Assembly (NCBI GenBank): GCA_046350755.1
Contig: JAXLZV010000001.1
Coordinates: forward strand, 406,372-470,371
DNA: 64,000 nucleotides
From: Candidatus Saccharimonadota bacterium
GTDB taxonomy: Bacteria > Patescibacteriota > Saccharimonadia > CAILAD01 > GCA-016700035
Reading direction: 5' to 3'
Shown: positions 1 to 64,000 of the stretch, piece after piece
How positions within the stretch are numbered: position 1 is the stretch's first letter
How the letters are laid out: every line of letters starts with the position of its first letter
Made by a program: the position numbers and the translations under genes
Notes under the pieces: model-generated
The model's database searches: none
What the model was told of the DNA's origin: nothing
Seen by the model: the letters and a program-made list of their open reading frames with translations, nothing else

Positions 1-28
1 CCGGTTGTGATACTGCAGATACCGCTGT

Positions 29-733
29 TCAGGCCGCATCGATATGAACCTCCGTAAAGCCCCCTGCGTAATTCGGGAACTCCGCCAGAAACACATCGCC
101 ATGCGCCAGATTCGTGACCATCGGCCGCTGTTCAGCACAGAACGGGCAGTCCTCCATCGCGTAACTTGGCACATCGAGCTGCCAACAAGTGGTCAGTCGC
201 TGCACGTCGAGCACGTCGTGCGTAACGGCGCGCGTACGATTGACCATGCAGGCCACACCGATGACGATGCCACCAGCGGCCTGGACTGCAGCGATGGTCT
301 TCTTGGTCGAGCCTCCAGTCGTGATGACGTCCTCAATCACCAAGACTCGTCGGCCACGCACGGCTCGTTGAAAGCCAGCGCGCTCGAGCGCGAAATCATC
401 ACCGTGCTTGTCCGCCCAAACTGCACCAATGTTGGTGAAATTCGAATCGAACAAGAACTGTGCGAAACCACCGGCGAGATAGACTCCACCGATGGCTGGA
501 CCGGCGACCACCTCGGGCCGTGCCGTAGACGACACACCATGCAGCCAGTCACCCGCCCACTTCATGTAGAAGTGACGCATCCGCCAACTCTGGGCGAATA
601 GCGGATCACAGTCGATGTAGATCTCGGCGTGACGACCCGACTTGAGATGAAGGTGTGACCCCTCGATGATCGCATCGGTCGTCCGCAGCTCGTGGGCAAA
701 CTGATGTTCGTGAGTTGCGACGGTTAGTTCCAT
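29..733 (-). CDS. pyrE: orotate phosphoribosyltransferase
   Basis: PRTase motif VLVIEDVITTGGS; N-terminal GxFxLxSGxxSxxYxD-like motif; co-oriented with pyrF. Confidence 0.8.
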   Translation of the reverse strand: MELTVATHEHQFAHELRTTDAIIEGSHLHLKSGRHAEIYIDCDPLFAQSWRMRHFYMKWAGDWLHGVSSTARPEVVAGPAIGGVYLAGGFAQFLFDSNFTNIGAVWADKHGDDFALERAGFQRAVRGRRVLVIEDVITTGGSTKKTIAAVQAAGGIVIGVACMVNRTRAVTHDVLDVQRLTTCWQLDVPSYAMEDCPFCAEQRPMVTNLAHGDVFLAEFPNYAGGFTEVHIDAA

Positions 734-924
734 TGGCTAATGCCTTTCCGTTCGAATTCTTGGTCGGGATTCAGACCGGCCTCGATGCATTCTGCGTAGA
801 GCGCACCAAACAGGTCATCACGGTCGAGTTCGAGCTTGCTCAGCCCTTTCAACGTCTTGCGAGGCAATGTGCCGCGAAAGAGCTTCAGAAGCTCCTTGGC
901 GGTCAGATCGAGCGCATCAGTCAT
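724..924 (-). CDS. small acidic hypothetical protein (66 aa), paralog of the 917-1195 ORF
   Basis: Internal ATG at 922-924 of the 724-1170 ORF; shares the L-x-LF-x-TLP...LELD motif with its neighbour; ATGACTGA start/stop overlap with the upstream gene and 10-nt overlap with the pyrE start. Confidence 0.45.
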   Translation of the reverse strand: MTDALDLTAKELLKLFRGTLPRKTLKGLSKLELDRDDLFGALYAECIEAGLNPDQEFERKGISQWN

Positions 925-1195
925 GGCTTGGCTCGCGGGGGTTGAAACCCAGCCGTTCGACCCACTGGTCAACCGGCTCGAGCAAGTGCTTATCGGTGAA
1001 AATGGCTTCGGCATCGAGCCCACGACGTTCGAGCTCTTTCCAGACCTCGTTGTAGGTGGCGAGCGGATCGAGTTCGAGATCGCGCAAGCTGTCGAGGAAC
1101 GATTGGGGCAAGGTGTCGCTGAAGAGGGCGATGAGCTCATCCGTGGTCGGGAGCGCACTGCCTTCGTCATCGGCGAAGGATTTGTCCTGGGGCAT
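917..1195 (-). CDS. small acidic hypothetical protein (92 aa)
   Basis: ORF with GGAGAA RBS; paralogous motif ELIALFSDTLPQSFLDSLRDLELD; sits between pyrF and pyrE. Confidence 0.5.
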   Translation of the reverse strand: MPQDKSFADDEGSALPTTDELIALFSDTLPQSFLDSLRDLELDPLATYNEVWKELERRGLDAEAIFTDKHLLEPVDQWVERLGFNPREPSHD

Positions 1196-1294
1196 TTCTT
1201 CTCCAGTGTGTAAGGTACGGAAGACTATATTTTACAATAATTGAACATATTAAGCAATAATTATGGCCCTCAGTGTAAACCAAGGGCCAATGGA

Positions 1295-2077
1295 TCAGAC
1301 GTCGTTGCCGGGAGGGGGCGTGAAGCGTGTCTTTCGCTGAGCCATGCCAGCAATGATTTCATCAGCGATCGCGGTCACCGCCGCTTCCGACGAGCCATTG
1401 ATTGCCGGAGCATCCTCTGGTGGCTGCGTGATAGGGCGGCCGATCACCAAGTAATCCGCACCGGCCGCAATCGCCTGCATAGGCGTCATCATGCGCACTT
1501 GGTCGTTTGCCGGAGCCCATTCGGGACGCACACCAGGAGTGATATATTTCATAGCTGTGATGCGGCTGGGTACCGTGTAACGAAGCTCTGATGGCGCACA
1601 GACCAAGCGTCTGGCTCCGCCTGCCGATGCAATTGATTGCATATCGACGACTTGCTGCTCAATTGGCGAGGCATACAGCTGCGCGTATTCGTCCGACTCA
1701 GGATCGATGCTTGTCAACACTGTGACACAACAGGTTGTGGTATACCCTGCCTGCTCAGCTACTGCCTGAACACCGCGCTCAGTGGCCGACGCATGCATGG
1801 TTATCAGCCAGGGATCAAAGTTCTTCACAATCCCCCGCACACCCTTGGCAAGAGTGTTTGGAATGTCGTGCAGCTTTGCGTCGAACATGAGCTTCTTGCC
1901 GGACTCGTTGACCATCTCGGCAGCAACATCCCAGCCGAAGCTGAAGCCAGCCTCGTAGCCGATCTTGAACCCACCGACCAGTGGCGAGAGACGGTTGATG
2001 AGGTCGGCAGCTTTGAGACGCGAACTCGTGTCGATCGGCACGATGATCCGCTCGCGAGCTTCCTTCATGGTGAGCAT
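1295..2077 (-). CDS. pyrF: orotidine 5'-phosphate decarboxylase
   Basis: IVPID...DAKLHDIPNT...GRPI motifs. Confidence 0.85.
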   Translation of the reverse strand: MLTMKEARERIIVPIDTSSRLKAADLINRLSPLVGGFKIGYEAGFSFGWDVAAEMVNESGKKLMFDAKLHDIPNTLAKGVRGIVKNFDPWLITMHASATERGVQAVAEQAGYTTTCCVTVLTSIDPESDEYAQLYASPIEQQVVDMQSIASAGGARRLVCAPSELRYTVPSRITAMKYITPGVRPEWAPANDQVRMMTPMQAIAAGADYLVIGRPITQPPEDAPAINGSSEAAVTAIADEIIAGMAQRKTRFTPPPGNDV

Positions 2078-2142
2078 AATGCTCCCCTTTCAGTTGTAGG
2101 TGCTAAGGGTGATTATAAGATTAGCCGGTGATCACAACAAGC

Positions 2143-2883
2143 TTAAGCGGCCGCACGCTCGAGTACGTCATCGGGGATGTCAAAGTTTGCTACCACACTC
2201 GAAACATCATCGAGGTCATCAAGAAAACCAATTAGCTTCATGATGCTGCGCGCCTTCTGTTCGTCTTCGACATGCACGGTCTGATTTGGAACTAGTTCAA
2301 CATCAGCACTATCGACACTATCTTCGCCCAGCGCATCTTTGACTGACTCGAGATCTTTTGGCGCTGTATACACCACCAGCTGCTCACCCGAGTCATCGAT
2401 GTCGGCCGCGCCAGCTTCGATCGCCGCCAAGCTCAACTCGTCTTTATCGGCGCTCGCTTTACACAGAATCACGCCCTTCTTATCGAACATATATGCCACC
2501 GAGCCAGTTGAGCCAAGATTGCCGCCGTACTTTGAGAACGTACTCTTCACGTCAGATGCAGTGCGATTGCGATTATCGGTCAGCGCCTCGACCATAATGG
2601 CGACACCAGCCGGACCGTAGCCCTCGTATACCAGTTCCTCCAGTGCCGCGCCACCGGCTGTGCCGGCCCCGCGGGCGATCGAGCGCTCTATATTAGCAGC
2701 TGGCATGTTGGCTTGCTTAGCTTTTTGAACAGCCAGGCGAAGCCGGAAATTCATCTCCGGATCGGCGCCTTCCCGGGCCGCGAGTGCAATCTCATTACCA
2801 AGCTTGGTGAAAATTTTCCCACGCTTGGCGTCAGCCGCACCCTTCTTATGCTTAATGGAATGCCATTTACTATGTCCGCTCAT
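2143..2883 (-). CDS. YebC/PmpR family DNA-binding transcriptional regulator
   Basis: Highly conserved N-terminus MSGHSKWHSIKHKKGAADAKRGKIFTKL. Confidence 0.9.
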   Translation of the reverse strand: MSGHSKWHSIKHKKGAADAKRGKIFTKLGNEIALAAREGADPEMNFRLRLAVQKAKQANMPAANIERSIARGAGTAGGAALEELVYEGYGPAGVAIMVEALTDNRNRTASDVKSTFSKYGGNLGSTGSVAYMFDKKGVILCKASADKDELSLAAIEAGAADIDDSGEQLVVYTAPKDLESVKDALGEDSVDSADVELVPNQTVHVEDEQKARSIMKLIGFLDDLDDVSSVVANFDIPDDVLERAAA

Positions 2884-2892
2884 AGCTCTAAA

Positions 2893-4296
2893 TTATACCT
2901 TTTTAACCTGTAAAATAGAATGCCTGCGCAAGCCGACAGCGGCGAGGGCAAATAGCGCTGCGTAAAAGACCAGCATCACCGCCGTATCAACGTGCGTCAC
3001 AACCGCTGCCGTAGGAATCTTTGCCAGTATCTGAATGAGCGATAGCACCGCATCAATCGCCTGCCCGATCGGGAGAGCATACATAGGCGCCTGGGTCGGT
3101 AAGAAAATACCAAGCCCAGCAGCCATGAATGCACCCAACATAACGAGCGGAATCAGCGGTAACACAATCAGATTCGCGAGCGGCGCGATCAGTGAGAAGC
3201 TGCCAAACACATGGGCAATGAGTGGCGCCGTCATAAGATGCGCCGCCAGCGAGATCATGAACAATTCGATGAGCCAACTACCACGCAGTACACGGCGTGG
3301 AATCAAGGCTGGCGCAACAAACAATACCCCAACCAGCGCTAAGACGGAGAGTTGCCAACCTAGATCACCATACAAATAACGTGGATTCCAGGCAGTCATA
3401 ATGACTACCGTCGCGCCCAGGGCCACTCGCACATCGAGCTCCCGCCGCGTCCGAGCTACGAGTAAAATCAAGCCCGACATGACAGCAGCCCGGACAACCG
3501 AAGCAGTGGCTCCTGTCATCAGAACAAACAAACCGATCGCTGATAGCGCGACCATAGTTGCGAGTCGGCTACGTCGCCGCCAAAAAACCGCACATAGGGC
3601 CACTACCACGGTGAGATTATAGCCAGACACGGCCAGAATGTGCGTCAGACCCGCTACCTGAGTCGCAGTCTGAATGTCCGATGGTAATTGGCTGCGTCCG
3701 CCAAACAGCACGCCACTCGCAAAGGCCGCTGTCTCTGGGGTTAGTGCTACATCTAATCCTTGCTGCATAAGCTGCTTGACGCGAATCGGGTACGGCTGTA
3801 CCGGATCAACCACCTTCACGCTAGCATACCAGATCTGTGATTGAGCCCGGCCCAGCGCTCGACCAACCTTCCCTTCGGCCTGCACTAACTGACCTTCACG
3901 GGGGCTACCAACCATTGATTTGATCTTGAGCATACCGTCGACTGGTCGACCGTCAAGCTCGACATCATCAAGGTAGAATTCATAGAGTCGATCACTATTC
4001 CAGACTGGCTCTGCCGCCACTCTACCTACCGCCACTACCTTTGCACCATGAAAATCGCGCGTACTAAGAGCCTGCTGTGACCGAAAATACAGCTCACCGC
4101 GCCACAAACCCGCCATTAGCGCCAAGGCCAGAATTACCAGATAACCGAGTCGAGAACGAACTCGCCACAGGGCTGCCCCGGCTATTACTATAACCGCCCA
4201 GTACCACCACTCAACCTGCAGATAATATTGGGTCGCTAGACTCAACCCAACCAACCAGCCAATGACGGCGCCGACTATGAGCAGTGTTCGCTTCAT
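2893..4296 (-). CDS. ComEC/Rec2-like competence membrane protein (DUF4131 + competence domain, no metallo-beta-lactamase domain)
   Basis: Polytopic; motifs THILAVSGYNLTVV and ASVVRAAVMSGLILLV typical of the ComEC competence domain. Confidence 0.7.
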   Translation of the reverse strand: MKRTLLIVGAVIGWLVGLSLATQYYLQVEWWYWAVIVIAGAALWRVRSRLGYLVILALALMAGLWRGELYFRSQQALSTRDFHGAKVVAVGRVAAEPVWNSDRLYEFYLDDVELDGRPVDGMLKIKSMVGSPREGQLVQAEGKVGRALGRAQSQIWYASVKVVDPVQPYPIRVKQLMQQGLDVALTPETAAFASGVLFGGRSQLPSDIQTATQVAGLTHILAVSGYNLTVVVALCAVFWRRRSRLATMVALSAIGLFVLMTGATASVVRAAVMSGLILLVARTRRELDVRVALGATVVIMTAWNPRYLYGDLGWQLSVLALVGVLFVAPALIPRRVLRGSWLIELFMISLAAHLMTAPLIAHVFGSFSLIAPLANLIVLPLIPLVMLGAFMAAGLGIFLPTQAPMYALPIGQAIDAVLSLIQILAKIPTAAVVTHVDTAVMLVFYAALFALAAVGLRRHSILQVKKV

Positions 4297-4346
4297 TTCC
4301 GGCTATCGTATCGCAAGCCACGAGCCGAAGCCAAGCTTGAAGCGCT

Positions 4347-4523
4347 TTAGGAGCTAGCGGTGAGAGCTTTTAGCATTTGTGGGATCGACTCTAGCGGATT
4401 ATTGCCCACCTCAACACCCAATAATTTCAGAATCAACCAAGCAATCAATATGAGCCAAGCACCAAGGGCTATGATAGTCAGTGGCCAAAAAATCCACGGT
4501 GGAATTCGGCGATAAGGATGCAT
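4347..4523 (-). CDS. small hydrophobic protein (58 aa, below the ORF-track cutoff)
   Basis: Manual translation MHPYRRIPPWIFWPLTIIALGAWLILIAWLILKLLG...; one TM helix; upstream of comEC. Confidence 0.25.
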   Translation of the reverse strand: MHPYRRIPPWIFWPLTIIALGAWLILIAWLILKLLGVEVGNNPLESIPQMLKALTASS

Positions 4524-4786
4524 ATCATCTCTATTCTAACATGAGCGTGTTCAAGCCGGCCGCCTGCTCGGTCATCAGATTGACTTCTAGATGTTTTTCA
4601 GGTTAAATAAGACAGTTCTCTTGCCTCTCTGCGATACAAAAATCCGCCAGCCAAGCGCCTGATATATGGTCAATTACCGCAAGCGGCGAACCATACGAAG
4701 TTGTACGTAGTTTTTACACAGAGAACCCTGCATAATGATAAGAGCTTTTACCTATAAAAGCGGCTGTCATCACGCAGCGAGAACGC

Positions 4787-4860
4787 GGGCCCATAGCTCA
4801 GTTGGTTAGAGCGACAGCCTTTTAAGCTGTGCGTCCTGGGTTCGAATCCCAGTGGGCCCT
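4787..4860 (+). tRNA. tRNA-Lys (anticodon UUU)
   Basis: Cloverleaf GGGCCCA/UGGGCCC acceptor, anticodon stem ACAGC/GCUGU, loop CUUUUAA, T-loop GGTTCGAATCC, encoded CCA at 4861-4863. Confidence 0.9.
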
Positions 4861-5016
4861 CCATCGAAACAGTCGATCCTCGCGGTCGGCTTTTTCGATG
4901 GAGTAAACTCAGCTCGCCTAGCGATCAACTGATAGGCCGCCTTTCACGAACGAGATTGACAGTGCTTACGGCTCAGACTATCATCCGCTTAGTACCTTTA
5001 CGAAAGATGAGGCGCC

Positions 5017-5247
5017 ATGAGCCTGCTGCTTGACTATGCACAGATCCCCGGCCTTCGCTGCGGGCTGTGTGGGGGAGATGAATTCCGTATCAAAGCTTCG
5101 CCAGCAACCAACACGATAGTAGTGCACTGCCGCTGTGGTGGCCGCAAGCCAATGCCGCGCAACACCCAGATAATCCAGGCTGTACTCGAGCCGCTCGACC
5201 AACCCAAATCATGCCAAGCCCCAACTCAGCCACTCCAGCCTTCATAA
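5017..5247 (+). CDS. small zinc-ribbon-like protein (two CxxC/CxC pairs)
   Basis: GAGG RBS 5 nt upstream of ATG; CGLCGG...HCRCGG; no homology recognised. Confidence 0.3.
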   Translation: MSLLLDYAQIPGLRCGLCGGDEFRIKASPATNTIVVHCRCGGRKPMPRNTQIIQAVLEPLDQPKSCQAPTQPLQPS

Positions 5248-5336
5248 TGCACGTTTCCCCGCTTTCATCACCGAAGGCGGGTTTTTACGTAGAAAAATAC
5301 CCCGCAGCCAATGGCCGCGGGGCGCTAGTTTCATAG

Positions 5337-6656
5337 CTAGTGGAGGGCTGGGATGAGACCAGCTTGCGTCAGCACACGAACCTCTTCGTCGTCGGCCGGG
5401 TTGAACTTGCCAGCCGTGAAGTACTGCACGCGCTCTGGGTTACGCTCCATGAGCGCCCAGATATTCAGATTGCCAGCGGCGTAGATCAAATCTTTGCCGT
5501 AGTACACGCCGGGCGTCTGACAATCGGTGCCGCGAAAGACTCGATTGGTACGAATCCAGGCTCGCTCCTCAGGCGTCTCCAGCGATCGATCAGCCGGCAT
5601 CCTCTCCTCATCGATGAGCCGGTAGTATATCACCATGCACTCATAAATGGTTCGAAAATCACGTGGTCGACCGTCGATCAAACCGGCCGCCAAACTGGTC
5701 GCCAAGTAGGCTTCTTCACCACGGTGAAAACGAGCCTCGCCCGTGACGGCTTGCTCGGTTACCGTCGTGACACCCTCCTCGGCCCAGCGATTGCTGGCTG
5801 TGCCACTCGAGCTCAAAAGGAAATAACCGGTCTGCTCTCCCCGGTATCGCCGCTCCGCATGCAGGCGCTCATGCACCAGCGAGCTAAGAGCGGTTTTTGC
5901 CGGAACGACACGATCAGCCGGGATGAAGATGCGGCGCTTGATGCCACTCATCGACATCCGTGCCTGCTTCGTGGTAATCTCTGGCGCCCATCCTTCCAGC
6001 CCGGCGGACTTAAAGGAGCGCTCAAGTAGCCACGCGAAGTACTGTGCGTCCCAGTAGCCCTTCGTGCGAACGCGGGTCGGGATCTTCATCTGGTCTTTCA
6101 GTGCCAGCAGCGCGTCTCGCGAGCGCTCGATGAGATGATGCGAGGGCAGCATTGATGTGCCGTCGTGTTCGGGGAGGATCTCCAGCAGCAGCTCGGTCGA
6201 ACCATACGGATCGGCTTGCAGTCGACGGTACAGGCTCGTCAAGATGCTCTGGAAGATATCCTCGCTGGGCTCGAAGCGCAGGTCGCGATTAGCAGCAGCA
6301 AAGGCTGTCATGTCACGACTCTGAGCGGCTCGAGCCAGACGTAGCAAGGCACGGCGCCGTTCCAGCGACTCGCCGAATAGCCGGCTTAACGGTGAAGTAT
6401 CCAGCTCCTCAACTAACTGAGAATCTGTTTCGATCGCCCGCTCGAGGCGATCAAGCACCGGGCCCAGCCGCTTGCCCTTCAGGGCTTGGTAGGTATACCT
6501 CGGATTACGTACTTCACCAGCCATGAACTGGCGCTTTTGTTCGGCAGCTTCTGCCGGATCAGGACGGAACAACTTGATGGTGTCGATCGCAGCAGCCTCG
6601 GAGACCGCGGCGAATACTTGGTCTTTCCAAGCAGTGGCCATGACGGCCCCTCTCAC
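5337..6656 (-). CDS. HExxH-motif putative zinc metallopeptidase, RimK-associated (DUF1704/MATCAP-like by context)
   Basis: LVHERLHAERRY HExxH motif; 439 aa; immediately downstream of rimK on the same strand. Confidence 0.6.
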   Translation of the reverse strand: MRGAVMATAWKDQVFAAVSEAAAIDTIKLFRPDPAEAAEQKRQFMAGEVRNPRYTYQALKGKRLGPVLDRLERAIETDSQLVEELDTSPLSRLFGESLERRRALLRLARAAQSRDMTAFAAANRDLRFEPSEDIFQSILTSLYRRLQADPYGSTELLLEILPEHDGTSMLPSHHLIERSRDALLALKDQMKIPTRVRTKGYWDAQYFAWLLERSFKSAGLEGWAPEITTKQARMSMSGIKRRIFIPADRVVPAKTALSSLVHERLHAERRYRGEQTGYFLLSSSGTASNRWAEEGVTTVTEQAVTGEARFHRGEEAYLATSLAAGLIDGRPRDFRTIYECMVIYYRLIDEERMPADRSLETPEERAWIRTNRVFRGTDCQTPGVYYGKDLIYAAGNLNIWALMERNPERVQYFTAGKFNPADDEEVRVLTQAGLIPALH

Positions 6657-6712
6657 TAGTAGGTACGAAAACGCTATTTTACTATTTTTTTAGATAATAG
6701 TCAATATAAAAA

Positions 6713-7618
6713 CTAGGCGCCGATCTTGTCTCGACGGCGTTTGCCCTGTGCACGCTCAACGACAAAATCAATCATCTTGCCAGCAATATCTTCCTTAGTC
6801 TGCTTTTCGATACCCTCGAGTCCCGGCGAACTATTGACCTCGAGCACCAATGGCCCACGCTTCGAACGAATCAGATCAACCCCAGCGATCGACAGACCGA
6901 GTGTCGAGGCCGCCTTGAGAGCCATGTTCTGCTCTTTCTTTGACAGTTCAACGGGCACTGATTCCCCGCCGCGATGTAGGTTTGAGCGAAATTCACCCTC
7001 TTGCCCTTTACGCATCATCGCGCCAACAATCTTGTCGCCAACTACGATAACACGGATATCAGCCCCATCAGCCTCTTCTATAAACTCCTGCAGAATAACT
7101 GAGGCATTGATTGAATTAAAAGCTTCAATGACCGACTTAGCGGCTTTCTTAGTTTCGGCCAGCACTACGCCCTTGCCCTGCGTACTTTCGAGCAACTTTA
7201 CAATCACTGGAGCGCCGCCAACGAGTTCGAGTGTTTCGGCAGCCTCGGCGGTCTGTGAAGCAAAGACCGTCTTTGGGATGCCAACGCCAGCTCGAGCCAA
7301 CAGCTGCATCGAACGCAGCTTGTCACGCGACCGCACTAGGGCTAAGGAACTGGTGGCAGTGTAAGCTCGCATCATTTCAAACTGACGCAAAACCGCCGCA
7401 CCGTAGAGGGTGTAACGTGCGGCAATCCGCGGAATCACCGCCTGCACATCATCGACCGAGCGACCTTCCCAGTGTACTGATGGGTTGCGACTCTCGATCG
7501 CCATGTAGGCCTTCGTGTAGTCAACTACGACTGGTGCGTGCCCACGCTGTTTGGCAGCTTCGACCAAGCGCTGCGTGGAGTAGTTTTTGCGACCGGCTGA
7601 GAGAATGACTATTTTCAT
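6713..7618 (-). CDS. rimK: ribosomal protein S6 glutamate ligase-type ATP-grasp enzyme
   Basis: Full-length RimK-like ATP-grasp (MKIVILSAGRKNYSTQRL...EVNSSPGLEGIE). Confidence 0.9.
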   Translation of the reverse strand: MKIVILSAGRKNYSTQRLVEAAKQRGHAPVVVDYTKAYMAIESRNPSVHWEGRSVDDVQAVIPRIAARYTLYGAAVLRQFEMMRAYTATSSLALVRSRDKLRSMQLLARAGVGIPKTVFASQTAEAAETLELVGGAPVIVKLLESTQGKGVVLAETKKAAKSVIEAFNSINASVILQEFIEEADGADIRVIVVGDKIVGAMMRKGQEGEFRSNLHRGGESVPVELSKKEQNMALKAASTLGLSIAGVDLIRSKRGPLVLEVNSSPGLEGIEKQTKEDIAGKMIDFVVERAQGKRRRDKIGA

Positions 7619-7641
7619 ACTAGTATCTTACCTTATTTGAG

Positions 7642-8061
7642 TTAGTTAGCGACGTCAACAACAAAGCGATGACGCAAGAAGCGTCGGCCCAACAGGATCG
7701 GTGCTCGCATCTGGCTACGATCAGCAAGCGTGAATTCGGCTTCAAATATTTCGTCAGATTCGGCTACCCGCACTCGAGTCTTGATGACATAGCGAGTTTG
7801 CGATACACCAAAAGAATTGATCACGCGTGTCTTCGAAAAATCCTTCAGTGTAATCAGTTTAGCGGTATATTGTGCATGATCAGGATCTAATACATGGAAA
7901 GACAGATACTTTTTCTTGCCGACCGTGATCACCTCGACATTACTGCAATGCAGTGCGTTTTTGTAGGCGCCAGTATCGACTTTCGAGACAACATCAGTCA
8001 AGCCAAAATCAATCAAGTCAATGGTAGTTTTACGGCCCAGGATAGCTTTCTTATGGATCAT
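7642..8061 (-). CDS. RimK-associated retropepsin-like aspartic protease (RimB/COG4067-like)
   Basis: Aspartic protease motif VDTGA; start taken at MIHKK with GAGAGG RBS (the ORF-track start at 8163 would overlap murF by 60 nt). Confidence 0.7.
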   Translation of the reverse strand: MIHKKAILGRKTTIDLIDFGLTDVVSKVDTGAYKNALHCSNVEVITVGKKKYLSFHVLDPDHAQYTAKLITLKDFSKTRVINSFGVSQTRYVIKTRVRVAESDEIFEAEFTLADRSQMRAPILLGRRFLRHRFVVDVAN

Positions 8062-8102
8062 CGGCAAACCTCTCGTGATCAGTGTATCATTTTGCGCCGG
8101 CT

Positions 8103-9440
8103 TCACGAGGAAATCTCCTGCTGTATGGTCTCGGCGAAAAAGCCTTGCTTGCGGCGCTTCCATGAGCCATTTTGACGGATCAATATTTTATCAGCTTCGT
8201 TCGGTTGGTCCATGACGTATTTTATGGCTTCCTCGGTAAAAACACCATCTTGTGAGCCCTTAAAGAGAATGGTAGCGCCTGGCTCTACGATTGCTCGCAA
8301 GCAGGCACCCGCCTGATTCGCCCGTGCAAAGACATGTACGTGCTGTGCATCAAGACCAGCTCGAATCGCAGCCGGTGCCAGATATTTGCCCGCGGTGTCG
8401 CCAATCACCACCAGCTCATCAACCACCTCAGCCGCACGCTGACCAATCTTTTCATGGGCTGCCTGCGTAGTATCACTCAGTTCATTCATGCTGCCGAGAA
8501 CGGCGATTTTTTTCCCAGTATAGCCATTGAGCGTCTTGAGGGCTGCCAACACTGAAATTGGTGAGGCGTTAAAGGTATCATCCAAAAGCACGGTGCCCTG
8601 GCGCCCAACAACTGGATTCATCCGTCCGCGGACTGGCTCAATCATCGGTACCGCCGCTGCAATCTCGTCCAGGCTCCATCCCAGCTTATGCGCAACTGCG
8701 GCTGCTGCTGCGACCGCATAGAGCGCCTGGGTAGCCACCATATTCGTCTGAATCTTAGCCGATTTTTTATCGATGACCAAGTTGCCCGCCAACTTACCAT
8801 CTGGCTGCGTGGTAATATTACGAATCGATACCACACCATGCTGAATGCCATACGTCTTAGCTTGTGCAGCGTTCGTCTGCTTGGCGAGGTCAGGAAAATC
8901 GGCGTTATAGATTATCTGCTGACACATACTTGCCAGCTTCCAGACGGCGGCCACCAACCGGTCATAGCTGTGAAAATAACTCAAATGAGCTGGTGATACG
9001 CCAGAAATTACGCCAATATCTGGCTGCAGCTCCTTGATATAGGCGCCTAATGAGGCGTGGCGGCTCTCGGCCATTTCGAGCACCACCACATCAAACGGGA
9101 AATCCTTGGTACGGCGATGCACCGACCAGAGAACGGGCACCCAACGCACCAGCCAGCGATTATACTTCGGAAATGGTAGTCCAAAAAAGTTCAGCCGAAT
9201 TGTCCGATCAGAATTATGATTTTGATCTTCTATGTAGAGCCGATAGCGGGTCGCCAGCAGCTGGGCGATAGCAACTTTGGCTGATGTCTTACCAATCGAA
9301 CCGGTGACGGCGATAATTTTTGGCCGATGCCGAGCCAGCACCTGACGCATAGAGCGATCCAATAGCTGTGAGATCAGATTGATCTTGGCGCGACGATAGC
9401 GAAATAATAGGTTGCGCTTCGGCATAACCACCTCCAACAA
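8103..9440 (-). CDS. murF: UDP-N-acetylmuramoyl-tripeptide--D-alanyl-D-alanine ligase (Mur ligase family)
   Basis: P-loop IIAVTGSIGKTS; C-terminal LLDDTFNASP...VLGSMNELS...KGSQDG matches MurF; N-terminal domain short. Confidence 0.75.
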   Translation of the reverse strand: MLEVVMPKRNLLFRYRRAKINLISQLLDRSMRQVLARHRPKIIAVTGSIGKTSAKVAIAQLLATRYRLYIEDQNHNSDRTIRLNFFGLPFPKYNRWLVRWVPVLWSVHRRTKDFPFDVVVLEMAESRHASLGAYIKELQPDIGVISGVSPAHLSYFHSYDRLVAAVWKLASMCQQIIYNADFPDLAKQTNAAQAKTYGIQHGVVSIRNITTQPDGKLAGNLVIDKKSAKIQTNMVATQALYAVAAAAAVAHKLGWSLDEIAAAVPMIEPVRGRMNPVVGRQGTVLLDDTFNASPISVLAALKTLNGYTGKKIAVLGSMNELSDTTQAAHEKIGQRAAEVVDELVVIGDTAGKYLAPAAIRAGLDAQHVHVFARANQAGACLRAIVEPGATILFKGSQDGVFTEEAIKYVMDQPNEADKILIRQNGSWKRRKQGFFAETIQQEISS

Positions 9441-9569
9441 TTAATAGTATGTTCGAACAAAAAATGACCACCCGCAACTGGTTACATCGTGATCATTTCC
9501 GCCTCGTGTAAACTACCCTCATTCTACGATATTTTGGCGATTTTGTCTAGTCCTAACAGGTCTACAAGC

Positions 9570-10109
9570 TTACTTTTTCTTCTTGCCCTTTTTCCCCTTT
9601 TTACCTTTTGCATCGTCATCGTCTTTAATCTTACGTTTCCAAACAGTAATGATGATCAACCAGGTAATAGTTGCGGCCAGCAAATACAGACGGTTATTGG
9701 CGGCCAATGCCACCAAATTATAGTTCTCGAGCACCTTGCTGCCCACCTCTGGCTTGAGGTAACTCTGAGTATAGGCGATCAGCGTAGCGCTCGTGAGAAA
9801 GGCTAAAATAAAGCTGCGCAGGCCGAAGCGTCCACCGACCGAAACAGTTTTCCCGAGCGAGAGCGTGATGGCCACCACCGCCAGTAAGGCAAGCTGCACG
9901 GTAGCCAATTCTAGAGTCTTGAGCCCCAATTTATCGAGCTGTGTTACGACCAGCTCAGATAGCTGATCGACAGCGAACAGTCCGACCAAGACAGCTGCTG
10001 CGATCCGCTTCAGACGACCTTCGCCGAAGAGAAAGGCCATCAAGAAAAAGCCGCCGATGATCGCGAAGACGTACAGATTAGCATCGATGCTCAGAGAACC
10101 AAACTGCAT
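9570..10109 (-). CDS. membrane protein with poly-lysine C-terminus
   Basis: 4-5 predicted TM helices; tail KGKKGKKGKKKK. Confidence 0.5.
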   Translation of the reverse strand: MQFGSLSIDANLYVFAIIGGFFLMAFLFGEGRLKRIAAAVLVGLFAVDQLSELVVTQLDKLGLKTLELATVQLALLAVVAITLSLGKTVSVGGRFGLRSFILAFLTSATLIAYTQSYLKPEVGSKVLENYNLVALAANNRLYLLAATITWLIIITVWKRKIKDDDDAKGKKGKKGKKKK

Positions 10110-10214
10110 ATGCTATCATTATACACTTCTGGCTATAAAACACTTATCTTTGAAACACCCCTAGCTAAGTTTTATAATTACGTCACCGATCGCACCTCAC
10201 AGGAAGCCCACGTC

Positions 10215-10592
10215 ATGAGCGACCAACCGAAAGAGGCACCGCCACCGCAGCTGACGTACTACGTTGATGTCCAAGTACGTCACAACTCCACGTACATCGT
10301 TTTCTATCAAGAGGGCTGCCCACATATTGGCGCCGGCATGGAAGAGTTAGCCGGTGAAATGTTGCGCTTCTCACAAGCCTACACGGCCGTACCCTTTTAT
10401 GTGGACGCTAATTACCGCATGGGTGAATTCATCTTCGAGCTCAAGCCCGAATACGCACAACTCCTCACGCGCTCCATAGCGCTCCGACACCTGCTGATTG
10501 AAGATGCGATGGAGATCATCGCCTTCACCCATAAGGCACGCCCATTTTTTCTGCCGGCTGTCCGGGCACAACTGTGGCCAGACACATTCTAA
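10215..10592 (+). CDS. hypothetical cytosolic protein
   Basis: ORF; start inferred at MSDQPKE (track start 10110). Confidence 0.4.
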   Translation: MSDQPKEAPPPQLTYYVDVQVRHNSTYIVFYQEGCPHIGAGMEELAGEMLRFSQAYTAVPFYVDANYRMGEFIFELKPEYAQLLTRSIALRHLLIEDAMEIIAFTHKARPFFLPAVRAQLWPDTF

Positions 10593-10612
10593 CCCCTCAT
10601 CCCGAGGGGTTT

Positions 10613-11512
10613 TTACTTAAAGAAGCCTTTTTTCTTAGCTGACTTGTAGGCCTGCAAAGCTTCCTTTTGCTTATGTGATAGCTTATGAGGCACCTCGACC
10701 GTAACTTCTACCAGATGATCGCCATGACGATTGGTGTGTGGTAGCGGCATTCCCTTGCCGGTTAGTTTTAAGATTTTACCTGGCTGCGTGCCGGCTGGAA
10801 CTTTGATGATCACTTCACCCTCGAGCGTCGTGACTGGAATTTCCGTTCCCAGAGCCGCATCGACCATATCGACTGTGACCCGAGAAACCAGATTGGCTCC
10901 GTGACGTTCGAAATCTCGCGGCTCACGAACGTGCACCTCGATATAGAGATCTCCGCGCTGCCCGCCCTGGCCATATTCACCCTTACCCTGCATCCGAACC
11001 GACTGACCATTATCGATCCCGGCGGGTATTTTCACTTTAATGTTTTCGTTCTTTCGCTCGCCGGTCGATCGATCCATCACCCGCAGATTGAGCTCGCGAG
11101 TTGTGCCACGCACCGCGTCATCAAAATCAATCGCTATCGATACCTGTACATCGCGGGGTCGATTACGCATGCCTCCAAATATTTCCGAAAAGATATCACC
11201 AAAACCGCCGGCGCCCGAAAAATCGAACTGCACGCCATCAAAGCCAAAGCCACCAGCCTGGCCACCAAATGGATCGCCGCCGCCGGGGTTGGCGGCTCCT
11301 GCAGCGTGACCATAATTATCGTAGGCCGCACGCTTCTGATCATCCGACAGCACTTCATAGGCCTCGCTGACTTCTTTAAACTTGGCCTCGTCTCCACCTT
11401 CACGATCGGGGTGATGCTTGACCGCGGCTTTGCGAAAGGCCTTTTTGATCTCATCAGCACTGGCATCACGCGACACACCTAGAACATCATAATAATCTCG
11501 CTTATCAGCCAT
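10613..11512 (-). CDS. dnaJ: DnaJ-family co-chaperone lacking the zinc-finger domain (CbpA/type II-like)
   Basis: J domain [33 protein letters not shown]-rich region, no CxxCxGxG repeats. Confidence 0.85.
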
Positions 11513-12350
11513 TATCCGTCTCCTGCTTTTTCGCTACTCGCCGTGGTTTAGCGGCTTTTTTGGGTTCGACTTTCACCGGCATGCTCGGCAGCATACTACC
11601 AAGAGCTGAGCCAGTAAAGACGCTTGGTGGAGTGCTGCTTTTATGACGTGTAGACTGACGGTTATTTTGTTGTTTGCGCGGCTGCTTTGGCGACTCATGA
11701 TGATGCGCTGCCGCTTCAATTGGCTCATCAACAGCTTCTTTCTTCAATGCTGGACCAAGCACAGCTGCTGCGTTTTTCGAAGTGATGGTGTAACGCTTGG
11801 TGGCGATGCGTGCCAGAGCCGCATTGCTGACACCACGGAAGCCGACGTAATACAATTCCGCACCGCGTCGCTTTGCCTCCTCGACAGCCGGCATGAGATC
11901 ACCGTCTGAGCTGAGGAGCACAAGGCGAACATTATCACCAGAGCTACGAATCAGGTCAGTCGCAATCGTCACATCAACGCCTTTTTCAACCAGCACCGGC
12001 TCACGGTGACCACACTCCACACAAGGCTTACCGTCGCGCACCAAAAGATGGCCGGCTTCAATATAATCGACCTTCTGACTCTCGAGCGCTGCTCGCCAGG
12101 TCGCCGCATCGGCCGCGTAGCGCTCAGTGCGTTCTTTAAGCTCGGGAGTTTTTTCGATGATGTGGACTTTGGCAGCGTAATATTTGATGGCCGCATTACG
12201 CACAGTCGGATCCTGGAGTGTGTTTTCAAAAAGTTTGCGAATATCCACGCGCACCAGCTCATCGCGATATTTAATCAATCGAGCTTTGGCCAGGCTGTCA
12301 CGCAACTGGTAGACGAAGTTTTCGCCGTCAATAAAAAAAATTGTTTTCAT
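11505..12350 (-). CDS. NYN (LabA-like PIN-fold) domain protein with basic C-terminal tail
   Basis: FIDGENF...VDVTIATD...LSSDGDL pattern of NYN/LabA nucleases; lies between dnaK and dnaJ. Confidence 0.7.
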
Positions 12351-12571
12351 GATCTTACTTTCTTCACTATCAATGTAACACCGGTGATATACAGTACTGC
12401 ATCCAGCCCTAATAGCCCATACCGTAACGGAATATTTTCAGGAGTTAATGCGCAATTGGCATAAGGATCATCATCTGGACAGCTGGTCTGCTCACTTGTC
12501 ATGCCAATGACACGCAAACCCACAAATAGCATAATTAATGTCAGCAATATTATATAAATTGTGTTTTTCAT
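12347..12571 (-). CDS. small membrane protein
   Basis: N-terminal and C-terminal hydrophobic segments; overlaps neighbours by 4 nt. Confidence 0.4.
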   Translation of the reverse strand: MKNTIYIILLTLIMLFVGLRVIGMTSEQTSCPDDDPYANCALTPENIPLRYGLLGLDAVLYITGVTLIVKKVRS

Positions 12572-12888
12572 TTTTTCTTTCCCTTCGGCTTATCGGTTAG
12601 ACCAACATACCCCGCTATACCGGCGGCGAACAGCGCCAGAACTGCAACGTCCCAAGGATGATAGCGTAAATATGTCTTGGGCCCGATGCAAGCTACGAAG
12701 CCCTTATCGTCATCGCGATTCGGCAACCATTGCCAGACGAAGTATACGTCAGACCAAGTATTCTGATAGCTCGCATCATAGGGCGATACACACTCTTGCG
12801 ACAGCTGCTCATTCACGGTCGTAGTCGCCAGGTACCCGGCCGTGAGGAGCAAAGCTGCAGCAATAGTGAGGGCGATGATGGATTTCAA
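12568..12888 (-). CDS. small secreted/membrane protein
   Basis: Signal peptide, Cys-containing middle, C-terminal TM, lysine tail; 4 nt downstream of dnaK. Confidence 0.45.
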   Translation of the reverse strand: MKSIIALTIAAALLLTAGYLATTTVNEQLSQECVSPYDASYQNTWSDVYFVWQWLPNRDDDKGFVACIGPKTYLRYHPWDVAVLALFAAGIAGYVGLTDKPKGKKK

Positions 12889-12891
12889 AAG

Positions 12892-14811
<1,920 letters not shown>

Positions 14812-15327
14812 TTACTTGTCTCCTTCTTTACTTTCATCTGGTGATAATTGCGATTGTTTACCTTGGCTGACCCGAACGCTGGCCGGCCTGACTACGCGAT
14901 CAGCGATCATGTAGCCGGGTGTCAGCACTTCAGCCACCGTCTCAGGCGGATGGTCTGAGACTATGCGCTCCAGGGCATCCATGCGATTATGGTCAAAAAT
15001 CTCGCCTGGCTGAGGACTAAATTTCTTTACGCCCATCTCGTCAAGAATCTGTTCAAGCTGCGTGCCAACATAACTCATACCTTGTGCCCAAGGGTCATTC
15101 TGGAGGTGTTCAGGCAAGTGCATAGCGGCGCGGTCGAAGTTATCGAGTGCCGGCAAGAGATCGGCCAACACGGCTAGCTTGGCGTTATTGAGCAGGTCCT
15201 GACGCTCACTCGCCACCCGCTTTTTATAATTTTCAAAGTCAGCTTGAACGCGCTGCAGCGTAAGGGTGAGATCAGCTATCTGATCTTTCTTGAGGATTTT
15301 TTTGGTAGGTTTTTCTGATTTAGGCAT
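14812..15327 (-). CDS. grpE: nucleotide exchange factor GrpE
   Basis: GrpE motifs; position between hrcA and dnaK. Confidence 0.9.
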   Translation of the reverse strand: MPKSEKPTKKILKKDQIADLTLTLQRVQADFENYKKRVASERQDLLNNAKLAVLADLLPALDNFDRAAMHLPEHLQNDPWAQGMSYVGTQLEQILDEMGVKKFSPQPGEIFDHNRMDALERIVSDHPPETVAEVLTPGYMIADRVVRPASVRVSQGKQSQLSPDESKEGDK

Positions 15328-16018
15328 TTAACACTTCCTCCAATTTCTTACCAGTTAGCGCGACGAGACTGGTCACTTTAGGATAATCCTGGCGGGTCGG
15401 GCCAACGACACCGATGTAGCTATTCTCTGAATATGGACTTTCGAATCGGGCGACTATCATGGCCATACCACTGGTACGGGCAAAAGGATTCTCAGCACCA
15501 ATAAACACACCTAGATCGTCGTGAAAACCTGGTCCAAACACCCACTCAGACAGTGCATCGAGATAGCGGGCGGCAGCGGCAGCGCGCACTTGCTCGCCAA
15601 ACTCCGGCTGTGAGAAAAGCTGATGCAGGCCATGATAATAGATCGTATCCGACAGCGTCGCGAAAGCCATATTCCCGGTCATATCCGACAGTGTCTCAGT
15701 AGCTATCTTGATTGCCTGATCAACACGATCTTTCAACGAAGCAACTCGCTTCTCCACGGTTGCCACCGTGCGCTCTTTCGGAGCGGTCGTAGCCAGCGTA
15801 TTCACGTAGAAGCGATAACCTTTGTCGGTTGGGACGCGACCCGATGAAATATGCGGCTGATAAATGTAATCATGACGCTCAAGCGCAACCATCTCAGCCC
15901 GAATTGTTGCCGAGCTAACATCAAAAATCTCAGCTAAAGCGTGACTACCAACAGGTTCGGCAGTCGCGGCGTAGAGCCGAATGATTTCTGCGAGAATGGC
16001 GGTTTGACGTTCGGTCAT
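15320..16018 (-). CDS. hrcA: heat-inducible transcription repressor HrcA
   Basis: MTERQTAILAEIIRLYAATAEPVGSHALAE...; start placed at MTERQ (track ORF extends to 16138 through the 5'UTR). Confidence 0.9.
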   Translation of the reverse strand: MTERQTAILAEIIRLYAATAEPVGSHALAEIFDVSSATIRAEMVALERHDYIYQPHISSGRVPTDKGYRFYVNTLATTAPKERTVATVEKRVASLKDRVDQAIKIATETLSDMTGNMAFATLSDTIYYHGLHQLFSQPEFGEQVRAAAAARYLDALSEWVFGPGFHDDLGVFIGAENPFARTSGMAMIVARFESPYSENSYIGVVGPTRQDYPKVTSLVALTGKKLEEVLNA

Positions 16019-16139
16019 CAGTAATTTGCCTGGGTGTTCAGAGTCCGGAAGCCTCTTGGCTGTACATGAAAAGCTGTTGTCAGAGGGTCGCGATCCTGTA
16101 CCTACTCGGAGTGAATCCGGCTCTGCTGCTGCACCCATA

Positions 16140-16166
16140 TTAGCACTAGACTCATGTGAGTGCTAG
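16140..16166. promoter_or_regulatory. CIRCE element 1 (HrcA operator), imperfect
   Basis: TTAGCACTA-N9-GAGTGCTAG against consensus TTAGCACTC-N9-GAGTGCTAA. Confidence 0.6.
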
Positions 16167-16173
16167 TAAATCA

Positions 16174-16203
16174 ATTGTAACGAAATTGGCACTCGGACGT
16201 CAA
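16174..16203 (-). promoter_or_regulatory. candidate sigma70 promoter of the hrcA-grpE-dnaK operon
   Basis: -35 TTGACG (inside CIRCE2), 18-nt spacer, -10 TACAAT (minus strand); CIRCE1 falls at/after the predicted TSS. Confidence 0.4.
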
Positions 16204-16212
16204 GAGTGCTAA
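16186..16212. promoter_or_regulatory. CIRCE element 2 (HrcA operator)
   Basis: TTGGCACTC-GGACGTCAA-GAGTGCTAA; one mismatch to consensus. Confidence 0.75.
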
Positions 16213-16213
16213 T

Positions 16214-16636
16214 TCAACTTTTCTTTGGTTTTATGGCTCGCAAGATTAGATAGACCAACAGGCCGACTGGACCGGCTACAAACGTCAGCAGATACGGCAC
16301 AATCATTACTCGATGACGAATCCCTCGAGTTCGCGCGTCACCCGTCATCCAAATACCGGCAACTAAGTCAAAACAAACCAGATGCGCCCAACCGAGAACG
16401 AAGACCAGTGGATCTCCAGCCAACTCTGCAAAACCCATGAGCGAAGTATCGAGTAGCTCAATACCCTGAGTCGCCACGAACACCGCTAAAAACAGATAGC
16501 AGATGGCGAGAATGCCGGGTAAGACCATACTCAGGATCAGCTTCTTAGTGAGCCGACTATAAGGTGCAGCGACCAGTAGTAGCCAGCTAAAGCCCGCAAG
16601 AGCGTTGAGTAACATGAACCAGGTTTCGGTATTCAT
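16214..16636 (-). CDS. integral membrane protein (4 TM)
   Basis: Hydrophobic profile; no recognised motif. Confidence 0.5.
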   Translation of the reverse strand: MNTETWFMLLNALAGFSWLLLVAAPYSRLTKKLILSMVLPGILAICYLFLAVFVATQGIELLDTSLMGFAELAGDPLVFVLGWAHLVCFDLVAGIWMTGDARTRGIRHRVMIVPYLLTFVAGPVGLLVYLILRAIKPKKS

Positions 16637-16762
16637 GCTTATTATGGTAACACCTGGCTCGATCTGAAGGAACTAGAGACGCAAAGAGTAGCTCATAAAA
16701 ACCTTGTCAAAACTTGATTATGATGATATGATAGTCAATTCCCATCTCATTGGGACCTTATT

Positions 16763-17458
16763 ATGAATGTAGCTAACTACGAACAACGCATGGCATTTAG
16801 CGCTCACCGTCAAAAAGTACGAGTGAAGCGCTCGCCGCTTGCTCAACGGCTCAAAGCCATCCAAGAAACTCCTGCCCATGTTAAGGCGGCGGTGTTGGTT
16901 ATCGTATACTTTCTGGCTTTTGGCTTTATGTTCCAGTCGAGTCGAGCAGAGTTCGAGAGCAAGATCGCCGGCTATATCAATACCCCCAATAAGACCGCTA
17001 GTCAGGCTGGAGTCACGCAGACTAAAAACTCCGTGCTTGCTACACAAAAACCGACTCAAAAATCCCCATCGCCATCACCGAGTGCTAACCAACAGATCGG
17101 TGGCCTACCTGGTGATACTGGCATGAACGATCCCGGACCATCGCAAGCCGTACAATTTACGGCGAATGGCTACGCCTATGGGCAGTGCACGTTCTATGTC
17201 TCCCGACGCCGACCTATTCCGCAGAATTGGGGCAATGCCCGCGACTGGGTCATGCGCGCTAAAGCCGCCGGCTTCCTCACCGGCAAGTACGCCCGCGTTG
17301 GCGCTATCGCCCAAACTACCGCTGGACGCTACGGTCATGTCGCCTATGTCGAACGCATTGAAGACGGCAAAGTCTACGTCTCCGAATATAATTATGTCGG
17401 CTGGAATCGCCTGAGCTATCGCTGGGCGAACGAGTCAGACTTTACCTACATTTACTAA
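16763..17458 (+). CDS. CHAP-domain peptidoglycan hydrolase, membrane-anchored, S/P-rich linker
   Basis: GQCTFYV (Cys) ... GHVAYVE (His) CHAP signature; N-terminal TM. Confidence 0.75.
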   Translation: MNVANYEQRMAFSAHRQKVRVKRSPLAQRLKAIQETPAHVKAAVLVIVYFLAFGFMFQSSRAEFESKIAGYINTPNKTASQAGVTQTKNSVLATQKPTQKSPSPSPSANQQIGGLPGDTGMNDPGPSQAVQFTANGYAYGQCTFYVSRRRPIPQNWGNARDWVMRAKAAGFLTGKYARVGAIAQTTAGRYGHVAYVERIEDGKVYVSEYNYVGWNRLSYRWANESDFTYIY

Positions 17459-17461
17459 AAA

Positions 17462-17665
17462 CTAGCGCTGACTAACGTCGCTGCGCATGGCCGCTTCGAC
17501 CAATGGTGGGGGTGACGGCACTTTACCAGCCGCAGCCTTATCGATAACTGTCAGATAGCTGGTTTTCCAGGTATCATAAGCTGTCATGGCACGATCGCCG
17601 TTTGATCGAACATAACCATAATAAAACAGGCCTAGGGCCAAGAAGAGTGCTATCCGCCACTTCAT
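17462..17665 (-). CDS. small secreted/membrane protein
   Basis: N-terminal hydrophobic segment; 67 aa. Confidence 0.3.
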   Translation of the reverse strand: MKWRIALFLALGLFYYGYVRSNGDRAMTAYDTWKTSYLTVIDKAAAGKVPSPPPLVEAAMRSDVSQR

Positions 17666-17742
17666 AACGGCCCCTACTATGCTAGCTTGAGCGTCTTCGT
17701 GTCAAGCATGGAGCGGTTTGAAAACGCTTCATGCTTGCAAAA

Positions 17743-19515
17743 CTAGCTATCGCGCTTTATTAGCTCCATAAAGACATCGCTCGGAATTGAGACTTTACCA
17801 ATTTGCTTCATCCGGGCCTTACCCTTTTTCTGCTTTTGGAGGAGCTTTTTCTTACGGCTAACGTCGCCGCCATAGAGCTTAGCCGTGACATCTTTGCGCA
17901 CAGCCGAAATCGTCTCGCGTGCAATCACCTTGGCACCAATCGCCGCTTGCACGGCGACTTCAAAGTTCTGTCGCGGAATCAGTTCTTTCAGACGTTCACA
18001 AAGCCGTCGACCGAAGTCCTCAGCTTTCGAACGAGCCACAATACTCCCGAGAGAGTCGACGCGTTCACCAGCTAGCAAGATATCAACGCGTACCAAATCA
18101 CCTGCCTCATAGCGATCCCATTCGTAGGATAGCGACGCAAAGCCCGAGGTCTGGCTCTTCAGCGCATCATAAAAATCAGTGATAATCTCCGCTAGCGGGG
18201 CCTCAAAACCAACTACCGCCCGCGTCGGATCGAGATATTCGAGCTTCGTTTGTTTACCGCGAGCCTCGACGATGAGACCAAGCACGGCACCAATATAGGT
18301 AGACGGTACAACAATTTCTCCTCGTACCCACGGCTCGGCAATTGATTCGATCTGCGACACATCCGGCAAGGCGCTAGCCTGCTCAATCATTTCGACCTTG
18401 CCATTGGTGAGCGTTACTTCATGACTCACACTTGGACTCGTCACAATGAGATCTAGATCAAACTCACGCTCGAGTCGCTCCTTAATAATCTCCAAATGCA
18501 GTAGACCAAGAAAGCCAATGCGCACACCAAATCCTAACGCCGCCGATGTTTCGGGTGTATACGAGAGCGAAGCGTCATTCAGCGATAATTTATCAAGCGA
18601 GTCTTTCAGCTTAGAATACTCTTCTTGGCTAGTTGGATAGAAGCTGGCAAATATTAAGGGCTGGACTTTTTTGTAACCTGGAAGCGGTTCGATATCCGGT
18701 GTCGCCGCCAGTGAGACGGTATCACCGACCCGAGCAAATTGGACGGATTTAATATTAGTCGTGATGTAGCCGATCTGACCAGACGTGAGTTCCGCGTCAG
18801 CTACTCGCACCGGAGCCAGATGCCCAACCTCAAGCGCCAGCGAGCCGCTACCAGACTGCAAAAGTTGAATCTCGGCACCCGACCGAATCGACCCTTGCAT
18901 CACCCGCACGTAGAGAATCACCCCCCGATACCCATCAAACACCGAGTCAAAGATTAAGGCTTTGGTATCGCCTGGCACCATATTTGGTTCTGGCACCTTC
19001 TCGACTACCTCATCTAATAACTCGGCCACGCCCTCACCAGTTTTGGCCGAGATACGCCCTACACTACTGGGCTCGACTCCTAGTAGAGCCCCAATCTCAT
19101 GGGCCACCCGCTCCGGTTCGGCGGCCGGCAAATCAATCTTATTCATGACGGGAATAATTGTCAGCCCCGCCTCGATCGCCATATAGACATTTGCCAGCGT
19201 CTGCGCCTGAATGCCCTGACTGGCGTCGACAACTAAAATAGCCCCCTCCACCGCCTCGAGTGAACGACTGACTTCGTAACTAAAATCAACATGCCCGGGC
19301 GTATCGATAAGGTTCAGCTCTACCCCCTTCCACTGCATGCGCGCTGGCTGCAACTTGATCGTTATGCCCTTCTCGCGCTCCAACTCCATCGTATCCAAGA
19401 GTTGCGCCTTCATGTCGCGACTAGCCACTGTACCAGTAATCTCTAGTAGGCGATCAGCCAGGGTCGATTTGCCGTGGTCGATATGGGCGATAATGCAAAA
19501 ATTCCGAATTGCCAT
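17743..19515 (-). CDS. lepA: elongation factor 4
   Basis: NFCIIAHIDHGKSTLADR...; full-length LepA. Confidence 0.95.
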   Translation of the reverse strand: MAIRNFCIIAHIDHGKSTLADRLLEITGTVASRDMKAQLLDTMELEREKGITIKLQPARMQWKGVELNLIDTPGHVDFSYEVSRSLEAVEGAILVVDASQGIQAQTLANVYMAIEAGLTIIPVMNKIDLPAAEPERVAHEIGALLGVEPSSVGRISAKTGEGVAELLDEVVEKVPEPNMVPGDTKALIFDSVFDGYRGVILYVRVMQGSIRSGAEIQLLQSGSGSLALEVGHLAPVRVADAELTSGQIGYITTNIKSVQFARVGDTVSLAATPDIEPLPGYKKVQPLIFASFYPTSQEEYSKLKDSLDKLSLNDASLSYTPETSAALGFGVRIGFLGLLHLEIIKERLEREFDLDLIVTSPSVSHEVTLTNGKVEMIEQASALPDVSQIESIAEPWVRGEIVVPSTYIGAVLGLIVEARGKQTKLEYLDPTRAVVGFEAPLAEIITDFYDALKSQTSGFASLSYEWDRYEAGDLVRVDILLAGERVDSLGSIVARSKAEDFGRRLCERLKELIPRQNFEVAVQAAIGAKVIARETISAVRKDVTAKLYGGDVSRKKKLLQKQKKGKARMKQIGKVSIPSDVFMELIKRDS

Positions 19516-19516
19516 A

Positions 19517-21121
19517 CTAGGCTCCGATTTGCTTTCGCAGTCGCTTGCGATAACGGGCTTGTACGAGCCTGGTTACCAGATCAAGCTCATGGATACGTAA
19601 GATCTTCGACACCAAAAGATACACTACCATGCCAACACTCGATACGATGAGGAATTTCGGTGCCAAGGTGCGCCAGCCCAAATCATCTCGATAAAGCGGG
19701 AAAACAGTTGAGATCAAAGCGTACATCGTACCAGCCGCCGCTAAGGACGCGAGTAAGATTCTTCCCCCGGTTTTGGTGATGCCGCGCAATCCGTAGGGAC
19801 CAATCTTGCGTCGCAAGAGCAACATCAAGATGGCTAGCTCGAGCATGGTGACAAGTGACAAAGCCATCGCCAAGCCAGGCACCCCAAACTCTTTGGCGAA
19901 CAGGTAGCTGAGCCCAATATTCAGCACGAGGGTAAAAATACTCGTAAACAGCGGGGTCTTCGTGTCTTCCAGCGCATAAAATACCCGACAAATAATAAAG
20001 AACACACTCTGCGCCACAATCACGCCTGCGAACCAACCTAGCGCATCGGCAGTTGTTTGATCTCCAAAACCTAAGAGTAAACGGACGATATAACCGCGCA
20101 TGACGATCGCTACCATCGCAGCCGGAATCACCAAGAATAATACGAGCTGAACAGTTCGGACAATCTGCGCCGGCAGTCGATGCTGATCCTTTGAATTAGC
20201 AGCTTTAATAAGGGTTGGGAAAATAGCCGTGGCAATCGCCCCGCCGAATAAACCAAGCGGCACATTTTTTAGATTATTTGCAAAATAAAAGCTGGTCAGC
20301 GAACCGGCAGCCAGTTGTGAACCAATCGCCGTTTCTACAATCGTATTGATTTGCTCAATACCCATATCAAGTGACCGTGGGATCATTAATTTAATCACCT
20401 TGAGTACTGCCGGGTCCCAAATTTTAATTCGGAAGGAATACTTCCAGCCAAGCCCTATGATACCGAAGGCCTGCATAAAGGCTTGTAATGCGACGCCGGC
20501 CACGACACCTAGAGCTACACCATAAATCGGCACCGAAAAGTACTGCTCAAAGAATAATATCCCGGCGATAATCCCAAGATTGTAGAACACGCTTGCTAAG
20601 GCAAACATGACAAACCGCTGAAAGGCCTGCTGTACCGCTCCAAAAACTGAGGAGATACCGAACAGCAATGGCGTAATCAGCATGATGCGCGTCAAGGTGA
20701 CGGTCATCTCGAGTCGAGCCGCATCAAACCCAGGTGCAATAATTTTTACCAACGGCTCAGCGAAAATAAATGAAAAAATACCAAATGCCACCGTGAAGAC
20801 CACGATAATATTGAGTAATGTGCTGGCGACCTCCCAGGCTTCTTTCTGCTTCTTCTTTTCCAACAAGCCAACAAAGACCGGAATAAATGAGACTGCAAAG
20901 GCTCCAGAAACGAGTAGCGTAAAGAGCAGATCCGGGATGCGAAAAGCAGCCGCATAAGCATCGGCCTGTGGCGACAAACCGAAGTTTGAGGCCAGTAAGC
21001 GATCTCGTACGAGTCCGAGCAAGCGGCTCAATAAATACGATAGCGAAATCAGCGCCGCCGATACCGAGATGGATCGACGCTTATTGATTCTGCCGAGAAT
21101 GTTTTTCATTGAACGCTGCAT
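19517..21121 (-). CDS. murJ: lipid II flippase MurJ (MviN)
   Basis: 14-TM MOP-family sequence with typical MurJ N-terminus. Confidence 0.85.
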   Translation of the reverse strand: MQRSMKNILGRINKRRSISVSAALISLSYLLSRLLGLVRDRLLASNFGLSPQADAYAAAFRIPDLLFTLLVSGAFAVSFIPVFVGLLEKKKQKEAWEVASTLLNIIVVFTVAFGIFSFIFAEPLVKIIAPGFDAARLEMTVTLTRIMLITPLLFGISSVFGAVQQAFQRFVMFALASVFYNLGIIAGILFFEQYFSVPIYGVALGVVAGVALQAFMQAFGIIGLGWKYSFRIKIWDPAVLKVIKLMIPRSLDMGIEQINTIVETAIGSQLAAGSLTSFYFANNLKNVPLGLFGGAIATAIFPTLIKAANSKDQHRLPAQIVRTVQLVLFLVIPAAMVAIVMRGYIVRLLLGFGDQTTADALGWFAGVIVAQSVFFIICRVFYALEDTKTPLFTSIFTLVLNIGLSYLFAKEFGVPGLAMALSLVTMLELAILMLLLRRKIGPYGLRGITKTGGRILLASLAAAGTMYALISTVFPLYRDDLGWRTLAPKFLIVSSVGMVVYLLVSKILRIHELDLVTRLVQARYRKRLRKQIGA

Positions 21122-21231
21122 AGTTTTTTACGGTAAATGTACCGACATAACGAAGGTGGCCGCTGGAGCAGATGTCCTAAGACTCATGCTCGCGGCGACC
21201 ATCCTCAACACGTACGATACTAACTCTGATA

Positions 21232-23070
21232 TTATTCTACCGGTTTTTTGCTTTTGGCGGGAGCTTTTTTCGCATCAATCTCCTCAAACAGGGCTGCAAA
21301 GGCCTTACCCTCAATTGTCTCTTCTTTGATGAGTTTTTCAGCGATCTCGTCCAGCTTGGCGCGATTTTTCAGGATGGTAGCCTCAGCCTTCTTCGAAGCA
21401 TCGGCAATAATCCGAGCCACTTCCTCATCGATCTTATCAGCCGTCTGGTCTGAATAGTTTCGACCCTCTCCAAGGCTGCGACCAAGGAAGGTTGAGCTTT
21501 CACCGCCACCAAAGACCTGGTTCGACAGTTCTTTACCCATACCGTACTCGGTGATCATCCGACGCGCCAGGCTATTAGCGTGCTTGAGATCGGACTCAGC
21601 ACCAGTCGTGATATCGCCAAAGACAACCTTTTCCGCCGTGCGACCACCTAAGCTCATCGCAATATCGTCAAGAAAGTCTGATACCGAATGAAGATGCTTA
21701 TCCTCTAGTGGCAAACTCCAGGTAACGCCACCGGCCATACCGCGCGAAACGATTGACACCTTATGCACTGGGTTACAGTTTGGCAAAAGATGCGACAAGA
21801 GGGCGTGACCTGCCTCATGATAGGCGGTGATCTTTTTCTCTTTTTCGTTCAAGACATGACTCTTACGTTCTGGCCCAAGGGCAATTTTCTCAACTGCCTC
21901 ATGAAAGTCGGCTTGTATGATCTTTTTGCGATCCTTACGGGCTGCAAAAATCGCAGCCTCATTCGCGATATTCGCCAGATCAGCGCCAGACACGCCAGGT
22001 GTCTTACGAGCGACTTCGCCCAGCTCAACGTCTTTATCGAGTGGTTTCTTCTTGGTGTGCACACCAAGAATTTCTTCACGCTGATTCATATCAGGCAGAT
22101 CAATGGTGACGCGGCGGTCGAAACGGCCTGGACGCAGAAGTGCCGGATCGAGTACGTCAGGCCGGTTGGTAGCAGCCATCACAATCACATTCGTGCCCTG
22201 CTCAAAACCATCCATCTCAACCAGAATTTGATTCAGAGTCTGCTCTCGTTCGTCGTGTCCACCGCCGAGACCAGTGCCACGCTGACGACCAACTGCATCA
22301 ATCTCATCAATGAAGATAATGCATGGGGCATTCTTCTTCGCGCGGGCAAACAAATCACGCACTCGACTTGCACCAACACCCACGAACATCTCGACAAACT
22401 CCGAGCCAGAAATCGAGAAGAATGGCACTTCAGCCTCGCCGGCCACCGCACGCGCCATCAACGTCTTACCCGTTCCCGGCGATCCAAAGAGCAGCACACC
22501 CTTCGGAATTTTTGCCCCTAAAGCTTCAAACTTACGCGGGTACTTGAGAAATTCAACCACTTCACGCAGCTCTTGCTTGGCCTCAGTCGCACCGGCCACA
22601 TCCGCAAAAGTAACTTTCTCCTGCTCGCCACCCGCCACGCGAGCTTTCGAACGACCAAAGCTCATAGCTTGGTTATTCTGGCCTTGTGCCTGGCGCATAA
22701 TGAAGTAGAAGAAACCGATAATAAACACCACCGGCAGGAAAGCAAAGAGCGCATCAACCCAACGGCCCGATCCATCATCCGGATTCTTTGGCTCGACTCG
22801 GATCTTAGAATAATCGACGCCATAATCGGTCAGTGAAGCTGTCCGCTCCTTAAATGCTTCTTGCTTCGTGCCATCCTTGAGAATAATGGTCATTTGATCA
22901 TTATTCAGCTCGATAGCTTCGACTTTATCTTGCTTGATTTCCTCAAGCACCTTTGACAACGACACCGATTGCGGCTTTGTCTGGCTCTCTTGACCAATCA
23001 GTAAAAGGCCAACTAGCAATAGTAAGCCAATCGCAACATATATTACATTCCGCGGAATTTTTTTCATCAT
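21232..23070 (-). CDS. ftsH: ATP-dependent zinc metalloprotease FtsH
   Basis: Walker A GPPGTGKT, SRH, HEAGH zinc motif. Confidence 0.95.
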
Positions 23071-24396
23071 CTATACCACCTTTACATGCAGCGCGTGGGC
23101 CGGAGCGTCTACGCCCTCAGGAGCAAAGCGACGATCGCGAGCTAGCTGGGGCACAAGCGCAATCTCATTGCGCGACGTCACAACGATCGGCCACATCAAG
23201 CGTTCACTGCGAGGAATTTTACGATCTACAAACAGGTCCTGAAGCTTCTTCGACCCCACCATGCCGACCGGCTTAAGGCGATCGCCAGGCTGCCAAGTGC
23301 GGACGTAATAGGTTTGCGGCACCAGCAATTCACCTCTTGCCGCCTCCTCACCACGTTCACCAAGAGTCAGTTCAAAACGACCGATCCGCATGGGTGTGTC
23401 GAAGTGTATCTGCTGCGTGGCGGTCGGCAGCTCCGAAGCTACCGTCGCCGAACGCAAGACGAACTTTACTGTATCATATTCTCGAAGGAGCAACAACCCT
23501 GGAATCGCTTCCGAATAGCTCCCACTCGACGCACTGGCAAACCATTTCAAAGCCGAATCGAGATTTTTTTCGGTCATGCCAGCGCCACCCGTTAAACCAC
23601 GCGCCAGGTGTGCCAAAAGATTGAGCTGCACGATGGGATTGAGCCGTAAGAAAGGCTGCCGCATGATTTCCCAACCACCCGTGACTGGCGCAGCGATCTG
23701 TTGAGCCAGCAGATCAAGCTTCGTATCAATCCGGTCATTGACGGCTTCGAGATGATCGAACCAACTGGAGAAATTATTATGATAGTGCGCGTCGACAGTC
23801 GGTGCGTGATGAATCAGCTCGTGACGGATAGTATTGCGCGTGTACCGGCGGTCAGCATTACTCGGATCTTCGCGCCACTGAAGATTGCGGCTCGCCGCAT
23901 AGGTGATAATATCGCCACGCCCAAAGCCAATCAATGGTCGAACTAAATAGCCGCGCCGCGCGCGCAAACTCGTCAGACCAATCCGATCACTCCCCCGAAT
24001 CGCGTGCCAAACCGCCGTCTCCATGCGGTCACCCCGATGATGGGCAGTGACGATCGCCGCGGCTTGTGACTCACGACGCACATCCTCGAGCCAATTATGC
24101 CGAGCTTGGCGCATAGCTGTCTCAGTCATTGGCTCGCGAGGTAAAACCCCCATCACGAACGGCAGATCATACTGCTCGGCGAGTTGACTTACAAAGGTCG
24201 CGTCATCAAATGAATCCTCTCGCTGTGCATGGTCAAGATGGGCAACCACCATATCCCACCCAGTTTGCGATTGTAGGCGGTGCAGCAGATCGAGCAACAC
24301 AACCGAATCGATCCCCCCAGAAACCGCCAGGATAAGCTTAGTATCATCAGGTAGTAAATCCTGAGACGCGATAGATGCATGAAAGCGCTTGAGCAT
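23071..24396 (-). CDS. tilS: tRNA(Ile)-lysidine synthetase
   Basis: PP-loop SGGIDS; tilS-ftsH arrangement. Confidence 0.85.
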   Translation of the reverse strand: MLKRFHASIASQDLLPDDTKLILAVSGGIDSVVLLDLLHRLQSQTGWDMVVAHLDHAQREDSFDDATFVSQLAEQYDLPFVMGVLPREPMTETAMRQARHNWLEDVRRESQAAAIVTAHHRGDRMETAVWHAIRGSDRIGLTSLRARRGYLVRPLIGFGRGDIITYAASRNLQWREDPSNADRRYTRNTIRHELIHHAPTVDAHYHNNFSSWFDHLEAVNDRIDTKLDLLAQQIAAPVTGGWEIMRQPFLRLNPIVQLNLLAHLARGLTGGAGMTEKNLDSALKWFASASSGSYSEAIPGLLLLREYDTVKFVLRSATVASELPTATQQIHFDTPMRIGRFELTLGERGEEAARGELLVPQTYYVRTWQPGDRLKPVGMVGSKKLQDLFVDRKIPRSERLMWPIVVTSRNEIALVPQLARDRRFAPEGVDAPAHALHVKVV

Positions 24397-24423
24397 GTGT
24401 TTCTATTGTACGTTTTCTCTGGG

Positions 24424-26807
24424 TTAGCGTAAACGCCAGGCTCGGATAGACGAGAGCCCCACCCAGATACCGGCGACCGCTAGCGTGATCACGCCGGCCA
24501 ACCACTGAAGGATCGACTGACCCGTATCCGCCAGACCAGACACACTGGTGACGGTGATGTTGGTGGCTAGACTGAATTCACTTGTCGCACCGAAGCCAGA
24601 GGTGGTCGTATTGTTGACGGCTGTAGCAGTAGCGGTGATAGATTTACCGGTGAGATCAGTACCATTTGCTAGGGTTAGAGTAGTTTCTTGGCCACTGCCG
24701 CTATTCACGGTTGCTGATCCCAGGTAGGTTTGTCCCTCACCGTAGCCGGAAGGATCGGCTGAGTCGTTGGCGAAGAACTCCACGCGGTAATTACCATCAG
24801 TACTGTCAGCAGCATCGAGATCAAAGTTAACAGCCAAGGTCGAGTTAGTTTGCGTAGCCGCGTTGATGACCGGGAAGTTTAGGTAGTTGTTGGGGCCGGT
24901 GTCGGGGTCGGCAAAATCGTTAGGGTTTGGTCCCTCGTTGGTAACCGAGAGTGGTAAAAATGTATTTGGATCGAGAACGAAATGCATATCATCAATTCCT
25001 AAGCCAGGCAAAGGCAGTCCGAATGTGTTGCCAATCTGGTTATTGAAGATTTTGTTACCCAATATAGAGTTTCGGGCTGGGGTACCGGTATAGACAGTTG
25101 GGAGTTCGAACTCAGCCGTAATAACGCCTGCCCCCACATTACCAGCAATAATATTTGCCTCTGCTGAATTTACTCCCCCGATGAGATTGTCGTTTGAATC
25201 ACCGTAAATGACGATACCAGAGAACTGCGTAATGGCCGGGTCATAGCTACCACTATCGTTGGTGCCGATATAGTTGCCTTGAATAGTATTATCGTCCGAG
25301 GCAGATCCGAACGGGACTGCCCCATAAATGAGGATGTTCGCATAGCCCGTGTTACCAGAAATGATATTCCGCTGCCCAGCCAAACTGCCGCCAACCGTAT
25401 TGCCAGATGAGAGGAGTAAAGAGATCCCGCTTCCAGTATTATTTTTGATAGTGTTACCACGGATAATCGTGCCAGTTCCACCAATCTGCATGCCGTCTCC
25501 GCCGTTACCCGTAATCGTATTGGAGGTAATCACACCGCCCGTAACACTTCCCTGATTTATGCCGTGCTGCTGGTTATCGCGTATTTGATTCAGGCTGAGA
25601 GTAATATTACTTACACCAGTAGAGCCCAACCCTATGCCGCTATTCAGATTATCGTGAACGATGTTCCCCTCGACAGTTACGTTGGTAACATTCTGGTTGA
25701 GCGAGATCCCGCCTGTTTTCCAGCCAGCCACAAGATTATTTTTGATTGTCGAATTCGTAAGGTTCGAAACTGAGAAACCACTTCCGTTACTGCCGCCTGT
25801 TACGTTCCCCAGTACAGTCGTCCCATCGTAGCCCAGACCGATATAGTTCCCTTCCATAGTCACGTTCGTTGCCTGGTCAGGCGCCAGTCCGTGCCCCAAG
25901 CTAGCTCCGATCACATTTATGGCTCCTGGTTGACTCCCGCCAACGACCACGTCGCTACAATTATCTATTGAAAGCGCCCCGCTTCCAGCATTCGTACTAT
26001 TTGATATCGCCGTGAGTCCATCAGCGGCGACACCAATATAATTACCTTGAAATACCCACCCTGTACTCGGATAACTAGCCGTCGCCGACGACCCCGAAGT
26101 GTTGCCGGAAATTAAATTACGATCAGCCGGATTCAAGCCGCCAACCAAAACATTCTGTGCAATATTGGGGTTCCCAACATAAGTATTAACGCCGACAGTA
26201 TTCGGTCGCGCTGTCGTCCCCGCCGGATTGGTGCCGATATAATTCCCCTGCACCTGTATGTCGTCGGCGAGCAAGCTCAGTGCATCACCTGAACCGTAAT
26301 TATTGATCACCAGACCACGAACCGTACTCCCATCGCTGTTGTTCCGAAAATTCAGACCGTTCGCTGCACCTGCATTAGTTCCATCCAATTCGATCAACAA
26401 GATACCATTCATAGGTAGTGGTGCTGCGGCAGTATTGGCCTGTGCACCAGTCTGCGAATAGCCATTGATGACAACTGGTTCAGTGATGTCTGGAAGTGCT
26501 GAAGTTGGAGCGATGGTATGGCCGTTCTGTCCACCATTCGTGAAGTCAGCTGGACCAGTGATTGCAAAGTTGATCGTGTCTGTGCCCGAGCCAGCCGCAC
26601 ATTCACCAACTGCCGCACCGGAGACAGCATCAGTATTCGCTGAAATGATTGCTTCGCGTAGTGTGCAAGCTCCATCGTTGGCAGCGATATCACCGTTACT
26701 GTTGACCGATAGCGTTGCAGCTGAAGCCCGTCAGCGAATAACACCAACCCAACTGTGGTCATCGCCACCAGCGCCAGCAGGCGCAAGCTAATATTTTTCA
26801 CCCTCAT
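24424..26807 (-). pseudogene. sortase-anchored right-handed beta-helix surface protein with CSLREA-like N-terminal motif; -1 frameshift right after the signal peptide (or sequencing error)
   Basis: Signal peptide MRVKNISLRLLALVAMTTVGLVLFADG in frame A (ATG 26807). Frame B, open from 26730, reads RASAATLSVNSNGDIAANDGACTLREAIISAN... into the 24424-26412 ORF. The switch sits at the CCC/GGG run at 26727-26729. C-terminus LADTG + TM + RLR. Confidence 0.6.
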
Positions 26808-26889
26808 AGTTACTTCTTATTCTACCGAAGCGTAAGCGATAAAAGAAGGGGGCTACTGTAGCTTCACCTCAATCACGATCTATAAAATA

Positions 26890-29193
26890 TCAAGAAACAT
26901 AACGACTATGCATCGAAAGTATTTTCAAGCCAAGCCATAATCCAGACAAAGTGAGCATAATTATGGTAATCACATACCGCCACACACTCTCCCCCGTCGG
27001 CGCCAAACTCGTCGTCGCCAGTCCCACGGGATCTATCACCGTGCCATTGACGAGTCCATCTTGGTCGAGTGGTCCACCGTCAGTGATTTGGTACGTGAGC
27101 TTGAGCATAGACTTACCGTTGTAGTCTTCTCGGGTAATGGTAGCGCCTGGGATGTCGGAGTAGGTTTTGGAGTCTGTCTTGTACTTTCGAGCCGTGTAGT
27201 CAGAAGGGTTACCGGGGAGATCGTAGTAGAGAGTGACGGTCTTAGTAGCTCCGGGGGTGGTGGTGAATTGGAAGGATGTGAGACCAGCCGGATAGCTACC
27301 AGCAGAATCTTTGGGGAGAGACTTGGGATCGATGGCTGAGACGGTAGGACTGGTCACATCACCGGGGAGGACGAGAGTGACGGTCGAACCTTTGACGGGG
27401 TCGGGGTAGGTTAAGGGTTGGCCGGTATTGCCGCCACCATCAGTAGACTGACAGTTGTCGGTAGAGACGTCGTGGTCGCAGAGGATGTCGATAGACCCTG
27501 ATGCCGGCAGGGCAACATAGAGCCTACCATTAGGTCCAACATCCATGCCATAAGGATAATACCGATTTCCTGAAATATCCCTCGCTTCATTACTGTACAC
27601 AGTCTGGTAGATCCCATTTCTATCAAATTTTTGAATACGACCACCTCCGTCTTGCAAAACATCAGAGGCATATATATCTCCACTATTACTTACTGCAATG
27701 CCAAGTAAATAATTAAATTCTCCAGCCGTCGACCCTTCTACACCAAGCTTCATTAAGAAATTGCCGGAGCTATCAAATTTTTGAATGCGGTGATTGCTAG
27801 TATCTCCAACGTACAAATTATCTTGGTTGTCTACCGAAAGGTAAGCCGGTCCATCAGTAGCATCAAATTGACCATTACCGGAACCTTTTGAGCCAAACTG
27901 ATTGAGTAATGTACCCGAACTAGAATACTTATATATTTGACTCGCCGCTTGATTAAACCAGTAAACGTTATCTTGCGAATCGGCAGCAATACCAAAACCC
28001 TCCTCTGGTAGATTCCACGCATCTAGTGTTTGGCCACCATAATTCAACTTTTTCAGCTTTAACAAACCTCCGTCTGCCGCTGCAACTGTATATATATAAT
28101 TTGGTGAAGTCGTGACCATGTAATCAATTTCGGTATTTGATGTCCACGTATCTAGGAACTGACCAGTAAGGCTATACGACACTAATCCTACATCGCCTTC
28201 AAGAAATGGTATATATAATTTATTTCCATGAACTTTAAGAGTATATGCAGTAATAAGATCTTGATTCGTAACGCCGCCAATAATGCTTACAAAATTGCCT
28301 AATGCATCGAACTTTTGAATTCTATTATTATAGGTATCTGCAACATAAATATTGGCACTTGAATCAATCGCTATTCCCCTTGGAGTATCAAACAGGCCCT
28401 CAACTTCACCAATTGAGCCGAACTGCGATTGATATACTCCAGAGCTGTTGAATTTTTGGACACGCGTATTATCTAAAACAAATATATTACCTGTACCGTC
28501 AATTGAAATGCCCGTGGCACCAGAAAATTGCCCATCGCCAGAGCCCTCGGACCCAAATTGCGATTGATATACTCCAGAGCTGTTGAATTTTTGGATGTCG
28601 CTGCTGGTTACAACATAAATGTCGCCATTCAAATCTAGATCTAAGCTATCGGCAGATGCCTCAAATTGTGATTGGTACACACCAGAACTATCAAATATTT
28701 GGACACGATTATTGCCCGTGTCGGCAACGAGCATACTTCCATCGGATTTAATGACTAAGTCACGTGGTAAATTTAACTCACCATTACCGCTACCATAAGA
28801 ACCAAACTGACTCAGATAATTACCCTGACTATCAAACTTTTGAATGCGATGATTATTTGTATCAGCCACATATAGATTGTCTGCAGAATCGGTTGCAATA
28901 CCGTAAGAATATCCAAACTGCCCATCACCAGTGCCGGCAGCTCCAAACATCAGCAGATAATTACCAGAGCTGTCATATTTAATAACACGCCTATGGTTAC
29001 CATCAAACACGTAAATATTATCTTGAGTATCAAGAGCTACATCTTGAGCTTCACTGATTGGGGGTGAGCTATACCCCCCAATATGCCCGATATTAGTAAT
29101 GCCAGTCGCAGCGTGAGCATGACTTGAGAGTGCGAGCATAGCTACTGCAGCAATAGTCAGGGCTGAAAAAGCTTTGGTGAGCTTGGTAATCAT
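26890..29193 (-). CDS. NHL-repeat beta-propeller surface protein, shared C-terminal module + LAPTG sorting signal
   Basis: Signal peptide; repeated YVADTNNHRIQKFD NHL repeats; C-terminal YPAGLTSFQFTTTPGATKTVTLYYDLPG...LAPTG-TM. Confidence 0.8.
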   Translation of the reverse strand: MITKLTKAFSALTIAAVAMLALSSHAHAATGITNIGHIGGYSSPPISEAQDVALDTQDNIYVFDGNHRRVIKYDSSGNYLLMFGAAGTGDGQFGYSYGIATDSADNLYVADTNNHRIQKFDSQGNYLSQFGSYGSGNGELNLPRDLVIKSDGSMLVADTGNNRVQIFDSSGVYQSQFEASADSLDLDLNGDIYVVTSSDIQKFNSSGVYQSQFGSEGSGDGQFSGATGISIDGTGNIFVLDNTRVQKFNSSGVYQSQFGSIGEVEGLFDTPRGIAIDSSANIYVADTYNNRIQKFDALGNFVSIIGGVTNQDLITAYTLKVHGNKLYIPFLEGDVGLVSYSLTGQFLDTWTSNTEIDYMVTTSPNYIYTVAAADGGLLKLKKLNYGGQTLDAWNLPEEGFGIAADSQDNVYWFNQAASQIYKYSSSGTLLNQFGSKGSGNGQFDATDGPAYLSVDNQDNLYVGDTSNHRIQKFDSSGNFLMKLGVEGSTAGEFNYLLGIAVSNSGDIYASDVLQDGGGRIQKFDRNGIYQTVYSNEARDISGNRYYPYGMDVGPNGRLYVALPASGSIDILCDHDVSTDNCQSTDGGGNTGQPLTYPDPVKGSTVTLVLPGDVTSPTVSAIDPKSLPKDSAGSYPAGLTSFQFTTTPGATKTVTLYYDLPGNPSDYTARKYKTDSKTYSDIPGATITREDYNGKSMLKLTYQITDGGPLDQDGLVNGTVIDPVGLATTSLAPTGESVWRYVITIIMLTLSGLWLGLKILSMHSRYVS

Positions 29194-30401
29194 TTCTGCA
29201 AGGCCTTTCGACTCACCCAGACACCACCGGCAATGAGAGTAATTACGCCAAGCATATACGCGGAGAGATTAGTGCCGGTGTTGGCCAAACTGGTAGTCGC
29301 TAGTCCCACGGGATCAATCACGGTGCCATTGGCGAGTCCGTCTTGGTCGAGTGGTCCACCGTCAGTGATGTTGTAGGTCAGTTTAAGCATAGATTTGCCG
29401 TTGTAGTCTTCACGGGTGATGGTAGCGCCTGGGATGTCGGAGTAGGTGCGAGTTGCAGAGTTATACTTCCGAGCGGTGTAGTCAGAAGGGTTACCGGGGA
29501 GATCGTAGTAGAGGGTAACGGTCTTGGTAGCACCGGGGGTGGTGGTGAATTGGAAGGATGTGAGACCAGCGGGATAACTGTAGGCAGAGTCTGCCGAGAT
29601 AGCACTAGCAGCAATAGGGATAATTTGGGGATTGGTGACATCACTGGGGAGGATGAGAGAGACCGGTTTATTGTTAGAAGTACTACCAGTAAGGGGCTGG
29701 GGCGAGCAGTTAGCGTCATCATACGTCAGTTGGACCGACTGTATGGTTGTTTGTGCAATTGTAGTTGATCCGTTAAACCAGTGCTGCACGTAGATCCCTA
29801 GCGTATCTCCTGGAATATACGTGCTCAAATCCCAGGTAGCATCAAGCTGACCGGCTAATCCAAGTGCAGCCGGGAATTCACCGTTATGACCTACTCCACG
29901 ATCAACTGCTGGAGTAGCAAATGGTGCTGGAAACCAAGTATCTAGATCTTCGCCTTTACCATCATTAATTGTGTAATTACTCCTAAATACTAGGCCATCT
30001 GAGCCGCCATATAGTGCAAGAAAAAGCCCGCTCAAAGGTGTTTCATTTTGAGTTTGCGTATCGGTAATAAGCCTCATTGATTGTATTTGCGCACCGTTAC
30101 AGAGAGTCGGCATCGTTATGTGCCACGTATAGACCCAGGGACCGGGTGTATTATTCGAATCAAGACTGTCAGATTGTGTGGTCGTAGTATTTAAGGGTTC
30201 TTTTAACTCCACACCTGTATCGGTTGCCCTTATACCGCCTGCGGTAATATATGGATCGTCATTTGCAATTGTAGTATTGAGCTGAATTGTTTGAGATGCG
30301 GCATGGGTAGGAGCAGCCGCTACTAACATGCCGGTACCGCAGAGTATGGCAAACAATCCAACAGCCGCAATGCGGCGGAAAGCCCTCTGCTTACTTCTCA
30401 T
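29190..30401 (-). CDS. secreted surface protein, shared C-terminal module + LANTG sorting signal
   Basis: Signal peptide; C-terminal module and LANTGTNLSAYMLGVITLIAGGVWVSRKALQK tail; 4-nt overlap with the downstream gene. Confidence 0.7.
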   Translation of the reverse strand: MRSKQRAFRRIAAVGLFAILCGTGMLVAAAPTHAASQTIQLNTTIANDDPYITAGGIRATDTGVELKEPLNTTTTQSDSLDSNNTPGPWVYTWHITMPTLCNGAQIQSMRLITDTQTQNETPLSGLFLALYGGSDGLVFRSNYTINDGKGEDLDTWFPAPFATPAVDRGVGHNGEFPAALGLAGQLDATWDLSTYIPGDTLGIYVQHWFNGSTTIAQTTIQSVQLTYDDANCSPQPLTGSTSNNKPVSLILPSDVTNPQIIPIAASAISADSAYSYPAGLTSFQFTTTPGATKTVTLYYDLPGNPSDYTARKYNSATRTYSDIPGATITREDYNGKSMLKLTYNITDGGPLDQDGLANGTVIDPVGLATTSLANTGTNLSAYMLGVITLIAGGVWVSRKALQK

Positions 30402-30499
30402 GCTTCTATCTTAACAAAGCTGGAGATCTGCGACAATAAAACAACAAGTCAATTCTACAGTCAAGCTGTTGTCTCATCATCCCTTTGAGCCAGCTACAG

Positions 30500-31447
30500 T
30501 TAAGGGCTGGGTGTTGACTGCGGGGAGACATCCGGCGATTCGGTCGGTGAAGGCGTGGATGGTGACGCCGTGGGCGATGGTGACGACGGCACAGGCTTCG
30601 GGCTCGGCTTAGGTACTTTCGGAGACTGAGATGGCGAAAAGTTTGGCAACTTAAAGAGTAGCTTACGAAGCTGCTCGGCTTGTGCTGGTGTCAGCGGCTT
30701 AGACGGTGTAGTCCCCTTAGCTATCGGTGCATTTGGAGCTTGTTGTGACTTACCCGACGTTGACTGTTGCCATTTCTCTGGGCCATCCTTGGTGGTAGCC
30801 TCGATCACAATCCGCCCATCAGCCGAGCCACCCAGCGAGCAGCTATAAAGTGTTAGCTTCGAGGTTTCGCTGGGCGCCTCGATTTCCGTCGCATTCGGCT
30901 TCACACTATACTTCTTTGTCACCGTGTAGGTATACCATTTACCCTTGAAGAATATCCGCATCGTATCACCCTCTTTGAGCTTGTCCAGGTTATAAAATGG
31001 TGAACGTTTCTTCGTCTCGGCTGGCGTGGTACCAATACTAAAACGATGGGCTGAGAGGATGAAGTTACCTCCCTGCTCTGGATCGCCACGATCCGGATAA
31101 CGGTGCCACGAGCCCTTATCAAGCTCCTCTGGACCGCCGGTGAAGAATGGTACCTCAAGATTAATTTTCTCGATTTGGATGCGATCGCGATTATCAGTTG
31201 CATCGTCGGCTGTATTCAGATCGATCTCCGACTTACCAGCCAGTATCGGCAGCTGTGGGGTAAGCAACAAGTACGCCATATAGAGACCAGCTGCAATTAA
31301 GCCGATCGAAAGGGCTAACAGGAGTCCTCGCTTGCGCTTGGATACTTTTCTGGCAGGTCGATGTGGCAGTCCTGCGCCGGATTGATCATTTGGCAGTATG
31401 TGCCTGCGTTTGCGCGAACGAAAAAGCTGCGGTTTCTTTACTTTCAT
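30500..31447 (-). CDS. sortase (class E-like) with Pro/Ser-rich C-terminal tail
   Basis: N-terminal TM, catalytic His in ILSAHR, TLxTC-type Cys motif LTLYSCS, C-terminal (SP/TP)n tail. Confidence 0.85.
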   Translation of the reverse strand: MKVKKPQLFRSRKRRHILPNDQSGAGLPHRPARKVSKRKRGLLLALSIGLIAAGLYMAYLLLTPQLPILAGKSEIDLNTADDATDNRDRIQIEKINLEVPFFTGGPEELDKGSWHRYPDRGDPEQGGNFILSAHRFSIGTTPAETKKRSPFYNLDKLKEGDTMRIFFKGKWYTYTVTKKYSVKPNATEIEAPSETSKLTLYSCSLGGSADGRIVIEATTKDGPEKWQQSTSGKSQQAPNAPIAKGTTPSKPLTPAQAEQLRKLLFKLPNFSPSQSPKVPKPSPKPVPSSPSPTASPSTPSPTESPDVSPQSTPSP

Positions 31448-31634
31448 AAGCTTTTATTATAACCGATTTTTCTGAGATCGAACTGTGCACAGTAGCCCCG
31501 GTCCAATGGTACTAAGCACGATCATCGCGGTCAGATAGCCAAGCGTCTACTCTACTGTACCATCAGCTTTACCAGCCTCAGCCGTTCGATACAACATATA
31601 TATCAGGCATGCTGCATTATGCTACAGTTTCTAT

Positions 31635-33044
31635 ATGGCTACACCTGCACCGAAAACTGTTTTATTAGTGCCATTTAGCTCGAATGATCAATCACGGATC
31701 CTGATTTGGCAGCATGTCCATAGTTGGCTCACGCAAACTTTGGATTACCCACTCTACCTAGGTGAACATTTTCCTGAAACTCCAGGCACCTATAACCTCA
31801 GTCTCGCCCGCAACCTCGCAGCCCAGAAAGCTGGTGACTGGGAAGTGGCGGTTATCCATGATGCTGACACGGTCATTAACCCACAGCAGATTACCGCCGG
31901 TGTGGCCGCCGCCTATGAAACGGGTGCCGTCACCTACCCCTACACTGAGCGCTGGGAACTAGACTTTACCGGCACGAAAATGTTGCTCAGCGACGAAACC
32001 AGCAAATGGCAGCAATATATGACACCATATGCACACAATCAACCGCTTGGTGGTTGTATCATTGTGCGTCGGGACTTATGGGAGCTAGTACGTGGTTTTG
32101 ACACTGGCTTTGTGGGCTGGGGCCACGAAGACGGCGCGTTTGCGATTGCCTGTCAGGTTTTGAGCGGCAAACTGTTGCAGCGCATCCCCGGCAAATCATT
32201 GCATCTCGAACACGTCTTGGCACCGGCCAAGCGACCAGACAATCCTATCTATCGTGCTAATAAGGCACGCATCGACCAATATATACAGGCTGGCGACCAG
32301 CCGAATGGGTATGAGCTCATCCGGAAACTGCGTGATGCGTCCATTGCAACCGATCAAGCAAGCGGTATTCACTGGTCACCAAATGAATCTGAAAACAAGG
32401 GCATGAATACCACCACTGCCCTCATGCTCTTGCGCGATGTAGCGGCAGTACTCGAGAAGTATCAGTGTACTCATTGGCTGAGTGATGGCACCTTGCTTGG
32501 TACGATGCGCGAGAATGATTTCATCGCCCATGATGATGATGTCGACCTCGGTGTATGGGCGGCGGACTTTGATATCCGCGTCATCCACGAACTCATCAAT
32601 AGATATGGTTGCAGAATAGTCAGGCTACAAGGCACGCCAGATGACGGTATGATCATCTCCGTACAACGACTTACCGTTCATCTGGATATGTTTTTCTATT
32701 ATCCCCTAGCAAAGTCAGAGAAAGGACATCCGTCAGCAAAAATCTACCACAGCATCTATTTTCTCGAAAAACCTTACAATACATCGAATAAAGCCAGACG
32801 ATACAATTGCGTGTACCCAGATTTCAAACCACTAGTGCGGCGTAGCTTTAAAGGCCATGAGTTTTGGGTACCCGAAAATGCCAAGCAGCATTTGGTCGCT
32901 GCCTATGGTAAGGACTGGAGAAAACCACAGCCAAATTGGGATACCGAGAAAGATCAGCCTAATCTCGTGCGGCATGGCACCGCCAGTGATATGGCAGCCG
33001 ACCGACAGCAGGTTGAACAGTTTCTCAAAATACGTCGACTATGA
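31635..33044 (+). CDS. bifunctional GT-A glycosyltransferase / LicD-family phosphotransferase fusion (copy 1)
   Basis: N-terminal GT-A: HDADTV (DxD), GGCIIVRRDLWELVRGFDTGFVGWGHEDG. C-terminal LicD: WLSDGTLLGTMRENDFIAHDDDVDLGVWAADFD. Confidence 0.75.
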   Translation: MATPAPKTVLLVPFSSNDQSRILIWQHVHSWLTQTLDYPLYLGEHFPETPGTYNLSLARNLAAQKAGDWEVAVIHDADTVINPQQITAGVAAAYETGAVTYPYTERWELDFTGTKMLLSDETSKWQQYMTPYAHNQPLGGCIIVRRDLWELVRGFDTGFVGWGHEDGAFAIACQVLSGKLLQRIPGKSLHLEHVLAPAKRPDNPIYRANKARIDQYIQAGDQPNGYELIRKLRDASIATDQASGIHWSPNESENKGMNTTTALMLLRDVAAVLEKYQCTHWLSDGTLLGTMRENDFIAHDDDVDLGVWAADFDIRVIHELINRYGCRIVRLQGTPDDGMIISVQRLTVHLDMFFYYPLAKSEKGHPSAKIYHSIYFLEKPYNTSNKARRYNCVYPDFKPLVRRSFKGHEFWVPENAKQHLVAAYGKDWRKPQPNWDTEKDQPNLVRHGTASDMAADRQQVEQFLKIRRL

Positions 33045-33973
33045 TCCTTGCGTCATCGCCCAACCCACTATCTTTTGTAGAGTTTGAGGTTTTGCGACAG
33101 CTCACGAGTCAGAATGAATATACAGTATCAAGCCTGCCTGACTCACTCATCTTTCTTAATGCACAGGAAATACAGCATGCCGTTCAAGATTTACTCCAAA
33201 AAAAACTTGTGCAGCAGTCACGCCACACACTCCTAGCTACCCCCGCAGCACAGTCTGCCCTCGAGCCATACCGAGTTAAGCGCGCCGTAATTTTAGCAGC
33301 TGGACGGGGTGAACGCTTGCGACCAGAAACAGACACTACCCCAAAACCGATGGTACGAGTACACCACAAGCGACTGATCGAAACACAGCTCGATGCCCTC
33401 GCTGCGGCTGGCATACATGATGTCACGATTGTGCGCGGGTATAAGGGCGAGCTATTCGATGAGCTACTGGAGACATATCCGCACATCAAATTTATCGATA
33501 ACCCTCGTTGGGACAGTACTGGCGGGATTGTTTCAGCCGCACTGGCAGTCGATAAACTAGCTGGAGCCTACCTGATAGAAGGCGATTTTTTCGTAAAAAA
33601 CCCGGCCGTACTCCGACCATACGAATACCGCAGTTCGTATTGTGGTACTCTGGGCGCGACCCACAATGACTGGTACTTTTCGGTCGACCAAGCGCAAAAA
33701 ATTCATGCCCTCGCCTTCGGAGACTCACAACCGAATGACTATAAATTTATCGGTATCATGTACTGGGCGCCACCAGAAGCCGAGCAGCTCAAGCTTGATC
33801 TGCCGACAGTATTACAAACTCCTGCTGGCAAGCAGGGTTTTATTGAGGGTGTCCCATTTAATGCTCAGGCTGGCACCTACAATATCTATGCCAGGCGGCT
33901 ACTGAATGGTGATGTGACAGAAATTGACACACATGCAGAGCTGCTGGCATTGCGAGCTCGTGAGCATCGATAA
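33041..33973 (+). CDS. LicC-like sugar/phospho-alcohol nucleotidyltransferase with ~85-aa N-terminal extension (copy 1)
   Basis: AVILAAGRGERLRPETDTTPKPMV...IVRGYKG (compare LicC AIILAAGLGTRLRP..TENTPKALV); 4-nt overlap with the upstream gene. Confidence 0.75.
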   Translation: MILASSPNPLSFVEFEVLRQLTSQNEYTVSSLPDSLIFLNAQEIQHAVQDLLQKKLVQQSRHTLLATPAAQSALEPYRVKRAVILAAGRGERLRPETDTTPKPMVRVHHKRLIETQLDALAAAGIHDVTIVRGYKGELFDELLETYPHIKFIDNPRWDSTGGIVSAALAVDKLAGAYLIEGDFFVKNPAVLRPYEYRSSYCGTLGATHNDWYFSVDQAQKIHALAFGDSQPNDYKFIGIMYWAPPEAEQLKLDLPTVLQTPAGKQGFIEGVPFNAQAGTYNIYARRLLNGDVTEIDTHAELLALRAREHR

Positions 33974-34160
33974 TTATCCCGAGAGCTACGACCCAGTTTG
34001 GCAATTCCTGCTTATAGATTGATGCAAGGAAAAAATTGACGATGCTTATGGTTAGACGATACTATGAACAGAGTATCAACATACGTGGTTCTACTCCAAA
34101 GCACACGGAGAGATATGAAAAGTAGGTACCGACATAATTAAGTCAGTAAAAAGGGTCTAG

Positions 34161-36050
34161 ATGGCAATCAACACGCATGCGCTGCAGGCGAAATTAACCT
34201 CAAAAGAATTTGCCTTTCTGTGTTTCCTCTTGGTAGTGGTGTTTGTGTATCGACCCGGCCATGCTCACGCCGCGACCATTGATGTCGCGGCTGGCTCAAG
34301 CCTGGCTAATCCTGGCGACAACATCTGTCAAATTAATGAAGCCATCGAAAACGTTAATAGCGGCACACGAACCTATGCTGACTGTATCGAGACTGGCAGC
34401 TATGGAAGCAACGACACTATCAACCTGCCCATCGGTACGATCACAGGTCCTGGCTCTTCTCTAACTAGTGTATACAAGTATAATAATGAGAGCTTAAAAT
34501 TTGTTGGCCAAGGCCGCGGCCAATCAATTCTCGATGGCGCTGGGCTCTACCTGGTCGGTGACGGAAACTACACCGTGCAAGATCTCACCATGACAGGCTA
34601 TGGGGTTGAAGCGCACAACAGCTCCAACCTCACAATTAAGAACGTCGAAATTGATTTATTAAGCGGCAGTGGCCCAGCCATTTTGGCCGATGCCAGCAAT
34701 GTCGACATCCAGGACAGCTACTTCCATAGTATGCTCCCCAATGGTTCAGGCTATGCGCTTGTTAACTTTGAGGCCTTCAATAACAACACTTTCACGATGA
34801 ACCGCACCACCCTGAGCGATGCCGGTCAAGGTTTGCTGCTACTGCTTTCAGGCAGTGGCTTGGAGGATGCGGCTAGTGCAACTATTACTAATAGCACTTT
34901 CACCGACCTGACCGGCTTGGGCGGCCTCGATGGCAGTGGCTTTTTCTCTACTGCAACCGGTATATCTGCTGGGGCTATAACCTACGGCAGTGGCAGTGTT
35001 ACCCTCAACTACACCACCACCAATAACACCTTTAGTAACATCACCAACAGCGATAACGGCTTCGTTAAGGCCGCGGCAATTCGGGAAGCTTCGTATTTTG
35101 AGGGCAGCGGAGCCGCCACCGTTAATCACACTGCACACAACGATCTGTATGCAGTGGGTAATGGCAGTAGTGCAGTCAATTACAATCGCTTCGACATATC
35201 CGCTTTACTTGGTTCAGGCTCCGGCTCCAACGGCAGCTATACTACCACCAGTAACGGTGGGAATGTCTCGAGTGACAATTCGTTCGCAAGCTACCTGACC
35301 AACCCCATGGACAAGCACAATGAGACCTCGCTGGCATCATTCTTGGGTGTCTTGACTGACAATGGTGGCTCAGCGCCTACCCTCGCACTGACTGAAGGCT
35401 CACCCGCCATTGATGCTGGGACCAATGTTGGTGGTATGACGACTGACCAGCGGGGTGCCACGCGACCACAAGGGAATGCCTTCGATGCCGGTGCCTATGA
35501 GTCAGCTTTCTCGGTTGCCTTTCCGACCCTGACCTACCCCGACCCCATCAAAGGCTCGACCGTCACCCTCGTCCTCCCCGGTGGTGTGACCAATCCAACG
35601 GTTGGAGCGGTAAATTACACGACACTTCCCAAAGACGGAGATAACAAGTATCCGGCTGGTCTGACGACCTTCACCTTCACCACCACTCCTGGTGCGACCA
35701 AGGCCGTCACCCTCTACTACGATCTCCCCGGTAGTCCAGCTGACTACACAGCTCGGAAGTACAACACTACGACCAAGCTGTATAGCGATATCCCGGGAGC
35801 TACCATCACCCGCGAAGACTACAACGGTAAGAGTATGCTGAAGCTCACTTACTCCATCACTGATGGTGGCATCCTCGACCAAGACGGTACGGTCAATGGC
35901 ACGATTGTGGACCCCGTGGGGCTGGCCACCACCAACCTGGCGGATACCGGGATGAATGCGAAGCTGTTGTCTGTCCTGGCAGCTGGCCTGCTGGCACTGG
36001 CCACATCCATCATGGTGCTGGCAAGTCGACTTGATCGTCGCTTGAGGTAG
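34161..36050 (+). CDS. sortase-anchored beta-helix surface protein with CSLREA-like motif, shared C-terminal module + LADTG
   Basis: Signal peptide; ICQINEAIENVN; N-x-T/S-rich beta-helix repeats; C-terminal module; LADTG-TM-RRLR. Confidence 0.75.
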   Translation: MAINTHALQAKLTSKEFAFLCFLLVVVFVYRPGHAHAATIDVAAGSSLANPGDNICQINEAIENVNSGTRTYADCIETGSYGSNDTINLPIGTITGPGSSLTSVYKYNNESLKFVGQGRGQSILDGAGLYLVGDGNYTVQDLTMTGYGVEAHNSSNLTIKNVEIDLLSGSGPAILADASNVDIQDSYFHSMLPNGSGYALVNFEAFNNNTFTMNRTTLSDAGQGLLLLLSGSGLEDAASATITNSTFTDLTGLGGLDGSGFFSTATGISAGAITYGSGSVTLNYTTTNNTFSNITNSDNGFVKAAAIREASYFEGSGAATVNHTAHNDLYAVGNGSSAVNYNRFDISALLGSGSGSNGSYTTTSNGGNVSSDNSFASYLTNPMDKHNETSLASFLGVLTDNGGSAPTLALTEGSPAIDAGTNVGGMTTDQRGATRPQGNAFDAGAYESAFSVAFPTLTYPDPIKGSTVTLVLPGGVTNPTVGAVNYTTLPKDGDNKYPAGLTTFTFTTTPGATKAVTLYYDLPGSPADYTARKYNTTTKLYSDIPGATITREDYNGKSMLKLTYSITDGGILDQDGTVNGTIVDPVGLATTNLADTGMNAKLLSVLAAGLLALATSIMVLASRLDRRLR

Positions 36051-36092
36051 GCGCGCCGTACATAGGGGTGGGATGTGTGATACAGTTTCTCT

Positions 36093-37499
36093 ATGACTCC
36101 TACATCACCAAAAACAGTCCTTTTGGTGCCATTCAGCTCACCTGAGCCGTCGCGAGTTCTCATCTGGCAACATGTCCGGAAGTGGCTCGAGCAAACTTTG
36201 GATTACCCGCTCTACGTCGGAGAGCATTTTCCCGAATCGACTGAGACCTACAACCATAGCCTAGCTCGTAACCTTGCGGCCCAGAAAGCTGGCGACTGGG
36301 AAGTAGCGGTTATCCATGATGCTGACACAGTGATTAACCCAAAGCAAATTACCGTTGGTGTAGCCGCCGCCTATGAAACTGGCGCTATTACCTATCCCTA
36401 CGACGAACGCTGGGAGCTCGACACCACTGGCACCAAGATGTTCCTCACTGATACAACCAGCAACTGGCAACAACACATGACGCAATATACTCGTGATGTT
36501 CCACTCGGTGGCTGCATGATCATCCGACGAGATCTTTGGGAACTAGTACGTGGTTTTGACACTGGCTTTGTGGGCTGGGGCCACGAAGACGGTGCGTTTG
36601 CGACTGCCTGTCAGGCGTTGGATGGCTGGAGGCTCTTACGCATTCCCGGCAAATCATTTCATCTCGAGCACGTCTATGCACCGGCAAAAAACCCAGACAA
36701 TCCAATCTATCGCGCTAATAAGGTGCGGATCGACCGATACATGCAGGCTGGCGACCAGCCCAATGCTCACGTGCTCATCCAAAAACTACGCGATGAATCA
36801 ATTCCTACCGACCTAGAGCATGGCATCATGTGGTCAATACCCCAATCCGACGATAAGAAAATGCACCAAGCGCTCGCCTTCATGCTCCTACGCGACATTG
36901 CTAGCGTGCTCGAGAAATATCAGTGCACCTATTGGCTGAGTGATGGCACCTTGCTTGGTGCGATTCGAGAAAATGATTTCATCGCCCACGATAACGACGT
37001 TGACCTCGGGGTGTGGGCGGCCGACTTTGATGTCCGGGTTATTCACGAACTGCTACATAGATTTGGTTGTAGATTTGGCAGACTCCAGGGTAAGCCTGAT
37101 GACGGCATGCTGATCACGCTCCAACGAGCGGGCGTACATCTCGATCTGTTTTTTTATTATCCTCTCAAAAATTCAACTATTTCTGAAAAATCAGCAATCT
37201 ATTGCAGTAGTTATATGCTGCTAAAGCCCTACGACTCGTCAAATAAAGCCAAGCGTTATGACTATCTCTACCCAGATTTCAAACCACTAGTGCGTCGCAG
37301 CTTGAAAGGTCATAATTTTTGGGTACCCAAAAATGCCAAGCAACATTTAATTGCTGCCTATGGTAAGAACTGGCGCACACCACAGCCAAACTGGGACACC
37401 ATGAAAGACCAGTGCAACATTAAGTCTCACGGTATTGTGAAAGATATGGCGGCCGAGCGACAGGCAATCGAAGAGTATTTACAGTTACGTCGCGCATGA
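36093..37499 (+). CDS. bifunctional GT-A glycosyltransferase / LicD-family phosphotransferase fusion (copy 2)
   Basis: Paralog of 31635-33044 with identical motifs and stretches of near-identical nucleotide sequence. Confidence 0.75.
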   Translation: MTPTSPKTVLLVPFSSPEPSRVLIWQHVRKWLEQTLDYPLYVGEHFPESTETYNHSLARNLAAQKAGDWEVAVIHDADTVINPKQITVGVAAAYETGAITYPYDERWELDTTGTKMFLTDTTSNWQQHMTQYTRDVPLGGCMIIRRDLWELVRGFDTGFVGWGHEDGAFATACQALDGWRLLRIPGKSFHLEHVYAPAKNPDNPIYRANKVRIDRYMQAGDQPNAHVLIQKLRDESIPTDLEHGIMWSIPQSDDKKMHQALAFMLLRDIASVLEKYQCTYWLSDGTLLGAIRENDFIAHDNDVDLGVWAADFDVRVIHELLHRFGCRFGRLQGKPDDGMLITLQRAGVHLDLFFYYPLKNSTISEKSAIYCSSYMLLKPYDSSNKAKRYDYLYPDFKPLVRRSLKGHNFWVPKNAKQHLIAAYGKNWRTPQPNWDTMKDQCNIKSHGIVKDMAAERQAIEEYLQLRRA

Positions 37500-38449
37500 A
37501 TGCCGCCACAACAGATCAAAACCTATCGTATGCTACATTCGAAGTGTTACAGTATGCCGTCACCCAAGACGGAGTAGATCCGGCCGATAGTAGCCATGAG
37601 ACCTTGGGTCTAAGTAAAACCGATAGAGATTTCGCCATCAAACAGCTTATTCATAAAGGATTGTTGCGTAAGACCGGCCGCATCCTCCGAGCCACCGCCG
37701 CCGCACAGTCGGCCCTCGAGCCATACCGAGTAAAGCGCGCCGTAATTTTAGCAGCCGGACGTGGTGAACGTCTGCGACCAGAAACCGACACTACCCCAAA
37801 ACCAATGGTACACGTACACAGTAGACGTCTCATCGAAACGCAGCTTGATGCTCTGGCCGCCGCTGGCATCCGTGACATCACAATTGTACGTGGGTATAAG
37901 GGCGAGCTGTTTGATGTGTTGTTGGAGACATATCCGCACATCAAGTTTATCGATAATCCTCGTTGGGACAGTACTGGAGAGATTATCTCGGCATCGTTAG
38001 TTATCGACTATCTCGCTGGCGCCTACCTCATCGAAGGTGATTTGTATATTCGCAACCCGGCCGTGCTGCGACCATACGAGTATCGCAGTTCATGGTGCGG
38101 AAAGCCCGGCGCGACCCACAATGACTGGTACTTTTCGGTCGACCAGAAGCAAAAAATTCACGCCCTCGCTTTTGGAAATACACAAGGTCAGCACGACTAC
38201 ACGTATGTTGGTATTGAATACTGGGCACCCCCAGAAGCCCGCCAGCTCAAGTTTGATCTGCAGACAGTATTACAAACTCCAGCTAACCAGCAAGGCTTTA
38301 TTGAATCTATCCCGTTTGATCCCATATATGGTACCTACAATATCTATGCCAGGCGATTGCTAGATGGTGATGTTACAGAAATCGACACACATGCAGAGCT
38401 GCTGGCATTGCGGGATCGTGAGCATCGCGAACCAGCTTTTCGGCCATAA
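37496..38449 (+). CDS. LicC-like nucleotidyltransferase with N-terminal extension (copy 2)
   Basis: Paralog of 33041-33973; AVILAAGRGERLRPETDTTPKPMV; divergent N-terminus FEVLQYAV...LSKTDRDFAIKQLIHKGLL (wHTH-like). Confidence 0.75.
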   Translation: MNAATTDQNLSYATFEVLQYAVTQDGVDPADSSHETLGLSKTDRDFAIKQLIHKGLLRKTGRILRATAAAQSALEPYRVKRAVILAAGRGERLRPETDTTPKPMVHVHSRRLIETQLDALAAAGIRDITIVRGYKGELFDVLLETYPHIKFIDNPRWDSTGEIISASLVIDYLAGAYLIEGDLYIRNPAVLRPYEYRSSWCGKPGATHNDWYFSVDQKQKIHALAFGNTQGQHDYTYVGIEYWAPPEARQLKFDLQTVLQTPANQQGFIESIPFDPIYGTYNIYARRLLDGDVTEIDTHAELLALRDREHREPAFRP

Positions 38450-38471
38450 CCTTTTCCCAGCACATATCTAT

Positions 38472-41400
38472 CTACAAAACTGATAGTTTTGTAGACGCGA
38501 GAGTGAGGCCAAGGCCTGCGAGGATGAGAGAGCCCATGGCGCAGAGATACGCCCAAGTACTCTCCCCCGTCCCCGCCAAACTCGTCGTCGCCAGTCCCAC
38601 GGGGTCCACAATCGTGCCATTAGCAGTGCCGTCTTGGTCAAGTGCTCCACCGTCAGTGATGGAATAAGTGAGTTTGACGGCGTGTTGGCCACCGATCGTG
38701 ACGTCGGTGAGGGCGGCTCCGGGAATATCTGAGTAGGTGCGACTGGTCGCATTGTACTTGCGAGCTGTGAATGAGTTTGCTCGCGCATCGGTATAGAAGT
38801 AGAGTTCTACGGGGATAGTAGCTCCTGGAGTCGTGGTAGCGGTGAAAGAGACGAAGCCTAGAGGATAGTCTTTCCCCTTATCTTGGGTTGAGAAGGAGCG
38901 AGCTTGTTCAATGATAGTGGCATCAATGGTGACACCATTCGGAACTACGAGGGTAATGTAGCGCCCGTCGGCATTGGGGAGTGACGTGACGTTAGATTGC
39001 TGAGCGTCTGGGGTGCCATCATTGTTACCGTCTCCATTGTTGGGAGCTGCGTTTTCGATGGTGTCGGGGATGGTGTCGGTGTCGGAGGAAGTAGGGGCAG
39101 CACCGTATATCAGATTAAAAATATTGTTAGAAGCTATTGAGTAAAGTGGCGTCCCAGTCTGAACAGCCTCAAATAAAGCCTGAATGTCCGGCTCTTGGTC
39201 AAAACTATCATGTATCAGCGCACCACGAAGAGTATTATTGCCTACTGCAAAGTCTGAGGTAGCAATCAGGCTTAAGCTTAAGGTCAGCTCAGTGGTGCTT
39301 GGGAGGACAGCATTACTAAATCGTACCTCGCAGATTACCAGATCTTCAGAGTAAGGAGCGAAGGCAGGAATGGAGTCTACTTGATTCATAGGACCAACAT
39401 CTGCACACCCAGTGGTATATAAATCATTGGGAGAAATAGAAACACTATCATATGTTGTATTGGTGGGAAGGTTGAAGTAAATAATTACTCCATCACCGGC
39501 AAAGTAACCAGGGCCAAGGTTCTTGAGATTCACTTCGTAGTTGGCAGTATCGCCGGATGTAATTGGTTGAGCATTGAGGAGTTTGGCGGTAAGACTGAGG
39601 TCGGTTTGCTCGGGACACGGCAGAGTGAAAGTTCGGTCTTCGCCATAGGCACGACCAGCTGAGTTTTCGGCATAAGCACGGTAATGATATGTGGTGCCAC
39701 ATGTAAGATCGTAAAGGTATGCATTACTATCCGTGTTAACCCCATAATAACTACCAGTACTCGTGGCGCCATAACTATTATCGAGGCCGTACTCGACACC
39801 AGTGCTGGGAATCTCATTACCTTCATCTGTGACCATATACTTAATTCTGGCAGAAGTACCTTGCGAGTTCTCGCGAGTGGCTGAGCCGGTATTGATAACT
39901 GGAAGGCTCGGGCAGGCGGATGTCGTAAAAGTTGCGTCATCCCCATAAGTTACAGCCTCATTGTTTATGGCGTAGGCGTGGTAATGATAAGTAGCGTTAC
40001 AATCCAAATCTGCAATATTAGCGCTGAAATCACCTGAGTTAGTTGTCTGGGTAAATATTTGGATTCGATTATATGTAGTATCGGACAGAATGAGTTGTCC
40101 TTGATTATTCATCGTTAGTCCAACAACGAAATCAAACCCACCAGCGCTCATTGTTTGCTGACCCCATTTGGTGATAAAAGTCCCACTTTCATCAAATATC
40201 TTCATGCGTCGGTTCTCCGTATCAGAAACAAACACATATCCTTGCGGACTTGTAGCCAAGCTTACGGGCAGAATAAACTGACTATCGCCTGAGCCCTGCG
40301 ATCCCCACTTGAGCATAAAGGCTCCATTGTTATCGAACTTTTGAACGCGATTATTGTTGCGATCAGCTACATAGAGATTATTTGAGGTATCAACAGCTAT
40401 CCCATACGGCAGATTAAACTGTCCATCATTACTCCCGAGAGTACCCCATTGGCTAACATATGATCCTGAGCTATTAAACTTCTGGATACGATTATTTTGA
40501 GTGTCGGCGACAAACATATTCCCATTTGAATCCACGGCAATGCCATAGGGGCTTGAGAGCTGTCCATTCCCAGACCCCGACGTGCCAAATTTGCTGATAA
40601 ACATTCCTGAGCTATTAAACTTCTGGATACGATTATTCGCGGTATCAACAACGTATATATTATTTGAAGAGTCGATTGCTAGACCTGTTGGGTTATCGAA
40701 CTGACCATCGCCCGAACCAGACGATCCCCATTGGGTTATATATGAGCCATTGCTATCAAACTTCTGGATACGATTATTATTACGATCAGCTACATAAATA
40801 TTATTTGAGGTGTCAGTGACGACTCCATAGGGGTGACTAAACTGACCATTAAGAGATGGATTGTGACCCCATTGCAAGAGATAGTTACCGCTGTTATCAA
40901 ACTTCTGAATGCGACCATTCTCATTATCACCAACGTATACATTGCCAGAAGAGTCTACCGTAATGCCGCGGGGCCCGGAGGCGAACTGATTATTACCTGT
41001 TCCGACAGACCCCCACTTGAGAATGAAGCTCCCGCTACTATCAAATTTTTGCACATTCGTACCATAAAGATCGAGCACAAAGATATTGCCCGAAGAATCT
41101 ACAACAAGGTTTATAGGTGCAATAAACTGACCATCGCCCGAACCAAAAGATCCCCATTTCAGAATAAAGGCACCATTGCTGGTAAATTTTTGGATACGTC
41201 GATTATCAATATCAACTACATACACGTTATTAGATGAGTCGATAGCTAGGTCAACAATGCTTCCAAATTGCCCATCACCACTGCCCTGCGACCCCCATTG
41301 GGTAAGTAAATTATCATTTGCATCATATTTCTTGATAGTGTGATTATTCGAATCGGCAACATAGATATTATTGGCAGAGTCCACTGTAATACAGCCGGTG

Positions 41401-41951
41401 GCAATATTCAGCTGACGAATAAATGAACCTGATGAATCGTATTTATAGATATGCTGTGAATAACCATCAACAACATACACATTATCCAGCGAGTCCACGG
41501 CTATACAGTTGATAGTGCTAAAGACATTAATGTCTCCCCATGCGGTAATAAAATTCCCAGAAGAATCAAATTTTTGGATACGCCGGTTGTAACTGTCAGC
41601 TGTATAGACATTACCGTTACTGTCGGTTGCAACATCGGTAGCAAACATAAACTGCCCTTGAGCACTTGGGTCATTGCCCCACTGCTTCAAGTATGGATAA
41701 TTTACTGGTACATCTTCATCGGCACTATTGGTATATGTGTTAGTCAAGCCATACTCAAACCCGCGCTTCGTAATCGGACTCGTACCGGCACTGGGTGCTG
41801 AGCCATTGAGAGTTCCCGAGTTCGCGCTTAGATTAGTAGCATTGTTGGTAGTGACGGTCGGAGCCGCGGCATGAGCATGACTTGCGAGTGCGAGTGTGGC
41901 GATGGCTGCAAAGGTTAGCACTGAGAAGGCTTTGGTGAGTTTGGTCATCAT
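38472..41951 (-). CDS. giant NHL-repeat beta-propeller surface protein (1159 aa), variant C-terminal module + LAGTG sorting signal
   Basis: Signal peptide near-identical to that of 26890-29193; many YVADRNNNRIQKFD repeats; LAGTG-TM. Confidence 0.8.
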   Translation of the reverse strand: MMTKLTKAFSVLTFAAIATLALASHAHAAAPTVTTNNATNLSANSGTLNGSAPSAGTSPITKRGFEYGLTNTYTNSADEDVPVNYPYLKQWGNDPSAQGQFMFATDVATDSNGNVYTADSYNRRIQKFDSSGNFITAWGDINVFSTINCIAVDSLDNVYVVDGYSQHIYKYDSSGSFIRQLNIATGCITVDSANNIYVADSNNHTIKKYDANDNLLTQWGSQGSGDGQFGSIVDLAIDSSNNVYVVDIDNRRIQKFTSNGAFILKWGSFGSGDGQFIAPINLVVDSSGNIFVLDLYGTNVQKFDSSGSFILKWGSVGTGNNQFASGPRGITVDSSGNVYVGDNENGRIQKFDNSGNYLLQWGHNPSLNGQFSHPYGVVTDTSNNIYVADRNNNRIQKFDSNGSYITQWGSSGSGDGQFDNPTGLAIDSSNNIYVVDTANNRIQKFNSSGMFISKFGTSGSGNGQLSSPYGIAVDSNGNMFVADTQNNRIQKFNSSGSYVSQWGTLGSNDGQFNLPYGIAVDTSNNLYVADRNNNRVQKFDNNGAFMLKWGSQGSGDSQFILPVSLATSPQGYVFVSDTENRRMKIFDESGTFITKWGQQTMSAGGFDFVVGLTMNNQGQLILSDTTYNRIQIFTQTTNSGDFSANIADLDCNATYHYHAYAINNEAVTYGDDATFTTSACPSLPVINTGSATRENSQGTSARIKYMVTDEGNEIPSTGVEYGLDNSYGATSTGSYYGVNTDSNAYLYDLTCGTTYHYRAYAENSAGRAYGEDRTFTLPCPEQTDLSLTAKLLNAQPITSGDTANYEVNLKNLGPGYFAGDGVIIYFNLPTNTTYDSVSISPNDLYTTGCADVGPMNQVDSIPAFAPYSEDLVICEVRFSNAVLPSTTELTLSLSLIATSDFAVGNNTLRGALIHDSFDQEPDIQALFEAVQTGTPLYSIASNNIFNLIYGAAPTSSDTDTIPDTIENAAPNNGDGNNDGTPDAQQSNVTSLPNADGRYITLVVPNGVTIDATIIEQARSFSTQDKGKDYPLGFVSFTATTTPGATIPVELYFYTDARANSFTARKYNATSRTYSDIPGAALTDVTIGGQHAVKLTYSITDGGALDQDGTANGTIVDPVGLATTSLAGTGESTWAYLCAMGSLILAGLGLTLASTKLSVL

Positions 41952-44221
41952 GTCTGCAGCGCCTTTCGGCTGAGCCAGACACCACCGGCAATGAGAGTAA
42001 TTACGCCAAGCATATACGCGGAGAGATTAGTGCCGGTGTTGGCCAAACTGGTAGTCGCTAGCCCGACGGGATCGACGATCACGCCATTATCAGCACCGTC
42101 ATCATCGAGTTCGCCACCATCGGTGATTGAATACGTCGCGACCAAGGCCTGAGCGGAGCCAACTGTCTGCGAGGCAATGTTCGAGCCAGGCACATCACGA
42201 TACTGGCCGGTGATGTCATTGTATTTACGGAGCGTGAAGGCAGATGGCACGTCTGACACAAACACATACTTCGTAATGTTGACGGTATCACCGCGTGAAC
42301 AGTTGAGACTAAAATCAGTTAGACCATAGGGATAGGCTTTACCAGCATCTTTATTGGTAATAGTCGAAGCGTCAATCGAGGCGACTGTGCCGTTCTCGGA
42401 GCGGCCTTCGGTCACAAACGTCTCCCACTTGCCGGTCGAGTCGATCTCGAAACTGGTGACAGTCGGCTGCAGCCGATCGGCAGTGCCATCATTATTGCCG
42501 TCTCCATTATTAGGGGCGCCATTTTCAACTGAGTCAGCGATACCATCCGAATCAAAGTCACTAGCCGAACCGACAGAGATGTTTTGCGAGAGCTCGCTGG
42601 TTGAGCCGTAGCCAGAGAGTGTCGAGTCGTCGATAGCGGTCGTCGTAGCCGAGAGTGCCTTATTCGTATAGTCTCCTGAGACGGTGAAGGTTGCCGTCTT
42701 ATCTGTACCATTCCCGGTTGAGGCGACGGCACCAAGATATTCCTGTGCCGGCCCGGCACCAAAGACCGTACTCTCGTCGTTGACGAAGAACTCCACGCGG
42801 TACGTATTACTGGGTGAATCAGCTGCATCAAGATCATAGTGAATGGTCAGTTGATTGCCGATCTGCTGAACGGACTTGAGGACTGGTTTATTCATGAGAT
42901 TATTGGGGCCGGTATCGGCATCACCGGTGTCATTGGGTGTGGGGCCTTGACCAGTGAATGAGTCTGGACCATTTTGATTTGGTGCTCCAACATACACCGA
43001 TGTACTGAGATCGATAGCGAGATTACTGTTGCCAAAATTTGGATAATTAAACACCAGCATATCGCTTACTTTGTTACCGAGTATTGAGATATTGGTCGGT
43101 TTTAAAACCATTTGAAAAGCTTGTATATTCATCCCTAAAACCGATATGCCAAGACCACCAACTGCTCGGACTGTATTGCCCTCACCTGATCCAACGCCAC
43201 CAATAAGCACATCGTGAGCCATATAGGTCACAACAATCCCACCACCATTTGTAATGCCGCTATTCTTCTCCCCCGTATAGTCAGTGCCGATGTAGTTACC
43301 TTGGACTTTCGTATCCGATCCGCCGGTAATAGTGATCTGAGCAGTTGTTGAGCCAGAAAGAACATTCATTTGCCCCTGCAATGGCCCACCAACAGTATTA
43401 TTACTACCCGTGTTATCTAGGCTAAAAGTCGTATCAAGGTCAGTTACACCATCTTTGGCGATCCCAAAATAGTTCCCGTACACAAAAGTATTAGTTCCCC
43501 CGATTTGACTGCCAGGACCATAGCTAGTTTTGCTGGCGATGACGTTGCGCTGAGCCGCTGTTGCACCACCGATATACAAATCACTACCACTACTATATGC
43601 AGCAATTGCTTCAGTTTCTTCTCCGTTTGAATTGTAGCGCGATTGCATGCCCGTTATATCAGTGTTGATATAAAGCCCTTCGATCCTAACGTCAGAGGCG
43701 CCATTTACTTCGATCTGCGAATGACCAAAGCCATGGATTGCAATGCCGCGGACCATGCTAGCCCCAGCACCACTGTTAAATAGCAGCCCTTTTTCGCTCC
43801 GATCCATACCCGAGCCATCGAGCTCAATGGTTAGATTGGAGTTGAGCGGAGCTGGTGCAGCCGCGGTATTCGCGCTCGAACCAGGCTGCGAGAAGCCATT
43901 AATATCCACCTGATCATCAACCTTTGGCCAATTACTAGCTGTAGGCGAAATCGTGTGTACCCCACTGCCGGGGATATTGAAATTAACCGTGTCAGCGCCA
44001 ACATTGGCGTTAGCTTCTTCGATCGCCGCACGAAATGTACACTCTCCGGTATTGACCGTCTCACAAATTCCATCCCCTGGATTCGCATCGGCTTCATCAG
44101 TCGTGACGTTGACGACGAACGTGGCTGGTGCGGCATGCGCCGAGTGCGCAAACAAGAAAATCGATGCCAAACTCGTAAGCACCAAATAGACAATTTTTTT
44201 CGGTATCTGTTTAGAGGTCAC
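41948..44221 (-). CDS. sortase-anchored beta-helix surface protein with CSLREA-like motif, shared C-terminal module + LANTG
   Basis: Signal peptide; GICETVNTGECTFRAAIEEANA; 3' end near-identical (DNA level) to 29190-30401. Confidence 0.75.
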   Translation of the reverse strand: MTSKQIPKKIVYLVLTSLASIFLFAHSAHAAPATFVVNVTTDEADANPGDGICETVNTGECTFRAAIEEANANVGADTVNFNIPGSGVHTISPTASNWPKVDDQVDINGFSQPGSSANTAAAPAPLNSNLTIELDGSGMDRSEKGLLFNSGAGASMVRGIAIHGFGHSQIEVNGASDVRIEGLYINTDITGMQSRYNSNGEETEAIAAYSSGSDLYIGGATAAQRNVIASKTSYGPGSQIGGTNTFVYGNYFGIAKDGVTDLDTTFSLDNTGSNNTVGGPLQGQMNVLSGSTTAQITITGGSDTKVQGNYIGTDYTGEKNSGITNGGGIVVTYMAHDVLIGGVGSGEGNTVRAVGGLGISVLGMNIQAFQMVLKPTNISILGNKVSDMLVFNYPNFGNSNLAIDLSTSVYVGAPNQNGPDSFTGQGPTPNDTGDADTGPNNLMNKPVLKSVQQIGNQLTIHYDLDAADSPSNTYRVEFFVNDESTVFGAGPAQEYLGAVASTGNGTDKTATFTVSGDYTNKALSATTTAIDDSTLSGYGSTSELSQNISVGSASDFDSDGIADSVENGAPNNGDGNNDGTADRLQPTVTSFEIDSTGKWETFVTEGRSENGTVASIDASTITNKDAGKAYPYGLTDFSLNCSRGDTVNITKYVFVSDVPSAFTLRKYNDITGQYRDVPGSNIASQTVGSAQALVATYSITDGGELDDDGADNGVIVDPVGLATTSLANTGTNLSAYMLGVITLIAGGVWLSRKALQT

Positions 44222-44227
44222 AAACCT

Positions 44228-44261
44228 ACCCGCTTATGTTGTAATAATAACATAAGCGGGT
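44228..44261. other. perfect 13-bp stem-loop in the intergenic region (possible terminator or processing signal)
   Basis: ACCCGCTTATGTT-gtaataat-AACATAAGCGGGT. Confidence 0.3.
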
Positions 44262-44287
44262 TTAGAATTCTACTTCTTAACTAGAGG

Positions 44288-45715
44288 CTACAATCCAAGA
44301 GATTCGTTGAGAGCTTGCTGGGTCGTAACGACCGTGATGCCGGAGTTTTTCACCAGCTGGAGCTGACGCTGCAGAGTAGCTGGGCTGACACTCCAAGCGT
44401 TCTTATTGTCACCGGCGAGCTCATGCCACACGAGGGTCAACCAGCCATTCGAAGCTTTTGCAGCATTGAGCTGCGCGACCAGCTCGGCGTCAGTCGTCGT
44501 ATTCAGGACAATGAAGCTATTGAGGTTATAACGATCAAAGTTAGCTTTCGTATTGGCGACCGCCTCACAGTTGCGTGATGCCTGATAGAGGGTCTTAGCG
44601 ACACTGACAACCGTGGCATTACTCTCGCAGTACGGTGTAGCCAGCAAACGAGTTGGCTCCCCCAGCAATCCATCGAGATAGCTCTTGCTGGCCGTCAGCT
44701 CATTGGTCATCTGCGTAAGCGACAGACTAGGCAGGCTGGGATGCGAGATAGTATGGCTTCCGATATCACCGCGCAGATTCCAATCCTTGATCTGGGCCGG
44801 GGTCATATAAGTACCCGTACCATAGTTGGCATTATTGATGGCTGTATCAGTAATGATGTACTGCGTTGGTCGCCAGCCGAAGCTCTCGACAAGTGGCAAG
44901 CCATTCTGATAAGCAGTCGTCCAGCCGTCGTCAAACTCAATCGAGACTAATGGTCGCGAGAATGGCTGATTGGTAGCTGGCGGTGCGGGTGTCGTTGGCA
45001 CCGGTGATGGTGGTGGTGTGGTTGGTACTGGTGTAGTTGGGGCCGGTGAAGTTGGCACCGGGGTCGTCGGTACTGGGCTGGTAGGCACTGGAGTGGTTGG
45101 TGCAGGGGTCGTTGGAGCCGGAGTTGTGGGCACCGGGGTCGTTGGAACTACGCTACCCTGTTTTTCGAGATTAAATTCGTCGGTCTGCAGCCAGCCATTG
45201 CGAGCAATCAGATGATAAGCTGTCATCGATTTTGCACCCTGCGGAATGGTGATAGTGTATTTGACCTGTTTCCACGTAACAACACTAGCGGCCACGTCAC
45301 CTAGCCAGAGATACTTTGTCGATCCATCTGCCATCACAACCTCAACATCAACTTCAGTCTTGACATTCGATTTATACCAGTTGGAGTAGCTTAACGTCTC
45401 ACCGCCCTGGACAGCAACTGGAGCTGACTGCCAACGAGCGTCCCCTGATCGTCGATTAGATACGGTGACTTTAGCCGACTTTGTGCCAGTCTGCGCGTCG
45501 CCAGATACAATCGAGTAACTCTTCGTCATATTGCCCCAGCTTTCCGTGGTCCAATTAGTCGCCGTGTTACCGCTAGTGGTTTCAAATGAATTATTCGTTA
45601 TAAGATTGCTAGCCGCCTGTGCGTTTGAGATAAAGATCGCAAATGTAGCGATAGCCAGCACAATGACACCGAGTAGTTTAGCTTTCATAATGTTACTCCA
45701 AATCGTAAGTTTCAA
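44288..45715 (-). CDS. secreted polysaccharide deacetylase (CE4/NodB) with N-terminal carbohydrate-binding-like domain and PT-rich linker
   Basis: Signal peptide; (PTTPxPT)n linker; NodB motifs SIEFDDGW and GSHTISHP. Confidence 0.75.
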   Translation of the reverse strand: MKLTIWSNIMKAKLLGVIVLAIATFAIFISNAQAASNLITNNSFETTSGNTATNWTTESWGNMTKSYSIVSGDAQTGTKSAKVTVSNRRSGDARWQSAPVAVQGGETLSYSNWYKSNVKTEVDVEVVMADGSTKYLWLGDVAASVVTWKQVKYTITIPQGAKSMTAYHLIARNGWLQTDEFNLEKQGSVVPTTPVPTTPAPTTPAPTTPVPTSPVPTTPVPTSPAPTTPVPTTPPPSPVPTTPAPPATNQPFSRPLVSIEFDDGWTTAYQNGLPLVESFGWRPTQYIITDTAINNANYGTGTYMTPAQIKDWNLRGDIGSHTISHPSLPSLSLTQMTNELTASKSYLDGLLGEPTRLLATPYCESNATVVSVAKTLYQASRNCEAVANTKANFDRYNLNSFIVLNTTTDAELVAQLNAAKASNGWLTLVWHELAGDNKNAWSVSPATLQRQLQLVKNSGITVVTTQQALNESLGL

Positions 45716-45840
45716 TGCTAATTTCTACAATTAGTATAAATTTAATGAGAATATATAACCATACGACAAATACCGAATATTGTCAAGTAAAAGCGTACAG
45801 GCGTTTGCTTATGCTTGGAGCAGAATTGCCTAAATAAACG

Positions 45841-45862
45841 AAAAGCCCGCATATTAGCGGGC
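45841..45862 (-). terminator. intrinsic terminator downstream of tRNA-Met
   Basis: Minus-strand GCCCGC-UAAUAU-GCGGGC followed by UUUU. Confidence 0.5.
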
Positions 45863-45873
45863 GCTTCGTCTGG

Positions 45874-45946
45874 TGGCTGCGGGTGGAATCGAACCACCGA
45901 CCTTTGGCTTATGAGTCCACTGCTCTAACCCCTGAGCTACGCAGCC
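45874..45946 (-). tRNA. tRNA-Met-like (anticodon CAU, elongator type) with non-canonical anticodon stem
   Basis: GGCUGCG acceptor, D and T arms intact, loop CUCAUAA; anticodon stem GUGGA/GCCAA has only 3 central pairs; encoded CCA. Confidence 0.6.
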
Positions 45947-46037
45947 ATGTACTGTATTATATAACGCTCAAGAGCCTTATGATGTGTTTTTCTACCTATA
46001 TGCAAATGCCCCAGACTAGCTGAGGCGCTTGCTTTGG

Positions 46038-46110
46038 TAGCGGGGGTAGGACTCGAACCTACGACCTTCAGGTTATGAGCCTGACGAGCTGCCAACTGCT
46101 CCACCCCGCG
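46038..46110 (-). tRNA. initiator tRNA-fMet (CAU)
   Basis: CGCGGGGUGGAGCAG...CUCAUAA...CCCCCGCUACCA; near-identical to E. coli tRNA-fMet, with 1-72 mismatch (C-U). Confidence 0.85.
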
Positions 46111-46168
46111 TCACAGAGGATATGTTACGTTTTTTTGAGCTTTTTGTCAATCGAAGCAGCCTCCCTGA

Positions 46169-46570
46169 CTACTGCGCTCCAAAAAGAAACTCCCCCCACT
46201 CTTCTAGGTGTGACTTCGGCTGCAGGGCAACTGCCTGCGGCTGAGCTGAATCTTTATTCACAGCCCGCTCGGCATCTCCTCGACCAACTATGACTACTGA
46301 CTCGCCGGGCGCCTGCAAGCCCAGCTTTTCACGCGCAAATCGTTCTTTATAGGCATCGGTCTTGTAGTAATCGACTTGGGCCTGCAGGTTAGCAACATCG
46401 TTTTCGAGCGTAATCATCTCTTCTTCGGCCCGATCGGCTTTTTGTCGCAAGGCCGTATTTTTCGCACTCAGATTTATCAATGCCGCCAGCACATACATGG
46501 TGGCAATCAAGCCAACCCAAAAAGCTATTCGGGTGTAGTCAAAGATTTTATTCTTGAGATCAGGTCGCAT
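46169..46570 (-). CDS. septum formation initiator (FtsB/DivIC-like)
   Basis: N-terminal TM followed by coiled coil (LENDVANLQAQVDYYKTD). Confidence 0.55.
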   Translation of the reverse strand: MRPDLKNKIFDYTRIAFWVGLIATMYVLAALINLSAKNTALRQKADRAEEEMITLENDVANLQAQVDYYKTDAYKERFAREKLGLQAPGESVVIVGRGDAERAVNKDSAQPQAVALQPKSHLEEWGEFLFGAQ

Positions 46571-46611
46571 ACGGATATTTTAGCATGACCGGCTTGGTCA
46601 AAGCTGAGAGC

Positions 46612-48213
46612 CTACCAGCTCCCGCCGCCGCCACCGCCACCGCCACCGCCGGAGAATCCGCCACCGGCGCCGCCGCTCGAGGATGGTGGCGAGAAATTTG
46701 AACTCACACTCGTAGCGAAGGAGTCTGACAGCATGCTCGTGAGCAATAAGGAGTTGCCGAGATTGTTACCGACATACCAATTCTCCGTCGCCGGAGTGAT
46801 ATCGATGCCTTCAAATTGCTTGGCCCATTGCTTTTCGACCCCAAGCGCAATCGCATAGGGCAAGAGCATCGTAAACCGCTCTGGCGTTTTCGCTGGCGCT
46901 TCGGCAAACGCCATTCGATCTTTCTCGACCACTTCCAGATAAAGCTTGAGACCTTCAACTTTTGCCCATTCTTTATAGCCGGCGGATGACAAATGATCGA
47001 CGTCGAGTAACTTTATATCCGGTCGATACCAACCCCGCTCTTTCATGCGAGTCTCAAGCTCTTTGCGGATATGCTCCACTACTGTAGACATCGTCGCAGG
47101 CTGAAGCTGATCGACATAAATACTCGGAGTAGTCGCAAATATGCCATCAAGTAGCAGCCGCTCATAATTGACCAGCTTATCAGCCGTATCAAGCTTGGTC
47201 AGCAAGAAGCGCTGCTTCGTACCAATCAACTGCTTTTTCTCTTCATAGGCAATCTTCAAATGGCCACGTCGCGCCAAATCAATCAATGTAGCTGTGATCT
47301 CCGTAGTACTACTGACTTCGTCGTGAATAAGCCCGACTTCGCCTGGCAGCATTTTTTCTGGCGGCTCGTACTGAGCCACAATAGTTTGTTCCTTCTGCTG
47401 TCTCTTTCTTCGGATTGAGCTCCGGATGATGCGAAAGAGCACAAATATGGCAGCCAAACTTGCCGCGGTCCAGCCAGCAATCATCAGACCAAGAGCACCC
47501 CAATCAATCGGTGTCTCAACAGTCTTAGCCGTATCGCTCGGCGTGATATAGGCCGCTTCACTAAAGCTGTTAGCTGGCACAATCAGATCGACCGTCAAGC
47601 CGCTATTAGGTGGCAAGGCGTCATTGGCCCTTACATCAACCGCATTCTCGCCTTTCGGCGTAATCGTACAATTCGATTCGCGTGAGCCTTGTGGGCCGGT
47701 GTAGCATTTTTGATCCTCGATTTTCACGCCGTCCGGTAACGTCACCGAGCCGGTAGCTTGCTGGGCGGAGAAATCCCAATTCGTCCCATGCAAATTGACT
47801 GACAGGTAATCGCCGGCTGGATCCTTGCGCACAAAGGGAGACAGCGTGTAGTCGATGACATACGTCTGGACGCCACTCAGCGTCTTGCTCGCACTACCAA
47901 TCTTAAGCCGCTGATAAGCTCCTTGTCCGATGAGCTGATACGGCTCATTAGCCCCAGCGCGAGTGATGGCATTAATCAGCAGATCATAATTCAGGTATTT
48001 ACCCTCTGAGATCTGTGTCGAGATAGGAATATCCCGGTAGATACCATGTCGTCCCGATGGCAGATCATAGCTGATCGATTCCTGAAAGCGAGCTTGACCC
48101 TGCTGATTAATCACTACATCAGTCGTTATCGACTGAATTGACTCAGCTTGAGCTCCAAGTGGCAGTAGGCTGAACCCAAGCGATAGGGCAAGAGCGGCTA
48201 GAAAGCGTTTCAT
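46612..48213 (-). CDS. DUF2207-like membrane protein with Gly-rich C-terminus
   Basis: Signal peptide, large extracytoplasmic domain, TM near the C-terminus, terminal GGAGGGFSGGGGGGGGGGSW. Confidence 0.7.
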   Translation of the reverse strand: MKRFLAALALSLGFSLLPLGAQAESIQSITTDVVINQQGQARFQESISYDLPSGRHGIYRDIPISTQISEGKYLNYDLLINAITRAGANEPYQLIGQGAYQRLKIGSASKTLSGVQTYVIDYTLSPFVRKDPAGDYLSVNLHGTNWDFSAQQATGSVTLPDGVKIEDQKCYTGPQGSRESNCTITPKGENAVDVRANDALPPNSGLTVDLIVPANSFSEAAYITPSDTAKTVETPIDWGALGLMIAGWTAASLAAIFVLFRIIRSSIRRKRQQKEQTIVAQYEPPEKMLPGEVGLIHDEVSSTTEITATLIDLARRGHLKIAYEEKKQLIGTKQRFLLTKLDTADKLVNYERLLLDGIFATTPSIYVDQLQPATMSTVVEHIRKELETRMKERGWYRPDIKLLDVDHLSSAGYKEWAKVEGLKLYLEVVEKDRMAFAEAPAKTPERFTMLLPYAIALGVEKQWAKQFEGIDITPATENWYVGNNLGNSLLLTSMLSDSFATSVSSNFSPPSSSGGAGGGFSGGGGGGGGGGSW

Positions 48214-48222
48214 GCTATCTGA

Positions 48223-49359
48223 TTATTCCCACCGGAAAATGCGGACGGCAATGATGGAAACGATAATTCCCCACACGACGAGCCCAATAATATCGCCGCG
48301 CAACACCCATAGACTCGCTCCCTCAGTGGCGATTTTGCGCAAACCATCGACCAAATATGTCAGTGGCAAATAGTCAGTCACCTTTTGCAGCCAGGCAGGG
48401 AAGCCTTCACGTGGGAAAAATACCCCCGAGAGGAAAAGCATCGGAAACTGTATCAATTGAGCAACTGGCGTGGCTTGGTTCTCGTCCTTGGCCCAACCAG
48501 CGATCGCAAAACCAATCGTCAAAAACACCGCCGATCCAAGGGTCGCCATAGCCATAAACGCAAAAATATTACCGATCATCTTCACTTGAAACAGTAGAAT
48601 CCCTAGGCCGAGTAACAGCAGCACTTGGGCTATTGCCACAATCAGTCGAGTAATCCCCTGGCCAACCACAAAATACATCGGCCGAGTCGGCGTCGCCTGA
48701 ATGCGTCGCAGCTGACCGGTTGTCTTATACGTAACAAACACAAAGGCCACCGAGAATATACCGAGCTGCATGATACTCATAGCGATCACGCCAGGCAAAT
48801 AGAAATCAATCGGGCTGAGATTATTCGTCTTTACTCCCACAGCCTTGATCGTATAGACGGCTGGGGTCTGCGTTGCGGCCGAGTTTACCCCTTGCACAAT
48901 CTGACCGACGATGAGATTGGCGGTCTGGCCATTCCCAGGGTTTGATTCATTGTAATAGGTTTGCACTTGCGCTGCCTTGAGCGCTGGCTGCTCGGTAGGC
49001 GAAGTTGGCTGTGTAACCGCTCCAAAGCTGTCCGGGATGATCACCTGTAAATCAACTTTACCGCGACCTAAAAGATCAGCCGCTTCACTCTCTGGCACCA
49101 CCTTGACGTTCAATGCGTCAATCTTCTCCATGCCGGTAATCACCTGTTTTGAGAGTTCGGACTGGCTATAATTCGTAACTGCAATGTCGGTCGTGAAGTT
49201 GTTTTCTTTAAATAAAAAGCCAAAGACGAGAATCAATATCACTGGGATGAATAATGTGAAGAATACCCCCGTATAATTACGGAAATACATCTTCATGCTG
49301 GCGATGGTTAAGGCGTGAAGAGCATCGTAGGAGCGCTTGAGGCGTGATACGTGTTTCAT
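48223..49359 (-). CDS. ABC-2 type transporter permease
   Basis: 6 TM with large first extracytoplasmic loop; follows the ATPase gene with 1-nt spacing. Confidence 0.75.
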   Translation of the reverse strand: MKHVSRLKRSYDALHALTIASMKMYFRNYTGVFFTLFIPVILILVFGFLFKENNFTTDIAVTNYSQSELSKQVITGMEKIDALNVKVVPESEAADLLGRGKVDLQVIIPDSFGAVTQPTSPTEQPALKAAQVQTYYNESNPGNGQTANLIVGQIVQGVNSAATQTPAVYTIKAVGVKTNNLSPIDFYLPGVIAMSIMQLGIFSVAFVFVTYKTTGQLRRIQATPTRPMYFVVGQGITRLIVAIAQVLLLLGLGILLFQVKMIGNIFAFMAMATLGSAVFLTIGFAIAGWAKDENQATPVAQLIQFPMLFLSGVFFPREGFPAWLQKVTDYLPLTYLVDGLRKIATEGASLWVLRGDIIGLVVWGIIVSIIAVRIFRWE

Positions 49360-49360
49360 A

Positions 49361-50113
49361 TTAATCCCTCAATTCCTTGCCGGTGAGATCGATAAACACA
49401 TCCTCGAGCGTGGCGGGGACCACCTTGCGATGCGGCTTGAAGCCTTTCTTCAGGAGATTCTCGATCAGTTTCTTAGGAGTATCCAGCGCGACTATCTTGC
49501 CCTCATCCATAATCGCAATCCGGTCGCACAGATACTCAGCCTCATCCATGTAGTGGGTGGTTAAAATCACCGTCTTACCGGAGGCTTGGATCTGCTTGAC
49601 GAGCTCCCAAAGATTACGTCGTGCCTGTGGGTCGAGACCGGTCGTTGGCTCATCAAGAAAAATTACGATCGGGTCATTCACCAAAGCCGCAGCAATGGAA
49701 AAACGCTGTTTCTGGCCGCCCGACAGCTCCTTGACCATATTCTTTGACTTCTCAACCAAATCAACTTCCTCTAGGAGTAGCTTGGGATCTTTATTCAAAG
49801 AATACAGATTTGAAAACAGATGCAGGATTTCGACCAGGGTCAGCTTGTCAAAGAAACTCGAGCTCTGGAGCTGCACGCCAATCATTTCTTTGACGGCATA
49901 CGGATCCTTGGCAACGTCGACATCATTAATCATGACCGAGCCGCTACTGAGCTCACGCAAACCTTCCATAATCTCGAGCGTGGTTGTCTTACCCGCACCA
50001 TTCGGTCCGAGAATCCCAAACACCTCACCCTTTTTTACCGCAAACGAGACACCCTTAACTGCCTGAAAGTCGCCATAGTTTTTCTTGAGATTTTTAACCG
50101 TGATCAGTGTCAT
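49361..50113 (-). CDS. ABC transporter ATP-binding protein
   Basis: Walker A GPNGAGKTT, signature LSGGQKQR, Walker B ILDEPT. Confidence 0.9.
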   Translation of the reverse strand: MTLITVKNLKKNYGDFQAVKGVSFAVKKGEVFGILGPNGAGKTTTLEIMEGLRELSSGSVMINDVDVAKDPYAVKEMIGVQLQSSSFFDKLTLVEILHLFSNLYSLNKDPKLLLEEVDLVEKSKNMVKELSGGQKQRFSIAAALVNDPIVIFLDEPTTGLDPQARRNLWELVKQIQASGKTVILTTHYMDEAEYLCDRIAIMDEGKIVALDTPKKLIENLLKKGFKPHRKVVPATLEDVFIDLTGKELRD

Positions 50114-50231
50114 TACCTCATAATTATATCACTCCTTAAATGCCCAAGCGAGATAGATTTATCAGAATATTCTATAATGGCAAAGCACGCAAAACGCGCG
50201 AGGAGGCTTACCAAGCTTAAACGCCGCAACG

Positions 50232-50304
50232 TGGGCCCGTAGCTCAGTGGTTAGAGCAGTCGGCTCATAACCGATTGGCCGCTGGTTCAAATCCAGCCGG
50301 GCCC
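50232..50304 (+). tRNA. tRNA-Ile2 (CAU, lysidine-modified) or tRNA-Met
   Basis: GGGCCCGUAGCUCAGUGGUUAGAGCAGUCGGCUCAUAACCGAUUGGCCGCUGGUUCAA.UCCAGC; closely resembles E. coli tRNA-Ile2; tilS present in window. Confidence 0.8.
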
Positions 50305-50322
50305 ACCACTTCACTGAATCAT

Positions 50323-51189
50323 ATGAAAATTACCAAAGCCATCATTCCGGCCGCTGGATTGGGTACGAGATTTCTCCCCCAGACCAAGGCTATGCCTAAA
50401 GAAATGCTGCCGATTATCGACAAGCCGGTGATCCAGTACGTCGTTGAAGAAGCGGTCGCCGCTGGCATCACCGATATTATTATTGTTACCGGCCAGCATA
50501 AGCGAGCCATCGAAGACCACTTTGACCACCAATACGCGCTAGAGGCCGAACTACGCCAAAAAGGTAAGACGGCAGTCGCTGACGAACTCGAGCGGATTGC
50601 CGACATGGCAAACTTTATCTATATCCGTCAGAAGGGCAACTACGGCAATGGCACGCCCATCCTCAATGCCGCCCACCTGGTTGATGACGAGCCTTTCTTA
50701 GTGCTGTGGGCGGATGACTTCGTCCGGGCGGCAAAACCACGGGCTCTGCAGCTGGTTGAAGCGTATGCGAAGCTTCAAAGCCCAGTCATATCGCTTATCC
50801 CCATCCAATCAGCTGATGCCGATAAATATGGCGTACCAGCGATCAAGCAGGAGCTTGCACCGGACTTATTTGAGATAGATAAGCTGATCGAGAAGCCTGG
50901 CAGCGCAGCCGCGCCTTCCAGTTATGGTTCGGTTGGAGGCTACATTCTCACACCCGACATCATTCCTCTGCTCGAGGCACAGAAGCCGGATAAGACTGGT
51001 GAGATCTATCTCTCGACCGCTATCGACCAGCTCGCTGCGCAACGTTCAGTCTACGGTAAAGTGATTGCTGGAGAATGGCATGATACCGGTAGTAAGATGA
51101 GCTATCTGGAAGCTATCATTGACGTGGCGCTTGAAGACGAGACGATTGGCCCTGAGCTGCGCAGCTTCCTCAAGAAAAAGCTCAGCTAG
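50323..51189 (+). CDS. galU: UTP--glucose-1-phosphate uridylyltransferase
   Basis: KAIIPAAGLGTRFLPQTKAMPKEMLP...; start at MKITKA. Confidence 0.85.
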   Translation: MKITKAIIPAAGLGTRFLPQTKAMPKEMLPIIDKPVIQYVVEEAVAAGITDIIIVTGQHKRAIEDHFDHQYALEAELRQKGKTAVADELERIADMANFIYIRQKGNYGNGTPILNAAHLVDDEPFLVLWADDFVRAAKPRALQLVEAYAKLQSPVISLIPIQSADADKYGVPAIKQELAPDLFEIDKLIEKPGSAAAPSSYGSVGGYILTPDIIPLLEAQKPDKTGEIYLSTAIDQLAAQRSVYGKVIAGEWHDTGSKMSYLEAIIDVALEDETIGPELRSFLKKKLS

Positions 51190-51202
51190 ACCGCCTAATA
51201 TA

Positions 51203-51232
51203 TTGACATTGTAGCTTTAATATGTTTATAAT
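51203..51232 (+). promoter_or_regulatory. near-consensus sigma70 promoter
   Basis: TTGACA-N18-TATAAT. Confidence 0.5.
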
Positions 51233-51239
51233 AACCCGT

Positions 51240-51670
51240 CGTCGAATGTATTCGACGTGTACCTGGAGACATCTACTGCCACGGACCTTCGCACCCGCGA
51301 AGATTACGTCCGCCTTCAAACGAAATGCCATTCACTGGCTCTCGTTCTCGCAAGTGAGAACCCGATCGCTATCCGCCCTCGGACCCCTCTCACTCGCAAT
51401 TTTGCACACTTGATCTGACGCTCTACACTAGTCGGTCACGTGCCGGCAGTATGAGCGCTCCAGAGAGTGCAAACTACGTCCAGCTGGACTGAAGCTCGCT
51501 TTTGCTACCACTTTGCCACTCGGCAGACGTGAGCGCATCAGCACTCGTCCATTCTCTGCGTGACACTGTCCCGCCCTCCAGGCCTCGGCTTGGAAACACG
51601 AGAATAGCCTGGGCACGACCCACGGAAAAGACCCTCACGGTCTCGTTTCCGTGGGTCTTTCCATTTATAT
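51240..51670 (+). ncRNA. candidate structured ncRNA (~430 nt, identity unresolved; RNase P RNA is the most length-compatible guess)
   Basis: No credible ORF on either strand; bounded by a consensus promoter and a strong terminator; multiple nested hairpins (GTTCTC-gcaagt-GAGAAC, CCAGGC..CTCG..CGAG..GCCTGG). Confidence 0.35.
51617..51666 (+). terminator. intrinsic terminator (12-bp stem with nested inner hairpin)
   Basis: GACCCACGGAAA-(AGACC-ctcac-GGTCT)-cg-TTTCCGTGGGTC then TTTCCATTTATATT. Confidence 0.5.
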
Positions 51671-51698
51671 TGACTTATACAGATAAAATACGCATAAT
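51670..51698 (+). promoter_or_regulatory. candidate sigma70 promoter for the 51730 gene
   Basis: TTGACT-N17-CATAAT; GAGGAG RBS before ATG 51730. Confidence 0.4.
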
Positions 51699-51729
51699 AT
51701 CAGCACCTTTCGTACCTTGAGGAGTCAGA

Positions 51730-52263
51730 ATGACACTGGAACGAATTGACGCCGTCTGTGGACGACCTTTTCGGGCGTTCCTCCATGGCCTGTGCTACGT
51801 AACTGGCCGGTCGAATTTCTTCTTTGCCCGACTTGCACTCCTGAGTGGGTTCATCAGCTTTGCAAGCTATGCAGCTGTCACTCGATCATGGCCATTTGGT
51901 ATTTTTACCGCAATGTTCGCGGTCATTGTCGCTGCAGAACTCATCAACTACGCGCTTGCCGAACAGCAGCTCAAGCAAAGCTCCGGTGACATTTTGCCAA
52001 GCTTCTTGGCAAATAAGATCAATTTTCGTCGTATCAGTCGCGTCGGCGCCCTGGGTGTTGTCTGCTTGAATATCGGAATTTCCCTAGTAGATAGAAGAAA
52101 TATTCTGCTCATAATCGCCTGGTTGTCAGACGCGGCGATGTTGTATTTTTCCGAATATATCACGCCCCGCGGTAAAAGCCTCTTCCGTCGCGCAGTCGAT
52201 TGGGCAAAGTCACACGCACCGAGCTTCAATCTGAACCCTGCCCCTCGACCCGAAATCGCCTAG
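51730..52263 (+). CDS. integral membrane protein
   Basis: 4 predicted TM helices; no recognised motifs. Confidence 0.5.
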   Translation: MTLERIDAVCGRPFRAFLHGLCYVTGRSNFFFARLALLSGFISFASYAAVTRSWPFGIFTAMFAVIVAAELINYALAEQQLKQSSGDILPSFLANKINFRRISRVGALGVVCLNIGISLVDRRNILLIIAWLSDAAMLYFSEYITPRGKSLFRRAVDWAKSHAPSFNLNPAPRPEIA

Positions 52264-52268
52264 TGCGT

Positions 52269-52301
52269 CACCCCATCCTTACCGATGGGGTGTAATTTTT
52301 T
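52269..52301 (+). terminator. intrinsic terminator of the 51730-52263 gene
   Basis: CACCCCATC-cttacc-GATGGGGTG-TAATTTTTT. Confidence 0.5.
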
Positions 52302-52305
52302 GAAC

Positions 52306-52338
52306 ACAAAAAAGCCTCGCATGAACGAGGCCCTTTTG
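52306..52338 (-). terminator. intrinsic terminator of the PA-rich gene (possibly bidirectional)
   Basis: Minus strand GGGCCUCG-uucau-GCGAGGC-UUUUUU. Confidence 0.5.
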
Positions 52339-52352
52339 CTTGAGTACAAAAT

Positions 52353-52577
52353 TTACGCGGCTGGGGTAGCAGGATCAGCTGGGGCTGGTGCTGGAGTGCC
52401 TTCGACAGCTTGCTCAGTAGTAGGCTCAGCAGCTGGGGCTGGAGCATCAGGCGCTGGGGCAGCTGGCGTAGTTGGTGCAGTTGGTGCAGCTGGTGCAGCT
52501 GGGGCTGGAGCATCAGGCTGAGTAACCGTTCCTGGGGTTGGTGCAGCTGGTGCTGGCTGGTTTATTGCATCATCCAT
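52353..52577 (-). CDS. small Pro/Ala-rich low-complexity protein
   Basis: TATAAT and AAAGGAGA RBS upstream of ATG; (PAPAAP)n composition. Confidence 0.4.
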
Positions 52578-52652
52578 AATCTATCTCCTTTAAGTATTGT
52601 TGATTATAAGCTTAGTATATCAGCTTGCGTACAGATATTGCTACCTAATACC

Positions 52653-52676
52653 AAAAACCCGCCTGACGGCGGGCTT
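52653..52676 (-). terminator. intrinsic terminator of the 52696-52908 gene
   Basis: Minus strand AGCCCGCC-GUCA-GGCGGGUU-UUUGG. Confidence 0.5.
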
Positions 52677-52695
52677 GGTGATTTCAAGTGAGGGT

Positions 52696-52908
52696 CTAGC
52701 CCTTCTTGAGAATTGGCAAACCGGTGCGAGTGTTCTCTACAACGATGTAACCTTCTGGAAGCGCATCAATTACGCCTTCCTTCTCTTCACGGGCAAAAAA
52801 GTAAATCCGCTGCTGCCGACCACCCTTGAGGGTCACGTCGCGCTGGTGCAGAAAATACTTTTGACCTTTTGAATTCGTGTGCTCGTAAGCCATATTCTTG
52901 TTCCTCAC
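52696..52908 (-). CDS. small hypothetical protein (70 aa)
   Basis: ORF flanked by its own terminator; MAYEHTNSKGQKYFLHQRDVTLKGG. Confidence 0.45.
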   Translation of the reverse strand: MRNKNMAYEHTNSKGQKYFLHQRDVTLKGGRQQRIYFFAREEKEGVIDALPEGYIVVENTRTGLPILKKG

Positions 52909-53073
52909 TCCTTATTAATAGTTATGGTTCCAGGTTAGGCCAGGTTGGCTCACCTGTCAACACCTTCGGCAGATTTTTTTTAATTTTCTCGGAGGAATAA
53001 CCTGGGTTTGATAGTCCTCGCCAAACCCCTTACAATAGATGAGATACTAGTGAAGAACTTAAACGGAGGCTCC

Positions 53074-53589
53074 ATGGAACAACCCCCTCGCCGCCCTGCG
53101 GCGCCCCAAGCACGACCAGCTAATCAGGCACCAGCGGCAGCTCACCAGCCAGCTCCCAAGAAGTCACGCAGCCAACTACTCGGCTGGTTTGCGCTGGTCA
53201 TCGCGATTTTTGTCATCACTGGACTGGTTTTTCTGGCAACTTCGATGTTTAGTAAGGCCCAGTCTGGCAGCCAGATCGATGTCAAGAAGAGTCAGTATCA
53301 GGCCGTATTCCTGAATAATAACCAGGTTTACTTCGGACGCATCACCAGCATCACTGATAAGGGCATTACTCTCAAAGACGTCTACTACCTACAAGTTCAG
53401 CAAAATGCCCAGGGCAGCACCGATCCAAAGGCTCAAAACCAGCAGCAGAACCTGTCTCTGGCCAAGCTCGGTGGCGAGCTCCATGGCCCAGAAGATCAGA
53501 TGTTCATCAATCGGGACCAAGTACTCTTCTGGGAAAACCTCAAGGATGACGGGAAAGTCGTTCAAGCGATTAAGAGCAATCAAAAATAG
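53074..53589 (+). CDS. membrane-anchored hypothetical protein with Pro/Ala/Gln-rich N-terminus
   Basis: GGAGGC RBS before ATG 53074; single TM then soluble domain. Confidence 0.5.
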   Translation: MEQPPRRPAAPQARPANQAPAAAHQPAPKKSRSQLLGWFALVIAIFVITGLVFLATSMFSKAQSGSQIDVKKSQYQAVFLNNNQVYFGRITSITDKGITLKDVYYLQVQQNAQGSTDPKAQNQQQNLSLAKLGGELHGPEDQMFINRDQVLFWENLKDDGKVVQAIKSNQK

Positions 53590-53667
53590 TCTCTAAAACC
53601 CAGCTCAGCAAGACTTTAAAGCCGGCCTCAAGCCGGTTTTAAAGTTGGCAGCCGTTCATCGGTCAGG

Positions 53668-54846
53668 CTAGGTCGATTTCTTCTTCGTGCGTAATGCCGT
53701 CTGACCACCGAGCGGCGTAAGCCCTCGGCTCATCAATATACCCAAACCTACCAAGAAGAGAGCCAAGCTCACCAGGCCACCAACAAATGGTACTAGTCCG
53801 ATAATGGCAGCGATCAGAAAGCCAACGCCAGCGGCGGCAACTTCTTGACCATAGCTCAATCGCATGTGCCGGGTAGCTTCAGTACCCTTTGCCTGCAAGC
53901 GCCACACCAAGCGGCCAAGCCAGTGGGCGGCAGCGGTTGGCGCCAATACTAATGTCAGAATATAGATTAGACCCAAAATTAGCATCAGAGGAATCCCAAT
54001 GATTGTAAACAGACCCAACACGATACCAATCGGCACCAAGAAGAGGAAAGCCGAAGCTTTAAGAATATTGTTCAATGGCTGCTGAGCAAATGCATCTTCC
54101 GCGGGGAGTAAGAGCTTAGGCGCAAATCGCAGTACCACCGCCGCCAGCAAGATATTGGCAACTAGCCAATAAAAAGTTTCTGCCAGACGCGCCATAAAGC
54201 GATCAGCTGCGCTGGGTTGTGGTGTTGAAACCCGCGAAATCGAACCGGCTACGGCTCGGTCGTTGGCGACCGTTGCTGGTTGATCTGAGGCGTATTTCAA
54301 GTTACCGTCAATTTGCGCTTTGTCGGTGATCCTAATTTGGCCACCAGCAAGGCTGGCATTTTGCTGAATTTTCGCCGAGACCTCTACCTGTGAGCCAGCC
54401 GCGTACAAACCACCAGAGTATTCGCCGGCGGCAGAGACCGTACTGCCCGCCATAAAGGCATTGTTGGCGCGAGCTGAAGCCTCAGTCGTCACTTTCATGC
54501 CAGCCAAGAAAAGCGTGCCCTCTGTCCGGCCTGAATATATAACTTCGGAGGCCGCCGCATGAATATTGCCTTTGACAGGACCATTGATACGAACGGTGTC
54601 CCCCACAGCATACACACTGCCGTTCACGGTGCCATTAATAGTCACGTCACTGCCGGCCACGATCACATCACCATCTACCGTTCCATCGATATTGATAGAT
54701 TCAGCCGAACGCATGAATAGCCCGCTAAAGGTGGAATCCTTAGCCACTTCAGCTTTAGAGTCAAGCTTGGCAGCACGAGCGACACCAAAACCTGCGAGCG
54801 CGCACACAACCAATACTATCAGCAGCACTATCGAGAAACGCTTCAT
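53668..54846 (-). CDS. membrane protein with N-terminal beta-helical repeat domain (bactofilin/DUF4097-like) and C-terminal polytopic domain
   Basis: Repeats VDGDVIVAGSDVTINGTVNGSVYAVGDTVRINGPVKGNI; C-terminal half hydrophobic; start assumed at MKRFSIV. Confidence 0.5.
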   Translation of the reverse strand: MKRFSIVLLIVLVVCALAGFGVARAAKLDSKAEVAKDSTFSGLFMRSAESINIDGTVDGDVIVAGSDVTINGTVNGSVYAVGDTVRINGPVKGNIHAAASEVIYSGRTEGTLFLAGMKVTTEASARANNAFMAGSTVSAAGEYSGGLYAAGSQVEVSAKIQQNASLAGGQIRITDKAQIDGNLKYASDQPATVANDRAVAGSISRVSTPQPSAADRFMARLAETFYWLVANILLAAVVLRFAPKLLLPAEDAFAQQPLNNILKASAFLFLVPIGIVLGLFTIIGIPLMLILGLIYILTLVLAPTAAAHWLGRLVWRLQAKGTEATRHMRLSYGQEVAAAGVGFLIAAIIGLVPFVGGLVSLALFLVGLGILMSRGLTPLGGQTALRTKKKST

Positions 54847-54885
54847 ATTTCTTATTAAACGCCGAAACTCTACAAAACACAAGCC

Positions 54886-54915
54886 TTGACACGTTCGTAC
54901 GCTGTTCGTTATTAT
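54886..54915 (+). promoter_or_regulatory. lexA promoter with embedded direct-repeat operator candidate
   Basis: -35 TTGACA, -10 TATTAT; GTTC-gtacgct-GTTC (54893-54907) between them; AAGGAGGG RBS. Confidence 0.45.
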
Positions 54916-54946
54916 GGTAGCAAAGCAGGATATTTAAGGAGGGATC

Positions 54947-55579
54947 ATGATACGCAAGCCACTCACGAAGAAACAAAAGCGAACACTCGACTATGTGTCG
55001 TCGTTTATTGAGCAGCACGGCTACTCACCAAGTTATCGCGAGATTGCTAATGGCCTCAAGCTTAACTCTGTAGCTACCGTAGCTCAACACATCGATTCAC
55101 TCGTCTCTAAAGGACTACTTACAAAGGGCAATAATTCTGCCCGCTCCTTATTACCAGTTGGCGAAGTTGAATCTTCAACAATTATTGAAAGTGGCATGCG
55201 ACTACCAATTCTTGGCTTGATCGCTGCCGGAACACCGATTGAAACTGTTTCCGGACATCCCGATACCCTTGAAGTCCCCCCTTTCATGGTCGGCAAGCGC
55301 AATAGCTATGTACTACAAGTCAAAGGTCAATCGATGATTAACGACGGCATTCATAATGGTGACTTTGTGGTAGTGCAAGAAAAAGAGACCCCATCGAATG
55401 GCGAAGTCGTTGTAGCACTGATCAATGGCTCCGAAGCTACCCTCAAACGCTACTATAAAGAAGCCGGCCGCATTCGACTGCAGCCCGCTAATGATTCTAT
55501 GGACCCGATCTACATTACACCCGACATGGATTTACAGATTCAGGGTGTAGTCATCGGCCTGATTCGCAAATATAGCTAA
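54947..55579 (+). CDS. lexA: LexA repressor
   Basis: N-terminal wHTH; S24 peptidase with GQSM (Ser) and LKRY (Lys) catalytic dyad. Confidence 0.9.
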   Translation: MIRKPLTKKQKRTLDYVSSFIEQHGYSPSYREIANGLKLNSVATVAQHIDSLVSKGLLTKGNNSARSLLPVGEVESSTIIESGMRLPILGLIAAGTPIETVSGHPDTLEVPPFMVGKRNSYVLQVKGQSMINDGIHNGDFVVVQEKETPSNGEVVVALINGSEATLKRYYKEAGRIRLQPANDSMDPIYITPDMDLQIQGVVIGLIRKYS

Positions 55580-55600
55580 GTATTTCAAGCCTTATTGGTT

Positions 55601-56290
55601 CTAGAAAATGCCGTCGGCGTGACGGATGTATTGGAAAATTGTCCTCAGCAAATAGAAAGCTACCATTAAGCCTGCAATAGCGACTACTATCTGCAGTATG
55701 GCCAGCGGTAGACTTTGCCGAATATCATACGCACCGGCCAAAAATAATTCTGAACAAAACGGAGCCACGTAACGAATCGTGAGCCCAACGGCTGCAATCA
55801 GAGCACCACTCAAGATCAGGCGAATGAGCGGAACTCTCACTCGCTCTTGAAAATGCCCGCGATTTGAAAACGCCGTCTCAACAATCAGCTCATTACGCGC
55901 GGCAGTAAAGAATGCCATCGCCAGCCAAAACAGCGTGTAAACACCAAGACCTACGGTGCCCCAAAACAAGATAATGGTAATCCACGACACGAGCTGCAAA
56001 CTGCCGTAGATTGCCAGCTGCTCTGATACCTTATTCAGAAACGACCCAGCAGTCTGTGATTCAGATTGTGTGACCACAGCCAGCAGCGTTTGCCAGTTGG
56101 CTGCGACCAGCATAGCCAGAGCGATAAAAAAATAGGCGATGACCGCTAGGAGTCGGGGCCGAGCAATGCTTTCAGCGCGCTGCACCTGCAACAGCTCCAA
56201 ACTCTCCTGCGCCTCTTCAGCCTTCGCCTGCTGAGCTTGCTGCAAGATTTGCGCCGAAGTCTTGGGAGTAACCAAATAATGCTCGTTCAT
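55601..56290 (-). CDS. integral membrane protein
   Basis: About 5 TM helices; acidic N-terminus. Confidence 0.5.
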   Translation of the reverse strand: MNEHYLVTPKTSAQILQQAQQAKAEEAQESLELLQVQRAESIARPRLLAVIAYFFIALAMLVAANWQTLLAVVTQSESQTAGSFLNKVSEQLAIYGSLQLVSWITIILFWGTVGLGVYTLFWLAMAFFTAARNELIVETAFSNRGHFQERVRVPLIRLILSGALIAAVGLTIRYVAPFCSELFLAGAYDIRQSLPLAILQIVVAIAGLMVAFYLLRTIFQYIRHADGIF

Positions 56291-56348
56291 ATGAGTGTCT
56301 ACTCCTTCACATGCTTACCAATAAGGCAATTATGCTTATCCTTGAGCT

Positions 56349-57482
56349 CTATTGTACACCAGACACAGCACTGGCAACCGCATCCACAACCCGCTTATCA
56401 AAAACACTCGGTATAATCTCATCGGCCTGGGGTGCTTTCACCAGGTCTGCCAAAGCTTTGGCGACCCTAACTTTATCATCGTTGGTGAGTTGTAATTTGC
56501 CAGCCTCAATAAGGCCCTTAAAAAGCCCCGGAAAAACCAAGACATTATTAATCTGGTTGGCAAAATCCGAGCGCCCGGAAGCGACTACCGCAGCGCCCGC
56601 GGTCAATGCTAATTCGGGGAGAATCTCGGGATTTGGATTAGCCAAGGCAAAGACAATTGGTCGCTCGGCCATAGACTGCACCATTGCAGGCGTGAAGGCA
56701 CCACCGACTGACACGCCGATCAAGACATCAGCGGCCCGTACGGCGGTAGTTAGATCAAGAGCTTGTGATAGACCAGTCAGCTCAGCGATTGCTCGTTTTT
56801 CCCCCTTGAGATCATGCCGGTCCAGTGACAAACCACCCTGAGAATCAAGCACCATAACATTGACAGCGCCGGCAGCTCGCAACAAGCGAGCTATGGCAGA
56901 GCCGGCTGCGCCTGCCCCGTTGATCACGACCCTTACCGTCTCGAGGGACTTATCCACGATCTTGAGCGCATTGATCAGTCCTGCCAGAACGACGATCGCC
57001 GTCGCGTGCTGATCATCGTGCACAACGGGAATATTCAGCTCCGCCTGCAAGCGACGCTCTATATCAAAACACTGGGGCGCGGCTATATCTTCTAAGTTGA
57101 TGCCACCAAAGCCCGGAGCTATAGCCTTCACAGCCGCAACAATTTCGTCAGGGTCTTGAGTCGACAGCACAATTGGCCAAGCATCAACGCCAGCTAGGTC
57201 GGCAAACAACATTGCTTTACCCTCCATCACGGGTAGTGCCGCTGCCGGCCCAACATTACCAAGCCCCAGTACGGCCGACCCATCCGATACAACCGCAACA
57301 GCTCGGCTCGCCGCCACATACCGCGGGGCCTCATCGGGGTGAGCGCTAAGCCAACGCGAGACTGACGCTACGCCAGGAGTGTAAAACACCTGCAAGCTGT
57401 CTGGCGTAACGGCGGCGCGTCCAGACACGCGTATTTTTCCGCCCAGTTGCTCATGCGCCTTAAGTGGATCAACCCCACTCAT
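56349..57482 (-). CDS. NAD(P)-dependent malic enzyme (short form)
   Basis: FYTPGVA, Rossmann GAGAAG, overall malic-enzyme layout at about 380 aa. Confidence 0.85.
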   Translation of the reverse strand: MSGVDPLKAHEQLGGKIRVSGRAAVTPDSLQVFYTPGVASVSRWLSAHPDEAPRYVAASRAVAVVSDGSAVLGLGNVGPAAALPVMEGKAMLFADLAGVDAWPIVLSTQDPDEIVAAVKAIAPGFGGINLEDIAAPQCFDIERRLQAELNIPVVHDDQHATAIVVLAGLINALKIVDKSLETVRVVINGAGAAGSAIARLLRAAGAVNVMVLDSQGGLSLDRHDLKGEKRAIAELTGLSQALDLTTAVRAADVLIGVSVGGAFTPAMVQSMAERPIVFALANPNPEILPELALTAGAAVVASGRSDFANQINNVLVFPGLFKGLIEAGKLQLTNDDKVRVAKALADLVKAPQADEIIPSVFDKRVVDAVASAVSGVQ

Positions 57483-57904
57483 GCTTTACCGATATGGCTT
57501 TTTATCCACTTAGATTGCATCGCAATCAAGGTGATAGCCGTGGTTGTGACTGTCAAAACAGTGCCCCAGATAATATCAATGATAGTAATGCTCAAAGGCC
57601 AATCTCGCAGAGTCGCAAAATTTGTCAGATTATATGTCGCGTAACAAATACCGCCCAGAACCGCAGCGCGGATGAGGGCGGTTGGTAAATCATCCTTCTT
57701 GAGAGCTGGCGCAATCACAAAATATATCAGCACCGCGATAAACGTGACATAAAACAACATTGCCGGCGCAACATTATACTGAGCTGCCAAGAGTGGCTGA
57801 AGCGCACGACGGTAGAGCTCCTTGGCGGCAATATTCAGCCAGACCAAGTCGACAATCACGAAAGTCGCTAAAGCGATACAATAACTAGTCAGTATTTGCA
57901 GCAT
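57479..57904 (-). CDS. small integral membrane protein (DUF2177-like)
   Basis: 4 TM helices; 4-nt overlap with the malic enzyme gene. Confidence 0.45.
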   Translation of the reverse strand: MLQILTSYCIALATFVIVDLVWLNIAAKELYRRALQPLLAAQYNVAPAMLFYVTFIAVLIYFVIAPALKKDDLPTALIRAAVLGGICYATYNLTNFATLRDWPLSITIIDIIWGTVLTVTTTAITLIAMQSKWIKSHIGKA

Positions 57905-58021
57905 CGCATTTCATCGTATCAAGTATTCAGCCCGAATAACAGGTTTACCATAAGCTTTTCTGCAGGCGTTGCACACATTTTCGACTCTGCAACTTTCCGA
58001 GCCGCAGAGCGAATACACATG

Positions 58022-58576
58022 CTACTCATTTTCGACAGTCGCTGGACGGACCAAGGTTTGCAGCTCACTCACTATTTGCGCAAGCTGCTTGGCTGCGCGC
58101 TCACGCTCAACCGCGGGGACCTCACCACGCACACCGCCCATGGCAACGTGATGCTGCACGATGAGCACGCCAACTTCATTGACCGCTAGCTTGAGTTGCT
58201 CGGCACCTCGCGCTCCACCAACCGATCCCCCGGAATAACTCACGATCGCCGCTGGCTTGCCTGCCCACTCCGACCAGAGCCAATCAATCGCGTTCTTCAA
58301 TACGGCCGAGATACCGTGATTATACTCAGGCGAAATAAAGATAAAAGCGTCTGCTTCGGCCACCGCCTGTGACCAACGCCTAACCGCATCATGCTCGTAG
58401 TTGCCTGCCAGTGCGGCTGGCGGCATTGGCGCGTCAAAAAACGGCATGGGATAATCAACTAAATCCAATATTTTCACATCCGATTCTATTTTTTTCACTT
58501 CAGCCGCCACATACTCAGCCACTTGCGGTCCAACGCGACCTTGGCGCGTCGAGCCAATAATAACTCTGATTTTCAT
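58022..58576 (-). CDS. NADPH-dependent FMN reductase family oxidoreductase
   Basis: MKIRVIIGSTRQGR...FISPEYNHGISAVLKNAIDWL flavodoxin-like reductase signature. Confidence 0.8.
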   Translation of the reverse strand: MKIRVIIGSTRQGRVGPQVAEYVAAEVKKIESDVKILDLVDYPMPFFDAPMPPAALAGNYEHDAVRRWSQAVAEADAFIFISPEYNHGISAVLKNAIDWLWSEWAGKPAAIVSYSGGSVGGARGAEQLKLAVNEVGVLIVQHHVAMGGVRGEVPAVERERAAKQLAQIVSELQTLVRPATVENE

Positions 58577-58603
58577 CGAAAACCCTCCTCTAAAAACAAT
58601 TAT

Positions 58604-59071
58604 TTACTTATTTTCGCAACCAAAGCAGTCCATTAGTCGATTGAGCGATCGACTAATCTCAGCTTTCTCACGAGCTGAGAGCTGAGAGTATTTTTCGGTA
58701 AAGAATGCATTGAGCGAAGTCTCTGCATCTCGAAAAGCCGTGCGGCCAGCTGGTGTTATCGCAACGTAACCGTAGCGGCGATCTGATTCATGAGGCAAGC
58801 GCTGCAAATAGCCACGCTTCATGAGCACCGCTACATGGCGCGAAATCGCGGCCGGCGTGACGCTCAGCGCATCAGCCAACTCGCGCTGACATGCCCGCTG
58901 TTCAGTCATCTGCATCAACAGAAAAAACTGCGACAATGTCAGGCTATGCTTGTCTTGCAAGACTCGCTCGCCGAGCTTGTCCATCATGTAGGTCACTCGA
59001 TGCAAATGAACAGCCGTGGCATGAGCAAAATCCTTTGTGGTCGGTGCCGCTTCGTGAATCGCCGGCTTCAT
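58604..59071 (-). CDS. MarR family transcriptional regulator
   Basis: wHTH LSVTPAAISRHVAVLMKRGYLQRLPHESDRRY. Confidence 0.85.
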   Translation of the reverse strand: MKPAIHEAAPTTKDFAHATAVHLHRVTYMMDKLGERVLQDKHSLTLSQFFLLMQMTEQRACQRELADALSVTPAAISRHVAVLMKRGYLQRLPHESDRRYGYVAITPAGRTAFRDAETSLNAFFTEKYSQLSAREKAEISRSLNRLMDCFGCENK

Positions 59072-60420
59072 CGCTTCACCAAACTAAACTGCTCATAGTG
59101 GATCAGCTCACGAGCGACGCCAGCGTCGACTAATTGGCTTCGCAGCGCGGTCATCAGCGACGGCGGTCCGCAAATATAGAAATCAGTCTGCTCCAGCGTA
59201 CCCACTTCGTGCTGCAAGATTTCAGCTGTCAGCAATTCCTGTGTCATGCCCCTCCCCTTTGCTTCACCCTCAGTAATGACATAACGAAGTTTCAACTTCA
59301 CATCTTTAGTCAGCGACTCAATCTCCCGCTTGAGCGCCAAATCGTCGACGCTGCGGGCAGTATAAAACAGCCACAACTCACGCTTATCGCCGGACTGCGC
59401 CAACTCACCCAACATAGCTCTGATCGGTGTAATACCGATGCCACCGGCCACGAATACCAGCCGCGGCTGGGAGGCTAACTCAGATGTAAAACGACCGTAT
59501 GGCCCATCGACAACGACTGGTGTTTCGATCGGAATGCGGTCGAGCTTAGCCGTAAAATCGCCAACGATCTTATAGGTGATCCGAAGCTCTTGGCCATTTG
59601 GCTCGACCGAAAAACTAAACGGATGTTCTTCAAGCCAGTAGCCTTTGGCAACAAACCAGTACTTCGCGAATTGACCAGCTTCGTAACGAAAATTTTGAAG
59701 GTTTTGGCCGCGTAGATAGATACTCGATACCCCTTTGGTTTCGTGATCGACACGAGCCACCCGAAACTTATGCTTATTCCATTTCCAGAAAGGCAGAAAG
59801 AAACGGTAGTACAAGACACTCGCCGCAGTAATCACATAAAGGCCCATCCAGTAGGCCTTAAACCACGGCAAAGCCAAAATTTCTTTACCGTTGGATAACT
59901 GATGACCAACTGCCAACAAGATAATGAGATAGGTTGCAAGGTGGACATAATACCACCATTCATACTTGAGTCGACGACGAGCGATCACCAGCGAACTACC
60001 AGCCACAATAAACAGTAAGATTTCAGCAATAAGTGCCTTGGTAATATCTTCGAAGTTCCCCATGAGAATGGGCAGTACCTGGGGAATTTGAACATTATAT
60101 ACTGGCGCATAAGCTAGCAGAATCGTCGGCACATGGACGAGCACCAAGAGGACGGCGGCAAAGCCATTCCACCGGTGAATGCGAGTCAGCTTATCCAGGC
60201 CAAAATCAGCCTCCAGCCACTTACCACGACCGATCAGCCACAGTTGCACGAGCAAAGTGTAGCCGGCGAGTAAAGCAGCCAATCGCGAGAATCCCAGCAT
60301 CAGCGCAGTATAGCCAGTCGACATCAACGGCAAACTGACAGCCGACCAAACAGCGAATATAATGACCAGATTGATTCCCCAGAGCAAAATCCAACGCCAT
60401 TGTCGCCATGTATATTTCAT
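59068..60420 (-). CDS. ferric reductase-like transmembrane protein with FAD/NAD(P)-binding domain
   Basis: 6 TM with conserved His residues, HPFS FAD motif, C-terminal GGIGITP NAD-binding motif. Confidence 0.75.
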   Translation of the reverse strand: MKYTWRQWRWILLWGINLVIIFAVWSAVSLPLMSTGYTALMLGFSRLAALLAGYTLLVQLWLIGRGKWLEADFGLDKLTRIHRWNGFAAVLLVLVHVPTILLAYAPVYNVQIPQVLPILMGNFEDITKALIAEILLFIVAGSSLVIARRRLKYEWWYYVHLATYLIILLAVGHQLSNGKEILALPWFKAYWMGLYVITAASVLYYRFFLPFWKWNKHKFRVARVDHETKGVSSIYLRGQNLQNFRYEAGQFAKYWFVAKGYWLEEHPFSFSVEPNGQELRITYKIVGDFTAKLDRIPIETPVVVDGPYGRFTSELASQPRLVFVAGGIGITPIRAMLGELAQSGDKRELWLFYTARSVDDLALKREIESLTKDVKLKLRYVITEGEAKGRGMTQELLTAEILQHEVGTLEQTDFYICGPPSLMTALRSQLVDAGVARELIHYEQFSLVKR

Positions 60421-60452
60421 GACTTCATCGTACTCGTGAATTAGTTAACGCG

Positions 60453-61988
60453 TCAACTTTTTATTGGCCGCGCGAGTAAAACTACACCATTTTGCCAATA
60501 AATAACCCTGTATCCAAATGTAATTAAAGATTGCCTGTATTTATATAATTCCTTTATACCAATAAAAGGCGGCACTTCATTTTCATCCATTGTAATCACG
60601 AAATCAGGCTGAGTATTTTCAATATCGAAGGGAATATTATAAACATTCTTCCTACTAGTTAATGGGACAAATTGCGACTGGATTGCTACTGAAGAGTCTG
60701 GAGGAATCATATCAATCGCTTGATATGCAGATTTTATTTTGGGTGATAAGCTCTGCACACTTCGCCAACGCAACCATAATATTTGATCATTGTGTGTTCG
60801 TATACTAATACCTATGGAGAGAACCACTACAAGAACACTAATCACAAGTGTACCTGTATGTAATCTACTCTCCGTCAGCCGAAACGTGTACCGTAAAGAC
60901 ATTGCCAACCAAGCTAGGCCGACAATAGCGCTTATCGTAAGAAATGGCGCCTGACTAGCAGTGTAGTGCATATTCGTACTCCAACGCCAAGGCTCAACAG
61001 TCAGTGTCCGACCCAGCCACAAAGGTGCTGCCAAGAGTAGAATCTGGGGGGCGAGGAGCGGTAGCCCACCAAACGATACCAGCATAGCAACCAATGTTGC
61101 GAACTTCTCTCGTGGACTCAAGAAAATCTGCTTAAGGACCTCCAGTGGACGCGTAATACTAGTCTTAAATATGTCAAGAATACTATTCCCAAATGGATTT
61201 TGCACATATGAATAGCCCGGACCAAGTCGATCCATCACAACGCCAATCAACAATGCCATATATGTCAGACTAGCACCAATAATTACTAGGCCAAATTTCC
61301 AGCGCTTATCAAACAGCGCTAAGTAGACACCAAACATTGCTACGACCAGTGGCATATCTTCACGGACCAAGCAAAGTATCACTAGCCAAATGATAAGAGC
61401 TCGAGATTTTTTACTAATCAGTAAATGATAAAGCGCCCAGGCGATCGGCAAGACCGCGACTGGAGAATCATGAAATGGCGATGCTAAAGCGGCCCAAATA
61501 CCAAAGAATGCCAGATATGCCGCCACCCACAATAGGCTTACGGCACGCGATCTGAGATAGTAACGACCAATGTAATAAATTGGGAAGATACTCGCCGTAA
61601 CTGCAGTGACCTGAATAAAAAGCAACGTTCGCGGATCGGGCCAAATTGCATAAAATGGCGTAAGCAAGATAAGAAAGATATGTGCATGATCGCCGAGTAA
61701 ATTAAAGCCCTTAAGTGGATTGGCAGACAGATCAAAATGCACAAGTGAATACATATGCCGATTAAAAAGCCCTAGGTCTAAAACAGAGAACATCAGTGCT
61801 CTGTAAGCCAAGAACATGAACAACAGCATAACCCCCGTAGATACTCCGAAGACCATCCAGATCGGCCGATCAGTAATGAAGCTTGCGCGCAATGAACGCA
61901 GGATCCTACTCGCAACCCTCGGAACGAATGGAGCCTGCTTTCGCACTTGTGCGATGCTACTTTTTGCGATGACTTTGGGCTTTTTCAC
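60453..61988 (-). CDS. polytopic membrane protein, DUF2079/GT-C-like putative glycosyltransferase
   Basis: At least 10 TM; DLGLFNRHMY motif near the first loop. Confidence 0.5.
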   Translation of the reverse strand: MKKPKVIAKSSIAQVRKQAPFVPRVASRILRSLRASFITDRPIWMVFGVSTGVMLLFMFLAYRALMFSVLDLGLFNRHMYSLVHFDLSANPLKGFNLLGDHAHIFLILLTPFYAIWPDPRTLLFIQVTAVTASIFPIYYIGRYYLRSRAVSLLWVAAYLAFFGIWAALASPFHDSPVAVLPIAWALYHLLISKKSRALIIWLVILCLVREDMPLVVAMFGVYLALFDKRWKFGLVIIGASLTYMALLIGVVMDRLGPGYSYVQNPFGNSILDIFKTSITRPLEVLKQIFLSPREKFATLVAMLVSFGGLPLLAPQILLLAAPLWLGRTLTVEPWRWSTNMHYTASQAPFLTISAIVGLAWLAMSLRYTFRLTESRLHTGTLVISVLVVVLSIGISIRTHNDQILWLRWRSVQSLSPKIKSAYQAIDMIPPDSSVAIQSQFVPLTSRKNVYNIPFDIENTQPDFVITMDENEVPPFIGIKELYKYRQSLITFGYRVIYWQNGVVLLARPIKS

Positions 61989-63324
61989 GTGGTTGAGCCG
62001 CTATGCCCCACAATAATCCTATCGCCACCCAGACATGCATGATGTAGAGGGTTGAATATGTCTGGCCTTGAATGATTTGTGTGCCGAAATATCCAAGCAG
62101 GCCAATTATCAGCCCCAGGCTCAATCCACGGGCAGTTTGCGAATAGCGAACTGCCTGCCAAGCCAACCAGCCAAGGAAAGAACCCAATAATAGTAAACCA
62201 ATCAGACCTGTCTCGAGCCATATTTCTAAGGGAAGATTATTTACTATGGCCCAGCCACCCTCACCTTGATTATCCTGGAGATATGGGCCAAATTGACCAG
62301 GGCCAATCCCAAAAAGCATGACCGTCGGCTTATCGCGTAAGTATTTCAGCGCCGCTGTTCTAAAGCGCGCCCGATCATCACCGCTCCCCTCTGTTCCGGT
62401 AGTTTTGAGTTGATTAACGTATGCATCAGCCGCCTTTTTCCCCTCGGCAGGACCCTGGACGGGTCGATTAAATATTTGTACCGCGCCGAGCGCGATCAGT
62501 AGCCCTAAGAGCACACTGACAGTCAACTTTTTCAACATTCCTGGCACAATCTGCTTTCGATAAATCCAGCCCATAAGAGCTAGCACAATCAACCCAGCCA
62601 CAAAGCCATATATTGCCCCGCGAGATAGCGTTAACATCAGGGTCGTGACAAATACTAGGATAATTTGCGGGGTACGCCGCAACAACTTTTTTTCAAATAA
62701 GCCAATACCTAGTCCTGCCATCAATGGAATAAGTAGGTATGAAGCAAAGTACAACGGCTCCAGGCTCGTTGATTGCACCCGGGCGAACCCGAAGACCCTC
62801 CAGCTATAACGTGCCGAAAGTCCAGTTACATACGCTGGGAGACCAAAAAAATCACCAAGATACTGCAATAATCCAAAAAGACTGACGATAACTGCCGCAT
62901 ATATTAATCCAGCCACTACAATACGACGTTGGCTTGTATGAATCTGCTGCCAAAGATACCATACCGAAATTCCAACGGCAGCTGTAAAGCCGGTAAAGAC
63001 AGTCACCTGAACGGCCCGGGCTTGATTGACCGCTGTCGGTATGAGTAATCCGAGCCAAAGCACATAGAGGGCGATGAATGCTACCCCCATTTTCTTGCGT
63101 ACGGCAGGCTTTTTCTGCATTGCTACATAGCCAGCTCGCAAGATGAGCAGCCCTCCCACCAACAGACTTGGACGCAGCGTAATAAAGGCCACATCAAAAG
63201 ACGGAATCCGCTCAAAGGGTAACGCAACAACAATTGCCACTAGCAGCCAGGTATCAATCTCGCTGCGCCAATTTTGTATAAGCTGATTAAGAGTTTCTTT
63301 CATGCATCCTCGCCAAATATACAT
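61957..63324 (-). CDS. O-antigen ligase/polymerase-like (Wzy_C) membrane protein
   Basis: About 10 TM; LTLSRGAIYGFVAG motif followed by large periplasmic loop. Confidence 0.55.
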   Translation of the reverse strand: MYIWRGCMKETLNQLIQNWRSEIDTWLLVAIVVALPFERIPSFDVAFITLRPSLLVGGLLILRAGYVAMQKKPAVRKKMGVAFIALYVLWLGLLIPTAVNQARAVQVTVFTGFTAAVGISVWYLWQQIHTSQRRIVVAGLIYAAVIVSLFGLLQYLGDFFGLPAYVTGLSARYSWRVFGFARVQSTSLEPLYFASYLLIPLMAGLGIGLFEKKLLRRTPQIILVFVTTLMLTLSRGAIYGFVAGLIVLALMGWIYRKQIVPGMLKKLTVSVLLGLLIALGAVQIFNRPVQGPAEGKKAADAYVNQLKTTGTEGSGDDRARFRTAALKYLRDKPTVMLFGIGPGQFGPYLQDNQGEGGWAIVNNLPLEIWLETGLIGLLLLGSFLGWLAWQAVRYSQTARGLSLGLIIGLLGYFGTQIIQGQTYSTLYIMHVWVAIGLLWGIAAQPREKAQSHRKK

Positions 63325-64000
63325 TCTTCACTACTTTTGGAAAGCGAACAAGGGCTAGCCAAGCTGTCGCTGTAAGTCCATGCCACTTTCTAAAATATTT
63401 GAGCTGCGATCGATAGTAATATTGTTTTCTGTCAGCGCTCGACTTTATGCTGCCGCCCCAAAGATGAATGATGTGACTTTCGCGTGCAAAATATATTTTC
63501 TTACCCGCTACTTTAAGCGCCTTACATAGGTCTGTGTCTTCGTAATACATAAAATATCGACTATCAAAACCACCGACCTGCTGGTAGTCGGTTCGCCGAA
63601 CAATCAATGCTGCCGCGACAGCAACCTCTACCGTCCCCGAGGACTCCGGCGGCATATCATCATCCGCCACCTTCCTGCGGAGTGTATCGAGTGGTTTTCT
63701 GACAGTCAGATCAAATACGGTAGGTAAATCATCAACTTGTGCCGGTTGAATTCTCATCTCATTATCGGTTAAAAGAGGCAGGGCAGCAGCATACTCCGGA
63801 TGGCCGTCAAGAAAGCTAATGAGTTCATCAATTTTATTATCTTTTGGAATAAGCGTATCGGTATTGAGAAGCCAGACATACTCACCTTTGGCGGCCTGAA
63901 CACCGATATTATTGCCGCCACCAAAACCGAGGTTAGTTGGCTGCTGTAAAATTTGCACTCGTGGGTATAGCTTACTCAACTTGTCGCTAGCAAAATCCCG
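63287..64000 (-). CDS. family 2 glycosyltransferase (5' end beyond window edge)
   Basis: LGFGGGNNIG, YEDTDLC (DxD-like); ORF still open at position 64000. Confidence 0.7.
   Translation of the reverse strand, partial: RDFASDKLSKLYPRVQILQQPTNLGFGGGNNIGVQAAKGEYVWLLNTDTLIPKDNKIDELISFLDGHPEYAAALPLLTDNEMRIQPAQVDDLPTVFDLTVRKPLDTLRRKVADDDMPPESSGTVEVAVAAALIVRRTDYQQVGGFDSRYFMYYEDTDLCKALKVAGKKIYFARESHIIHLWGGSIKSSADRKQYYYRSQLKYFRKWHGLTATAWLALVRFPKVVKNVYLARMHERNS

Follow-up and report, generated by a model that had tools for sequence, protein, structure and literature searches.

Why would a bacterium with a reduced genome keep a relative of the eukaryotic tubulin carboxypeptidase MATCAP directly behind rimK and a rimB-like protease gene? 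RimK and RimB are among the few bacterial systems that retune the ribosome after translation, and the MATCAP/TMCP enzymes were recognised as erasers of the tubulin code only in 2022-2023. The locus comes from a Candidatus Saccharibacteria metagenome-assembled genome, of which a 64-kb stretch (hereafter the window) was analysed. The longest contig of this assembly is 643,864 nt, which bears out the reduced genome supposed in an earlier note on this DNA, and the retention of the module in a genome so streamlined (longest contig only about 0.64 Mb) suggests that it is important. Our preferred answer, held with a probability of about 0.5, is that the operon is an extended RimBK tail-modification system.

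Gene order and gene boundaries

As the earlier note had claimed, rimK and the two protease genes flanking it are co-directional. All lie on the minus strand, preceded by a gene for a MurF-like ligase and followed by a strong terminator:

8103..9425, minus strand: MurF-like Mur ligase, 440 aa (the longest ORF reaches 9440)
7642..8106, minus strand: RimB-like retropepsin-type aspartic endopeptidase, 154 aa
6713..7618, minus strand: RimK, ATP-grasp alpha-L-glutamate ligase, 301 aa
6676..6704, minus strand: promoter-like site TTGACT-17-TAAAAT (10/12, a consensus match only)
5337..6641, minus strand: MATCAP/DUF1704-family gluzincin metallopeptidase, 434 aa, predicted carboxypeptidase
5299..5323, minus strand: intrinsic-terminator-like hairpin with an 11-bp stem (9 GC pairs), then ATTTTTCT

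The start codon of the rimB-like gene, GTG 8106, overlaps the TGA stop of the MurF-like gene by 4 nt (GTGA), and the gene stops 23 nt upstream of rimK. A gap of 71 nt separates rimK from the MATCAP-like gene and contains the promoter-like site, a possible internal promoter, so that the MATCAP-like gene may have separate expression. The GC content of this gene (0.589) also differs from that of its neighbours (0.46-0.54). The hairpin, 14 nt past the MATCAP-like stop codon, shows where the transcription unit ends.

Two gene lengths had to be corrected. The HExxH protein previously given as 439 aa is present with its HERLH motif, but its gene most likely starts at ATG 6641, upstream of which lies a Shine-Dalgarno-like stretch (GAGAGGGG), yielding 434 aa (5337-6641). 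Likewise, the DTG aspartic protease carries the VDTGA motif at 7966-7980 but has 154 aa, not 173. Both corrected lengths agree with public gene calls (NCBI proteins MFO0955355 and MFO0955357 match the MATCAP-like and RimB-like lengths), which also give the MurF-like protein 440 aa.

The ligases and proteases of the operon

The identity of RimK was confirmed at the equivalog level by NCBIfam NF007764 ('S6--L-glutamate ligase'; 368 bits, cut-off 331), and the protein has the full-length ATP-grasp plus pre-ATP-grasp architecture (Pfam RimK, 6.5e-67; Rimk_N, 3.8e-34). Structures of RimK from Pseudomonas (7qyr, 7qys) and E. coli (5zct, 4iwx) matched over the full length, covering residues 1-288, with E values of 1e-95 to 1e-100 (6.5e-100 for 7qyr), and identity to the Pseudomonas enzyme is ~60%. 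RimK also produces free poly-alpha-glutamate.

The retropepsin matched Pfam PF05618 (E 3.6e-17; 63 bits vs 27), and its best-scoring model was NCBIfam NF052261 (RimB; E 1.2e-17), ahead of RloA1-3. Because the NF052261 score of 64 bits stays below the equivalog cut-off of 200, the protein is best described, on profile evidence, as RimB-like but divergent. The D, T and G of the catalytic DTGA (7966-7977) are invariant in 8 homologues, and a second retropepsin-type motif, ILLGRRFL, lies near the C-terminus. PDB 9g59, a PF05618 protein, was aligned via DTGAY and LLG (E 0.0024); with HIV-1 protease, hhalign paired DTGA alone, at a probability of 0.5%, and the single-sequence AF2 model reached a pLDDT of 34. 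The N-terminus (MKPAQNDTLITRGLPMIHKK), read directly rather than with a predictor, has no hydrophobic signal segment, which together with the adjacent rimK is consistent with a cytoplasmic RimB-type enzyme.

The assignment of the 434-aa protein to DUF1704 held: it matched Pfam PF08014 (now named 'MATCAP', formerly DUF1704) with 30.4 bits (gathering score 27), a match covering only the C-terminal 76 residues. Precomputed PF08014 annotation exists for 6 of 7 close homologues, and mainstream relatives score 77-86 bits. Against TIGR02421, the other model put forward for it, the protein scored 27.3 bits, far below the equivalog cut-off of 338.65; it represents a different, divergent branch of this superfamily. 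The proposed kinship with MATCAP was borne out, since the family profile matched human MATCAP (E 7.6e-9) with the catalytic motifs aligned. Similarity to the M32 (Taq-type) metallocarboxypeptidases and DUF885 was much weaker, with no sequence-level match.

The HERLH zinc/catalytic motif (5859-5873) comprises H257, E258 and H261, which are invariant, as is Y387, in a 118-sequence family alignment; a chance occurrence of HExxH is therefore ruled out. H257, E258, H261 and E289 align with H280, E281, H285 and E316 of MATCAP, and the E281A substitution abolishes TMCP1 activity (PMC10499314). The third zinc ligand is predicted within EEG (5772-5780; E288/E289), the counterpart of E315-E316-G317 of MATCAP; this EEG of the window protein belongs to an EEG(L/I/V)A motif and stands at the start of the next helix (284-300) in its predicted structure model. 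E288, E289 and G290 are nearly invariant in the 118 sequences, together with R264, R327, R367, R370, D384 and K412, and the conserved basic residues would accord with an acidic substrate. The zinc motif of the window clade is HERLH/HELLH, that is, HExxH with a one-residue deletion relative to the extended HExxxH of MATCAP and most homologues (HExxxH in 138 and HExxH in 14 of 155 family sequences). As H, E and H are still invariant, this variant site is probably functional. The protein has the MATCAP-type gluzincin fold and no signal peptide, and it is a genuine, apparently active member of this fold, in which the characterised enzymes, like the closest relatives in structure, are carboxypeptidases.

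The MurF-like protein contains the central and C-terminal domains Mur_ligase_M and Mur_ligase_C and a P-loop (VTGSIGKTS) at about residue 45, whereas N-terminal domain 1 of the three-domain MurF is missing. In the alignment with 3zm5, residue 38 of the protein is paired with residue 98, and MurF structures in general are aligned from about their residue 98 onwards. The murF subfamily model TIGR01143 gave 191 bits (cut-off 288.6), and the best PDB match was P. aeruginosa MurF (4cvk; E 3.6e-25). The short form is kept in 5 homologues and lies upstream of rimB in four loci (L001, L003, L004 and L049). The earlier note had allowed that this neighbour might be coincidental, which is not obviously so, given its translational coupling to rimB and an adjacency conserved wherever the cluster was seen. 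The gene could be no more than the housekeeping murF within a region of conserved synteny, and its part in the functional module is uncertain.

Genomic neighbourhoods of the wider family

The order murF-rimB-rimK-MATCAP is kept in every clade locus that is long enough to display it, even where the MATCAP-like protein is only 42% identical. In Saccharibacteria, however, the whole region is syntenic (DnaK-DnaJ...ComEC-YebC), so that conservation within the clade is by itself weak evidence. The link of DUF1704-type proteins to RimK-family ligases, asserted earlier, proved statistically real across the wider family. In 66 dereplicated, highly divergent metagenome loci, RimK/RimB-type genes numbered 2.0 per 10 kb up to 1.5 kb from the MATCAP-like gene vs 0.12-0.16 per 10 kb at 3-6 kb, which makes them at least 12-fold denser in its vicinity. 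Across 80 metagenome loci, the RimK/RimB cluster led all neighbour families in frequency; when all loci were clustered, it occurred in 38 of 88 (6 of them from the window clade), and the next clusters in 9 each. Among loci with good flanks, 10 of 22 had a RimK/RimB-type gene within 2.5 kb, and an ATP-grasp neighbour was absent from about half of the well-flanked family loci. A true RimK with a stand-alone RimB was found beside MATCAP-like genes in three branches set apart in the tree (the window clade, L049 and L015/L064), and the gene order differs among them.

Proteobacterial QEGLA proteins (TIGR02421) also adjoin an ATP-grasp ligase. They share with the window protein the superfamily, the HE...H and (Q/E)EG(L/I/V)A motifs and the ligase alongside (PMC10308900), but the window protein has another architecture (434 aa vs 622 aa in Aminobacter) and its partner is a true RimK, not a 'GshB-like' ATP-grasp. 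In Photobacterium at low salinity, a QEGLA protein and an ATP-grasp ligase were co-induced 27-38 fold, and rimK 52 fold (PMC10308900). Among the papers that could be searched, none linked MATCAP or DUF1704 with RimK; the family relationship is already hinted at by database annotations (Pfam, TIGRFAM and NCBI names).

Models for the function of the operon

In the extended RimBK system that we favour, RimK would extend the C-terminus of a protein, expected from homology to be ribosomal protein S6, with alpha-linked glutamates at the expense of ATP, and the cytoplasmic RimB-like retropepsin would act as an endopeptidase cutting glutamate runs. The MATCAP-like enzyme would remove C-terminal residues singly, trimming short glutamate tails beyond the reach of RimB, and would also degrade released oligoglutamate. 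Tail length would then depend on a single writer and on two erasers that complement each other. The data show the identities of the genes, the fold, the intact catalytic motifs, the anatomy of the operon and the recurrent linkage of MATCAP-like genes with RimK-family ligases and RimB-type proteases; we infer that the third enzyme is a carboxypeptidase, that it is specific for glutamate and that S6 is the substrate. The S6 gene, rpsF, was found neither in the window nor in any family locus collected. Characterised RimB requires at least 5-6 contiguous glutamates (PMC11957791), which leaves a niche for an exopeptidase. Moreover, TMCP1, TMCP2 and a homologue from Tetrahymena trim polyglutamate chains (PMC10499314), so that an eraser role is biochemically reasonable for the MATCAP-like protein. 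Counting against the extended system, RimB alone already erases, and a second eraser is not required.

The RimK-RimB writer/eraser pair cited in the earlier note is indeed known from Pseudomonas (PMC11957791, PMC7343187). The window resembles this RimBK/RimABK system in its writer/endo-eraser logic, with rimB directly upstream of rimK, an equivalog-level RimK and a DTGA-bearing protease without a signal peptide. It differs in lacking a RimA (EAL) gene, in a RimB-like protein that scores far below the RimB equivalog cut-off, in the MATCAP-family gene added after rimK, in the MurF-like ligase gene translationally coupled upstream and in its host, a CPR bacterium.

The MATCAP-like enzyme could instead act ahead of the writer as a priming carboxypeptidase, which we regard as unlikely. 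It would strip one or more non-glutamate C-terminal residues and expose a Glu acceptor for RimK, comparable to the action of MATCAP on the Tyr of alpha-tubulin. MATCAP/TMCP1, whose fold and catalytic motifs the MATCAP-like protein shares, is foremost a detyrosinase exposing a C-terminal Glu (PMC10499314), some relatives bear the NCBI name 'tyrosine/phenylalanine carboxypeptidase domain-containing protein', and the linkage data are equally compatible with a primer and with an eraser. However, the MATCAP family also deglutamylates, and S6 of E. coli and Pseudomonas, the characterised RimK substrates, is gene-encoded with a terminal Glu already (PMC11957791).

A role at the envelope rather than the ribosome, quite improbable in our view, would have the MATCAP-like carboxypeptidase act on peptidoglycan stem peptides or another envelope peptide or polyglutamate, possibly partnered by the ATP-grasp ligase and by the MurF-like ligase that lacks domain 1. 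Besides the coupled MurF-like gene, this is suggested by a MATCAP-like gene inside the dcw cluster of one locus (L029; mraY-ftsW-[MATCAP-like]-x-murG-ftsQAZ) and by a class A PBP immediately adjacent in 9 loci, although the loci with a PBP neighbour cluster in a small number of related branches of the tree, for the most part in one clade. Many members of the wider family also lie beside parts resembling the Rlo system (secreted retropepsin RloA, 7TM inactive transglutaminase RloB and ATP-grasp RloC), including ATPgrasp_ST-retropepsin fusions, RloC-like ATPgrasp_ST, retropepsin and 7TM_transglut genes, and a GT4 glycosyltransferase. In Pseudomonas the Rlo system influences cell shape and osmotic tolerance, and the paper describing it makes no mention of a MATCAP-like component (PMC12239564). 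The window system uses the same protease and ligase families as RloABC, but an RloB-like gene is absent from it and the ligase is a true RimK, not one of the RloC type; neither its RimB-like nor its MATCAP-like protein carries a signal peptide, and its MurF-like protein may be a housekeeping MurF.

Finally, it is very improbable that the MATCAP-like gene encodes a housekeeping peptidase that is expressed on its own and adjoins rimK merely through conserved synteny, for although the promoter-like site in the 71-nt gap, the regional synteny, the deviating GC content and the family loci without ATP-grasp neighbours would fit, the density of RimK/RimB-family genes across divergent loci, their several gene orders and orientations and the same pairing in distant Proteobacteria argue against it.

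Among the closest known systems to the extended RimBK system are MATCAP1/TMCP1 and TMCP2 (KIAA0895L/KIAA0895), the eukaryotic tubulin C-terminal carboxypeptidases/deglutamylases, and a MATCAP relative beside RimK/RimB suggests that the writer/eraser pairing is older than tubulin. The linkage points to a prokaryotic origin of the ligase/carboxypeptidase logic of tubulin tails. In a broader, speculative reading that we doubt as a whole, bacterial MATCAP-family carboxypeptidases and RimK-family ATP-grasp ligases would form an ancient coupled writer/eraser (or primer/writer) for C-terminal tails, from which the eukaryotic tubulin tyrosination/glutamylation cycle (TTL/TTLL with MATCAP/TMCP) would descend or which it would recapitulate; the Saccharibacterium module would then possibly comprise four genes, in which the MurF-like ligase may attach one more residue to the shared peptide product. 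The recurrent MATCAP-RimK-retropepsin wiring also supplies a specific function that can be tested for a large, functionally unassigned family, whose clusters at 50% identity number at least 1,430.

Gene order and families of the rimK cluster

Four co-directional genes on the minus strand occupy this region of the window. The earlier note had described three of them (an aspartic protease, RimK and an HExxH protein), and that arrangement held once the genes were assigned to families.

Features of the cluster
8103-9425, minus strand: MurF-like Mur ligase
7642-8106, minus strand: RimB-like predicted retropepsin (PF05618; 154 aa)
6713-7618, minus strand: RimK (NF007764, equivalog level)
5337-6641, minus strand: MATCAP/DUF1704-family protein (PF08014; 434 aa)
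5299-5323, minus strand: strong terminator-like hairpin (11-bp stem with 9 GC pairs, then a T-run), 14 nt past the last stop codon

The corrected start of the rimB-like gene is GTG at 8106 (MKPAQNDTLI...), which overlaps the TGA stop of the MurF-like gene by 4 nt (GTGA), the classic arrangement for predicted translational coupling. The most likely start of the metallopeptidase gene is ATG at 6641, with a GAGAGGGG stretch 5' of it. The lengths of 154 and 434 aa match public gene calls and NCBI proteins, in which the three products are named 'RimK/LysX family protein' (MFO0955357), 'S6--L-glutamate ligase' (MFO0955356) and 'DUF1704 domain-containing protein' (MFO0955355). Between rimB and rimK lie 23 nt; the 71 nt that separate rimK from the MATCAP-like gene carry a promoter-like site (TTGACT-17-TAAAAT).

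RimK scored 368 bits against NF007764 (cut-off 331), which is equivalog level, and aligned full-length to the Pseudomonas and E. coli RimK structures (E 1e-95 to 1e-100). The RimB-like protein falls in PF05618 (E 3.6e-17) and, among NCBIfam models, matches RimB best (E 1.2e-17), at 64 bits, far under the equivalog cut-off of 200. Its DTGA motif is invariant across 8 homologues, and a second conserved motif, ILLGRRFL, lies near the C-terminus. Like cytoplasmic RimB, it has no signal peptide, whereas RloA proteases are secreted (PMC12239564). Because its AF2 model, made from a single sequence only, reached a pLDDT of just 34 and hhalign of its profile with HIV-1 protease aligned the DTGA alone, the predicted retropepsin assignment rests on family membership and the RimB/RloA literature.

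MurF is the closest family of the Mur ligase (TIGR01143, E 3.4e-56; 4cvk, E 3.6e-25), which lacks the MurF N-terminal domain 1, carries its P-loop near residue 45 and stays under the murF subfamily cut-off. This short form is conserved and adjoins rimB-rimK or the MATCAP-like gene at homologous loci L001, L003, L004, L049 and L052, the neighbour being the MATCAP-like gene in L049 and L052. It may be a housekeeping MurF or a component of the module.

Convergent to the MATCAP-like gene is a 76-aa ORF (5017-5247, plus strand) with a zinc-ribbon-like CxxC...CxC pattern, a promoter-like site at 4956-4984 (11/12 match) and its own terminator at 5258-5281. Public contigs annotate it as a gene, and no Pfam or PADLOC model matched it. 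The space between comEC and the cluster holds a tRNA-Lys(UUU) gene (4787-4863) on the opposite, plus strand.

The 434-aa protein and its zinc motif

The 434-aa protein scored 30.4 bits against PF08014 ('MATCAP', formerly DUF1704), just over the threshold of 27 and over its C-terminal part only. Membership in TIGR02421, a model that the earlier note named for checking, was rejected, the score of 27 bits being far under the cut-off of 338. Word-index homologue searches, profiles included, returned only 7-9 close relatives, and an exhaustive HMM search reached 1,430 cluster representatives with E <= 1e-3, including 271 with E <= 1e-30; the majority are full-length (420-500 aa). Neither the single protein nor an 8-sequence profile retrieved anything relevant from PDB sequences; a profile from a 118-sequence alignment, the only one that reached MATCAP, matched the human protein (7z5g) with an E-value of 7.6e-9.

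The motifs HE(x)xxH, EEG(L/I)A, RG.TD and KD..Y aligned with MATCAP. Counted on the profile alignment, H257, E258, H261 and E289 correspond to MATCAP H280, E281, H285 and E316, and the E281A substitution abolishes TMCP1 activity (PMC10499314). H257, E258, H261 and Y387 are invariant among the 118 sequences, and E288, E289, G290, R264, R327, R367, R370, D384 and K412 nearly so. The AF2 model was very confident (pLDDT 95.7, pTM 0.93). Taken together, the PF08014 match, the HMM-defined family, the invariant residues, the match to MATCAP and the model indicate that the relationship to DUF1704 and MATCAP given in the earlier note was correct and that the HExxH motif is not there by chance. The 434-aa protein is therefore a MATCAP-family gluzincin.

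Among the 155 family sequences compared, 138 share the HExxxH motif (HE[IV]GTH) of MATCAP. In close relatives of the 434-aa protein (the window clade) and in a few others, the motif is HExxH, the zinc helix having lost one residue by deletion. Members of the window clade are rare: a word search gave 7 clusters among 5.8 billion proteins, and the clade has 2 GTDB species representatives. Nearest to the group of the window clade and homologues P0008/P0009 is a clade in which two further homologues (P0010 and P0011) have lost the H, E, H and EEG residues and are still full length; from their sequences, they are likely pseudoenzymes of the family.

Within this neighbourhood, GC content peaks at the MATCAP-like gene (0.589, GC3 0.667; window mean 0.505, rimB 0.46); a different origin or a composition rich in Ala/Arg may account for this.

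Genomic linkage to RimK/RimB-type genes

The murF-rimB-rimK-MATCAP order is kept in every window-clade locus that is long enough, even where the MATCAP-like protein is only 42% identical. The entire region is syntenic in this clade (GrpE-DnaK-NYN-DnaJ ... ComEC-YebC), so conservation within the clade alone is weak evidence. Therefore, the comparison was extended to 80 metagenome loci from the mainstream HExxxH family, whose MATCAP-like proteins share 25-35% identity with that of the window; ORFs were called and all neighbours clustered.

By far the commonest neighbour family was the RimK/RimB cluster, found at 38 of 88 loci (including 6 of the window clade); the next clusters reached 9 loci each. 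Across the 66 loci left after dereplication, the density of RimK/RimB genes was 2.0 per 10 kb within 1.5 kb of the MATCAP-like gene versus 0.12-0.16 per 10 kb at 3-6 kb. Of the 22 loci flanked by 2.5 kb or more on each side, 10 had such a gene within 2.5 kb. These neighbours were of two kinds, RimK-like ATP-grasp proteins and ATPgrasp_ST-retropepsin fusions. The fusions often occur with a 7TM inactive transglutaminase and a GT4 glycosyltransferase, company that makes them Rlo-like.

True RimK (>50% identity) and stand-alone RimB accompany MATCAP-like genes in three separated neighbour-joining branches with differing gene orders: the window clade; L049 (DnaJ-MATCAP-membrane protein-MurF-like-RimB-RimK-ComEC-YebC); and L015/L064, where rimB-rimK is divergent from the MATCAP-like gene. 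Additionally, a very distant proteobacterial QEGLA protein adjoins an ATP-grasp ligase on an Aminobacter plasmid. In Photobacterium damselae, a QEGLA (MATCAP-family) gene and the adjacent 'GshB' ATP-grasp gene (A0J47_RS17020/RS17025) were induced 27.5-fold and 38-fold at low salinity, and rimK (RS00405) 52-fold, among the strongest inductions (PMC10308900). On the neighbour counts, the three branches and these two distant cases, the link between MATCAP-like proteins and RimK-family ligases is real at the family level and is not universal. The Photobacterium induction is reminiscent of the hypo-osmotic phenotype seen in Rlo mutants and, by analogy, hints at an osmotic-stress role for glutamate-ligase/peptidase modules.

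Mainstream MATCAP-like genes are often accompanied by Rlo-like components (L025:1688-5775, L035:2862-8932 and L065:7864-9132), namely ATPgrasp_ST fused to a PF05618 retropepsin domain, a second ATP-grasp protein that is RimK-like, 7TM_transglut and a GT4 glycosyltransferase. The published Rlo study mentions no MATCAP-like partner.

Predicted role of the MATCAP-family protein

RimK adds alpha-Glu to the C-terminus of S6 and also makes poly-alpha-Glu, and RimB is an endopeptidase that takes Glu off polyglutamylated S6 and needs about 5-6 contiguous Glu (PMC11957791). MATCAP-family carboxypeptidases cleave the terminal Tyr and Glu from tubulin, and they also shorten chains of polyglutamate (PMC10499314). 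In the most economical reading, the third gene encodes a predicted exopeptidase complementing RimB, which would trim short tails beyond RimB's reach and digest the released oligo-Glu. Of the write/erase system proposed in the earlier note, the gene identities and the genomic linkage stood, on family matches and neighbour counts. We put the probability that the cluster is an extended RimBK system with a MATCAP-family carboxypeptidase bearing a canonical HExxH at roughly 0.5. It is a good candidate for experiment. No rpsF was found by tblastn in the window or across the 88 loci, and scanning the window ORFs for acidic C-termini gave no candidate substrate nearby.

A priming role, in which the MATCAP-like enzyme exposes a Glu acceptor, seems unlikely. 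A role in the cell envelope appears somewhat less probable still. It is favoured by the coupled MurF-like gene, by one CPR contig with the MATCAP-like gene inside a dcw cluster (L029:5953-7287; mraY-ftsW-[MATCAP-like]-x-murG-ftsQ-ftsA-ftsZ) and by 9 loci where a class A PBP (transglycosylase and transpeptidase) is immediately adjacent (e.g., L050:7393-9627); at these 9 loci, a RimK-like ATP-grasp gene usually lies on the other side. Mere synteny with rimK, set beside the recurrence of the pairing in three branches, deserves little credence. A defence-system reading was rejected, with 0 PADLOC matches for 7/7 proteins.

Within the library searched, no paper joined MATCAP or KIAA0895 with RimK or ATP-grasp, and only one, unrelated, mentioned DUF1704. 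Related neighbourhoods may reportedly already be described by Iyer et al. 2009 (amidoligases).

Encoded 50 kb off (59068-60420, minus strand) is a 450-aa protein similar to the reductase portion of NO-inducible flavohemoprotein (E 6.5e-34, far under cut-off); the coincidence is curious in view of the name 'flavohemoglobin expression-modulating QEGLA protein' used by NCBI.

Follow-up and report, generated by a model that had tools for sequence, protein, structure and literature searches.

Which surface structure might be made by a locus in which a sortase gene, genes for proteins with LAxTG tails and two copies of an enzyme cassette lie together? The question is raised by a 64-kb stretch of saccharibacterial DNA (the window, meaning the whole stretch that was analysed), in which positions 24424-45715 hold 12 envelope-related genes: the sortase, six LAxTG proteins, a deacetylase and two two-gene cassettes. 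The enzymes belong to known families, and their arrangement, a duplicated kit together with anchored adhesins, is so far undescribed. The original prediction had outlined this cluster from the sequence, and its open reading frames have the right coordinates. The genes are listed below.

24424..26807, minus: CSLREA/right-handed beta-helix surface protein, frameshifted, with LADTG, transmembrane (TM) segment and basic tail (Pfam Beta_helix 1.3e-12, NosD)
26890..29193, minus: NHL-repeat beta-propeller surface protein, 767 aa, choice-of-anchor-U, LAPTG (Pfam NHL 1.2e-40; NCBIfam choice_anch_U 1.4e-16)
29190..30401, minus: secreted protein, 403 aa, choice-of-anchor-U, LANTG (NCBIfam choice_anch_U 1.8e-17)
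30500..31447, minus: membrane-anchored sortase, 315 aa (Pfam Sortase 3.4e-17)
31635..33044, plus: cassette 1 gene 1, predicted cytoplasmic bifunctional GT-A and LicD/FKRP-type phosphotransferase (Pfam LicD and Glyco_transf_7C, both above gathering scores)
33041..33973, plus: cassette 1 gene 2, winged-helix and LicC-like cytidylyltransferase (NTP_transferase/NTP_transf_3; PDB LicC 1JYK)
34161..36050, plus: choice-of-anchor-Q protein (chQ), 629 aa, LADTG and TM segment (NCBIfam choice_anch_Q 2e-22, choice_anch_U 1.7e-15)
36093..37499, plus: cassette 2 gene 1, paralogous GT-A::LicD (Pfam LicD 1e-8, Glyco_transf_7C 6.6e-6)
37496..38449, plus: cassette 2 gene 2, paralogous winged-helix (wHTH) and LicC-like cytidylyltransferase (NTP_transferase/NTP_transf_3, family alignment)
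38472..41951, minus: large NHL-repeat beta-propeller surface protein, 1159 aa, choice-of-anchor-U, LAGTG (Pfam NHL 1.1e-74; NCBIfam choice_anch_U 5e-18)
41948..44221, minus: CSLREA/beta-helix surface protein, 757 aa, choice-of-anchor-U, LANTG (NCBIfam choice_anch_U 1.2e-15, CSLREA_Nterm 5e-5)
44288..45715, minus: secreted polysaccharide deacetylase, 475 aa, Pro/Thr-rich linker, no sorting signal (Pfam Polysacc_deac_1 2.9e-19)

Surface proteins and sortase

Six proteins (genes 24424, 26890, 29190, 34161, 38472 and 41948) end in LAxTG, a hydrophobic stretch and a basic tail, and the set is not a chance one, because a scan of all 127 stop-to-stop segments of 100 aa or more across the window shows such tails in these six genes only. 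The tails had been recognized correctly but counted as five. Seven signal-peptide proteins had also been proposed, of which the seventh is the deacetylase, and ORF 24424-26412 alone has no signal peptide. The latter lies in the overlapping ORF 26409-26807, in a different frame from the mature part; three-frame translation and tblastn with the paralog at 41948-44221 place the CSLREA domain, and not the signal peptide, in frame with 24424-26412, and a one-base frameshift near 26733 therefore follows. The 29190..30401 stop and the start of the neighbouring NHL gene overlap by 4 nt, and this junction has a second copy at 41862-42127 with 82% identity. The deacetylase gene contains a 15-nt tandem repeat at 44999-45154.

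DNA identity between recurring anchor modules and gene pairs is 75–90%, one gene is frameshifted, and promoter-like and terminator-like sites show no excess over shuffled expectation. These features would suit the absence of any functional system, the region being a recombination-prone cluster of paralogous surface genes where chance duplication had added unrelated genes of sugar metabolism. This is the least credible of the explanations considered, given the conservation of the cassettes described below.

The sortase, encoded divergently from cassette 1, has an N-terminal TM segment (aa 42-62) and the catalytic set His133 in LSAHR (aa 131-135), Cys203 in TLYSC (aa 199-203) and Arg212 in DGRIV. 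The His and Cys named originally are present, but the motif is not of the TLxTC type, since Ser precedes the Cys. Assignment to class E is not supported: the NCBIfam models for classes E, D and C score 34–42 bits, all far under their cutoffs (class E reaches 42 bits where 160 are required, and classes D and C do about as well), and the best PDB matches are of classes D, C and A. Six LA(D/P/N/G)TG tails beside a membrane-anchored His/Cys/Arg sortase do recall the class E systems with LAxTG substrates of Actinobacteria, such as A. oris SrtA with the glycoprotein GspA that it anchors, but among PDB structures the A. oris enzyme matches weakly (4e-4), and the sortase here carries an unusual Pro/Ser-rich C-terminal tail of ~95 aa (~aa 220-315). 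In Actinomyces, an LAxTG protein is itself glycosylated, as cited in PMC11623550 (ref. 126).

The fused enzyme of the cassettes

The two-gene cassette is indeed present twice, as domain matches and paralog identities agree, and the predicted fusion of a glycosyltransferase (GT) with LicD is real according to domain matches, an AlphaFold model and a match to FKRP. Copy 1 consists of a GT-A domain (aa ~1-245; D76-A-D78, GWGHED161-166) and a LicD/FKRP-type domain (aa ~255-469; D300-x-D302-x-D304, D351), and copy 2 keeps every catalytic motif (DAD, GWGHEDG, HDNDVDLG). The Pfam LicD match covers just positions 3-40 of a 227-position model, and the remainder of the domain is assigned as a predicted fold through the AlphaFold model (pLDDT 90.6) and its FKRP match. 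D76-x-D78 and E165-D166 are invariant in 26/26 family members, the latter aligning to WGWGGEDD of B4GalT1. The counterparts of D300/D302/D304 in the alignment are FKRP D360/D362/D364, selected for alanine mutagenesis by the authors of the FKRP study (PMC6965139); D351 corresponds to FKRP D416 by spacing from D304 alone (47 vs 52 residues), not by alignment.

As an architecture the fusion is not unique, since GT2+LicD fusions are found in other proteins and FKRP has the same layout, an N-terminal GT-A-like and a C-terminal LicD nucleotidyltransferase domain (PMC6965139). The fused family itself is tiny, with ~37 members in 5.8e9 proteins and 2 clusters in 1.84e9 representatives, all from Saccharibacteria-type contigs. 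The likeness to fukutin/FKRP and ISPD, which use CDP-ribitol to build tandem ribitol-phosphate on alpha-dystroglycan's O-mannosyl glycan, extends to a partner nucleotidyltransferase supplying the CDP donor and to two paralogs that act successively. However, the GT-A-like stem of FKRP lacks a catalytic motif and is judged inactive, whereas the GT-A domain here looks active; the partner here is LicC-like rather than IspD-like; and FKRP is a Golgi type II membrane protein, unlike the cytoplasmic bacterial proteins. With identity at only ~22% over 200 residues, any common ancestry of the fusion is conjectural. 

Mycoplasma fermentans Mf1 and Mf3 make phosphocholine-glucosyl-diacylglycerol (GGPL) through a glycosyltransferase step and then a LicD-type transfer of phosphocholine onto that sugar. 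The same logic may apply here, and Mf1 is the top NCBIfam match of the LicD domain, at 54.5 bits against a family cutoff of 225, so the protein is not a member of the Mf1 family. In M. fermentans the activities reside on separate proteins with a lipid acceptor, whereas here they share one polypeptide, whose lipid acceptor is putative.

The LicC-like partner and its likely donor

The second gene of cassette 1, overlapping the first by 4 nt, encodes a winged helix (aa 1-~75) and a LicC-like cytidylyltransferase (aa ~76-310). Relatives match wHTH Pfam models, and one is named 'winged helix-turn-helix transcriptional regulator'. The protein matches PDB LicC 1JYK over its full length (E 4e-22 with the single sequence, 1.1e-39 with a profile), followed by Tde-PntC (2.5e-20). 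HMM, PDB and structure searches support both the LicD and the LicC assignments, the Pfam match of the former being partial. The aromatic box and metal ligands of LicC are kept (W136/Y190 as W211/F267, E216/D218 as E294/D296), but its D105/D192 are replaced by E180/E269, as in Tde-PntC, where E104/E196 contact a primary amine (PMC6697681). The Glu/Glu pocket hints at an amine smaller than choline, two pocket residues being a weak guide to substrate, and phosphocholine is no longer the best guess for the donor, since both choline-accommodating Asp of LicC are Glu here.

The pocket also brings in phosphonate tailoring, in which gene 2 would be a PntC-type 2-aminoethylphosphonate (AEP) cytidylyltransferase and the LicD domain would put AEP on a surface glycan. 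Such systems share with the cassette the Glu pair, a LicD-family partner and a cell-surface destination, and in protein P0227 a LicD-domain relative is fused with a PntC-like domain plus an aminotransferase. This explanation is nonetheless improbable: the PEP-mutase motif EDKxxxxxNS occurs in no frame of the window, Ppm/Ppd/AEPT are unlikely in an epibiont genome of ~0.65 Mb (though AEP could be scavenged), gene 2 is overall far nearer LicC than Tde-PntC, and Lactobacillus homologs with the same Glu/Glu pattern adjoin a choline-kinase-family fusion.

An ordinary lic pathway as in S. pneumoniae, with the proximity to sortase substrates incidental, appears still a shade less probable. In S. pneumoniae and H. 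influenzae, LicA, LicB, LicC and LicD1/LicD2 place phosphocholine on teichoic acid or LOS. Among solved structures, LicC matches gene 2 best, PGAP calls the proteins 'LicD family protein' and 'phosphocholine cytidylyltransferase family protein', and the two LicD paralogs and adjacent, translationally overlapping genes resemble the lic arrangement. On the other side, the choline-accommodating Asp pair is replaced, LicD is fused to a GT-A domain and LicC to a winged helix, and the whole window yielded no choline kinase (LicA) or permease (LicB) in motif searches, as originally noted. The cassette is also no widespread housekeeping teichoic-acid locus: its family is confined to one lineage, LxxTG-gene synteny recurs in nearly every relative examined, and the constant neighbour is a sortase-anchored beta-helix protein, kept among loci with otherwise different flanks, rather than teichoic-acid genes. 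TagO/TagF/TagGH-type genes were not seen adjacent. An ABC-2 transporter encoded close by resembles efflux families of the DrrB type, with scores below cutoffs.

Old duplication and coupled loss

The cassettes share 74% DNA identity and 73% (GT-LicD) and 70% (LicC) protein identity. In the tree, copies 1 and 2 form separate orthologous clades that also include the related loci L004, L006 and L018, and dN/dS is 0.14 (GT-LicD) and 0.23 (LicC) at dS ~1. The duplication is old and predates the species, and both copies are under purifying selection, which speaks against a chance cluster without function.

Moreover, D-x-D-x-D is kept in 15/15 GT-LicD genes with an adjacent LicC gene and gone in 3/3 without one, while the GT motifs of these three are intact. 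The decayed motifs read 'NSKNTA'/'NSKDTV' in L004 copy 2 and L018 and 'THELF' in L017, so that the three losses represent two independent events. This co-loss of LicC and the LicD active site argues for functional coupling of the two and for a working pathway.

A conserved triad with a beta-helix protein

As originally described, the cassettes (31635-33973 and 36093-38449) flank a surface-protein gene, chQ. Its product comprises a signal peptide, a CSLREA-like N-terminus, a right-handed beta-helix (aa ~85-365), a choice_anch_Q motif (394-448) and a choice_anch_U beta-sandwich (456-590). The AF2 model (pLDDT 80) retrieves tailspikes, polygalacturonases and lyases in Foldseek at modest E-values (1e-4 to 1e-2) that fit a generic beta-helix.

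Across Saccharibacteria the unit is a triad, a beta-helix choice-of-anchor-Q LxxTG protein followed by GT-LicD and LicC. In the window, as in L001, L002, L004/7, L006, L008, L009, L012, L013, L014, L017 and L059, the chQ gene is found directly upstream of a cassette or else downstream of copy 1, with different flanking genes at each locus, and the order holds down to 47–59% protein identity, which again argues against chance duplication. The tight linkage originally claimed therefore stands for this one family and not for LAxTG proteins in general or for the sortase, which adjoins the cassette in no relatives other than the closest ones (L004/L007, L021).

Glycolipid or protein as acceptor

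The tentatively preferred reading, given slightly less than an even chance, is a Saccharibacteria-specific, self-contained module for decorating surface glycoconjugates, present twice here within a sortase/LAxTG cluster and acting most likely on a lipid-linked envelope glycan or glycolipid. The wHTH-LicC-like enzyme would join CTP and a phospho- or phosphono-amine into a CDP/CMP-activated donor, the head group probably being less bulky than choline, such as phosphoethanolamine or a 2-aminoethylphosphonate-like group. The GT-A domain would then transfer a hexose or HexNAc in beta linkage from a UDP-sugar to the acceptor at the cytoplasmic membrane face, and the LicD domain, part of one and the same protein, would cap the new sugar with the phospho-group. 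The two diverged paralogs may act at two acceptor sites or in two consecutive steps, as is the case for LicD1/LicD2 and fukutin/FKRP. After export of the acceptor, the sortase-anchored, tailspike-like chQ would bind, carry or process the glycan at the surface.

A lipid-linked acceptor fits the closest non-CPR homologs of wHTH-LicC, which come from Lactobacillaceae (38–41% identity, full length) and adjoin LicD inside a classical Wzx-dependent EPS cluster, the GalU-like, Wzy_C-like, GT2 and DUF2079 genes additionally encoded in the window, and the predicted fold of chQ, that of carbohydrate-binding or carbohydrate-cleaving beta-helices. Against it, none of the ~12 loci has a priming glycosyltransferase, flippase, polymerase or LCP ligase encoded next to the module, and in the 64-kb window the module has no kinase, transporter or PEP mutase to supply a phospho-amine.

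The sole partner in those ~12 loci that is not an enzyme is in every case fibrous or beta-helical, which suits direct protein modification at least equally well. The cytoplasmic GT-A domain would glycosylate chQ before Sec export, LicD would add the phospho-amine, and sortase would then anchor the product. Such adjacent-gene cytoplasmic glycosylation of beta-helix adhesins that are later Sec-exported is established for HMW1C/HMW1, Aah/AIDA-I and TibC/TibA, although these use other GT families (GT41, heptosyltransferases) and no phosphotransferase step, and the protein modification known from them is putative here. The cassette products lack a signal peptide or TM segment, in keeping with this route; being cytoplasmic, they would not straightforwardly act on proteins once exported. 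The adjacency of chQ to the GT outlives the loss of LicD and LicC in L020, where a GT-only gene remains, and split versions of the module have, between LicD and GT, a partner that lacks a signal peptide and weakly matches a tail fibre (phrog_2282, 2e-6). FKRP, of the same two-domain layout, works on a protein-linked glycan. A phospho-glycan on protein also occurs in C. difficile, whose flagellin bears GlcNAc-phospho-N-methylthreonine (PMC10714395).

In addition, N244-x-T246 and N288-x-T290 are invariant in chQ, which carries 20 NxS/T sequons where ~11 would be expected. However, Asn-x-Thr conservation in beta-helices is often structural, the excess is only ~2-fold and cassette-less paralogs are similar, cassette 1 lacks an upstream chQ gene, and the EPS setting of the nearest non-CPR homologs speaks for the lipid-linked route. 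Known bacterial LicD enzymes use lipid-linked glycans or glycolipids, and none is known to act on a protein glycan. Direct modification is the strongest alternative, though less likely than the lipid-linked reading.

Implications

A surface layer built and decorated by the cluster, and a role in host attachment, both suggested originally, are putative. If direct modification were true, the module would parallel, in bacteria, both the action of FKRP/fukutin on a protein O-glycan and the adhesin-dedicated cytoplasmic glycosyltransferases. On the preferred reading of a decorated lipid-linked glycan or glycolipid, as on this one, a duplicated kit of sugar and phospho-group enzymes may shape the host-contacting cell surface of the tiny parasitic Saccharibacteria.

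The GT-LicD fusion enzyme

At the centre of the surface-protein island (window 24424-45715) lies a two-gene cassette that is present twice, and each copy pairs a glycosyltransferase of the GT-A type fused to LicD (GT-LicD) with a LicC-like cytidylyltransferase preceded by a winged helix (wHTH-LicC). The island is real, albeit only in part as first described. NCBI entries of a 'Candidatus Saccharibacteria bacterium' MAG match its cassette proteins at 100% identity.

Genes of the cassette region
31635-33044, GT-LicD fusion enzyme, cassette 1
33041-33973, LicC-like enzyme, cassette 1
34161-36050, chQ, a choice-of-anchor-Q beta-helix surface protein of 629 aa
36093-37499, GT-LicD fusion enzyme, cassette 2
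37496-38449, LicC-like enzyme, cassette 2

The predicted LicD assignment was upheld by profile searches, in which Pfam PF04991 and Glyco_transf_7C exceeded the Pfam thresholds in both copies. The LicD profile scored 36.2 and 36.0 bits, above its gathering score of 22.6, with a match that covers only positions 2-40 of 227, and the fold of the LicD part is that of the nucleotidyltransferases. A confident AlphaFold model (pLDDT 90.6, pTM 0.88, from 26 homologs) also supports the fusion, and both the profile match and the GT-A fold place the GT part as an inverting, beta4GalT (GT7)-like glycosyltransferase. All 26 family members share, without variation, the GT-A motifs D76-A-D78 and G161-W-G-H-E165-D166, GWGHED being aligned to WGWGGEDD of B4GalT1. 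In the LicD part, H-D300-D-D302-V-D304-LG is aligned to D360-Y-D362-V-D364 of FKRP; D300, D302 and D304, like D351 in the HLDMFF motif, are conserved throughout the family apart from the copies without a LicC partner.

FKRP residues D360/D362/D364 and D416 were picked for alanine mutagenesis, in a figure whose legend names the mutants and gives no activities, and the N-terminal 'stem' of FKRP is described in a passage of the same paper as a GT-A-like fold resembling ppGalNAc-T10 without the catalytic motif (PMC6965139). FKRP and the fusion thus have the GT-A plus LicD layout in common, whereas the GT-A half looks active, by its motifs, in the fusion only.

The family comprises 37 full-length members with 49-82% identity among 5.8e9 clusters, and only two 50%-identity representatives among 1.84e9 proteins, a search that also returned abundant stand-alone relatives (GT of ~230 aa and LicD of ~200 aa; 10,967 matches). 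Multi-stretch matches, considered as further GT-LicD fusions, were rejected as GT-GT tandems. The architecture is not unique, as two more distant proteins are GT2+LicD fusions, and another distant protein joins LicD to a PntC-like domain and an aminotransferase.

The LicC-like partner

The second gene, in both copies, matches NTP_transferase/NTP_transf_3 (Pfam) and LicC of Streptococcus pneumoniae (1JYK), with E-values of 4e-22 by single sequence and 1.1e-39 by family profile; the latter match spans profile positions 70-301, nearly the full length of LicC, and Tde-PntC is the next PDB match (2.5e-20). A phmmer search of the PDB with the C-terminal 110 aa of the LicC-like enzyme alone was uninformative, and the family profile solved the placement. 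The LicC loop G-x-G-x-R is present as AAGRGERLRP, and further residues were mapped by family-profile alignment, with the numbering confirmed against PMC6697681.

Correspondence of LicC residues in the LicC-like enzyme
LicC W136, W211, kept
LicC Y190, F267, kept (aromatic)
LicC E216/D218 (metal ligands), E294/D296 (E294-x-D296), kept
LicC D105/D192, E180/E269, changed

Hence the LicC-like assignment stands with respect to full-length homology, loop and metal ligands but not the choline pocket, and because Asp105/Asp192 are replaced by Glu180/Glu269, the protein is filed as LicC-like rather than as a phosphocholine enzyme. At these positions Tde-PntC has Glu104/Glu196, which touch the primary amine of AEP, and the smaller Asp side chains have been suggested to give choline its space in LicC (PMC6697681). 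The sequence weakly favours an amine head group smaller than choline. In addition, the first ~75 residues form a winged-helix domain, which the original prediction did not mention; some homologs have MarR/TrmB-type Pfam matches and one member is annotated as a wHTH regulator.

Full-length wHTH-LicC homologs (38-41% identity) occur in Lactobacillaceae, and that of L. johnsonii lies in a Wzx-type EPS cluster, directly after LicD and ahead of an NTP-transferase/choline-kinase fusion, a permease and an OCD-family gene. In the L. johnsonii-type EPS cluster of loci L054/L055 (9069-15218), the closest non-CPR homolog sits between LicD and the 591-aa NTP-transferase/choline-kinase fusion, with an amino-acid permease and an ornithine-cyclodeaminase-family gene following; this is a decoration locus with two nucleotidyltransferases.

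The absence of a choline kinase and transporter, noted from the sequence alone, was confirmed by tblastn of the window, where choline-kinase fusion and permease queries matched NTP-transferase parts only. Likewise, the amino-acid permease and OCD queries from the Lactobacillus cluster found no counterpart in the window by tblastn, and neither LicA kinase nor LicB transporter partners are present within it; a plain phosphocholine teichoic-acid pathway is regarded as a minor alternative. A phosphonate pathway, to which the Tde-PntC match and the Glu pair relate, is likewise given little weight: the PEP-mutase motif EDKxxxxxNS is absent from the six frames of the window (regular expression), and no PEP mutase to accompany a PntC enzyme was found there.

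Cassette duplication and joint loss of LicC and the LicD active site

The two copies are 73% (GT-LicD) and 70% (LicC) identical. In a neighbour-joining tree each copy clusters with its counterpart from three relatives (L004, L006, L018), so the duplication predates these genomes, and dN/dS values of 0.14 and 0.23, with dS about 1, indicate that both copies have been maintained; that there is no functional system at all is a minor reading. A recent or assembly-artefact duplication was rejected because identity is 74%, dS is about 1, and copy 1 and copy 2 each form an orthologous clade with sequences from other genomes.

The LicD motif D-x-D-x-D is kept in 15 of 15 copies with an adjacent LicC. 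Loci L004 and L018 each have a second copy without LicC, in which the motif reads NSKNTA/NSKDTV, and in L017, also without LicC, it reads THELF; the GT motifs are kept in all copies, including these.

GT-LicD copies without adjacent LicC, D-x-D-x-D lost
L004, 10001-11404
L018, 3-968
L017, 9998-11383

In these copies an active GT seems to have retained a pseudo-LicD domain. LicC would be the enzyme that feeds the LicD domain, for which this joint loss is the strongest in-silico evidence, and the loss with the GT motifs kept indicates that GT activity is the core of the module and phospho-transfer a dispensable decoration.

Conserved gene order in Saccharibacteria

A scan of one genome per species yielded about 17 Saccharibacteria loci, which were mapped by ORF and BLAST; individual contigs were looked up as well. 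A conserved order of chQ, GT-LicD and wHTH-LicC, with gaps of 0-60 nt, recurs in them, and chQ in this triad has a signal peptide, a CSLREA-like N-terminus, a beta-helix, the choice-of-anchor-Q motif and LxxTG.

Loci with the order chQ, GT-LicD, wHTH-LicC
L001, L002, L004/L007, L006, L008, L009, L012, L013, L014, L017, L059
cassette 2 of the window

Flanking genes are unlike in every triad locus, and no flippase, priming GT, polymerase or LCP gene adjoins the triad in the mapped loci. The tight link to sortase substrates that had been predicted holds for the LxxTG-bearing chQ but not for the sortase; among the relatives, only the closest ones (L004/L007, L021) have the sortase beside the cassette.

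Two variants of the module were found. In L020, chQ is followed by a GT-only gene, and in other CPR-type contigs (L025, L056/57, L058) the module is split, with a divergent LicC and then LicD, a partner protein X and GT.

Split modules
L056, 7042-11536
L058, 622-4309
L025, 6964-10711

X has 324-416 aa, an N-terminus of the form MARLPxPGSDDGTWGAVLNxFL and a Gly-rich segment, and it has no signal peptide. A single weak tail-fibre match for X was the only one that PHROGs and Pfam returned on chQ and X, and no homology between X and the chQ family was detected by hmmsearch or hhalign, so the partner protein is not one family across all variants of the module. In L056, a 279-aa protein of unknown function lies 3' of the GT-only gene.

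The partner protein chQ

The chQ family has ~50 members on Saccharibacteria-type contigs, with a conserved N-terminal part of ~450 aa and variable stalks (choice-of-anchor U, or Big_13/Big_6). The model of chQ shows a right-handed beta-helix at aa 85-365, of high confidence, a C-terminal beta-sandwich and a TM helix. Its Foldseek matches are phage tailspikes/depolymerases, polygalacturonases and polysaccharide lyases at E-values of 1e-4 to 1e-2, which indicates a predicted carbohydrate-binding or carbohydrate-cleaving beta-helix class and nothing more specific. The choice-of-anchor-Q motif (aa 394-448, window 35340-35504) is the most conserved stretch, with D429, R435, D442, G444 and E447 invariant, and is modelled by AlphaFold at a low-confidence pLDDT of ~30-37; its folding may require a complex or a ligand. 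Moreover, chQ has two invariant N-x-T triplets and 20 NxS/T sequons versus ~11 expected, a suggestive pattern, although the turns of beta-helices often look like this too.

Sorting signals, sortase and the window setting

All open reading frames of the original prediction are present at their positions. Sorting signals, LA(D/P/N/G)TG followed by a hydrophobic stretch and a basic tail, had been assigned to five proteins, and six carry them: among the stop-to-stop segments of at least 100 aa in the six frames of the window, a regular expression found exactly 6 of 127 with such a tail, all within the island. NCBIfam models for choice-of-anchor Q and U (NF041518 and NF041766) match ahead of the signals, the former in chQ (79 bits, cutoff 25) and the latter directly ahead in five of the six LAxTG proteins (57-66 bits, cutoff 32); the frameshifted gene at 24424 has no NCBIfam match. 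That LADTG beta-helix gene (24424-26412, minus strand) has its signal peptide in an overlapping ORF of another frame (26409-26807) while its CSLREA domain continues in the 24424-26412 frame, which places a one-base frameshift near 26733, where the sequence is GCTGACGGGCTTCAGCTGCAACG; either the gene is a true pseudogene or the MAG consensus is wrong here.

The seventh secreted protein, a polysaccharide deacetylase, lacks a sorting signal. At 44999-45154 it has seven copies of a 15-nt tandem repeat encoding a (P-T/V-P-T-T) linker, and Pro/Thr linkers of this type typically serve as sites of O-glycosylation in Actinobacteria.

The C-terminal anchor modules (choice-of-anchor U, LAxTG and TM) of otherwise different surface proteins share 75-90% DNA identity, on both strands, and a unit of a LANTG protein and an NHL propeller protein, with a 4-nt overlap, is present twice (29190-30401/26890-29193 and 41948-44221/38472-41951). 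These repeats suggest concerted evolution or cassette shuffling of the anchors.

Repeated anchor modules
26976-27416
29268-29592
35527-35967
38565-38738
41862-42127

The sortase (30500-31447, minus strand) matches Pfam Sortase at 3e-17 (62.8 bits, cutoff 26.6) and has the catalytic set LSAH133R, TLYSC203 and R212 and a TM anchor at aa 42-62. The LAxTG-type signals of its neighbours, these residues and the anchor agree with the class E that had been proposed, but the class E model NF033747 scored 42.2 bits against a cutoff of 160, with class D at 40-41 and class C at 34 bits, and this filing was rejected; the best PDB matches belong to classes D, C and A. Past the catalytic domain, aa ~220-315 (window 30500-30790) form a Pro/Ser/Thr-rich C-terminal tail of ~95 residues, which is conserved in the L004 ortholog. 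Such a tail is unusual among sortases.

The rest of the window consists of housekeeping genes.

Genes outside the island
Left: pyrF, comEC, rimK, Mur ligase, dnaJ/dnaK/grpE/hrcA, lepA, murJ, ftsH, tilS
Right: divIC, DUF2207, DrrB-type ABC-2 transporter, GalU-like gene, bactofilin, lexA, then DUF2079, Wzy_C-like, GT2

At 5337-8163, a RimK-like ATP-grasp ligase, a putative Zn protease (PF05618) and a protein with a MATCAP-like carboxypeptidase domain adjoin one another, possibly a set for peptide-tail ligation and trimming that is unrelated to the cassette. At the right end (60453-63979), a DUF2079 membrane protein, a Wzy_C/O-antigen-ligase-like protein and a GT2 stand in a row, and a GalU-like UDP-glucose pyrophosphorylase is encoded at 50275-51189; all of these may belong to a glycan pathway whose product the cassette might decorate. 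A promoter and terminator scan of 30300-38700 gave no more sites than expected from shuffled sequence, so the operon structure is read from gene spacing and overlaps only.

Acceptor of the modification

It is established in silico that the cassette encodes a CDP/CMP-donor synthase and a bifunctional enzyme able to add a sugar and then a phospho-group, that the two are functionally coupled, and that the GT-bearing enzyme is persistently coupled to a gene for a surface beta-helix or fibre protein. Everything concerning substrates we infer. A lipid-linked glycan or glycolipid is a credible acceptor, if somewhat short of probable: all known bacterial LicD biology points to it, as do the EPS cluster around the nearest wHTH-LicC/LicD pair and the genes for glycan assembly in other parts of the window. 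With such an acceptor, chQ would be an extracellular binder, processor or carrier of the decorated glycan.

Alternatively, the partner protein itself may be modified ahead of export. This is rather doubtful; in its favour, the module is self-contained, the adjacency of chQ and GT persists without LicD and LicC, and the partner in the split loci has no signal peptide. Cytoplasmic glycosyltransferases dedicated to adhesins exist, and these and FKRP provide precedents. In its fullest form, which is unlikely, GT-A::LicD and LicC would put a hexose-phospho-amine on the adjacent beta-helix adhesin in the cytoplasm, followed by Sec export and sortase anchoring. In that case the enzyme would be the first bacterial LicD whose acceptor is a protein-linked glycan, and the system a prokaryotic counterpart, possibly a relative, of FKRP/fukutin-ISPD with an active GT-A; the product would be a decorated tailspike-like adhesin in epibiont-host contact.

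Implications

Saccharibacteria live attached to host bacteria, and the construction of their surface is poorly known. Each cassette protein comes from a known superfamily and was already named by PGAP, and GT+LicD fusions and the LicC/LicD pairing are known themes. What is new is the GT7-like::LicD fusion family and its partner, the wHTH-LicC whose pocket is Glu/Glu. Also new are the triad conserved in Saccharibacteria, which includes a tailspike-like protein anchored by sortase, the ancient pair of paralogous cassettes, and the co-decay signature of LicC and the LicD active site. In the literature searched, LicD was not linked to Saccharibacteria, nor to Patescibacteria or, among the top-ranked matches, to CPR or TM7; the words sortase, glycosyltransferase and teichoic do not occur in the text of the Cell 2023 paper on genetic manipulation of Patescibacteria.

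Should the acceptor be no more than a wall polysaccharide, these results would only modestly extend the known logic of lic/teichoic decoration. The fusion is a bacterial protein of the FKRP domain layout with a catalytic-looking GT-A half, and bears on the origin of the dystroglycanopathy enzymes. The module itself is compact and lineage-specific, and combines an anchored tailspike-like protein with a transferase for sugar and phospho-group and with a donor synthase. It is conserved across divergent genomes, with the consistent evolutionary signature that LicC and the LicD active site are lost together, and in cultivable relatives its components are concrete targets for genetic work and mass spectrometry.

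Follow-up and report, generated by a model that had tools for sequence, protein, structure and literature searches.

A cluster of surface-protein genes beside a sortase gene

The window is a 64,000-nt stretch of a Candidatus Saccharibacteria (TM7) chromosome. It contains a cluster with five surface-protein genes that share a common end, a choice-of-anchor U domain followed by a sortase signal (Table 1). As read from the translations, each of the five has an N-terminal signal peptide and a C-terminal LAxTG motif followed by a hydrophobic segment and a positively charged end. In NHL767 the motif is LAPTG, followed by a transmembrane (TM) segment and a basic tail; six LAxTG ends with TM and basic tail occur in the window. 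BH629 is inverted relative to the other four module genes. Both NHL genes overlap the preceding gene by 4 nt (ATGA).

Table 1. Positions of genes, shared blocks and exact tracts in the cluster (percentages are nucleotide identities)
Feature	Position	Strand	Description
Sixth LAxTG (LADTG) protein	24424-26807	-	Paralog of the CS757 body without choice-of-anchor U
NHL767	26890-29193	-	ORF; signal peptide, NHL-repeat beta-propeller, choice-of-anchor U ~27016-27303, LAPTG signal 26890-27006
NHL767 module DNA	27002-27381	-	Subtype 1; 83% to X403 29284-29663, sub-blocks 89-90%
Junction block X403/NHL767	29104-29369	-	X403 module end, tail, ATGA overlap, NHL767 signal peptide
X403	29190-30401	-	ORF; signal peptide, jelly-roll-like N-terminal domain, choice-of-anchor U ~29298-29588, LANTG signal 29190-29288
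87-nt exact tract (X403)	29217-29303	-	Identical to 41975-42061; encodes LATTSLANTGTNLSAYMLGVITLIAGGVW; longest exact match
Sortase	30500-31447	-	Pfam PF04203; Pro/Ser-rich C-terminal extension
Glycosyltransferase/LicD-domain protein and nucleotidyltransferase gene pair	31635-33973	+	Duplicated at 36093-38449
BH629	34161-36050	+	Signal peptide, choice-of-anchor Q region, choice-of-anchor U ~35643-35927, LADTG signal 35937-36050
Glycosyltransferase/LicD and nucleotidyltransferase pair, copy 2	36093-38449	+	Duplicate of 31635-33973
NHL1159	38472-41951	-	Signal peptide, large NHL propeller, more beta domains, subtype-2 choice-of-anchor U ~38589-38876, LAGTG 38472-38579
Junction block CS757/NHL1159	41862-42127	-	Partner of 29104-29369, 82%
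CS757	41948-44221	-	Signal peptide, CSLREA N-terminal region, beta-helix body, subtype-3 choice-of-anchor U ~42056-42346, LANTG 41948-42046
87-nt exact tract, copy 2 (CS757)	41975-42061	-	Longest exact match

An HMM built from the five modules retrieved, within the window, just the five ORFs they came from (E 1e-79 to 1e-91), and the scan detected no further partial module copies there. All five exceed the curated 32-bit cutoff of the NCBIfam family NF041766, choice-of-anchor U (NHL1159, 65.7 bits; X403, 63.9; NHL767, 61.1; CS757, 58.1; BH629, 57.6). The initial annotation had delimited the same five ORFs, given them a common terminal module, guessed a choice-of-anchor family and noted the 4-nt overlaps, correctly in each case. 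The domain is a beta-sandwich of about 100 aa with the loop DGGxLDxDGxxNG. Modeling of the module returned a confident beta-sandwich (pLDDT 90.9); no solved structure was found for the NF041766 family.

The remainder of each protein differs. NHL767 and NHL1159 both matched Pfam NHL (PF01436) in multiple repeats above the gathering score, with 135.9 and 243.4 bits, respectively. BH629 matched NF041518 (choice-of-anchor Q) with 79.2 bits, and CS757 matched TIGR04214 with 23 bits, which is below the cutoff of 25. No family match was obtained for the jelly-roll-like N-terminal domain of X403; in an AlphaFold2 model of this protein (pLDDT 85.6), LANTG is followed by a helix spanning residues 379-402.

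The module occurs in about 50 loci, nearly all from Saccharibacteria, 47 of which gave a module-bearing ORF. Its protein sequence is strongly conserved across Saccharibacteria, and it is joined to many different passenger domains and followed by tails of three types. Choice-of-anchor U sits immediately N-terminal to the sorting signal, the kind of which varies among members: in related loci it stands ahead of either a short xPNTG tail or an LPETG motif with a TM segment and a long cytoplasmic extension.

The sortase scored 62.8 bits against PF04203 (cutoff 26.6), and its translation contains the catalytic His/Cys/Arg motifs LSAHRF, TLYSC and GRIVIE. It is presumed to be the transpeptidase for the LAxTG proteins. 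Among the NCBIfam sortase classes it falls below every cutoff; the best match is class E (NF033747) with 42.2 bits against a cutoff of 160, so membership in class E is not demonstrated, and classes C and D scored similarly low. The LAxTG motif itself would fit a class E-like specificity.

Three elements were absent from the initial annotation, namely the sortase gene, the sixth LAxTG protein (24424-26412) and the duplicated gene pair. The sixth protein is 40% identical to CS757 over 342 aa (BLASTP) and has no NF041766 match. Its signal peptide and the remainder of the protein lie in different reading frames, giving ORFs 26409-26807 and 24424-26412. The two glycosyltransferase/LicD and nucleotidyltransferase pairs flank BH629 and are 74-80% identical in nucleotide sequence (dS ~1.0-1.3). 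A ComEC gene also lies within the window, and the sole Rfam match in 26000-46000 is a tRNA.

DNA shared among the module genes

Self-BLASTN revealed DNA repeats far beyond chance. The module DNA of NHL767 aligned with that of X403 (E 4e-107), the two junction blocks aligned with each other (E 1e-69), and BH629 carries an inverted copy with 76-77% similarity to 27011-27421 and 29275-29576. The NHL767 and X403 modules are most alike in 27002-27165 versus 29284-29447 (89.6%) and 27179-27310 versus 29461-29592 (89.4%). Between X403 and CS757, 29190-29303 and 41948-42061 are 94.7% identical and include the 87-nt exact match. Both copies of this tract run on into their own distinct sequence on either side, and the tract has no RNA-structure signal (z = 0.18). 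No other exact match is longer than 38 nt.

The near identity of DNA described in the initial annotation applies to the exact tract but was overstated elsewhere, where the blocks are 78-90% identical. The pair 27160-27330 and 29442-29612, which lies close to one given there as nearly identical (27160-27330 and 29440-29600), is 79.5% identical without gaps. In the repeated signal-peptide junction, 29104-29193 and 41862-41951 are 77.8% identical. The proposed duplication of a two-gene block holds for the module and the 266-nt junction, to which sharing at the DNA level is confined. The N-terminal domains of the upstream genes, X403 (403 aa) and CS757 (757 aa), are unrelated, and the bodies of NHL767 and NHL1159 have 32-36% protein identity.

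Mosaic structure and concerted evolution of the module

X403 has an NHL767-like core and a CS757-like tail, the resemblance changing from NHL767 upstream of ~29304 to CS757 downstream. Analysis of the triplet X403/NHL767/CS757 gave a MaxChi of 136 with a breakpoint at 29301-29304 (permutation p ≤ 1e-4); sites split 123:13 upstream of it and 13:82 downstream. Over the 30 codons of the 87-nt region dS is 0.04, whereas the neighboring codons have 1.6-1.8 and the signal-peptide region downstream has 1.0. We interpret the 87-nt tract as a recent gene-conversion tract.

The orthologous locus of another species (L004) differs from the window in tail and junction. Its nucleotide alignment to the window ends at 29289, and neither its X401 tail nor its NHL start is related to its counterpart in the window. 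The CS757 ortholog of L013 retains the CS757-type tail, GGVWLSRKAL, which in L011 is found on a different gene. The X403 tail probably came from CS757, a direction of transfer that rests on two other species only.

Within subtype 1, paralogous modules of one genome resemble each other more than orthologs do. The X403/NHL767 core has a dS of 0.50, compared with 0.83-1.3 across species, a value which indicates that this exchange is old. Four-taxon analysis yielded 24 informative sites for within-genome pairing and 18 for orthology, 13 of the latter in the first 31 nt, the gene-specific linker. A neighbor-joining tree, built on 91 codons only, paired the X403 and NHL767 modules of the window (98% bootstrap) and likewise G_X414 with G_547 (99%). 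Subtypes 2 and 3 cluster by orthology: the NHL1159 module groups with its ortholog B_1058 from L011 (99%) and the CS757 module with its orthologs (100%). In subtype 1 the grouping follows the genome and not the gene, a pattern of concerted evolution. The dN of the module core is 0.06-0.15, indicating strong purifying selection, so conversion is not needed to explain all of the identity.

Origin of the shared ends

We consider it probable that this is a sortase-dependent cluster of wall-anchored surface proteins whose paralogous modules have been patched by non-allelic gene conversion. This reading builds on the established domain content, sorting signals and sortase linkage, and on the mosaic and concerted-evolution signals. 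All five proteins carry a Sec signal peptide, a passenger (an NHL propeller, a beta-helix with CSLREA region, a choice-of-anchor Q region or a jelly-roll-like sandwich), choice-of-anchor U and a cell-wall sorting signal. The neighboring sortase would cut at LAxTG and join the proteins to peptidoglycan. Choice-of-anchor U may form a constant stalk or spacer beside the wall, and the five proteins may act as adhesins.

The shared DNA is the paralogous coding sequence of the module, altered by non-allelic gene conversion, perhaps through RecA-type recombination. The subtype-1 modules (X403, NHL767 and BH629) have been homogenised within genomes. The junction block, comprising the tail and the beginning of the following gene, most likely passed from CS757/NHL1159 to X403/NHL767, and a recent tract of ~87-90 nt seems to be superimposed on that older transfer. 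That the repeats serve as gene-conversion substrates, as the initial annotation held, is borne out on an evolutionary time scale by the breakpoint, the low-dS tract, the junction replaced relative to L004 and the grouping by genome.

It is unlikely that the choice-of-anchor U/LAxTG end and overlapping next-gene start form a portable recombination handle in Saccharibacteria that yields functional surface diversity at the population level. If they did, these epibionts could re-pair adhesin passengers with tails and neighbors and acquire or shed entire sets of adhesins. Were such exchange frequent enough for functional surface diversity, it would amount to rudimentary adhesin shuffling in a reduced genome living on other bacteria.

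A likeness to surface-antigen variation had also been proposed. A dedicated system of this kind, with the module as recombination handle and high-frequency swaps of passengers and tails in populations, is very unlikely. The surface-protein genes are indeed connected by repeats, both direct and inverted, of 80-100% identity, and past exchange between them is clear. Saccharibacteria are naturally competent and adhesin-dependent (PMC10633639), and the ComEC gene is in keeping with such a system. The locus is structurally polymorphic: ten same-species contigs from other samples contain SNP clusters and two different deletions of ~10-11.5 kb within the cluster. However, the breakpoints of both deletions lie outside the repeats, and strains whose sequences diverge by 1.3% elsewhere all carry an identical X403 module. 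No alternative or swapped junction at the module was observed in the ten contigs, most of which end inside the repeat and none of which spans the CS757/NHL1159 junction. Furthermore, silent or partial cassettes are absent, every copy being a complete gene; a single exact tract exceeds 38 nt; and the X403/NHL767 exchange is old. A Pfam scan found no recombinase, invertase or transposase among 29 flanking ORFs, 27 of which matched families with housekeeping or cell-envelope functions. The cluster very probably reflects ordinary surface-protein family evolution with past gene conversion rather than a dedicated antigen-switching system.

Old paralogy without gene conversion, in which purifying selection on a conserved domain maintains the DNA similarity, is highly improbable. 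Conservation of the module protein across Saccharibacteria, the 76-90% identity of most blocks and the orthologous clustering of subtypes 2 and 3 agree with it, but it is already contradicted by the 30-codon tract of near-zero dS between divergent flanks, the sharp breakpoint, the paralogs closer than orthologs and the junction replaced relative to L004. Collapse or cross-joining of repeated ends by the assembler, creating false identity and mosaics, is extremely improbable: short-read contigs of this species do break within the X403 module (29411-29541) and the CS757/NHL1159 junction was seen in the window only, with no independent copy in other public assemblies, but a separate MAG assembly (L001) has the X403-tract-NHL767 arrangement, with identical X403 core, tract and NHL767 start, without mismatch from 27049 to 29810, the tract copies each continue into distinct sequence on both sides, and the concerted-evolution pattern is seen again in other genomes.

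Comparison with known systems

Non-allelic gene conversion among the modules of this sortase-linked cluster may be compared with several known systems. Cassette-based antigenic variation, as in Neisseria pilE/pilS, Borrelia vlsE and Anaplasma msp2, employs one expressed gene and a reservoir of truncated cassettes that stay silent and act as donors. The cluster shares with these systems gene conversion among repeated surface-protein sequences. In contrast, it lacks an expression site backed by silent copies, its five copies being complete ORFs with signal peptide, passenger domain and anchor. The parts that vary are domains unrelated to one another, not homologous cassettes, and no population-level mosaics were found among the ten same-species contigs.

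Mosaic or concerted surface-protein paralogs are also known among streptococcal emm-like genes, Listeria internalins and, through gene conversion, Helicobacter babA/babB. As in these families, complete paralogous genes with conserved ends have exchanged segments non-allelically to give chimeric genes. Here, however, what has been exchanged is the anchor-bearing end together with the junction between genes, rather than the ligand-binding part, and no phenotype switching is known.

Streptomyces coelicolor SrtE1 is an example of the class E (housekeeping) sortases of Actinobacteria with LAXTG substrates (PMC5148588). The cluster is similar in using LAxTG rather than LPxTG, in having a single sortase gene adjoining several substrate genes, and in having class E as the best NCBIfam match of its sortase. 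It differs in the low score of that match (42 bits versus 160), in the Pro/Ser-rich C-terminal tail of the enzyme and in its host, a Saccharibacterium rather than an actinobacterium.

The nearest relatives are the NF041766 proteins, of the "choice-of-anchor" class of Haft. All five modules score above the family cutoff, the domain lies directly before the sorting signal, and tails vary in relatives as well. Nothing essential separates the five genes from this family, although here three old subtypes occur in one cluster, one of them evolving in concert. The five genes are new members of an already known domain and sortase-substrate family.

A candidate sortase-dependent surface-protein cluster

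The five ORFs of the initial annotation, surface-protein genes here labelled NHL767, X403, BH629, NHL1159 and CS757, are all present as it had placed them. The G+C content of the window is 50.5% and homologs of its proteins come almost all from Candidatus Saccharibacteria MAGs. All five proteins begin with a signal peptide ending in AHA/A or a near variant. They also share the C-terminal pattern YPxGL...ITDGGxLDxDGxxNGxxxDPVGLATTxLAxTG, followed by a hydrophobic stretch of ~20 residues and a basic terminus. Both NHL genes share ATGA with the preceding gene, the 4-nt overlap noticed earlier. The sortase encoded in the cluster falls below every NCBIfam sortase class cutoff and has a Pro/Ser-rich C-terminal extension of ~85 aa. 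Their LAxTG signals, together with gene linkage, suggest that the module proteins are anchored by this neighbouring sortase. The genes most probably form a sortase-dependent surface-protein cluster whose members have a known pre-anchor domain in common; all functions assigned to the cluster proteins are predictions from sequence.

A sixth LAxTG protein (LADTG) is without the module. It is a CS757 paralog lacking the U domain and is split across frames, with the signal peptide in one ORF, the CSLREA domain and the remainder in the other frame, and the frame shift at a GGG run near 26722. The split may mean that the gene has decayed to a pseudogene or is a frameshift variant, or it may stem from a sequencing error. 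The two copies of a glycosyltransferase/LicD-domain and nucleotidyltransferase gene pair, with BH629 between them, have 74–80% nucleotide identity (dS ~1.0–1.3) and probably modify a wall polymer. In the neighbouring polysaccharide deacetylase gene, 15-nt tandem repeats at 44999-45154 encode a PTTPV-type linker. A tRNA gene lies just past the cluster, and the inverted similarity at 50238-50308 may be a second tRNA.

Features, repeats and deletions in the window
Feature	Coordinates	Strand	Remarks
Sixth LAxTG gene	24424-26807	-	LADTG ORF 24424-26412; signal-peptide ORF 26409-26807
NHL767	26890-29193	-	
X403	29190-30401	-	
Sortase	30500-31447	-	Pfam, 62.8 bits
Glycosyltransferase/LicD + nucleotidyltransferase, first pair	31635-33973	+	
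BH629	34161-36050	+	
Glycosyltransferase/LicD + nucleotidyltransferase, second pair	36093-38449	+	
NHL1159	38472-41951	-	
CS757	41948-44221	-	
Polysaccharide deacetylase	44288-45715		
tRNA	45874-45946	-	Rfam, 65 bits
Repeat	27002-27381 vs 29284-29663		83% (E 4e-107); sub-blocks 89–90%
Repeat, inverted	27002-27381 and 29284-29663, each vs 35523-35950		76–77%
Repeat, junction	29104-29369 vs 41862-42127		82% (E 1e-69)
Repeat, within junction	29190-29303 vs 41948-42061		94.7%
Repeat, exact tract	29217-29303 vs 41975-42061		87 nt exact
Repeat, signal-peptide part of junction			77.8%
Similarity, inverted	45871-45941 vs 50238-50308		71 nt, 79%
Deletion 1	31985-43480		missing in L001, L062
Deletion 2	32907-43065		missing in L060, L061

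The shared module is a choice-of-anchor U domain

When the module was compared by HMM with 'choice-of-anchor' families, as the initial annotation had suggested, 5/5 copies matched NCBIfam NF041766 (choice-of-anchor U) at 57.6–65.7 bits, above the cutoff of 32 bits. BH629 has a choice-of-anchor Q domain in addition, and the N-terminus of CS757 gave a CSLREA match near the cutoff. AlphaFold2 modelled the module alone as a confident nine-strand beta-sandwich (pLDDT 90.9), and in the full X403 model a jelly-roll-like N-terminal domain is followed by the module and a C-terminal helix. Foldseek against the PDB found no significant match for either model, nor did a profile search over PDB sequences.

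The domain occurs in ~50 loci of other genomes, nearly all Saccharibacteria, where the passengers joined to it are of the NHL, LRR, PD40, lectin-like and beta-helix types. Three kinds of tail follow it in these loci: LAxTG with a TM segment and a basic terminus; a short xPNTG(LGG) ending that lacks a TM segment; and LPETG with a TM segment and a conserved cytoplasmic extension of ~60 aa (YDWxRHRKPL...WHHLRVV). Loci with the second or third kind include L013, L016, L019, L022, L025, L026, L030, L048 and others. One domain with three kinds of tail is what defines a "choice of anchor", and the xPNTG and LPETG-plus-extension ends may be uncharacterised sorting signals.

Extent of the DNA repeats

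Repeats were examined by self-BLASTN and with a repeat finder, with concordant results. Similarity at the DNA level, expected from the initial annotation, was detected with E values down to 4e-107. The repeats probably represent paralogous coding sequence of the choice-of-anchor U domain. Their description as near-identical is right for only one tract, the 87-nt exact match between X403 and CS757, and overstated elsewhere, since no further exact match between modules exceeds 38 nt. Likewise, the proposed duplication of a two-gene block holds for the module and a 266-nt junction but not for the remainder of the genes: the N-terminal parts of X403 and CS757 are unrelated, and the bodies of the two NHL proteins have 32–36% protein identity. 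An RNA element as the cause of the 87-nt identity is out (folding z = 0.18, without an Rfam match).

Mosaic structure and probable gene conversion

The module genes were compared segment by segment at the codon level, and the closest relative differs between segments of one gene. The X403 core is 87% identical in nucleotides to that of NHL767 (dS 0.50) and 50% identical in amino acids to that of CS757, with dS saturated, while the X403 tail is 93% identical in nucleotides to the CS757 tail (dS 0.22). A maximum chi-square test of this triplet placed the switch point at 29301-29304 (chi-square 136, permutation p≤1e-4). Upstream, 123 sites favor NHL767 and 13 CS757; downstream, 13 favor NHL767 and 82 CS757. 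A second test, of NHL767, X403 and NHL1159, was also significant; because its breakpoint falls at the same place as the X403 replacement, it is not independent and was not counted. Around the exact tract dS is 0.04 over 30 codons (1 synonymous difference in 24.7 sites), rising to 1.6 in the next 8 codons and 1.8 in the preceding 22, and it is 1.0 in the downstream signal-peptide region of the junction block (module end, tail and start of the following NHL gene). This profile suggests that the exact tract is a recent transfer inside an older one, the junction block.

Other genomes bear on the direction of transfer. L004, a locus from the same species as L011, has the gene order of the window (sortase, X403 ortholog, NHL gene). 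The ortholog, X401, is 80% identical to X403 and ends LADTGDNLYVYLAS...KQKS, and the NHL gene starts MTYTTLTPTKRF... without the ATGA overlap. The nucleotide alignment of L004 to the window ends at 29289. The tail type GGVWLSRKAL(K/Q) is carried by the CS757 ortholog of L013 and, in L011, by another gene. The CS757/NHL1159 junction is therefore the more likely donor, a direction based on two other species.

Four-taxon informative sites in the module number 24 for within-genome pairing and 18 for orthology, and 13/18 of the latter fall within the first 31 nt, the gene-specific linker. A tree of 18 module cores (91 codons) contains three old subtypes. Subtype 1 clusters by genome: the window copies of X403 and NHL767 pair at 98%, two species G copies pair at 99%, and 3/4 species B copies group at 84%, the fourth (B_X401) being their sister with bootstrap support <60%. 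Subtypes 2 (NHL1159) and 3 (CS757) cluster with their orthologs at 99–100%. The pattern is one of concerted evolution within a single module subtype. Gene conversion has probably refreshed the repeated module sequence locally.

Variation among strains

Ten same-species contigs, 98.5–100% identical, served as a population sample. The species is present in runs SRR26348422, SRR14234072, SRR32315879, SRR32315882, SRR32380200, SRR34704515 and SRR26348420 and in the data underlying GCA_041910195.1. In the independent MAG L001 the X403 core, the tract and the NHL767 start match with zero mismatches over 27049-29810, which argues against an assembly artefact for the X403/NHL767 copy. The CS757/NHL1159 junction is seen in this window only; looking up the exact proteins X403, CS757, NHL1159 and the deacetylase retrieved no entry. 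The best match of CS757 in a homolog search is just 61% identical, so a near-identical copy or chimera is absent from the database. An exact 39-nt piece of the tract had no match in JGI metagenome contigs. The X403 module is invariant across strains that differ by ~1.3% nearby.

The initial annotation had likened the repeats to substrates of cassette shuffling in surface-antigen variation. None of the ten contigs has a swapped junction at a module; several end inside it. At the resolution of contigs, active shuffling at a low rate is improbable. The link to antigenic variation itself is unsupported, with no silent cassette archive found in the window, no match to a recombinase, invertase or transposase in a scan of 29 flanking ORFs, and no population-level recombinants in the same-species contigs.

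Strains do differ by two distinct deletions of ~10–11.5 kb, each present in two independent assemblies. Both lose the middle of the cluster, comprising the CS757 C-terminus, NHL1159, BH629, the two nucleotidyltransferase genes and, of the glycosyltransferase genes, the second and part of the first. The breakpoints, in CS757 and the first glycosyltransferase gene, share 0–4 nt and lie outside all repeats, which rejects a repeat-mediated origin; the deletions are illegitimate events. Dense SNP clusters at 29811-30006 (16 SNPs/196 nt in the X403 N-terminal domain, in L001), 30752-30830 and 31439-32031 (the latter two common to L060, L061, L063 and L066) stand against an inter-strain background of ~99.9% identity. 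They look like imported recombination tracts, consistent with the ComEC gene in the window and with natural competence reported for Saccharibacteria (PMC10633639).

Significance

Attachment to host bacteria is the lifestyle of Saccharibacteria, and strains in culture require several adhesins to grow on their host (PMC10633639). The cluster offers specific candidates for wall-anchored surface proteins, along with their putative sortase. Diversification of the family comes from the shuffling of domains and from gene conversion at an anchor module that stays constant, and the cluster varies from strain to strain through large deletions. The repeated module also fragments MAG assemblies, as in the short-read contigs L060-L066, which end repeatedly inside the X403 module at 29411-29541, and it may hide such genes. 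Because the module breaks short-read assemblies, the adhesin content of Saccharibacteria MAGs is likely under-counted. No earlier description of the cluster was found in the literature on Saccharibacteria sortase/LPXTG, gene conversion or choice-of-anchor. The feature is real, mostly as first observed, and a domain family and an evolutionary process that were already known account for it. Current understanding stands, with both now extended to a CPR lineage.

Follow-up and report, generated by a model that had tools for sequence, protein, structure and literature searches.

A GT-A glycosyltransferase fused to a LicD/FKRP-type phosphotransferase and encoded beside a LicC-like cytidylyltransferase: a candidate surface-glycoconjugate tailoring enzyme of Saccharibacteria

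In the 64-kb stretch of DNA analyzed here, referred to as the window, two open reading frames encode proteins in which a GT-A glycosyltransferase half is joined through a linker to a LicD-type phosphotransferase half. They belong to a cassette with the conserved gene order surface protein, fusion and LicC-like cytidylyltransferase, where, in both copies, the start of the cytidylyltransferase gene overlaps the stop of the fusion gene (ATGA). These genes and an adjacent sortase gene are found at the following positions:

30500..31447, minus strand: sortase, divergent from fusion copy 1 (Pfam Sortase, E 3.4e-17)
31635..33044, plus strand: fusion copy 1, 469 aa, ATG start; GT-A glycosyltransferase, helical linker and LicD-type phosphotransferase
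33041..33973, plus strand: LicC-like cytidylyltransferase 1, 310 aa (Pfam NTP_transferase, NTP_transf_3)
34161..36050, plus strand: surface protein, upstream partner of copy 2, 629 aa (NCBIfam choice_anch_Q, E 2e-22; choice_anch_U, E 1.7e-15)
36093..37499, plus strand: fusion copy 2, 468 aa, ATG start; all GT-A and LicD motifs intact
37496..38449, plus strand: LicC-like cytidylyltransferase 2, 317 aa (1JYK, E 7.7e-21), overlapping copy 2

The region is a tandem duplication, i.e., positions 31620-33969 correspond to 36078-38427 at 75-81% nucleotide identity with an offset of about 4,457 bp, and the two fusion proteins share 74% identity in a full-length comparison. A sequence-only reading of this DNA had placed the fusion at 31635-33044 and a second copy, preserving both halves, at 36093-37499; both reading frames and the quoted motifs are present, and those of copy 2 are found at 36318-36326 (DAD), 36573-36590 (GWGHED) and 36990-37004 (DNDVD). 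Between the copies dN/dS is 0.12 for the GT-A half, 0.16 for the linker and 0.16 for the LicD half at a dS of about 1.2-1.3, which indicates that both halves are under purifying selection. The product of copy 1 is identical (100%) to a protein named "LicD family protein [Candidatus Saccharibacteria bacterium]" at NCBI, encoded on a 643,864-bp contig. It is a soluble protein with neither a signal peptide nor a transmembrane segment (Kyte-Doolittle maximum 0.9 in a 19-residue window), which points to a cytoplasmic location, and its AF2 model has a pLDDT of 90. The domains and candidate functional residues of copy 1 are:

31635..32234, plus strand: GT-A domain (GT2/GT7-like, inverting type), residues 1-200
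31860..31868, plus strand: DxD motif D76-A77-D78, putative nucleotide-sugar/metal binding, aligned to bovine beta4GalT1 D252-V-D254
32115..32132, plus strand: G161-W-G-H-E165-D166, putative donor pocket, aligned to beta4GalT1 G313-W-G-G-E317-D318
32202..32213, plus strand: H190-L-E-H193, putative metal site I ligands, aligned to beta4GalT1 M344..H347
32235..32408, plus strand: helical linker, residues 201-258, conserved and matching no Pfam family
32409..33041, plus strand: LicD/FKRP-type nucleotidyltransferase-fold phosphotransferase domain, residues 259-469
32532..32546, plus strand: DDDVD motif D300-D-D302-V-D304, putative metal/donor site, HMMER-aligned to FKRP D360, D362 and D364
32685..32687, plus strand: D351, candidate third catalytic acid

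The N-terminal half has a GT-A fold and carries the motifs VIHDADTV (residues 73-80 of copy 1) and LGGC..RRDLWELVRGFDTGFVGWGHED (residues 138-166). The match to Pfam Glyco_transf_7C (PF02709) is marginal in both copies (E 8.6e-6 and 25.7 bits in copy 1, 26.1 bits in copy 2, at a gathering threshold of 23); models of the Glycos_transf_2 type score under threshold. The correspondences to beta4GalT1, obtained from a HMMER alignment to 1tvy, include also W162, which aligns to W314. In beta4GalT1, the residues concerned make up the DxD motif, a donor pocket with the essential D318 and metal site I (PMC4202792, PMC7565966). D76xD78, W162, E165-D166 and H190/H193 are identical in all 28 family sequences and, judged from this invariant catalytic set (DxD, WGxED, HxxH), the GT-A half looks active. 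The motifs are retained also in copies with a degraded LicD half, and at one locus (L020), where LicD is absent, the surface-protein gene is followed by a stand-alone GT-A gene; both observations speak for a GT-A function that is independent of LicD. Elsewhere, members of this GT-A subfamily are joined to another transferase domain, i.e., a tandem copy, a GT32-like Gly_transf_sug domain or a GT4 domain, which fits a pattern of two successive additions.

The C-terminal half has a nucleotidyltransferase (Pol-beta-like) fold and is matched by Pfam LicD (PF04991; NTase-fold group XXIII of Kuchta et al. 2009) at E 9e-9 and 36.2 bits in copy 1 and 36.0 bits in copy 2 (gathering threshold 22.6), where the match spans only about positions 2-40 of the 227 in the profile. 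The matches to LicD and Glyco_transf_7C, both above gathering, agree with the earlier description of a single polypeptide composed of a GT-A and a LicD half, for which significant domain annotations had been proposed as a check. The segment WLSDGTLLG..FIAHDDDVDLGVW comprises residues 281-308 of copy 1 and includes the aspartates D300, D302 and D304, the counterparts of which in FKRP (D360/D362/D364) bind metal and donor and are essential (PMC6965139). Of the 28 sequences, 25-26 keep these three residues, which P0021, P0033 and P0037 have lost; D351 is present in 27 of 28, the sole exception being the fully degraded P0037, and would be equivalent to FKRP D416 if its position in the fold, rather than a residue-by-residue alignment, is taken as the guide. 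In the region of the hG[GS] motif, FKRP G344-G345-S346 aligns to D284-G285-T286, i.e., Thr replaces Ser/Gly and the Gly is kept in 25 of 28 sequences.

The LicC-like protein 1 carries an N-terminal extension of ~75 aa, which is winged-helix-like. Its best match among solved structures is LicC of S. pneumoniae (1JYK, E 4e-22), followed by PntC (6PD1, E 2e-10), and a paralogue on the same contig (P0192, 70% identity) is named "phosphocholine cytidylyltransferase family protein" at NCBI. The pocket has mixed features of both enzymes: a Glu at the position of LicC D105 and PntC E104 and an S-T-G motif are PntC-like, but the overall similarity is higher to LicC. The IspD profile scores under threshold for the LicC-like enzymes (E 0.005-0.009). 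A LicC-like gene lies directly downstream of the fusion in 14 of 14 copies in which the Asp motif of LicD is intact vs none of five degraded copies (Fisher p = 8.6e-5, uncorrected for phylogeny and resting on what may be two or three separate losses), and one genome (L062) carries an intact and a degraded fusion copy 1 kb apart. This co-occurrence suggests that the LicD half is coupled to the LicC-like partner. The sequence-only reading had raised the possibility of a single protein that transfers a sugar as well as a phospho-group, and this proposal is consistent with the co-occurrence, as it is with the invariant GT-A residues. In Lactobacillaceae, a homologous gene with the same winged-helix extension (38-41% identity) is found immediately 3' of a stand-alone LicD or TagF-like transferase in Wzx-type polysaccharide clusters, a context that links the fusion cassette to polysaccharide pathways.

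The pairing of a LicD-family transferase with a LicC-type cytidylyltransferase, both cytoplasmic, resembles the lic pathway of S. pneumoniae and H. influenzae, which places phosphocholine on teichoic acid or LOS. However, LicD1, LicD2 and LicD of that pathway are stand-alone proteins, unlike the fusion with its GT-A half, and the LicC-like enzyme of the window differs from LicC in the additional winged-helix-like segment and in the Glu at the D105 position. The lic pathway further comprises a kinase (LicA) and a transporter (LicB), whereas among the open reading frames scanned in the window no choline kinase/APH, LicB/choline transporter, PEP mutase, TarIJ or TagD gene was found. A GalU-like enzyme encoded 12 kb away is a possible source of UDP-glucose.

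The surface protein upstream of copy 2 harbors an N-terminal signal/anchor, choice-of-anchor Q and U regions, an LADTG sortase signal and a C-terminal transmembrane segment; a search of solved structures returned no match. Orthologues with 41-60% identity are encoded directly 5' of the fusion at L001, L002, L004, L008, L009, L012, L013, L014, L017 and L062, and the gap between the two genes is 4-57 bp at no fewer than 10 species-level loci. Copy 1 has no such gene upstream in the window. The sortase is divergent from the fusion also at L004, L005, L007, L021, L059 and L061. A promoter and terminator scan of positions 31300-38700 gave counts that were not above those of shuffled controls.

From these observations we hold, with moderate confidence, that both halves are catalytic and that the LicC-like partner feeds the LicD half, which acts on a surface glycoconjugate. 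The most likely role of the fusion is that of a bifunctional tailoring enzyme, soluble and located in the cytoplasm, in a surface-glycoconjugate pathway of Saccharibacteria. The activity of both halves is inferred, as are the step order and the identities of sugar, acceptor and head group, and a possible sequence of events is as follows. The co-translated LicC-like enzyme would condense CTP with a small phospho-head-group to yield a CDP- or CMP-activated donor; the most likely head groups are phosphates or phosphonates of amino alcohols (phosphocholine, phosphoethanolamine or 2-aminoethylphosphonate type). The GT-A half, presumably an inverting, metal-dependent enzyme with a beta4GalT-like active site, would then transfer a beta-linked hexose from a UDP-sugar to a precursor on the cytoplasmic side of the membrane, for which a lipid-linked glycan is the leading option only. 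The LicD half, with its FKRP-type two-metal Asp site, would take the phospho-head-group from its CDP-activated carrier, attach it to the glycan and release CMP. The product may subsequently be exported and displayed on the wall beside the sortase-anchored choice-of-anchor proteins of the cassette.

The same chemistry could be directed at a protein, i.e., the fusion could be a dedicated cytoplasmic modifier of the choice-of-anchor-Q surface protein encoded upstream, which would be glycosylated and then capped with a phospho-head-group prior to export. Cytoplasmic glycosyltransferases that are specific for an adhesin and encoded beside it are found with the beta-helix adhesins HMW1 (HMW1C), TibA (TibC) and AIDA-I (Aah), a logic that resembles the arrangement seen here. 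The surface-protein gene is the most constant neighbor, and indeed the sole constant one, an observation that glycan tailoring and protein glycosylation explain about equally well; the stand-alone GT-A gene that follows it at L020 and the absence of classical polysaccharide-assembly genes (a priming transferase, Wzx/Wzy or LCP) adjoining the fusion also speak for a protein acceptor. However, the characterized LicD enzymes use glycans or glycolipids, the winged-helix LicC-like partner recurs in the Lactobacillaceae polysaccharide clusters, neither an accessory secretion system nor a Ser/Thr-rich acceptor region was identified and copy 1 lacks the surface-protein gene. We consider a protein acceptor unlikely, albeit plausible.

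An improbable alternative is that the product is a glycolipid of the GGPL type (phosphocholine-glucosyl-diacylglycerol) of Mycoplasma fermentans. In this case, diacylglycerol taken from the host would receive its sugar from the GT-A half and its phospho-head-group from the LicD half. Saccharibacteria resemble mycoplasmas in their reduced genomes and their reliance on host lipids, and among the NCBIfam models the LicD half matches best (E 1.8e-14 and 2.9e-17) that of Mf1, the cholinephosphotransferase that synthesizes GGPL. Mf1 is homologous to LicD and takes CDP-choline as its donor (PMC3403081). The match scores 54-64 bits, though, far under the model cut-off of 225, and Mf1, unlike the fusion, is a separate enzyme of 254 aa with a glycolipid as its substrate. 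In addition, the cassette is associated with sortase substrates rather than with lipid genes, and the fusion has no membrane-binding segment.

The prospect that the fusion is a polymerase is fainter still. According to this proposal, the halves would alternate to form a teichoic-acid-like poly(glycosyl-polyol-phosphate), as in the TagF-like/GT capsule polymerases, e.g., Cps of A. pleuropneumoniae, in which one chain adds both sugar and polyol-phosphate (Litschko et al. 2018, PMC5974469). These characterized enzymes, which combine a glycosyltransferase with phospho-alcohol transfer from a CDP donor in a single polypeptide, are functional analogues of the fusion and weigh against the claim of a layout without counterpart, even if they contain no LicD domain. 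LicD-type domains can use CDP-ribitol, as in FKRP and fukutin (PMC6965139). Nevertheless, the phosphotransferase of the capsule polymerases is a TagF-like GT-B (Glyphos_transf) domain, whereas the C-terminal half of the fusion has an NTase fold and does not match PF04464, and the window holds neither a Glyphos_transf domain nor genes for polyol-phosphate synthesis. The partner is of the LicC type, not of the IspD/TarI or TagD type, and a terminal amino-alcohol head group could not be extended. Furthermore, LicD-dead copies persist under selection, which a strictly alternating polymerase would not tolerate. The LicD fusion is more likely a tailoring enzyme than a polymerase.

We give little credence to the idea that the GT-A half is non-catalytic and serves as an acceptor-binding or oligomerization stem for the LicD half. 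The stem of FKRP (fukutin-related protein), a human ribitol-phosphate transferase, has exactly such a role: in FKRP, a GT-A-fold stem, in which the catalytic motif has been lost, precedes the LicD/NTase catalytic domain (PMC6965139), and a survey from 2009 took the GT2-like domains of proteins in the Fukutin/LicD group as "probably non-active" (PMC2794190). The domain order of the fusion is the same, and in a Foldseek comparison FKRP (PDB 6KAJ and related entries) is collinear with it over about 519 columns (E 7e-13). In contrast to the FKRP stem, however, the fusion retains the full, invariant GT-A catalytic set, and its N-terminal domain shows no specific kinship to that stem (Pfam FKRP_N). 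The zinc-finger loop and donor loop of FKRP are reported to be conserved in FKRP orthologues only (PMC6965139). The enzymes differ also in location and donor supply: FKRP is a type-II membrane protein of the Golgi and uses CDP-ribitol made by an IspD-type enzyme, whereas the fusion is soluble and cytoplasmic with a LicC-type partner.

An assembly or frameshift artefact that joins two neighboring genes has a negligible probability and was rejected: split forms do occur naturally, with separate LicD-only and GT-only genes at L025, but the same continuous reading frame is found in 37 independently assembled database clusters, both copies in the window are unbroken and the conserved linker is structured, its helices (204-220, 225-234 and 237-242) being modeled with confidence by AF2. 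The fortuitous merger that had been named as a way to refute the fusion is thereby excluded, and the proposed search of public genomes for the same domain order leads to these 37 clusters, the full-length members of which are nearly all Saccharibacteria MAGs. A scan of viral contigs returned no relatives of the fusion.

The layout of the fusion is less unusual than the sequence-only reading had assumed. Its claim that there is no counterpart among LicD relatives is not supported in this form: FKRP, which it had listed among the relatives without one, itself combines a GT-A-fold stem with LicD, and the GT2 domain in the Fukutin/LicD group had been described already in 2009. Glycan-building enzymes with several domains are familiar, as are pairs of LicC and LicD, and the fusion does not define a new category. 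What may remain new is a LicD-family fusion with an apparently intact GT-A half, as read from the sequences: in the open-access literature covered by the search, we found no characterized LicD-family enzyme with a catalytically intact fused GT-A half and nothing on a Saccharibacteria LicD or a bifunctional LicD-glycosyltransferase, and a review returned for LicD phosphotransferase and GT-A mentions only the stand-alone LicD candidate YcbG.

The ultra-small Saccharibacteria live as epibionts attached to other bacteria, and to our knowledge almost nothing is known about their surface chemistry. The cassette of surface protein, fusion and LicC-like enzyme, which is conserved, duplicated and under selection, offers a testable handle on a putative surface glycoconjugate bearing a phospho-head-group in these organisms. 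For enzymology, it makes a LicD/FKRP-type phosphotransferase beside an apparently live GT-A domain accessible in a small, soluble protein from a bacterium, with natural LicD-dead paralogues as built-in controls. The fusion could also help to explain a past or present acceptor-handling role of the degenerate stem in FKRP and fukutin, the human dystroglycanopathy enzymes. A far-reaching extension, to which we assign a slim chance, is that the FKRP/fukutin layout is catalytically complete in this family, where GT-A and LicD act consecutively on one glycan and where degeneration has been reciprocal (LicD dead and GT-A alive in some Saccharibacteria paralogues, GT-A dead and LicD alive in FKRP), and that the resulting phospho-amine-capped glycan is placed on the sortase-anchored choice-of-anchor adhesin of the same operon. 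If true, this would add a new type of protein modification in bacteria, one with relevance for the attachment of the epibiont to its host.

Further counterparts, which also weigh against the claim of a layout without parallel, are found in public metagenomes, i.e., independent, uncharacterized Glycos_transf_2+LicD fusions (P0061, P0136, P0169 and P0170), a Branch+LicD+GT2 fusion (P0122) and a GT25+LicD+GT2 fusion (P0131). Their LicD domains are closely related to that of the family (E 1e-28 to 1e-40 against the profile of the C-terminal half), but they belong to other GT subfamilies, have other domain orders and reside on phage- or virus-like contigs or in a phosphonate pathway; the beta4GalT-like N-terminal half is missing, except for a partial Glyco_transf_7C match in P0136. 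At one locus (L054) such a GT2+LicD fusion is encoded beside a TagD-like cytidylyltransferase and at another (L056) beside a cytidylyltransferase-PEP-mutase fusion and the rest of the phosphonate pathway, which suggests that GT2+LicD fusions are generally paired with CMP/CDP activation.

Each of two copies of the fusion in the window consists of a GT-A half (residues 1-200), a linker (201-258) and a LicD half (259-469, copy 1 numbering), and each is followed by a cytidylyltransferase gene (referred to as LicC-like). The region contains the following features:

30500-31447, minus strand: sortase gene, divergent from copy 1
31635..33044, plus strand: fusion copy 1, 469 aa (ORF reading)
33041-33973: LicC-like gene 1 (NTP_transferase), downstream of copy 1
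34161-36050: surface protein, 629 aa, upstream of copy 2, with choice-of-anchor Q and U domains and an LADTG sortase signal
36093..37499, plus strand: fusion copy 2, 468 aa (ORF reading)
37496-38449: LicC-like gene 2 (NTP_transferase), downstream of copy 2

Both reading frames, as well as the GT-A and LicD motifs quoted in the sequence-only reading, were found where that reading had placed them, and the two proteins share 74% identity from end to end. Domain annotation yielded matches above the Pfam gathering scores to LicD (residues 275-312, E 9e-9, 36.2 bits; gathering score 22.6) and to Glyco_transf_7C (residues 126-171, E 8.6e-6, 25.7 bits; gathering score 23), both of which are also found in copy 2. 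Because the LicD match spans only the first ~40 profile positions, the fold was checked independently. An AlphaFold2 model, obtained with an alignment of 28 family members, was confident (pLDDT 90, pTM 0.87), displayed helices in the conserved linker and matched in Foldseek the folds of FKRP (E 7e-13) and beta4GalT1 (E 6e-9). Pfam, AlphaFold2 and Foldseek thus agree on the earlier claim that GT-A and LicD domains reside in one polypeptide. A merger of two genes by an undetected frameshift, raised in the same reading, is ruled out by the presence of the same domain order in public genomes (37 clusters with the full architecture, 49-82% identity), by the conserved helical linker and by the low dN/dS between the copies (GT-A half 0.12, linker 0.16, LicD half 0.16; dS ~1.2-1.4).

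The copy 1 protein is 100% identical to an entry from a Candidatus Saccharibacteria MAG, already named "LicD family protein" by NCBI; copy 2 is encoded on that same contig. When one genome per species was scanned, full-length copies turned up in Saccharibacteria MAGs only, except for two contigs, L006 (5.3 kb, Pseudomonadales bin) and L022 (5.0 kb, Flavobacteriales bin; here the fusion copy is broken into pieces). Because these full-length cassettes display a Saccharibacteria-like gene order and 49-78% identity to Saccharibacteria genes, the contigs are probably mis-binned. The viral contig collection scanned held no relatives of the family. The database protein P0003 (468 aa, alignment A1) is copy-1-like to ~residue 170 and copy-2-like over ~172-260, a pattern that would suggest paralogue recombination in another genome.

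Alignments to beta4GalT1 and FKRP, together with conservation in the family, indicate that both halves harbor complete catalytic sets and are presumably active. Equivalences in the GT-A half were obtained from HMMER alignments to beta4GalT1 and beta4GalT7, where D76-A-D78 aligns to beta4GalT1 D252-V-D254, G161-W-G-H-E165-D166 to G313-W-G-G-E317-D318 and H190/H193 to M344/H347; these positions are identical in 28/28 family members. In bovine beta4GalT1, D254, M344 and H347 make up metal site I, while UDP-Gal sits near D252, E317 and the essential D318 (PMC7565966, PMC4202792). In the LicD half, D300/D302/D304 (kept in 25-26 of the 28 members) align in HMMER to FKRP D360/D362/D364, which bind the metal and donor and are essential (PMC6965139), and D351 (27/28) is a candidate counterpart of FKRP D416.

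The fusion is a real, conserved and probably bifunctional GT-A/LicD enzyme. The claim that a polypeptide of this kind, adding both a sugar and a phospho-alcohol, has no characterised counterpart among LicD relatives did not, as worded, withstand comparison with known systems. FKRP has a stem of GT-A fold and, after it, a LicD/NTase domain, collinear with the Saccharibacteria fusion by Foldseek; its stem is similar to the ppGalNAcT-10 catalytic domain with the motif lost (PMC6965139), whereas the fusion retains a complete, invariant GT-A set. Kuchta et al. (2009) (PMC2794190) had noted that Fukutin/LicD-group proteins contain a GT2 domain, "probably non-active", and the TagF-like/GT fused polymerases are characterised single-chain transferases of sugar and polyol phosphate (PMC5974469). 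Other GT+LicD fusions are found in metagenomes; P0136 is GT2/7C+LicD and P0122 is Branch+LicD+GT2. Such fusions lie on contigs L054 and L055, which have many small unannotated ORFs, or dUTPase and PhoH genes, and look phage- or virus-like. What sets the fusion apart is the GT-A half with its complete invariant catalytic set. No characterised member of the family was found, nor, in the open-access literature searched, any LicD enzyme described as having a live GT-A fused to it. The concept itself would be no surprise to a glycobiologist; little is known of Saccharibacteria surface chemistry.

The fusion is co-translated with a cytidylyltransferase that probably makes its donor, within a Saccharibacteria surface-protein island. 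Its stop overlaps the start of the LicC-like gene (ATGA at 33041-33044 and 37496-37499), and the two-gene unit is duplicated in tandem (31620-33969 vs 36078-38427, 75-81% nucleotide identity). When 26 related loci were mapped with local profiles, the same arrangement (surface protein, fusion, LicC-like gene) was seen across species, with orthologous surface proteins (41-60% identity). The best solved relative of the LicC-like proteins is pneumococcal LicC, a CTP:phosphocholine cytidylyltransferase (1JYK, E 4e-22 and 8e-21), with the phosphonate-specific PntC next or close (6PD1, E 2e-10 and 1e-11); a winged-helix-like N-terminal extension (wHTH) comprises ~75 residues.

A comparison of the LicD motif in every distinct fusion copy at related loci suggests a functional link between the two genes. 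All 14 distinct copies with an intact HDxDxD are immediately followed by a LicC-like gene, as opposed to 0/5 with a degraded motif (ITNSKNTA, ITNSKDTV, ISQDKHAV and, twice, DLATHELF) despite 1.6-10 kb of following sequence (Fisher's exact p 8.6e-5, uncorrected for ancestry, the independent losses being probably only two or three). One genome (L062) has both kinds, 1 kb apart. We therefore read the LicC-like product as the donor for the LicD half. Degraded copies retain GWGHED, and DAD where the N-terminus is present; at L020 a stand-alone GT-A follows the same surface-protein gene, and at L025 the LicD and GT halves are separate genes. For these reasons the GT-A half is read as having its own function, which outlasts loss of LicD. 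With natural LicD-dead paralogues and a small soluble protein, bifunctionality is easy to test.

The head group most likely belongs to the class of small CDP/CMP-activated amino-alcohol phosphates or phosphonates. No gene for choline kinase, LicB, PEP mutase, TarIJ or TagD was found in the 64-kb window; a GalU-like enzyme at ~50.3-51.2 kb could be a source of UDP-glucose. The pocket residues of the LicC-like enzyme appear ambiguous, pointing to both LicC and PntC: Glu occupies the LicC D105/PntC E104 position, "S-T-G" stands against PntC "N-T-G" and LicC "D-Y-N", the LicC W136 equivalent is retained and the overall score is higher against LicC. In a metagenomic protein, P0073 (863 aa), LicD, NTP_transf_3 and a class I/II aminotransferase are combined in a triple fusion that has the look of a PntC-AEPT-type activation module joined straight to a LicD transferase; it resembles a "Rosetta stone" between LicD and LicC/PntC-type enzymes.

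Having no hydrophobic segment (maximum Kyte-Doolittle score 0.9 over 19 residues), the fusion acts in the cytoplasm; LicD1 and LicD2 work there as well. Indirect evidence favours a lipid-linked glycan as the acceptor tailored by the fusion. In Lactobacillaceae, wHTH-LicC-like homologues (38-41% identical, near full length) belong to Wzx-type polysaccharide clusters, and the gene just before them encodes a stand-alone LicD (L058) or a TagF-like Glyphos_transf (L057). Independent GT2+LicD fusions lie beside cytidylyltransferases, TagD-like in L054; in L056:3778-9406 the fusion P0170 is followed by a CTP_transf_like-PEP_mutase fusion, a TPP-dependent decarboxylase and an Fe-ADH, a phosphonate pathway, a context which suggests that the head groups transferred by LicD domains can include phosphonates. 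Finally, the GT-A subfamily of the fusion is elsewhere paired with another transferase domain, be it a tandem copy, Gly_transf_sug or GT4, which suggests enzymes carrying out two additions in succession. Modification of the neighbouring surface protein is a serious rival to the lipid-linked glycan, because this protein is the sole constant neighbour of the fusion and the adjacent genes include none for a priming transferase, Wzx or LCP. A GGPL-like glycolipid as the product is another rival, suggested by the best NCBIfam match, Mf1, but this match is far under the model cut-off.

The Lactobacillaceae contigs share a five-gene module (L057:8776-15324, L058:9069-15218) in which the wHTH-LicC-like gene is followed by an NTP_transferase + choline-kinase/APH fusion (583-591 aa), an AA_permease and an OCD/mu-crystallin enzyme; the two different cytidylyltransferase-like proteins thus adjoin, with an N-terminal "ALEPYRV" extension common to both. 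Genes for GT25, Glyphos_transf and a DNA ligase are also present on contig L056, which may be viral. In the window, a DUF2207 membrane protein, then an ABC-2 permease and ABC ATPase, are found 8 kb from the cassette (46612-50113, minus strand), and a polysaccharide deacetylase at 44288-45715. In other bacteria, pairs of this ABC-2 type serve in the export of polysaccharides and teichoic acids.

Five surface proteins (26890-30401, 34161-36050, 38472-44221), including NHL-repeat and beta-helix/CSLREA-like types, carry at the C-terminus a common choice-of-anchor U module (~150 aa), then LAxTG and a TM segment. The module DNA is up to 90% identical (27002-27165 vs 29284-29447; 82% for 29104-29369 vs 41862-42127), which would suggest that anchor modules were exchanged, or underwent gene conversion, recently. 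The C-terminal tail of the sortase, ~90 residues rich in Pro, Ser and Thr (..SPKVPKPSPKPVPSSPSPTASPSTPSPTESPDVSPQSTPSP), is odd for such an enzyme. A right-handed beta-helix protein (24424-26412, minus strand) ends in an LADTG sorting signal; its listed ORF starts MNGILLIELDG.. without a signal peptide, and ~480 bp upstream (26413-26889) are unassigned. Its start codon may have been assigned wrongly, or the gene may lack its 5' end.

A further group of features concerns tRNA genes:

23071-24396: TilS gene
45871-45946: tRNA-Met(CAT) gene
46035-46110: tRNA-Met(CAT) gene
50233-50308: tRNA-Met(CAT) gene

Given three such genes and TilS, one is probably a lysidine-modified tRNA-Ile. The last of them runs over the TTG start codon listed for the GalU-like ORF (50275-51189), so the true start is probably further downstream; the GalU profile is matched from residue 19 onwards. 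Finally, a RimK-type ATP-grasp ligase (6713-7618) adjoins a weak MATCAP-like carboxypeptidase match (5337-6656; together 5337-7618, minus strand), and the pair may add and remove C-terminal amino acids.
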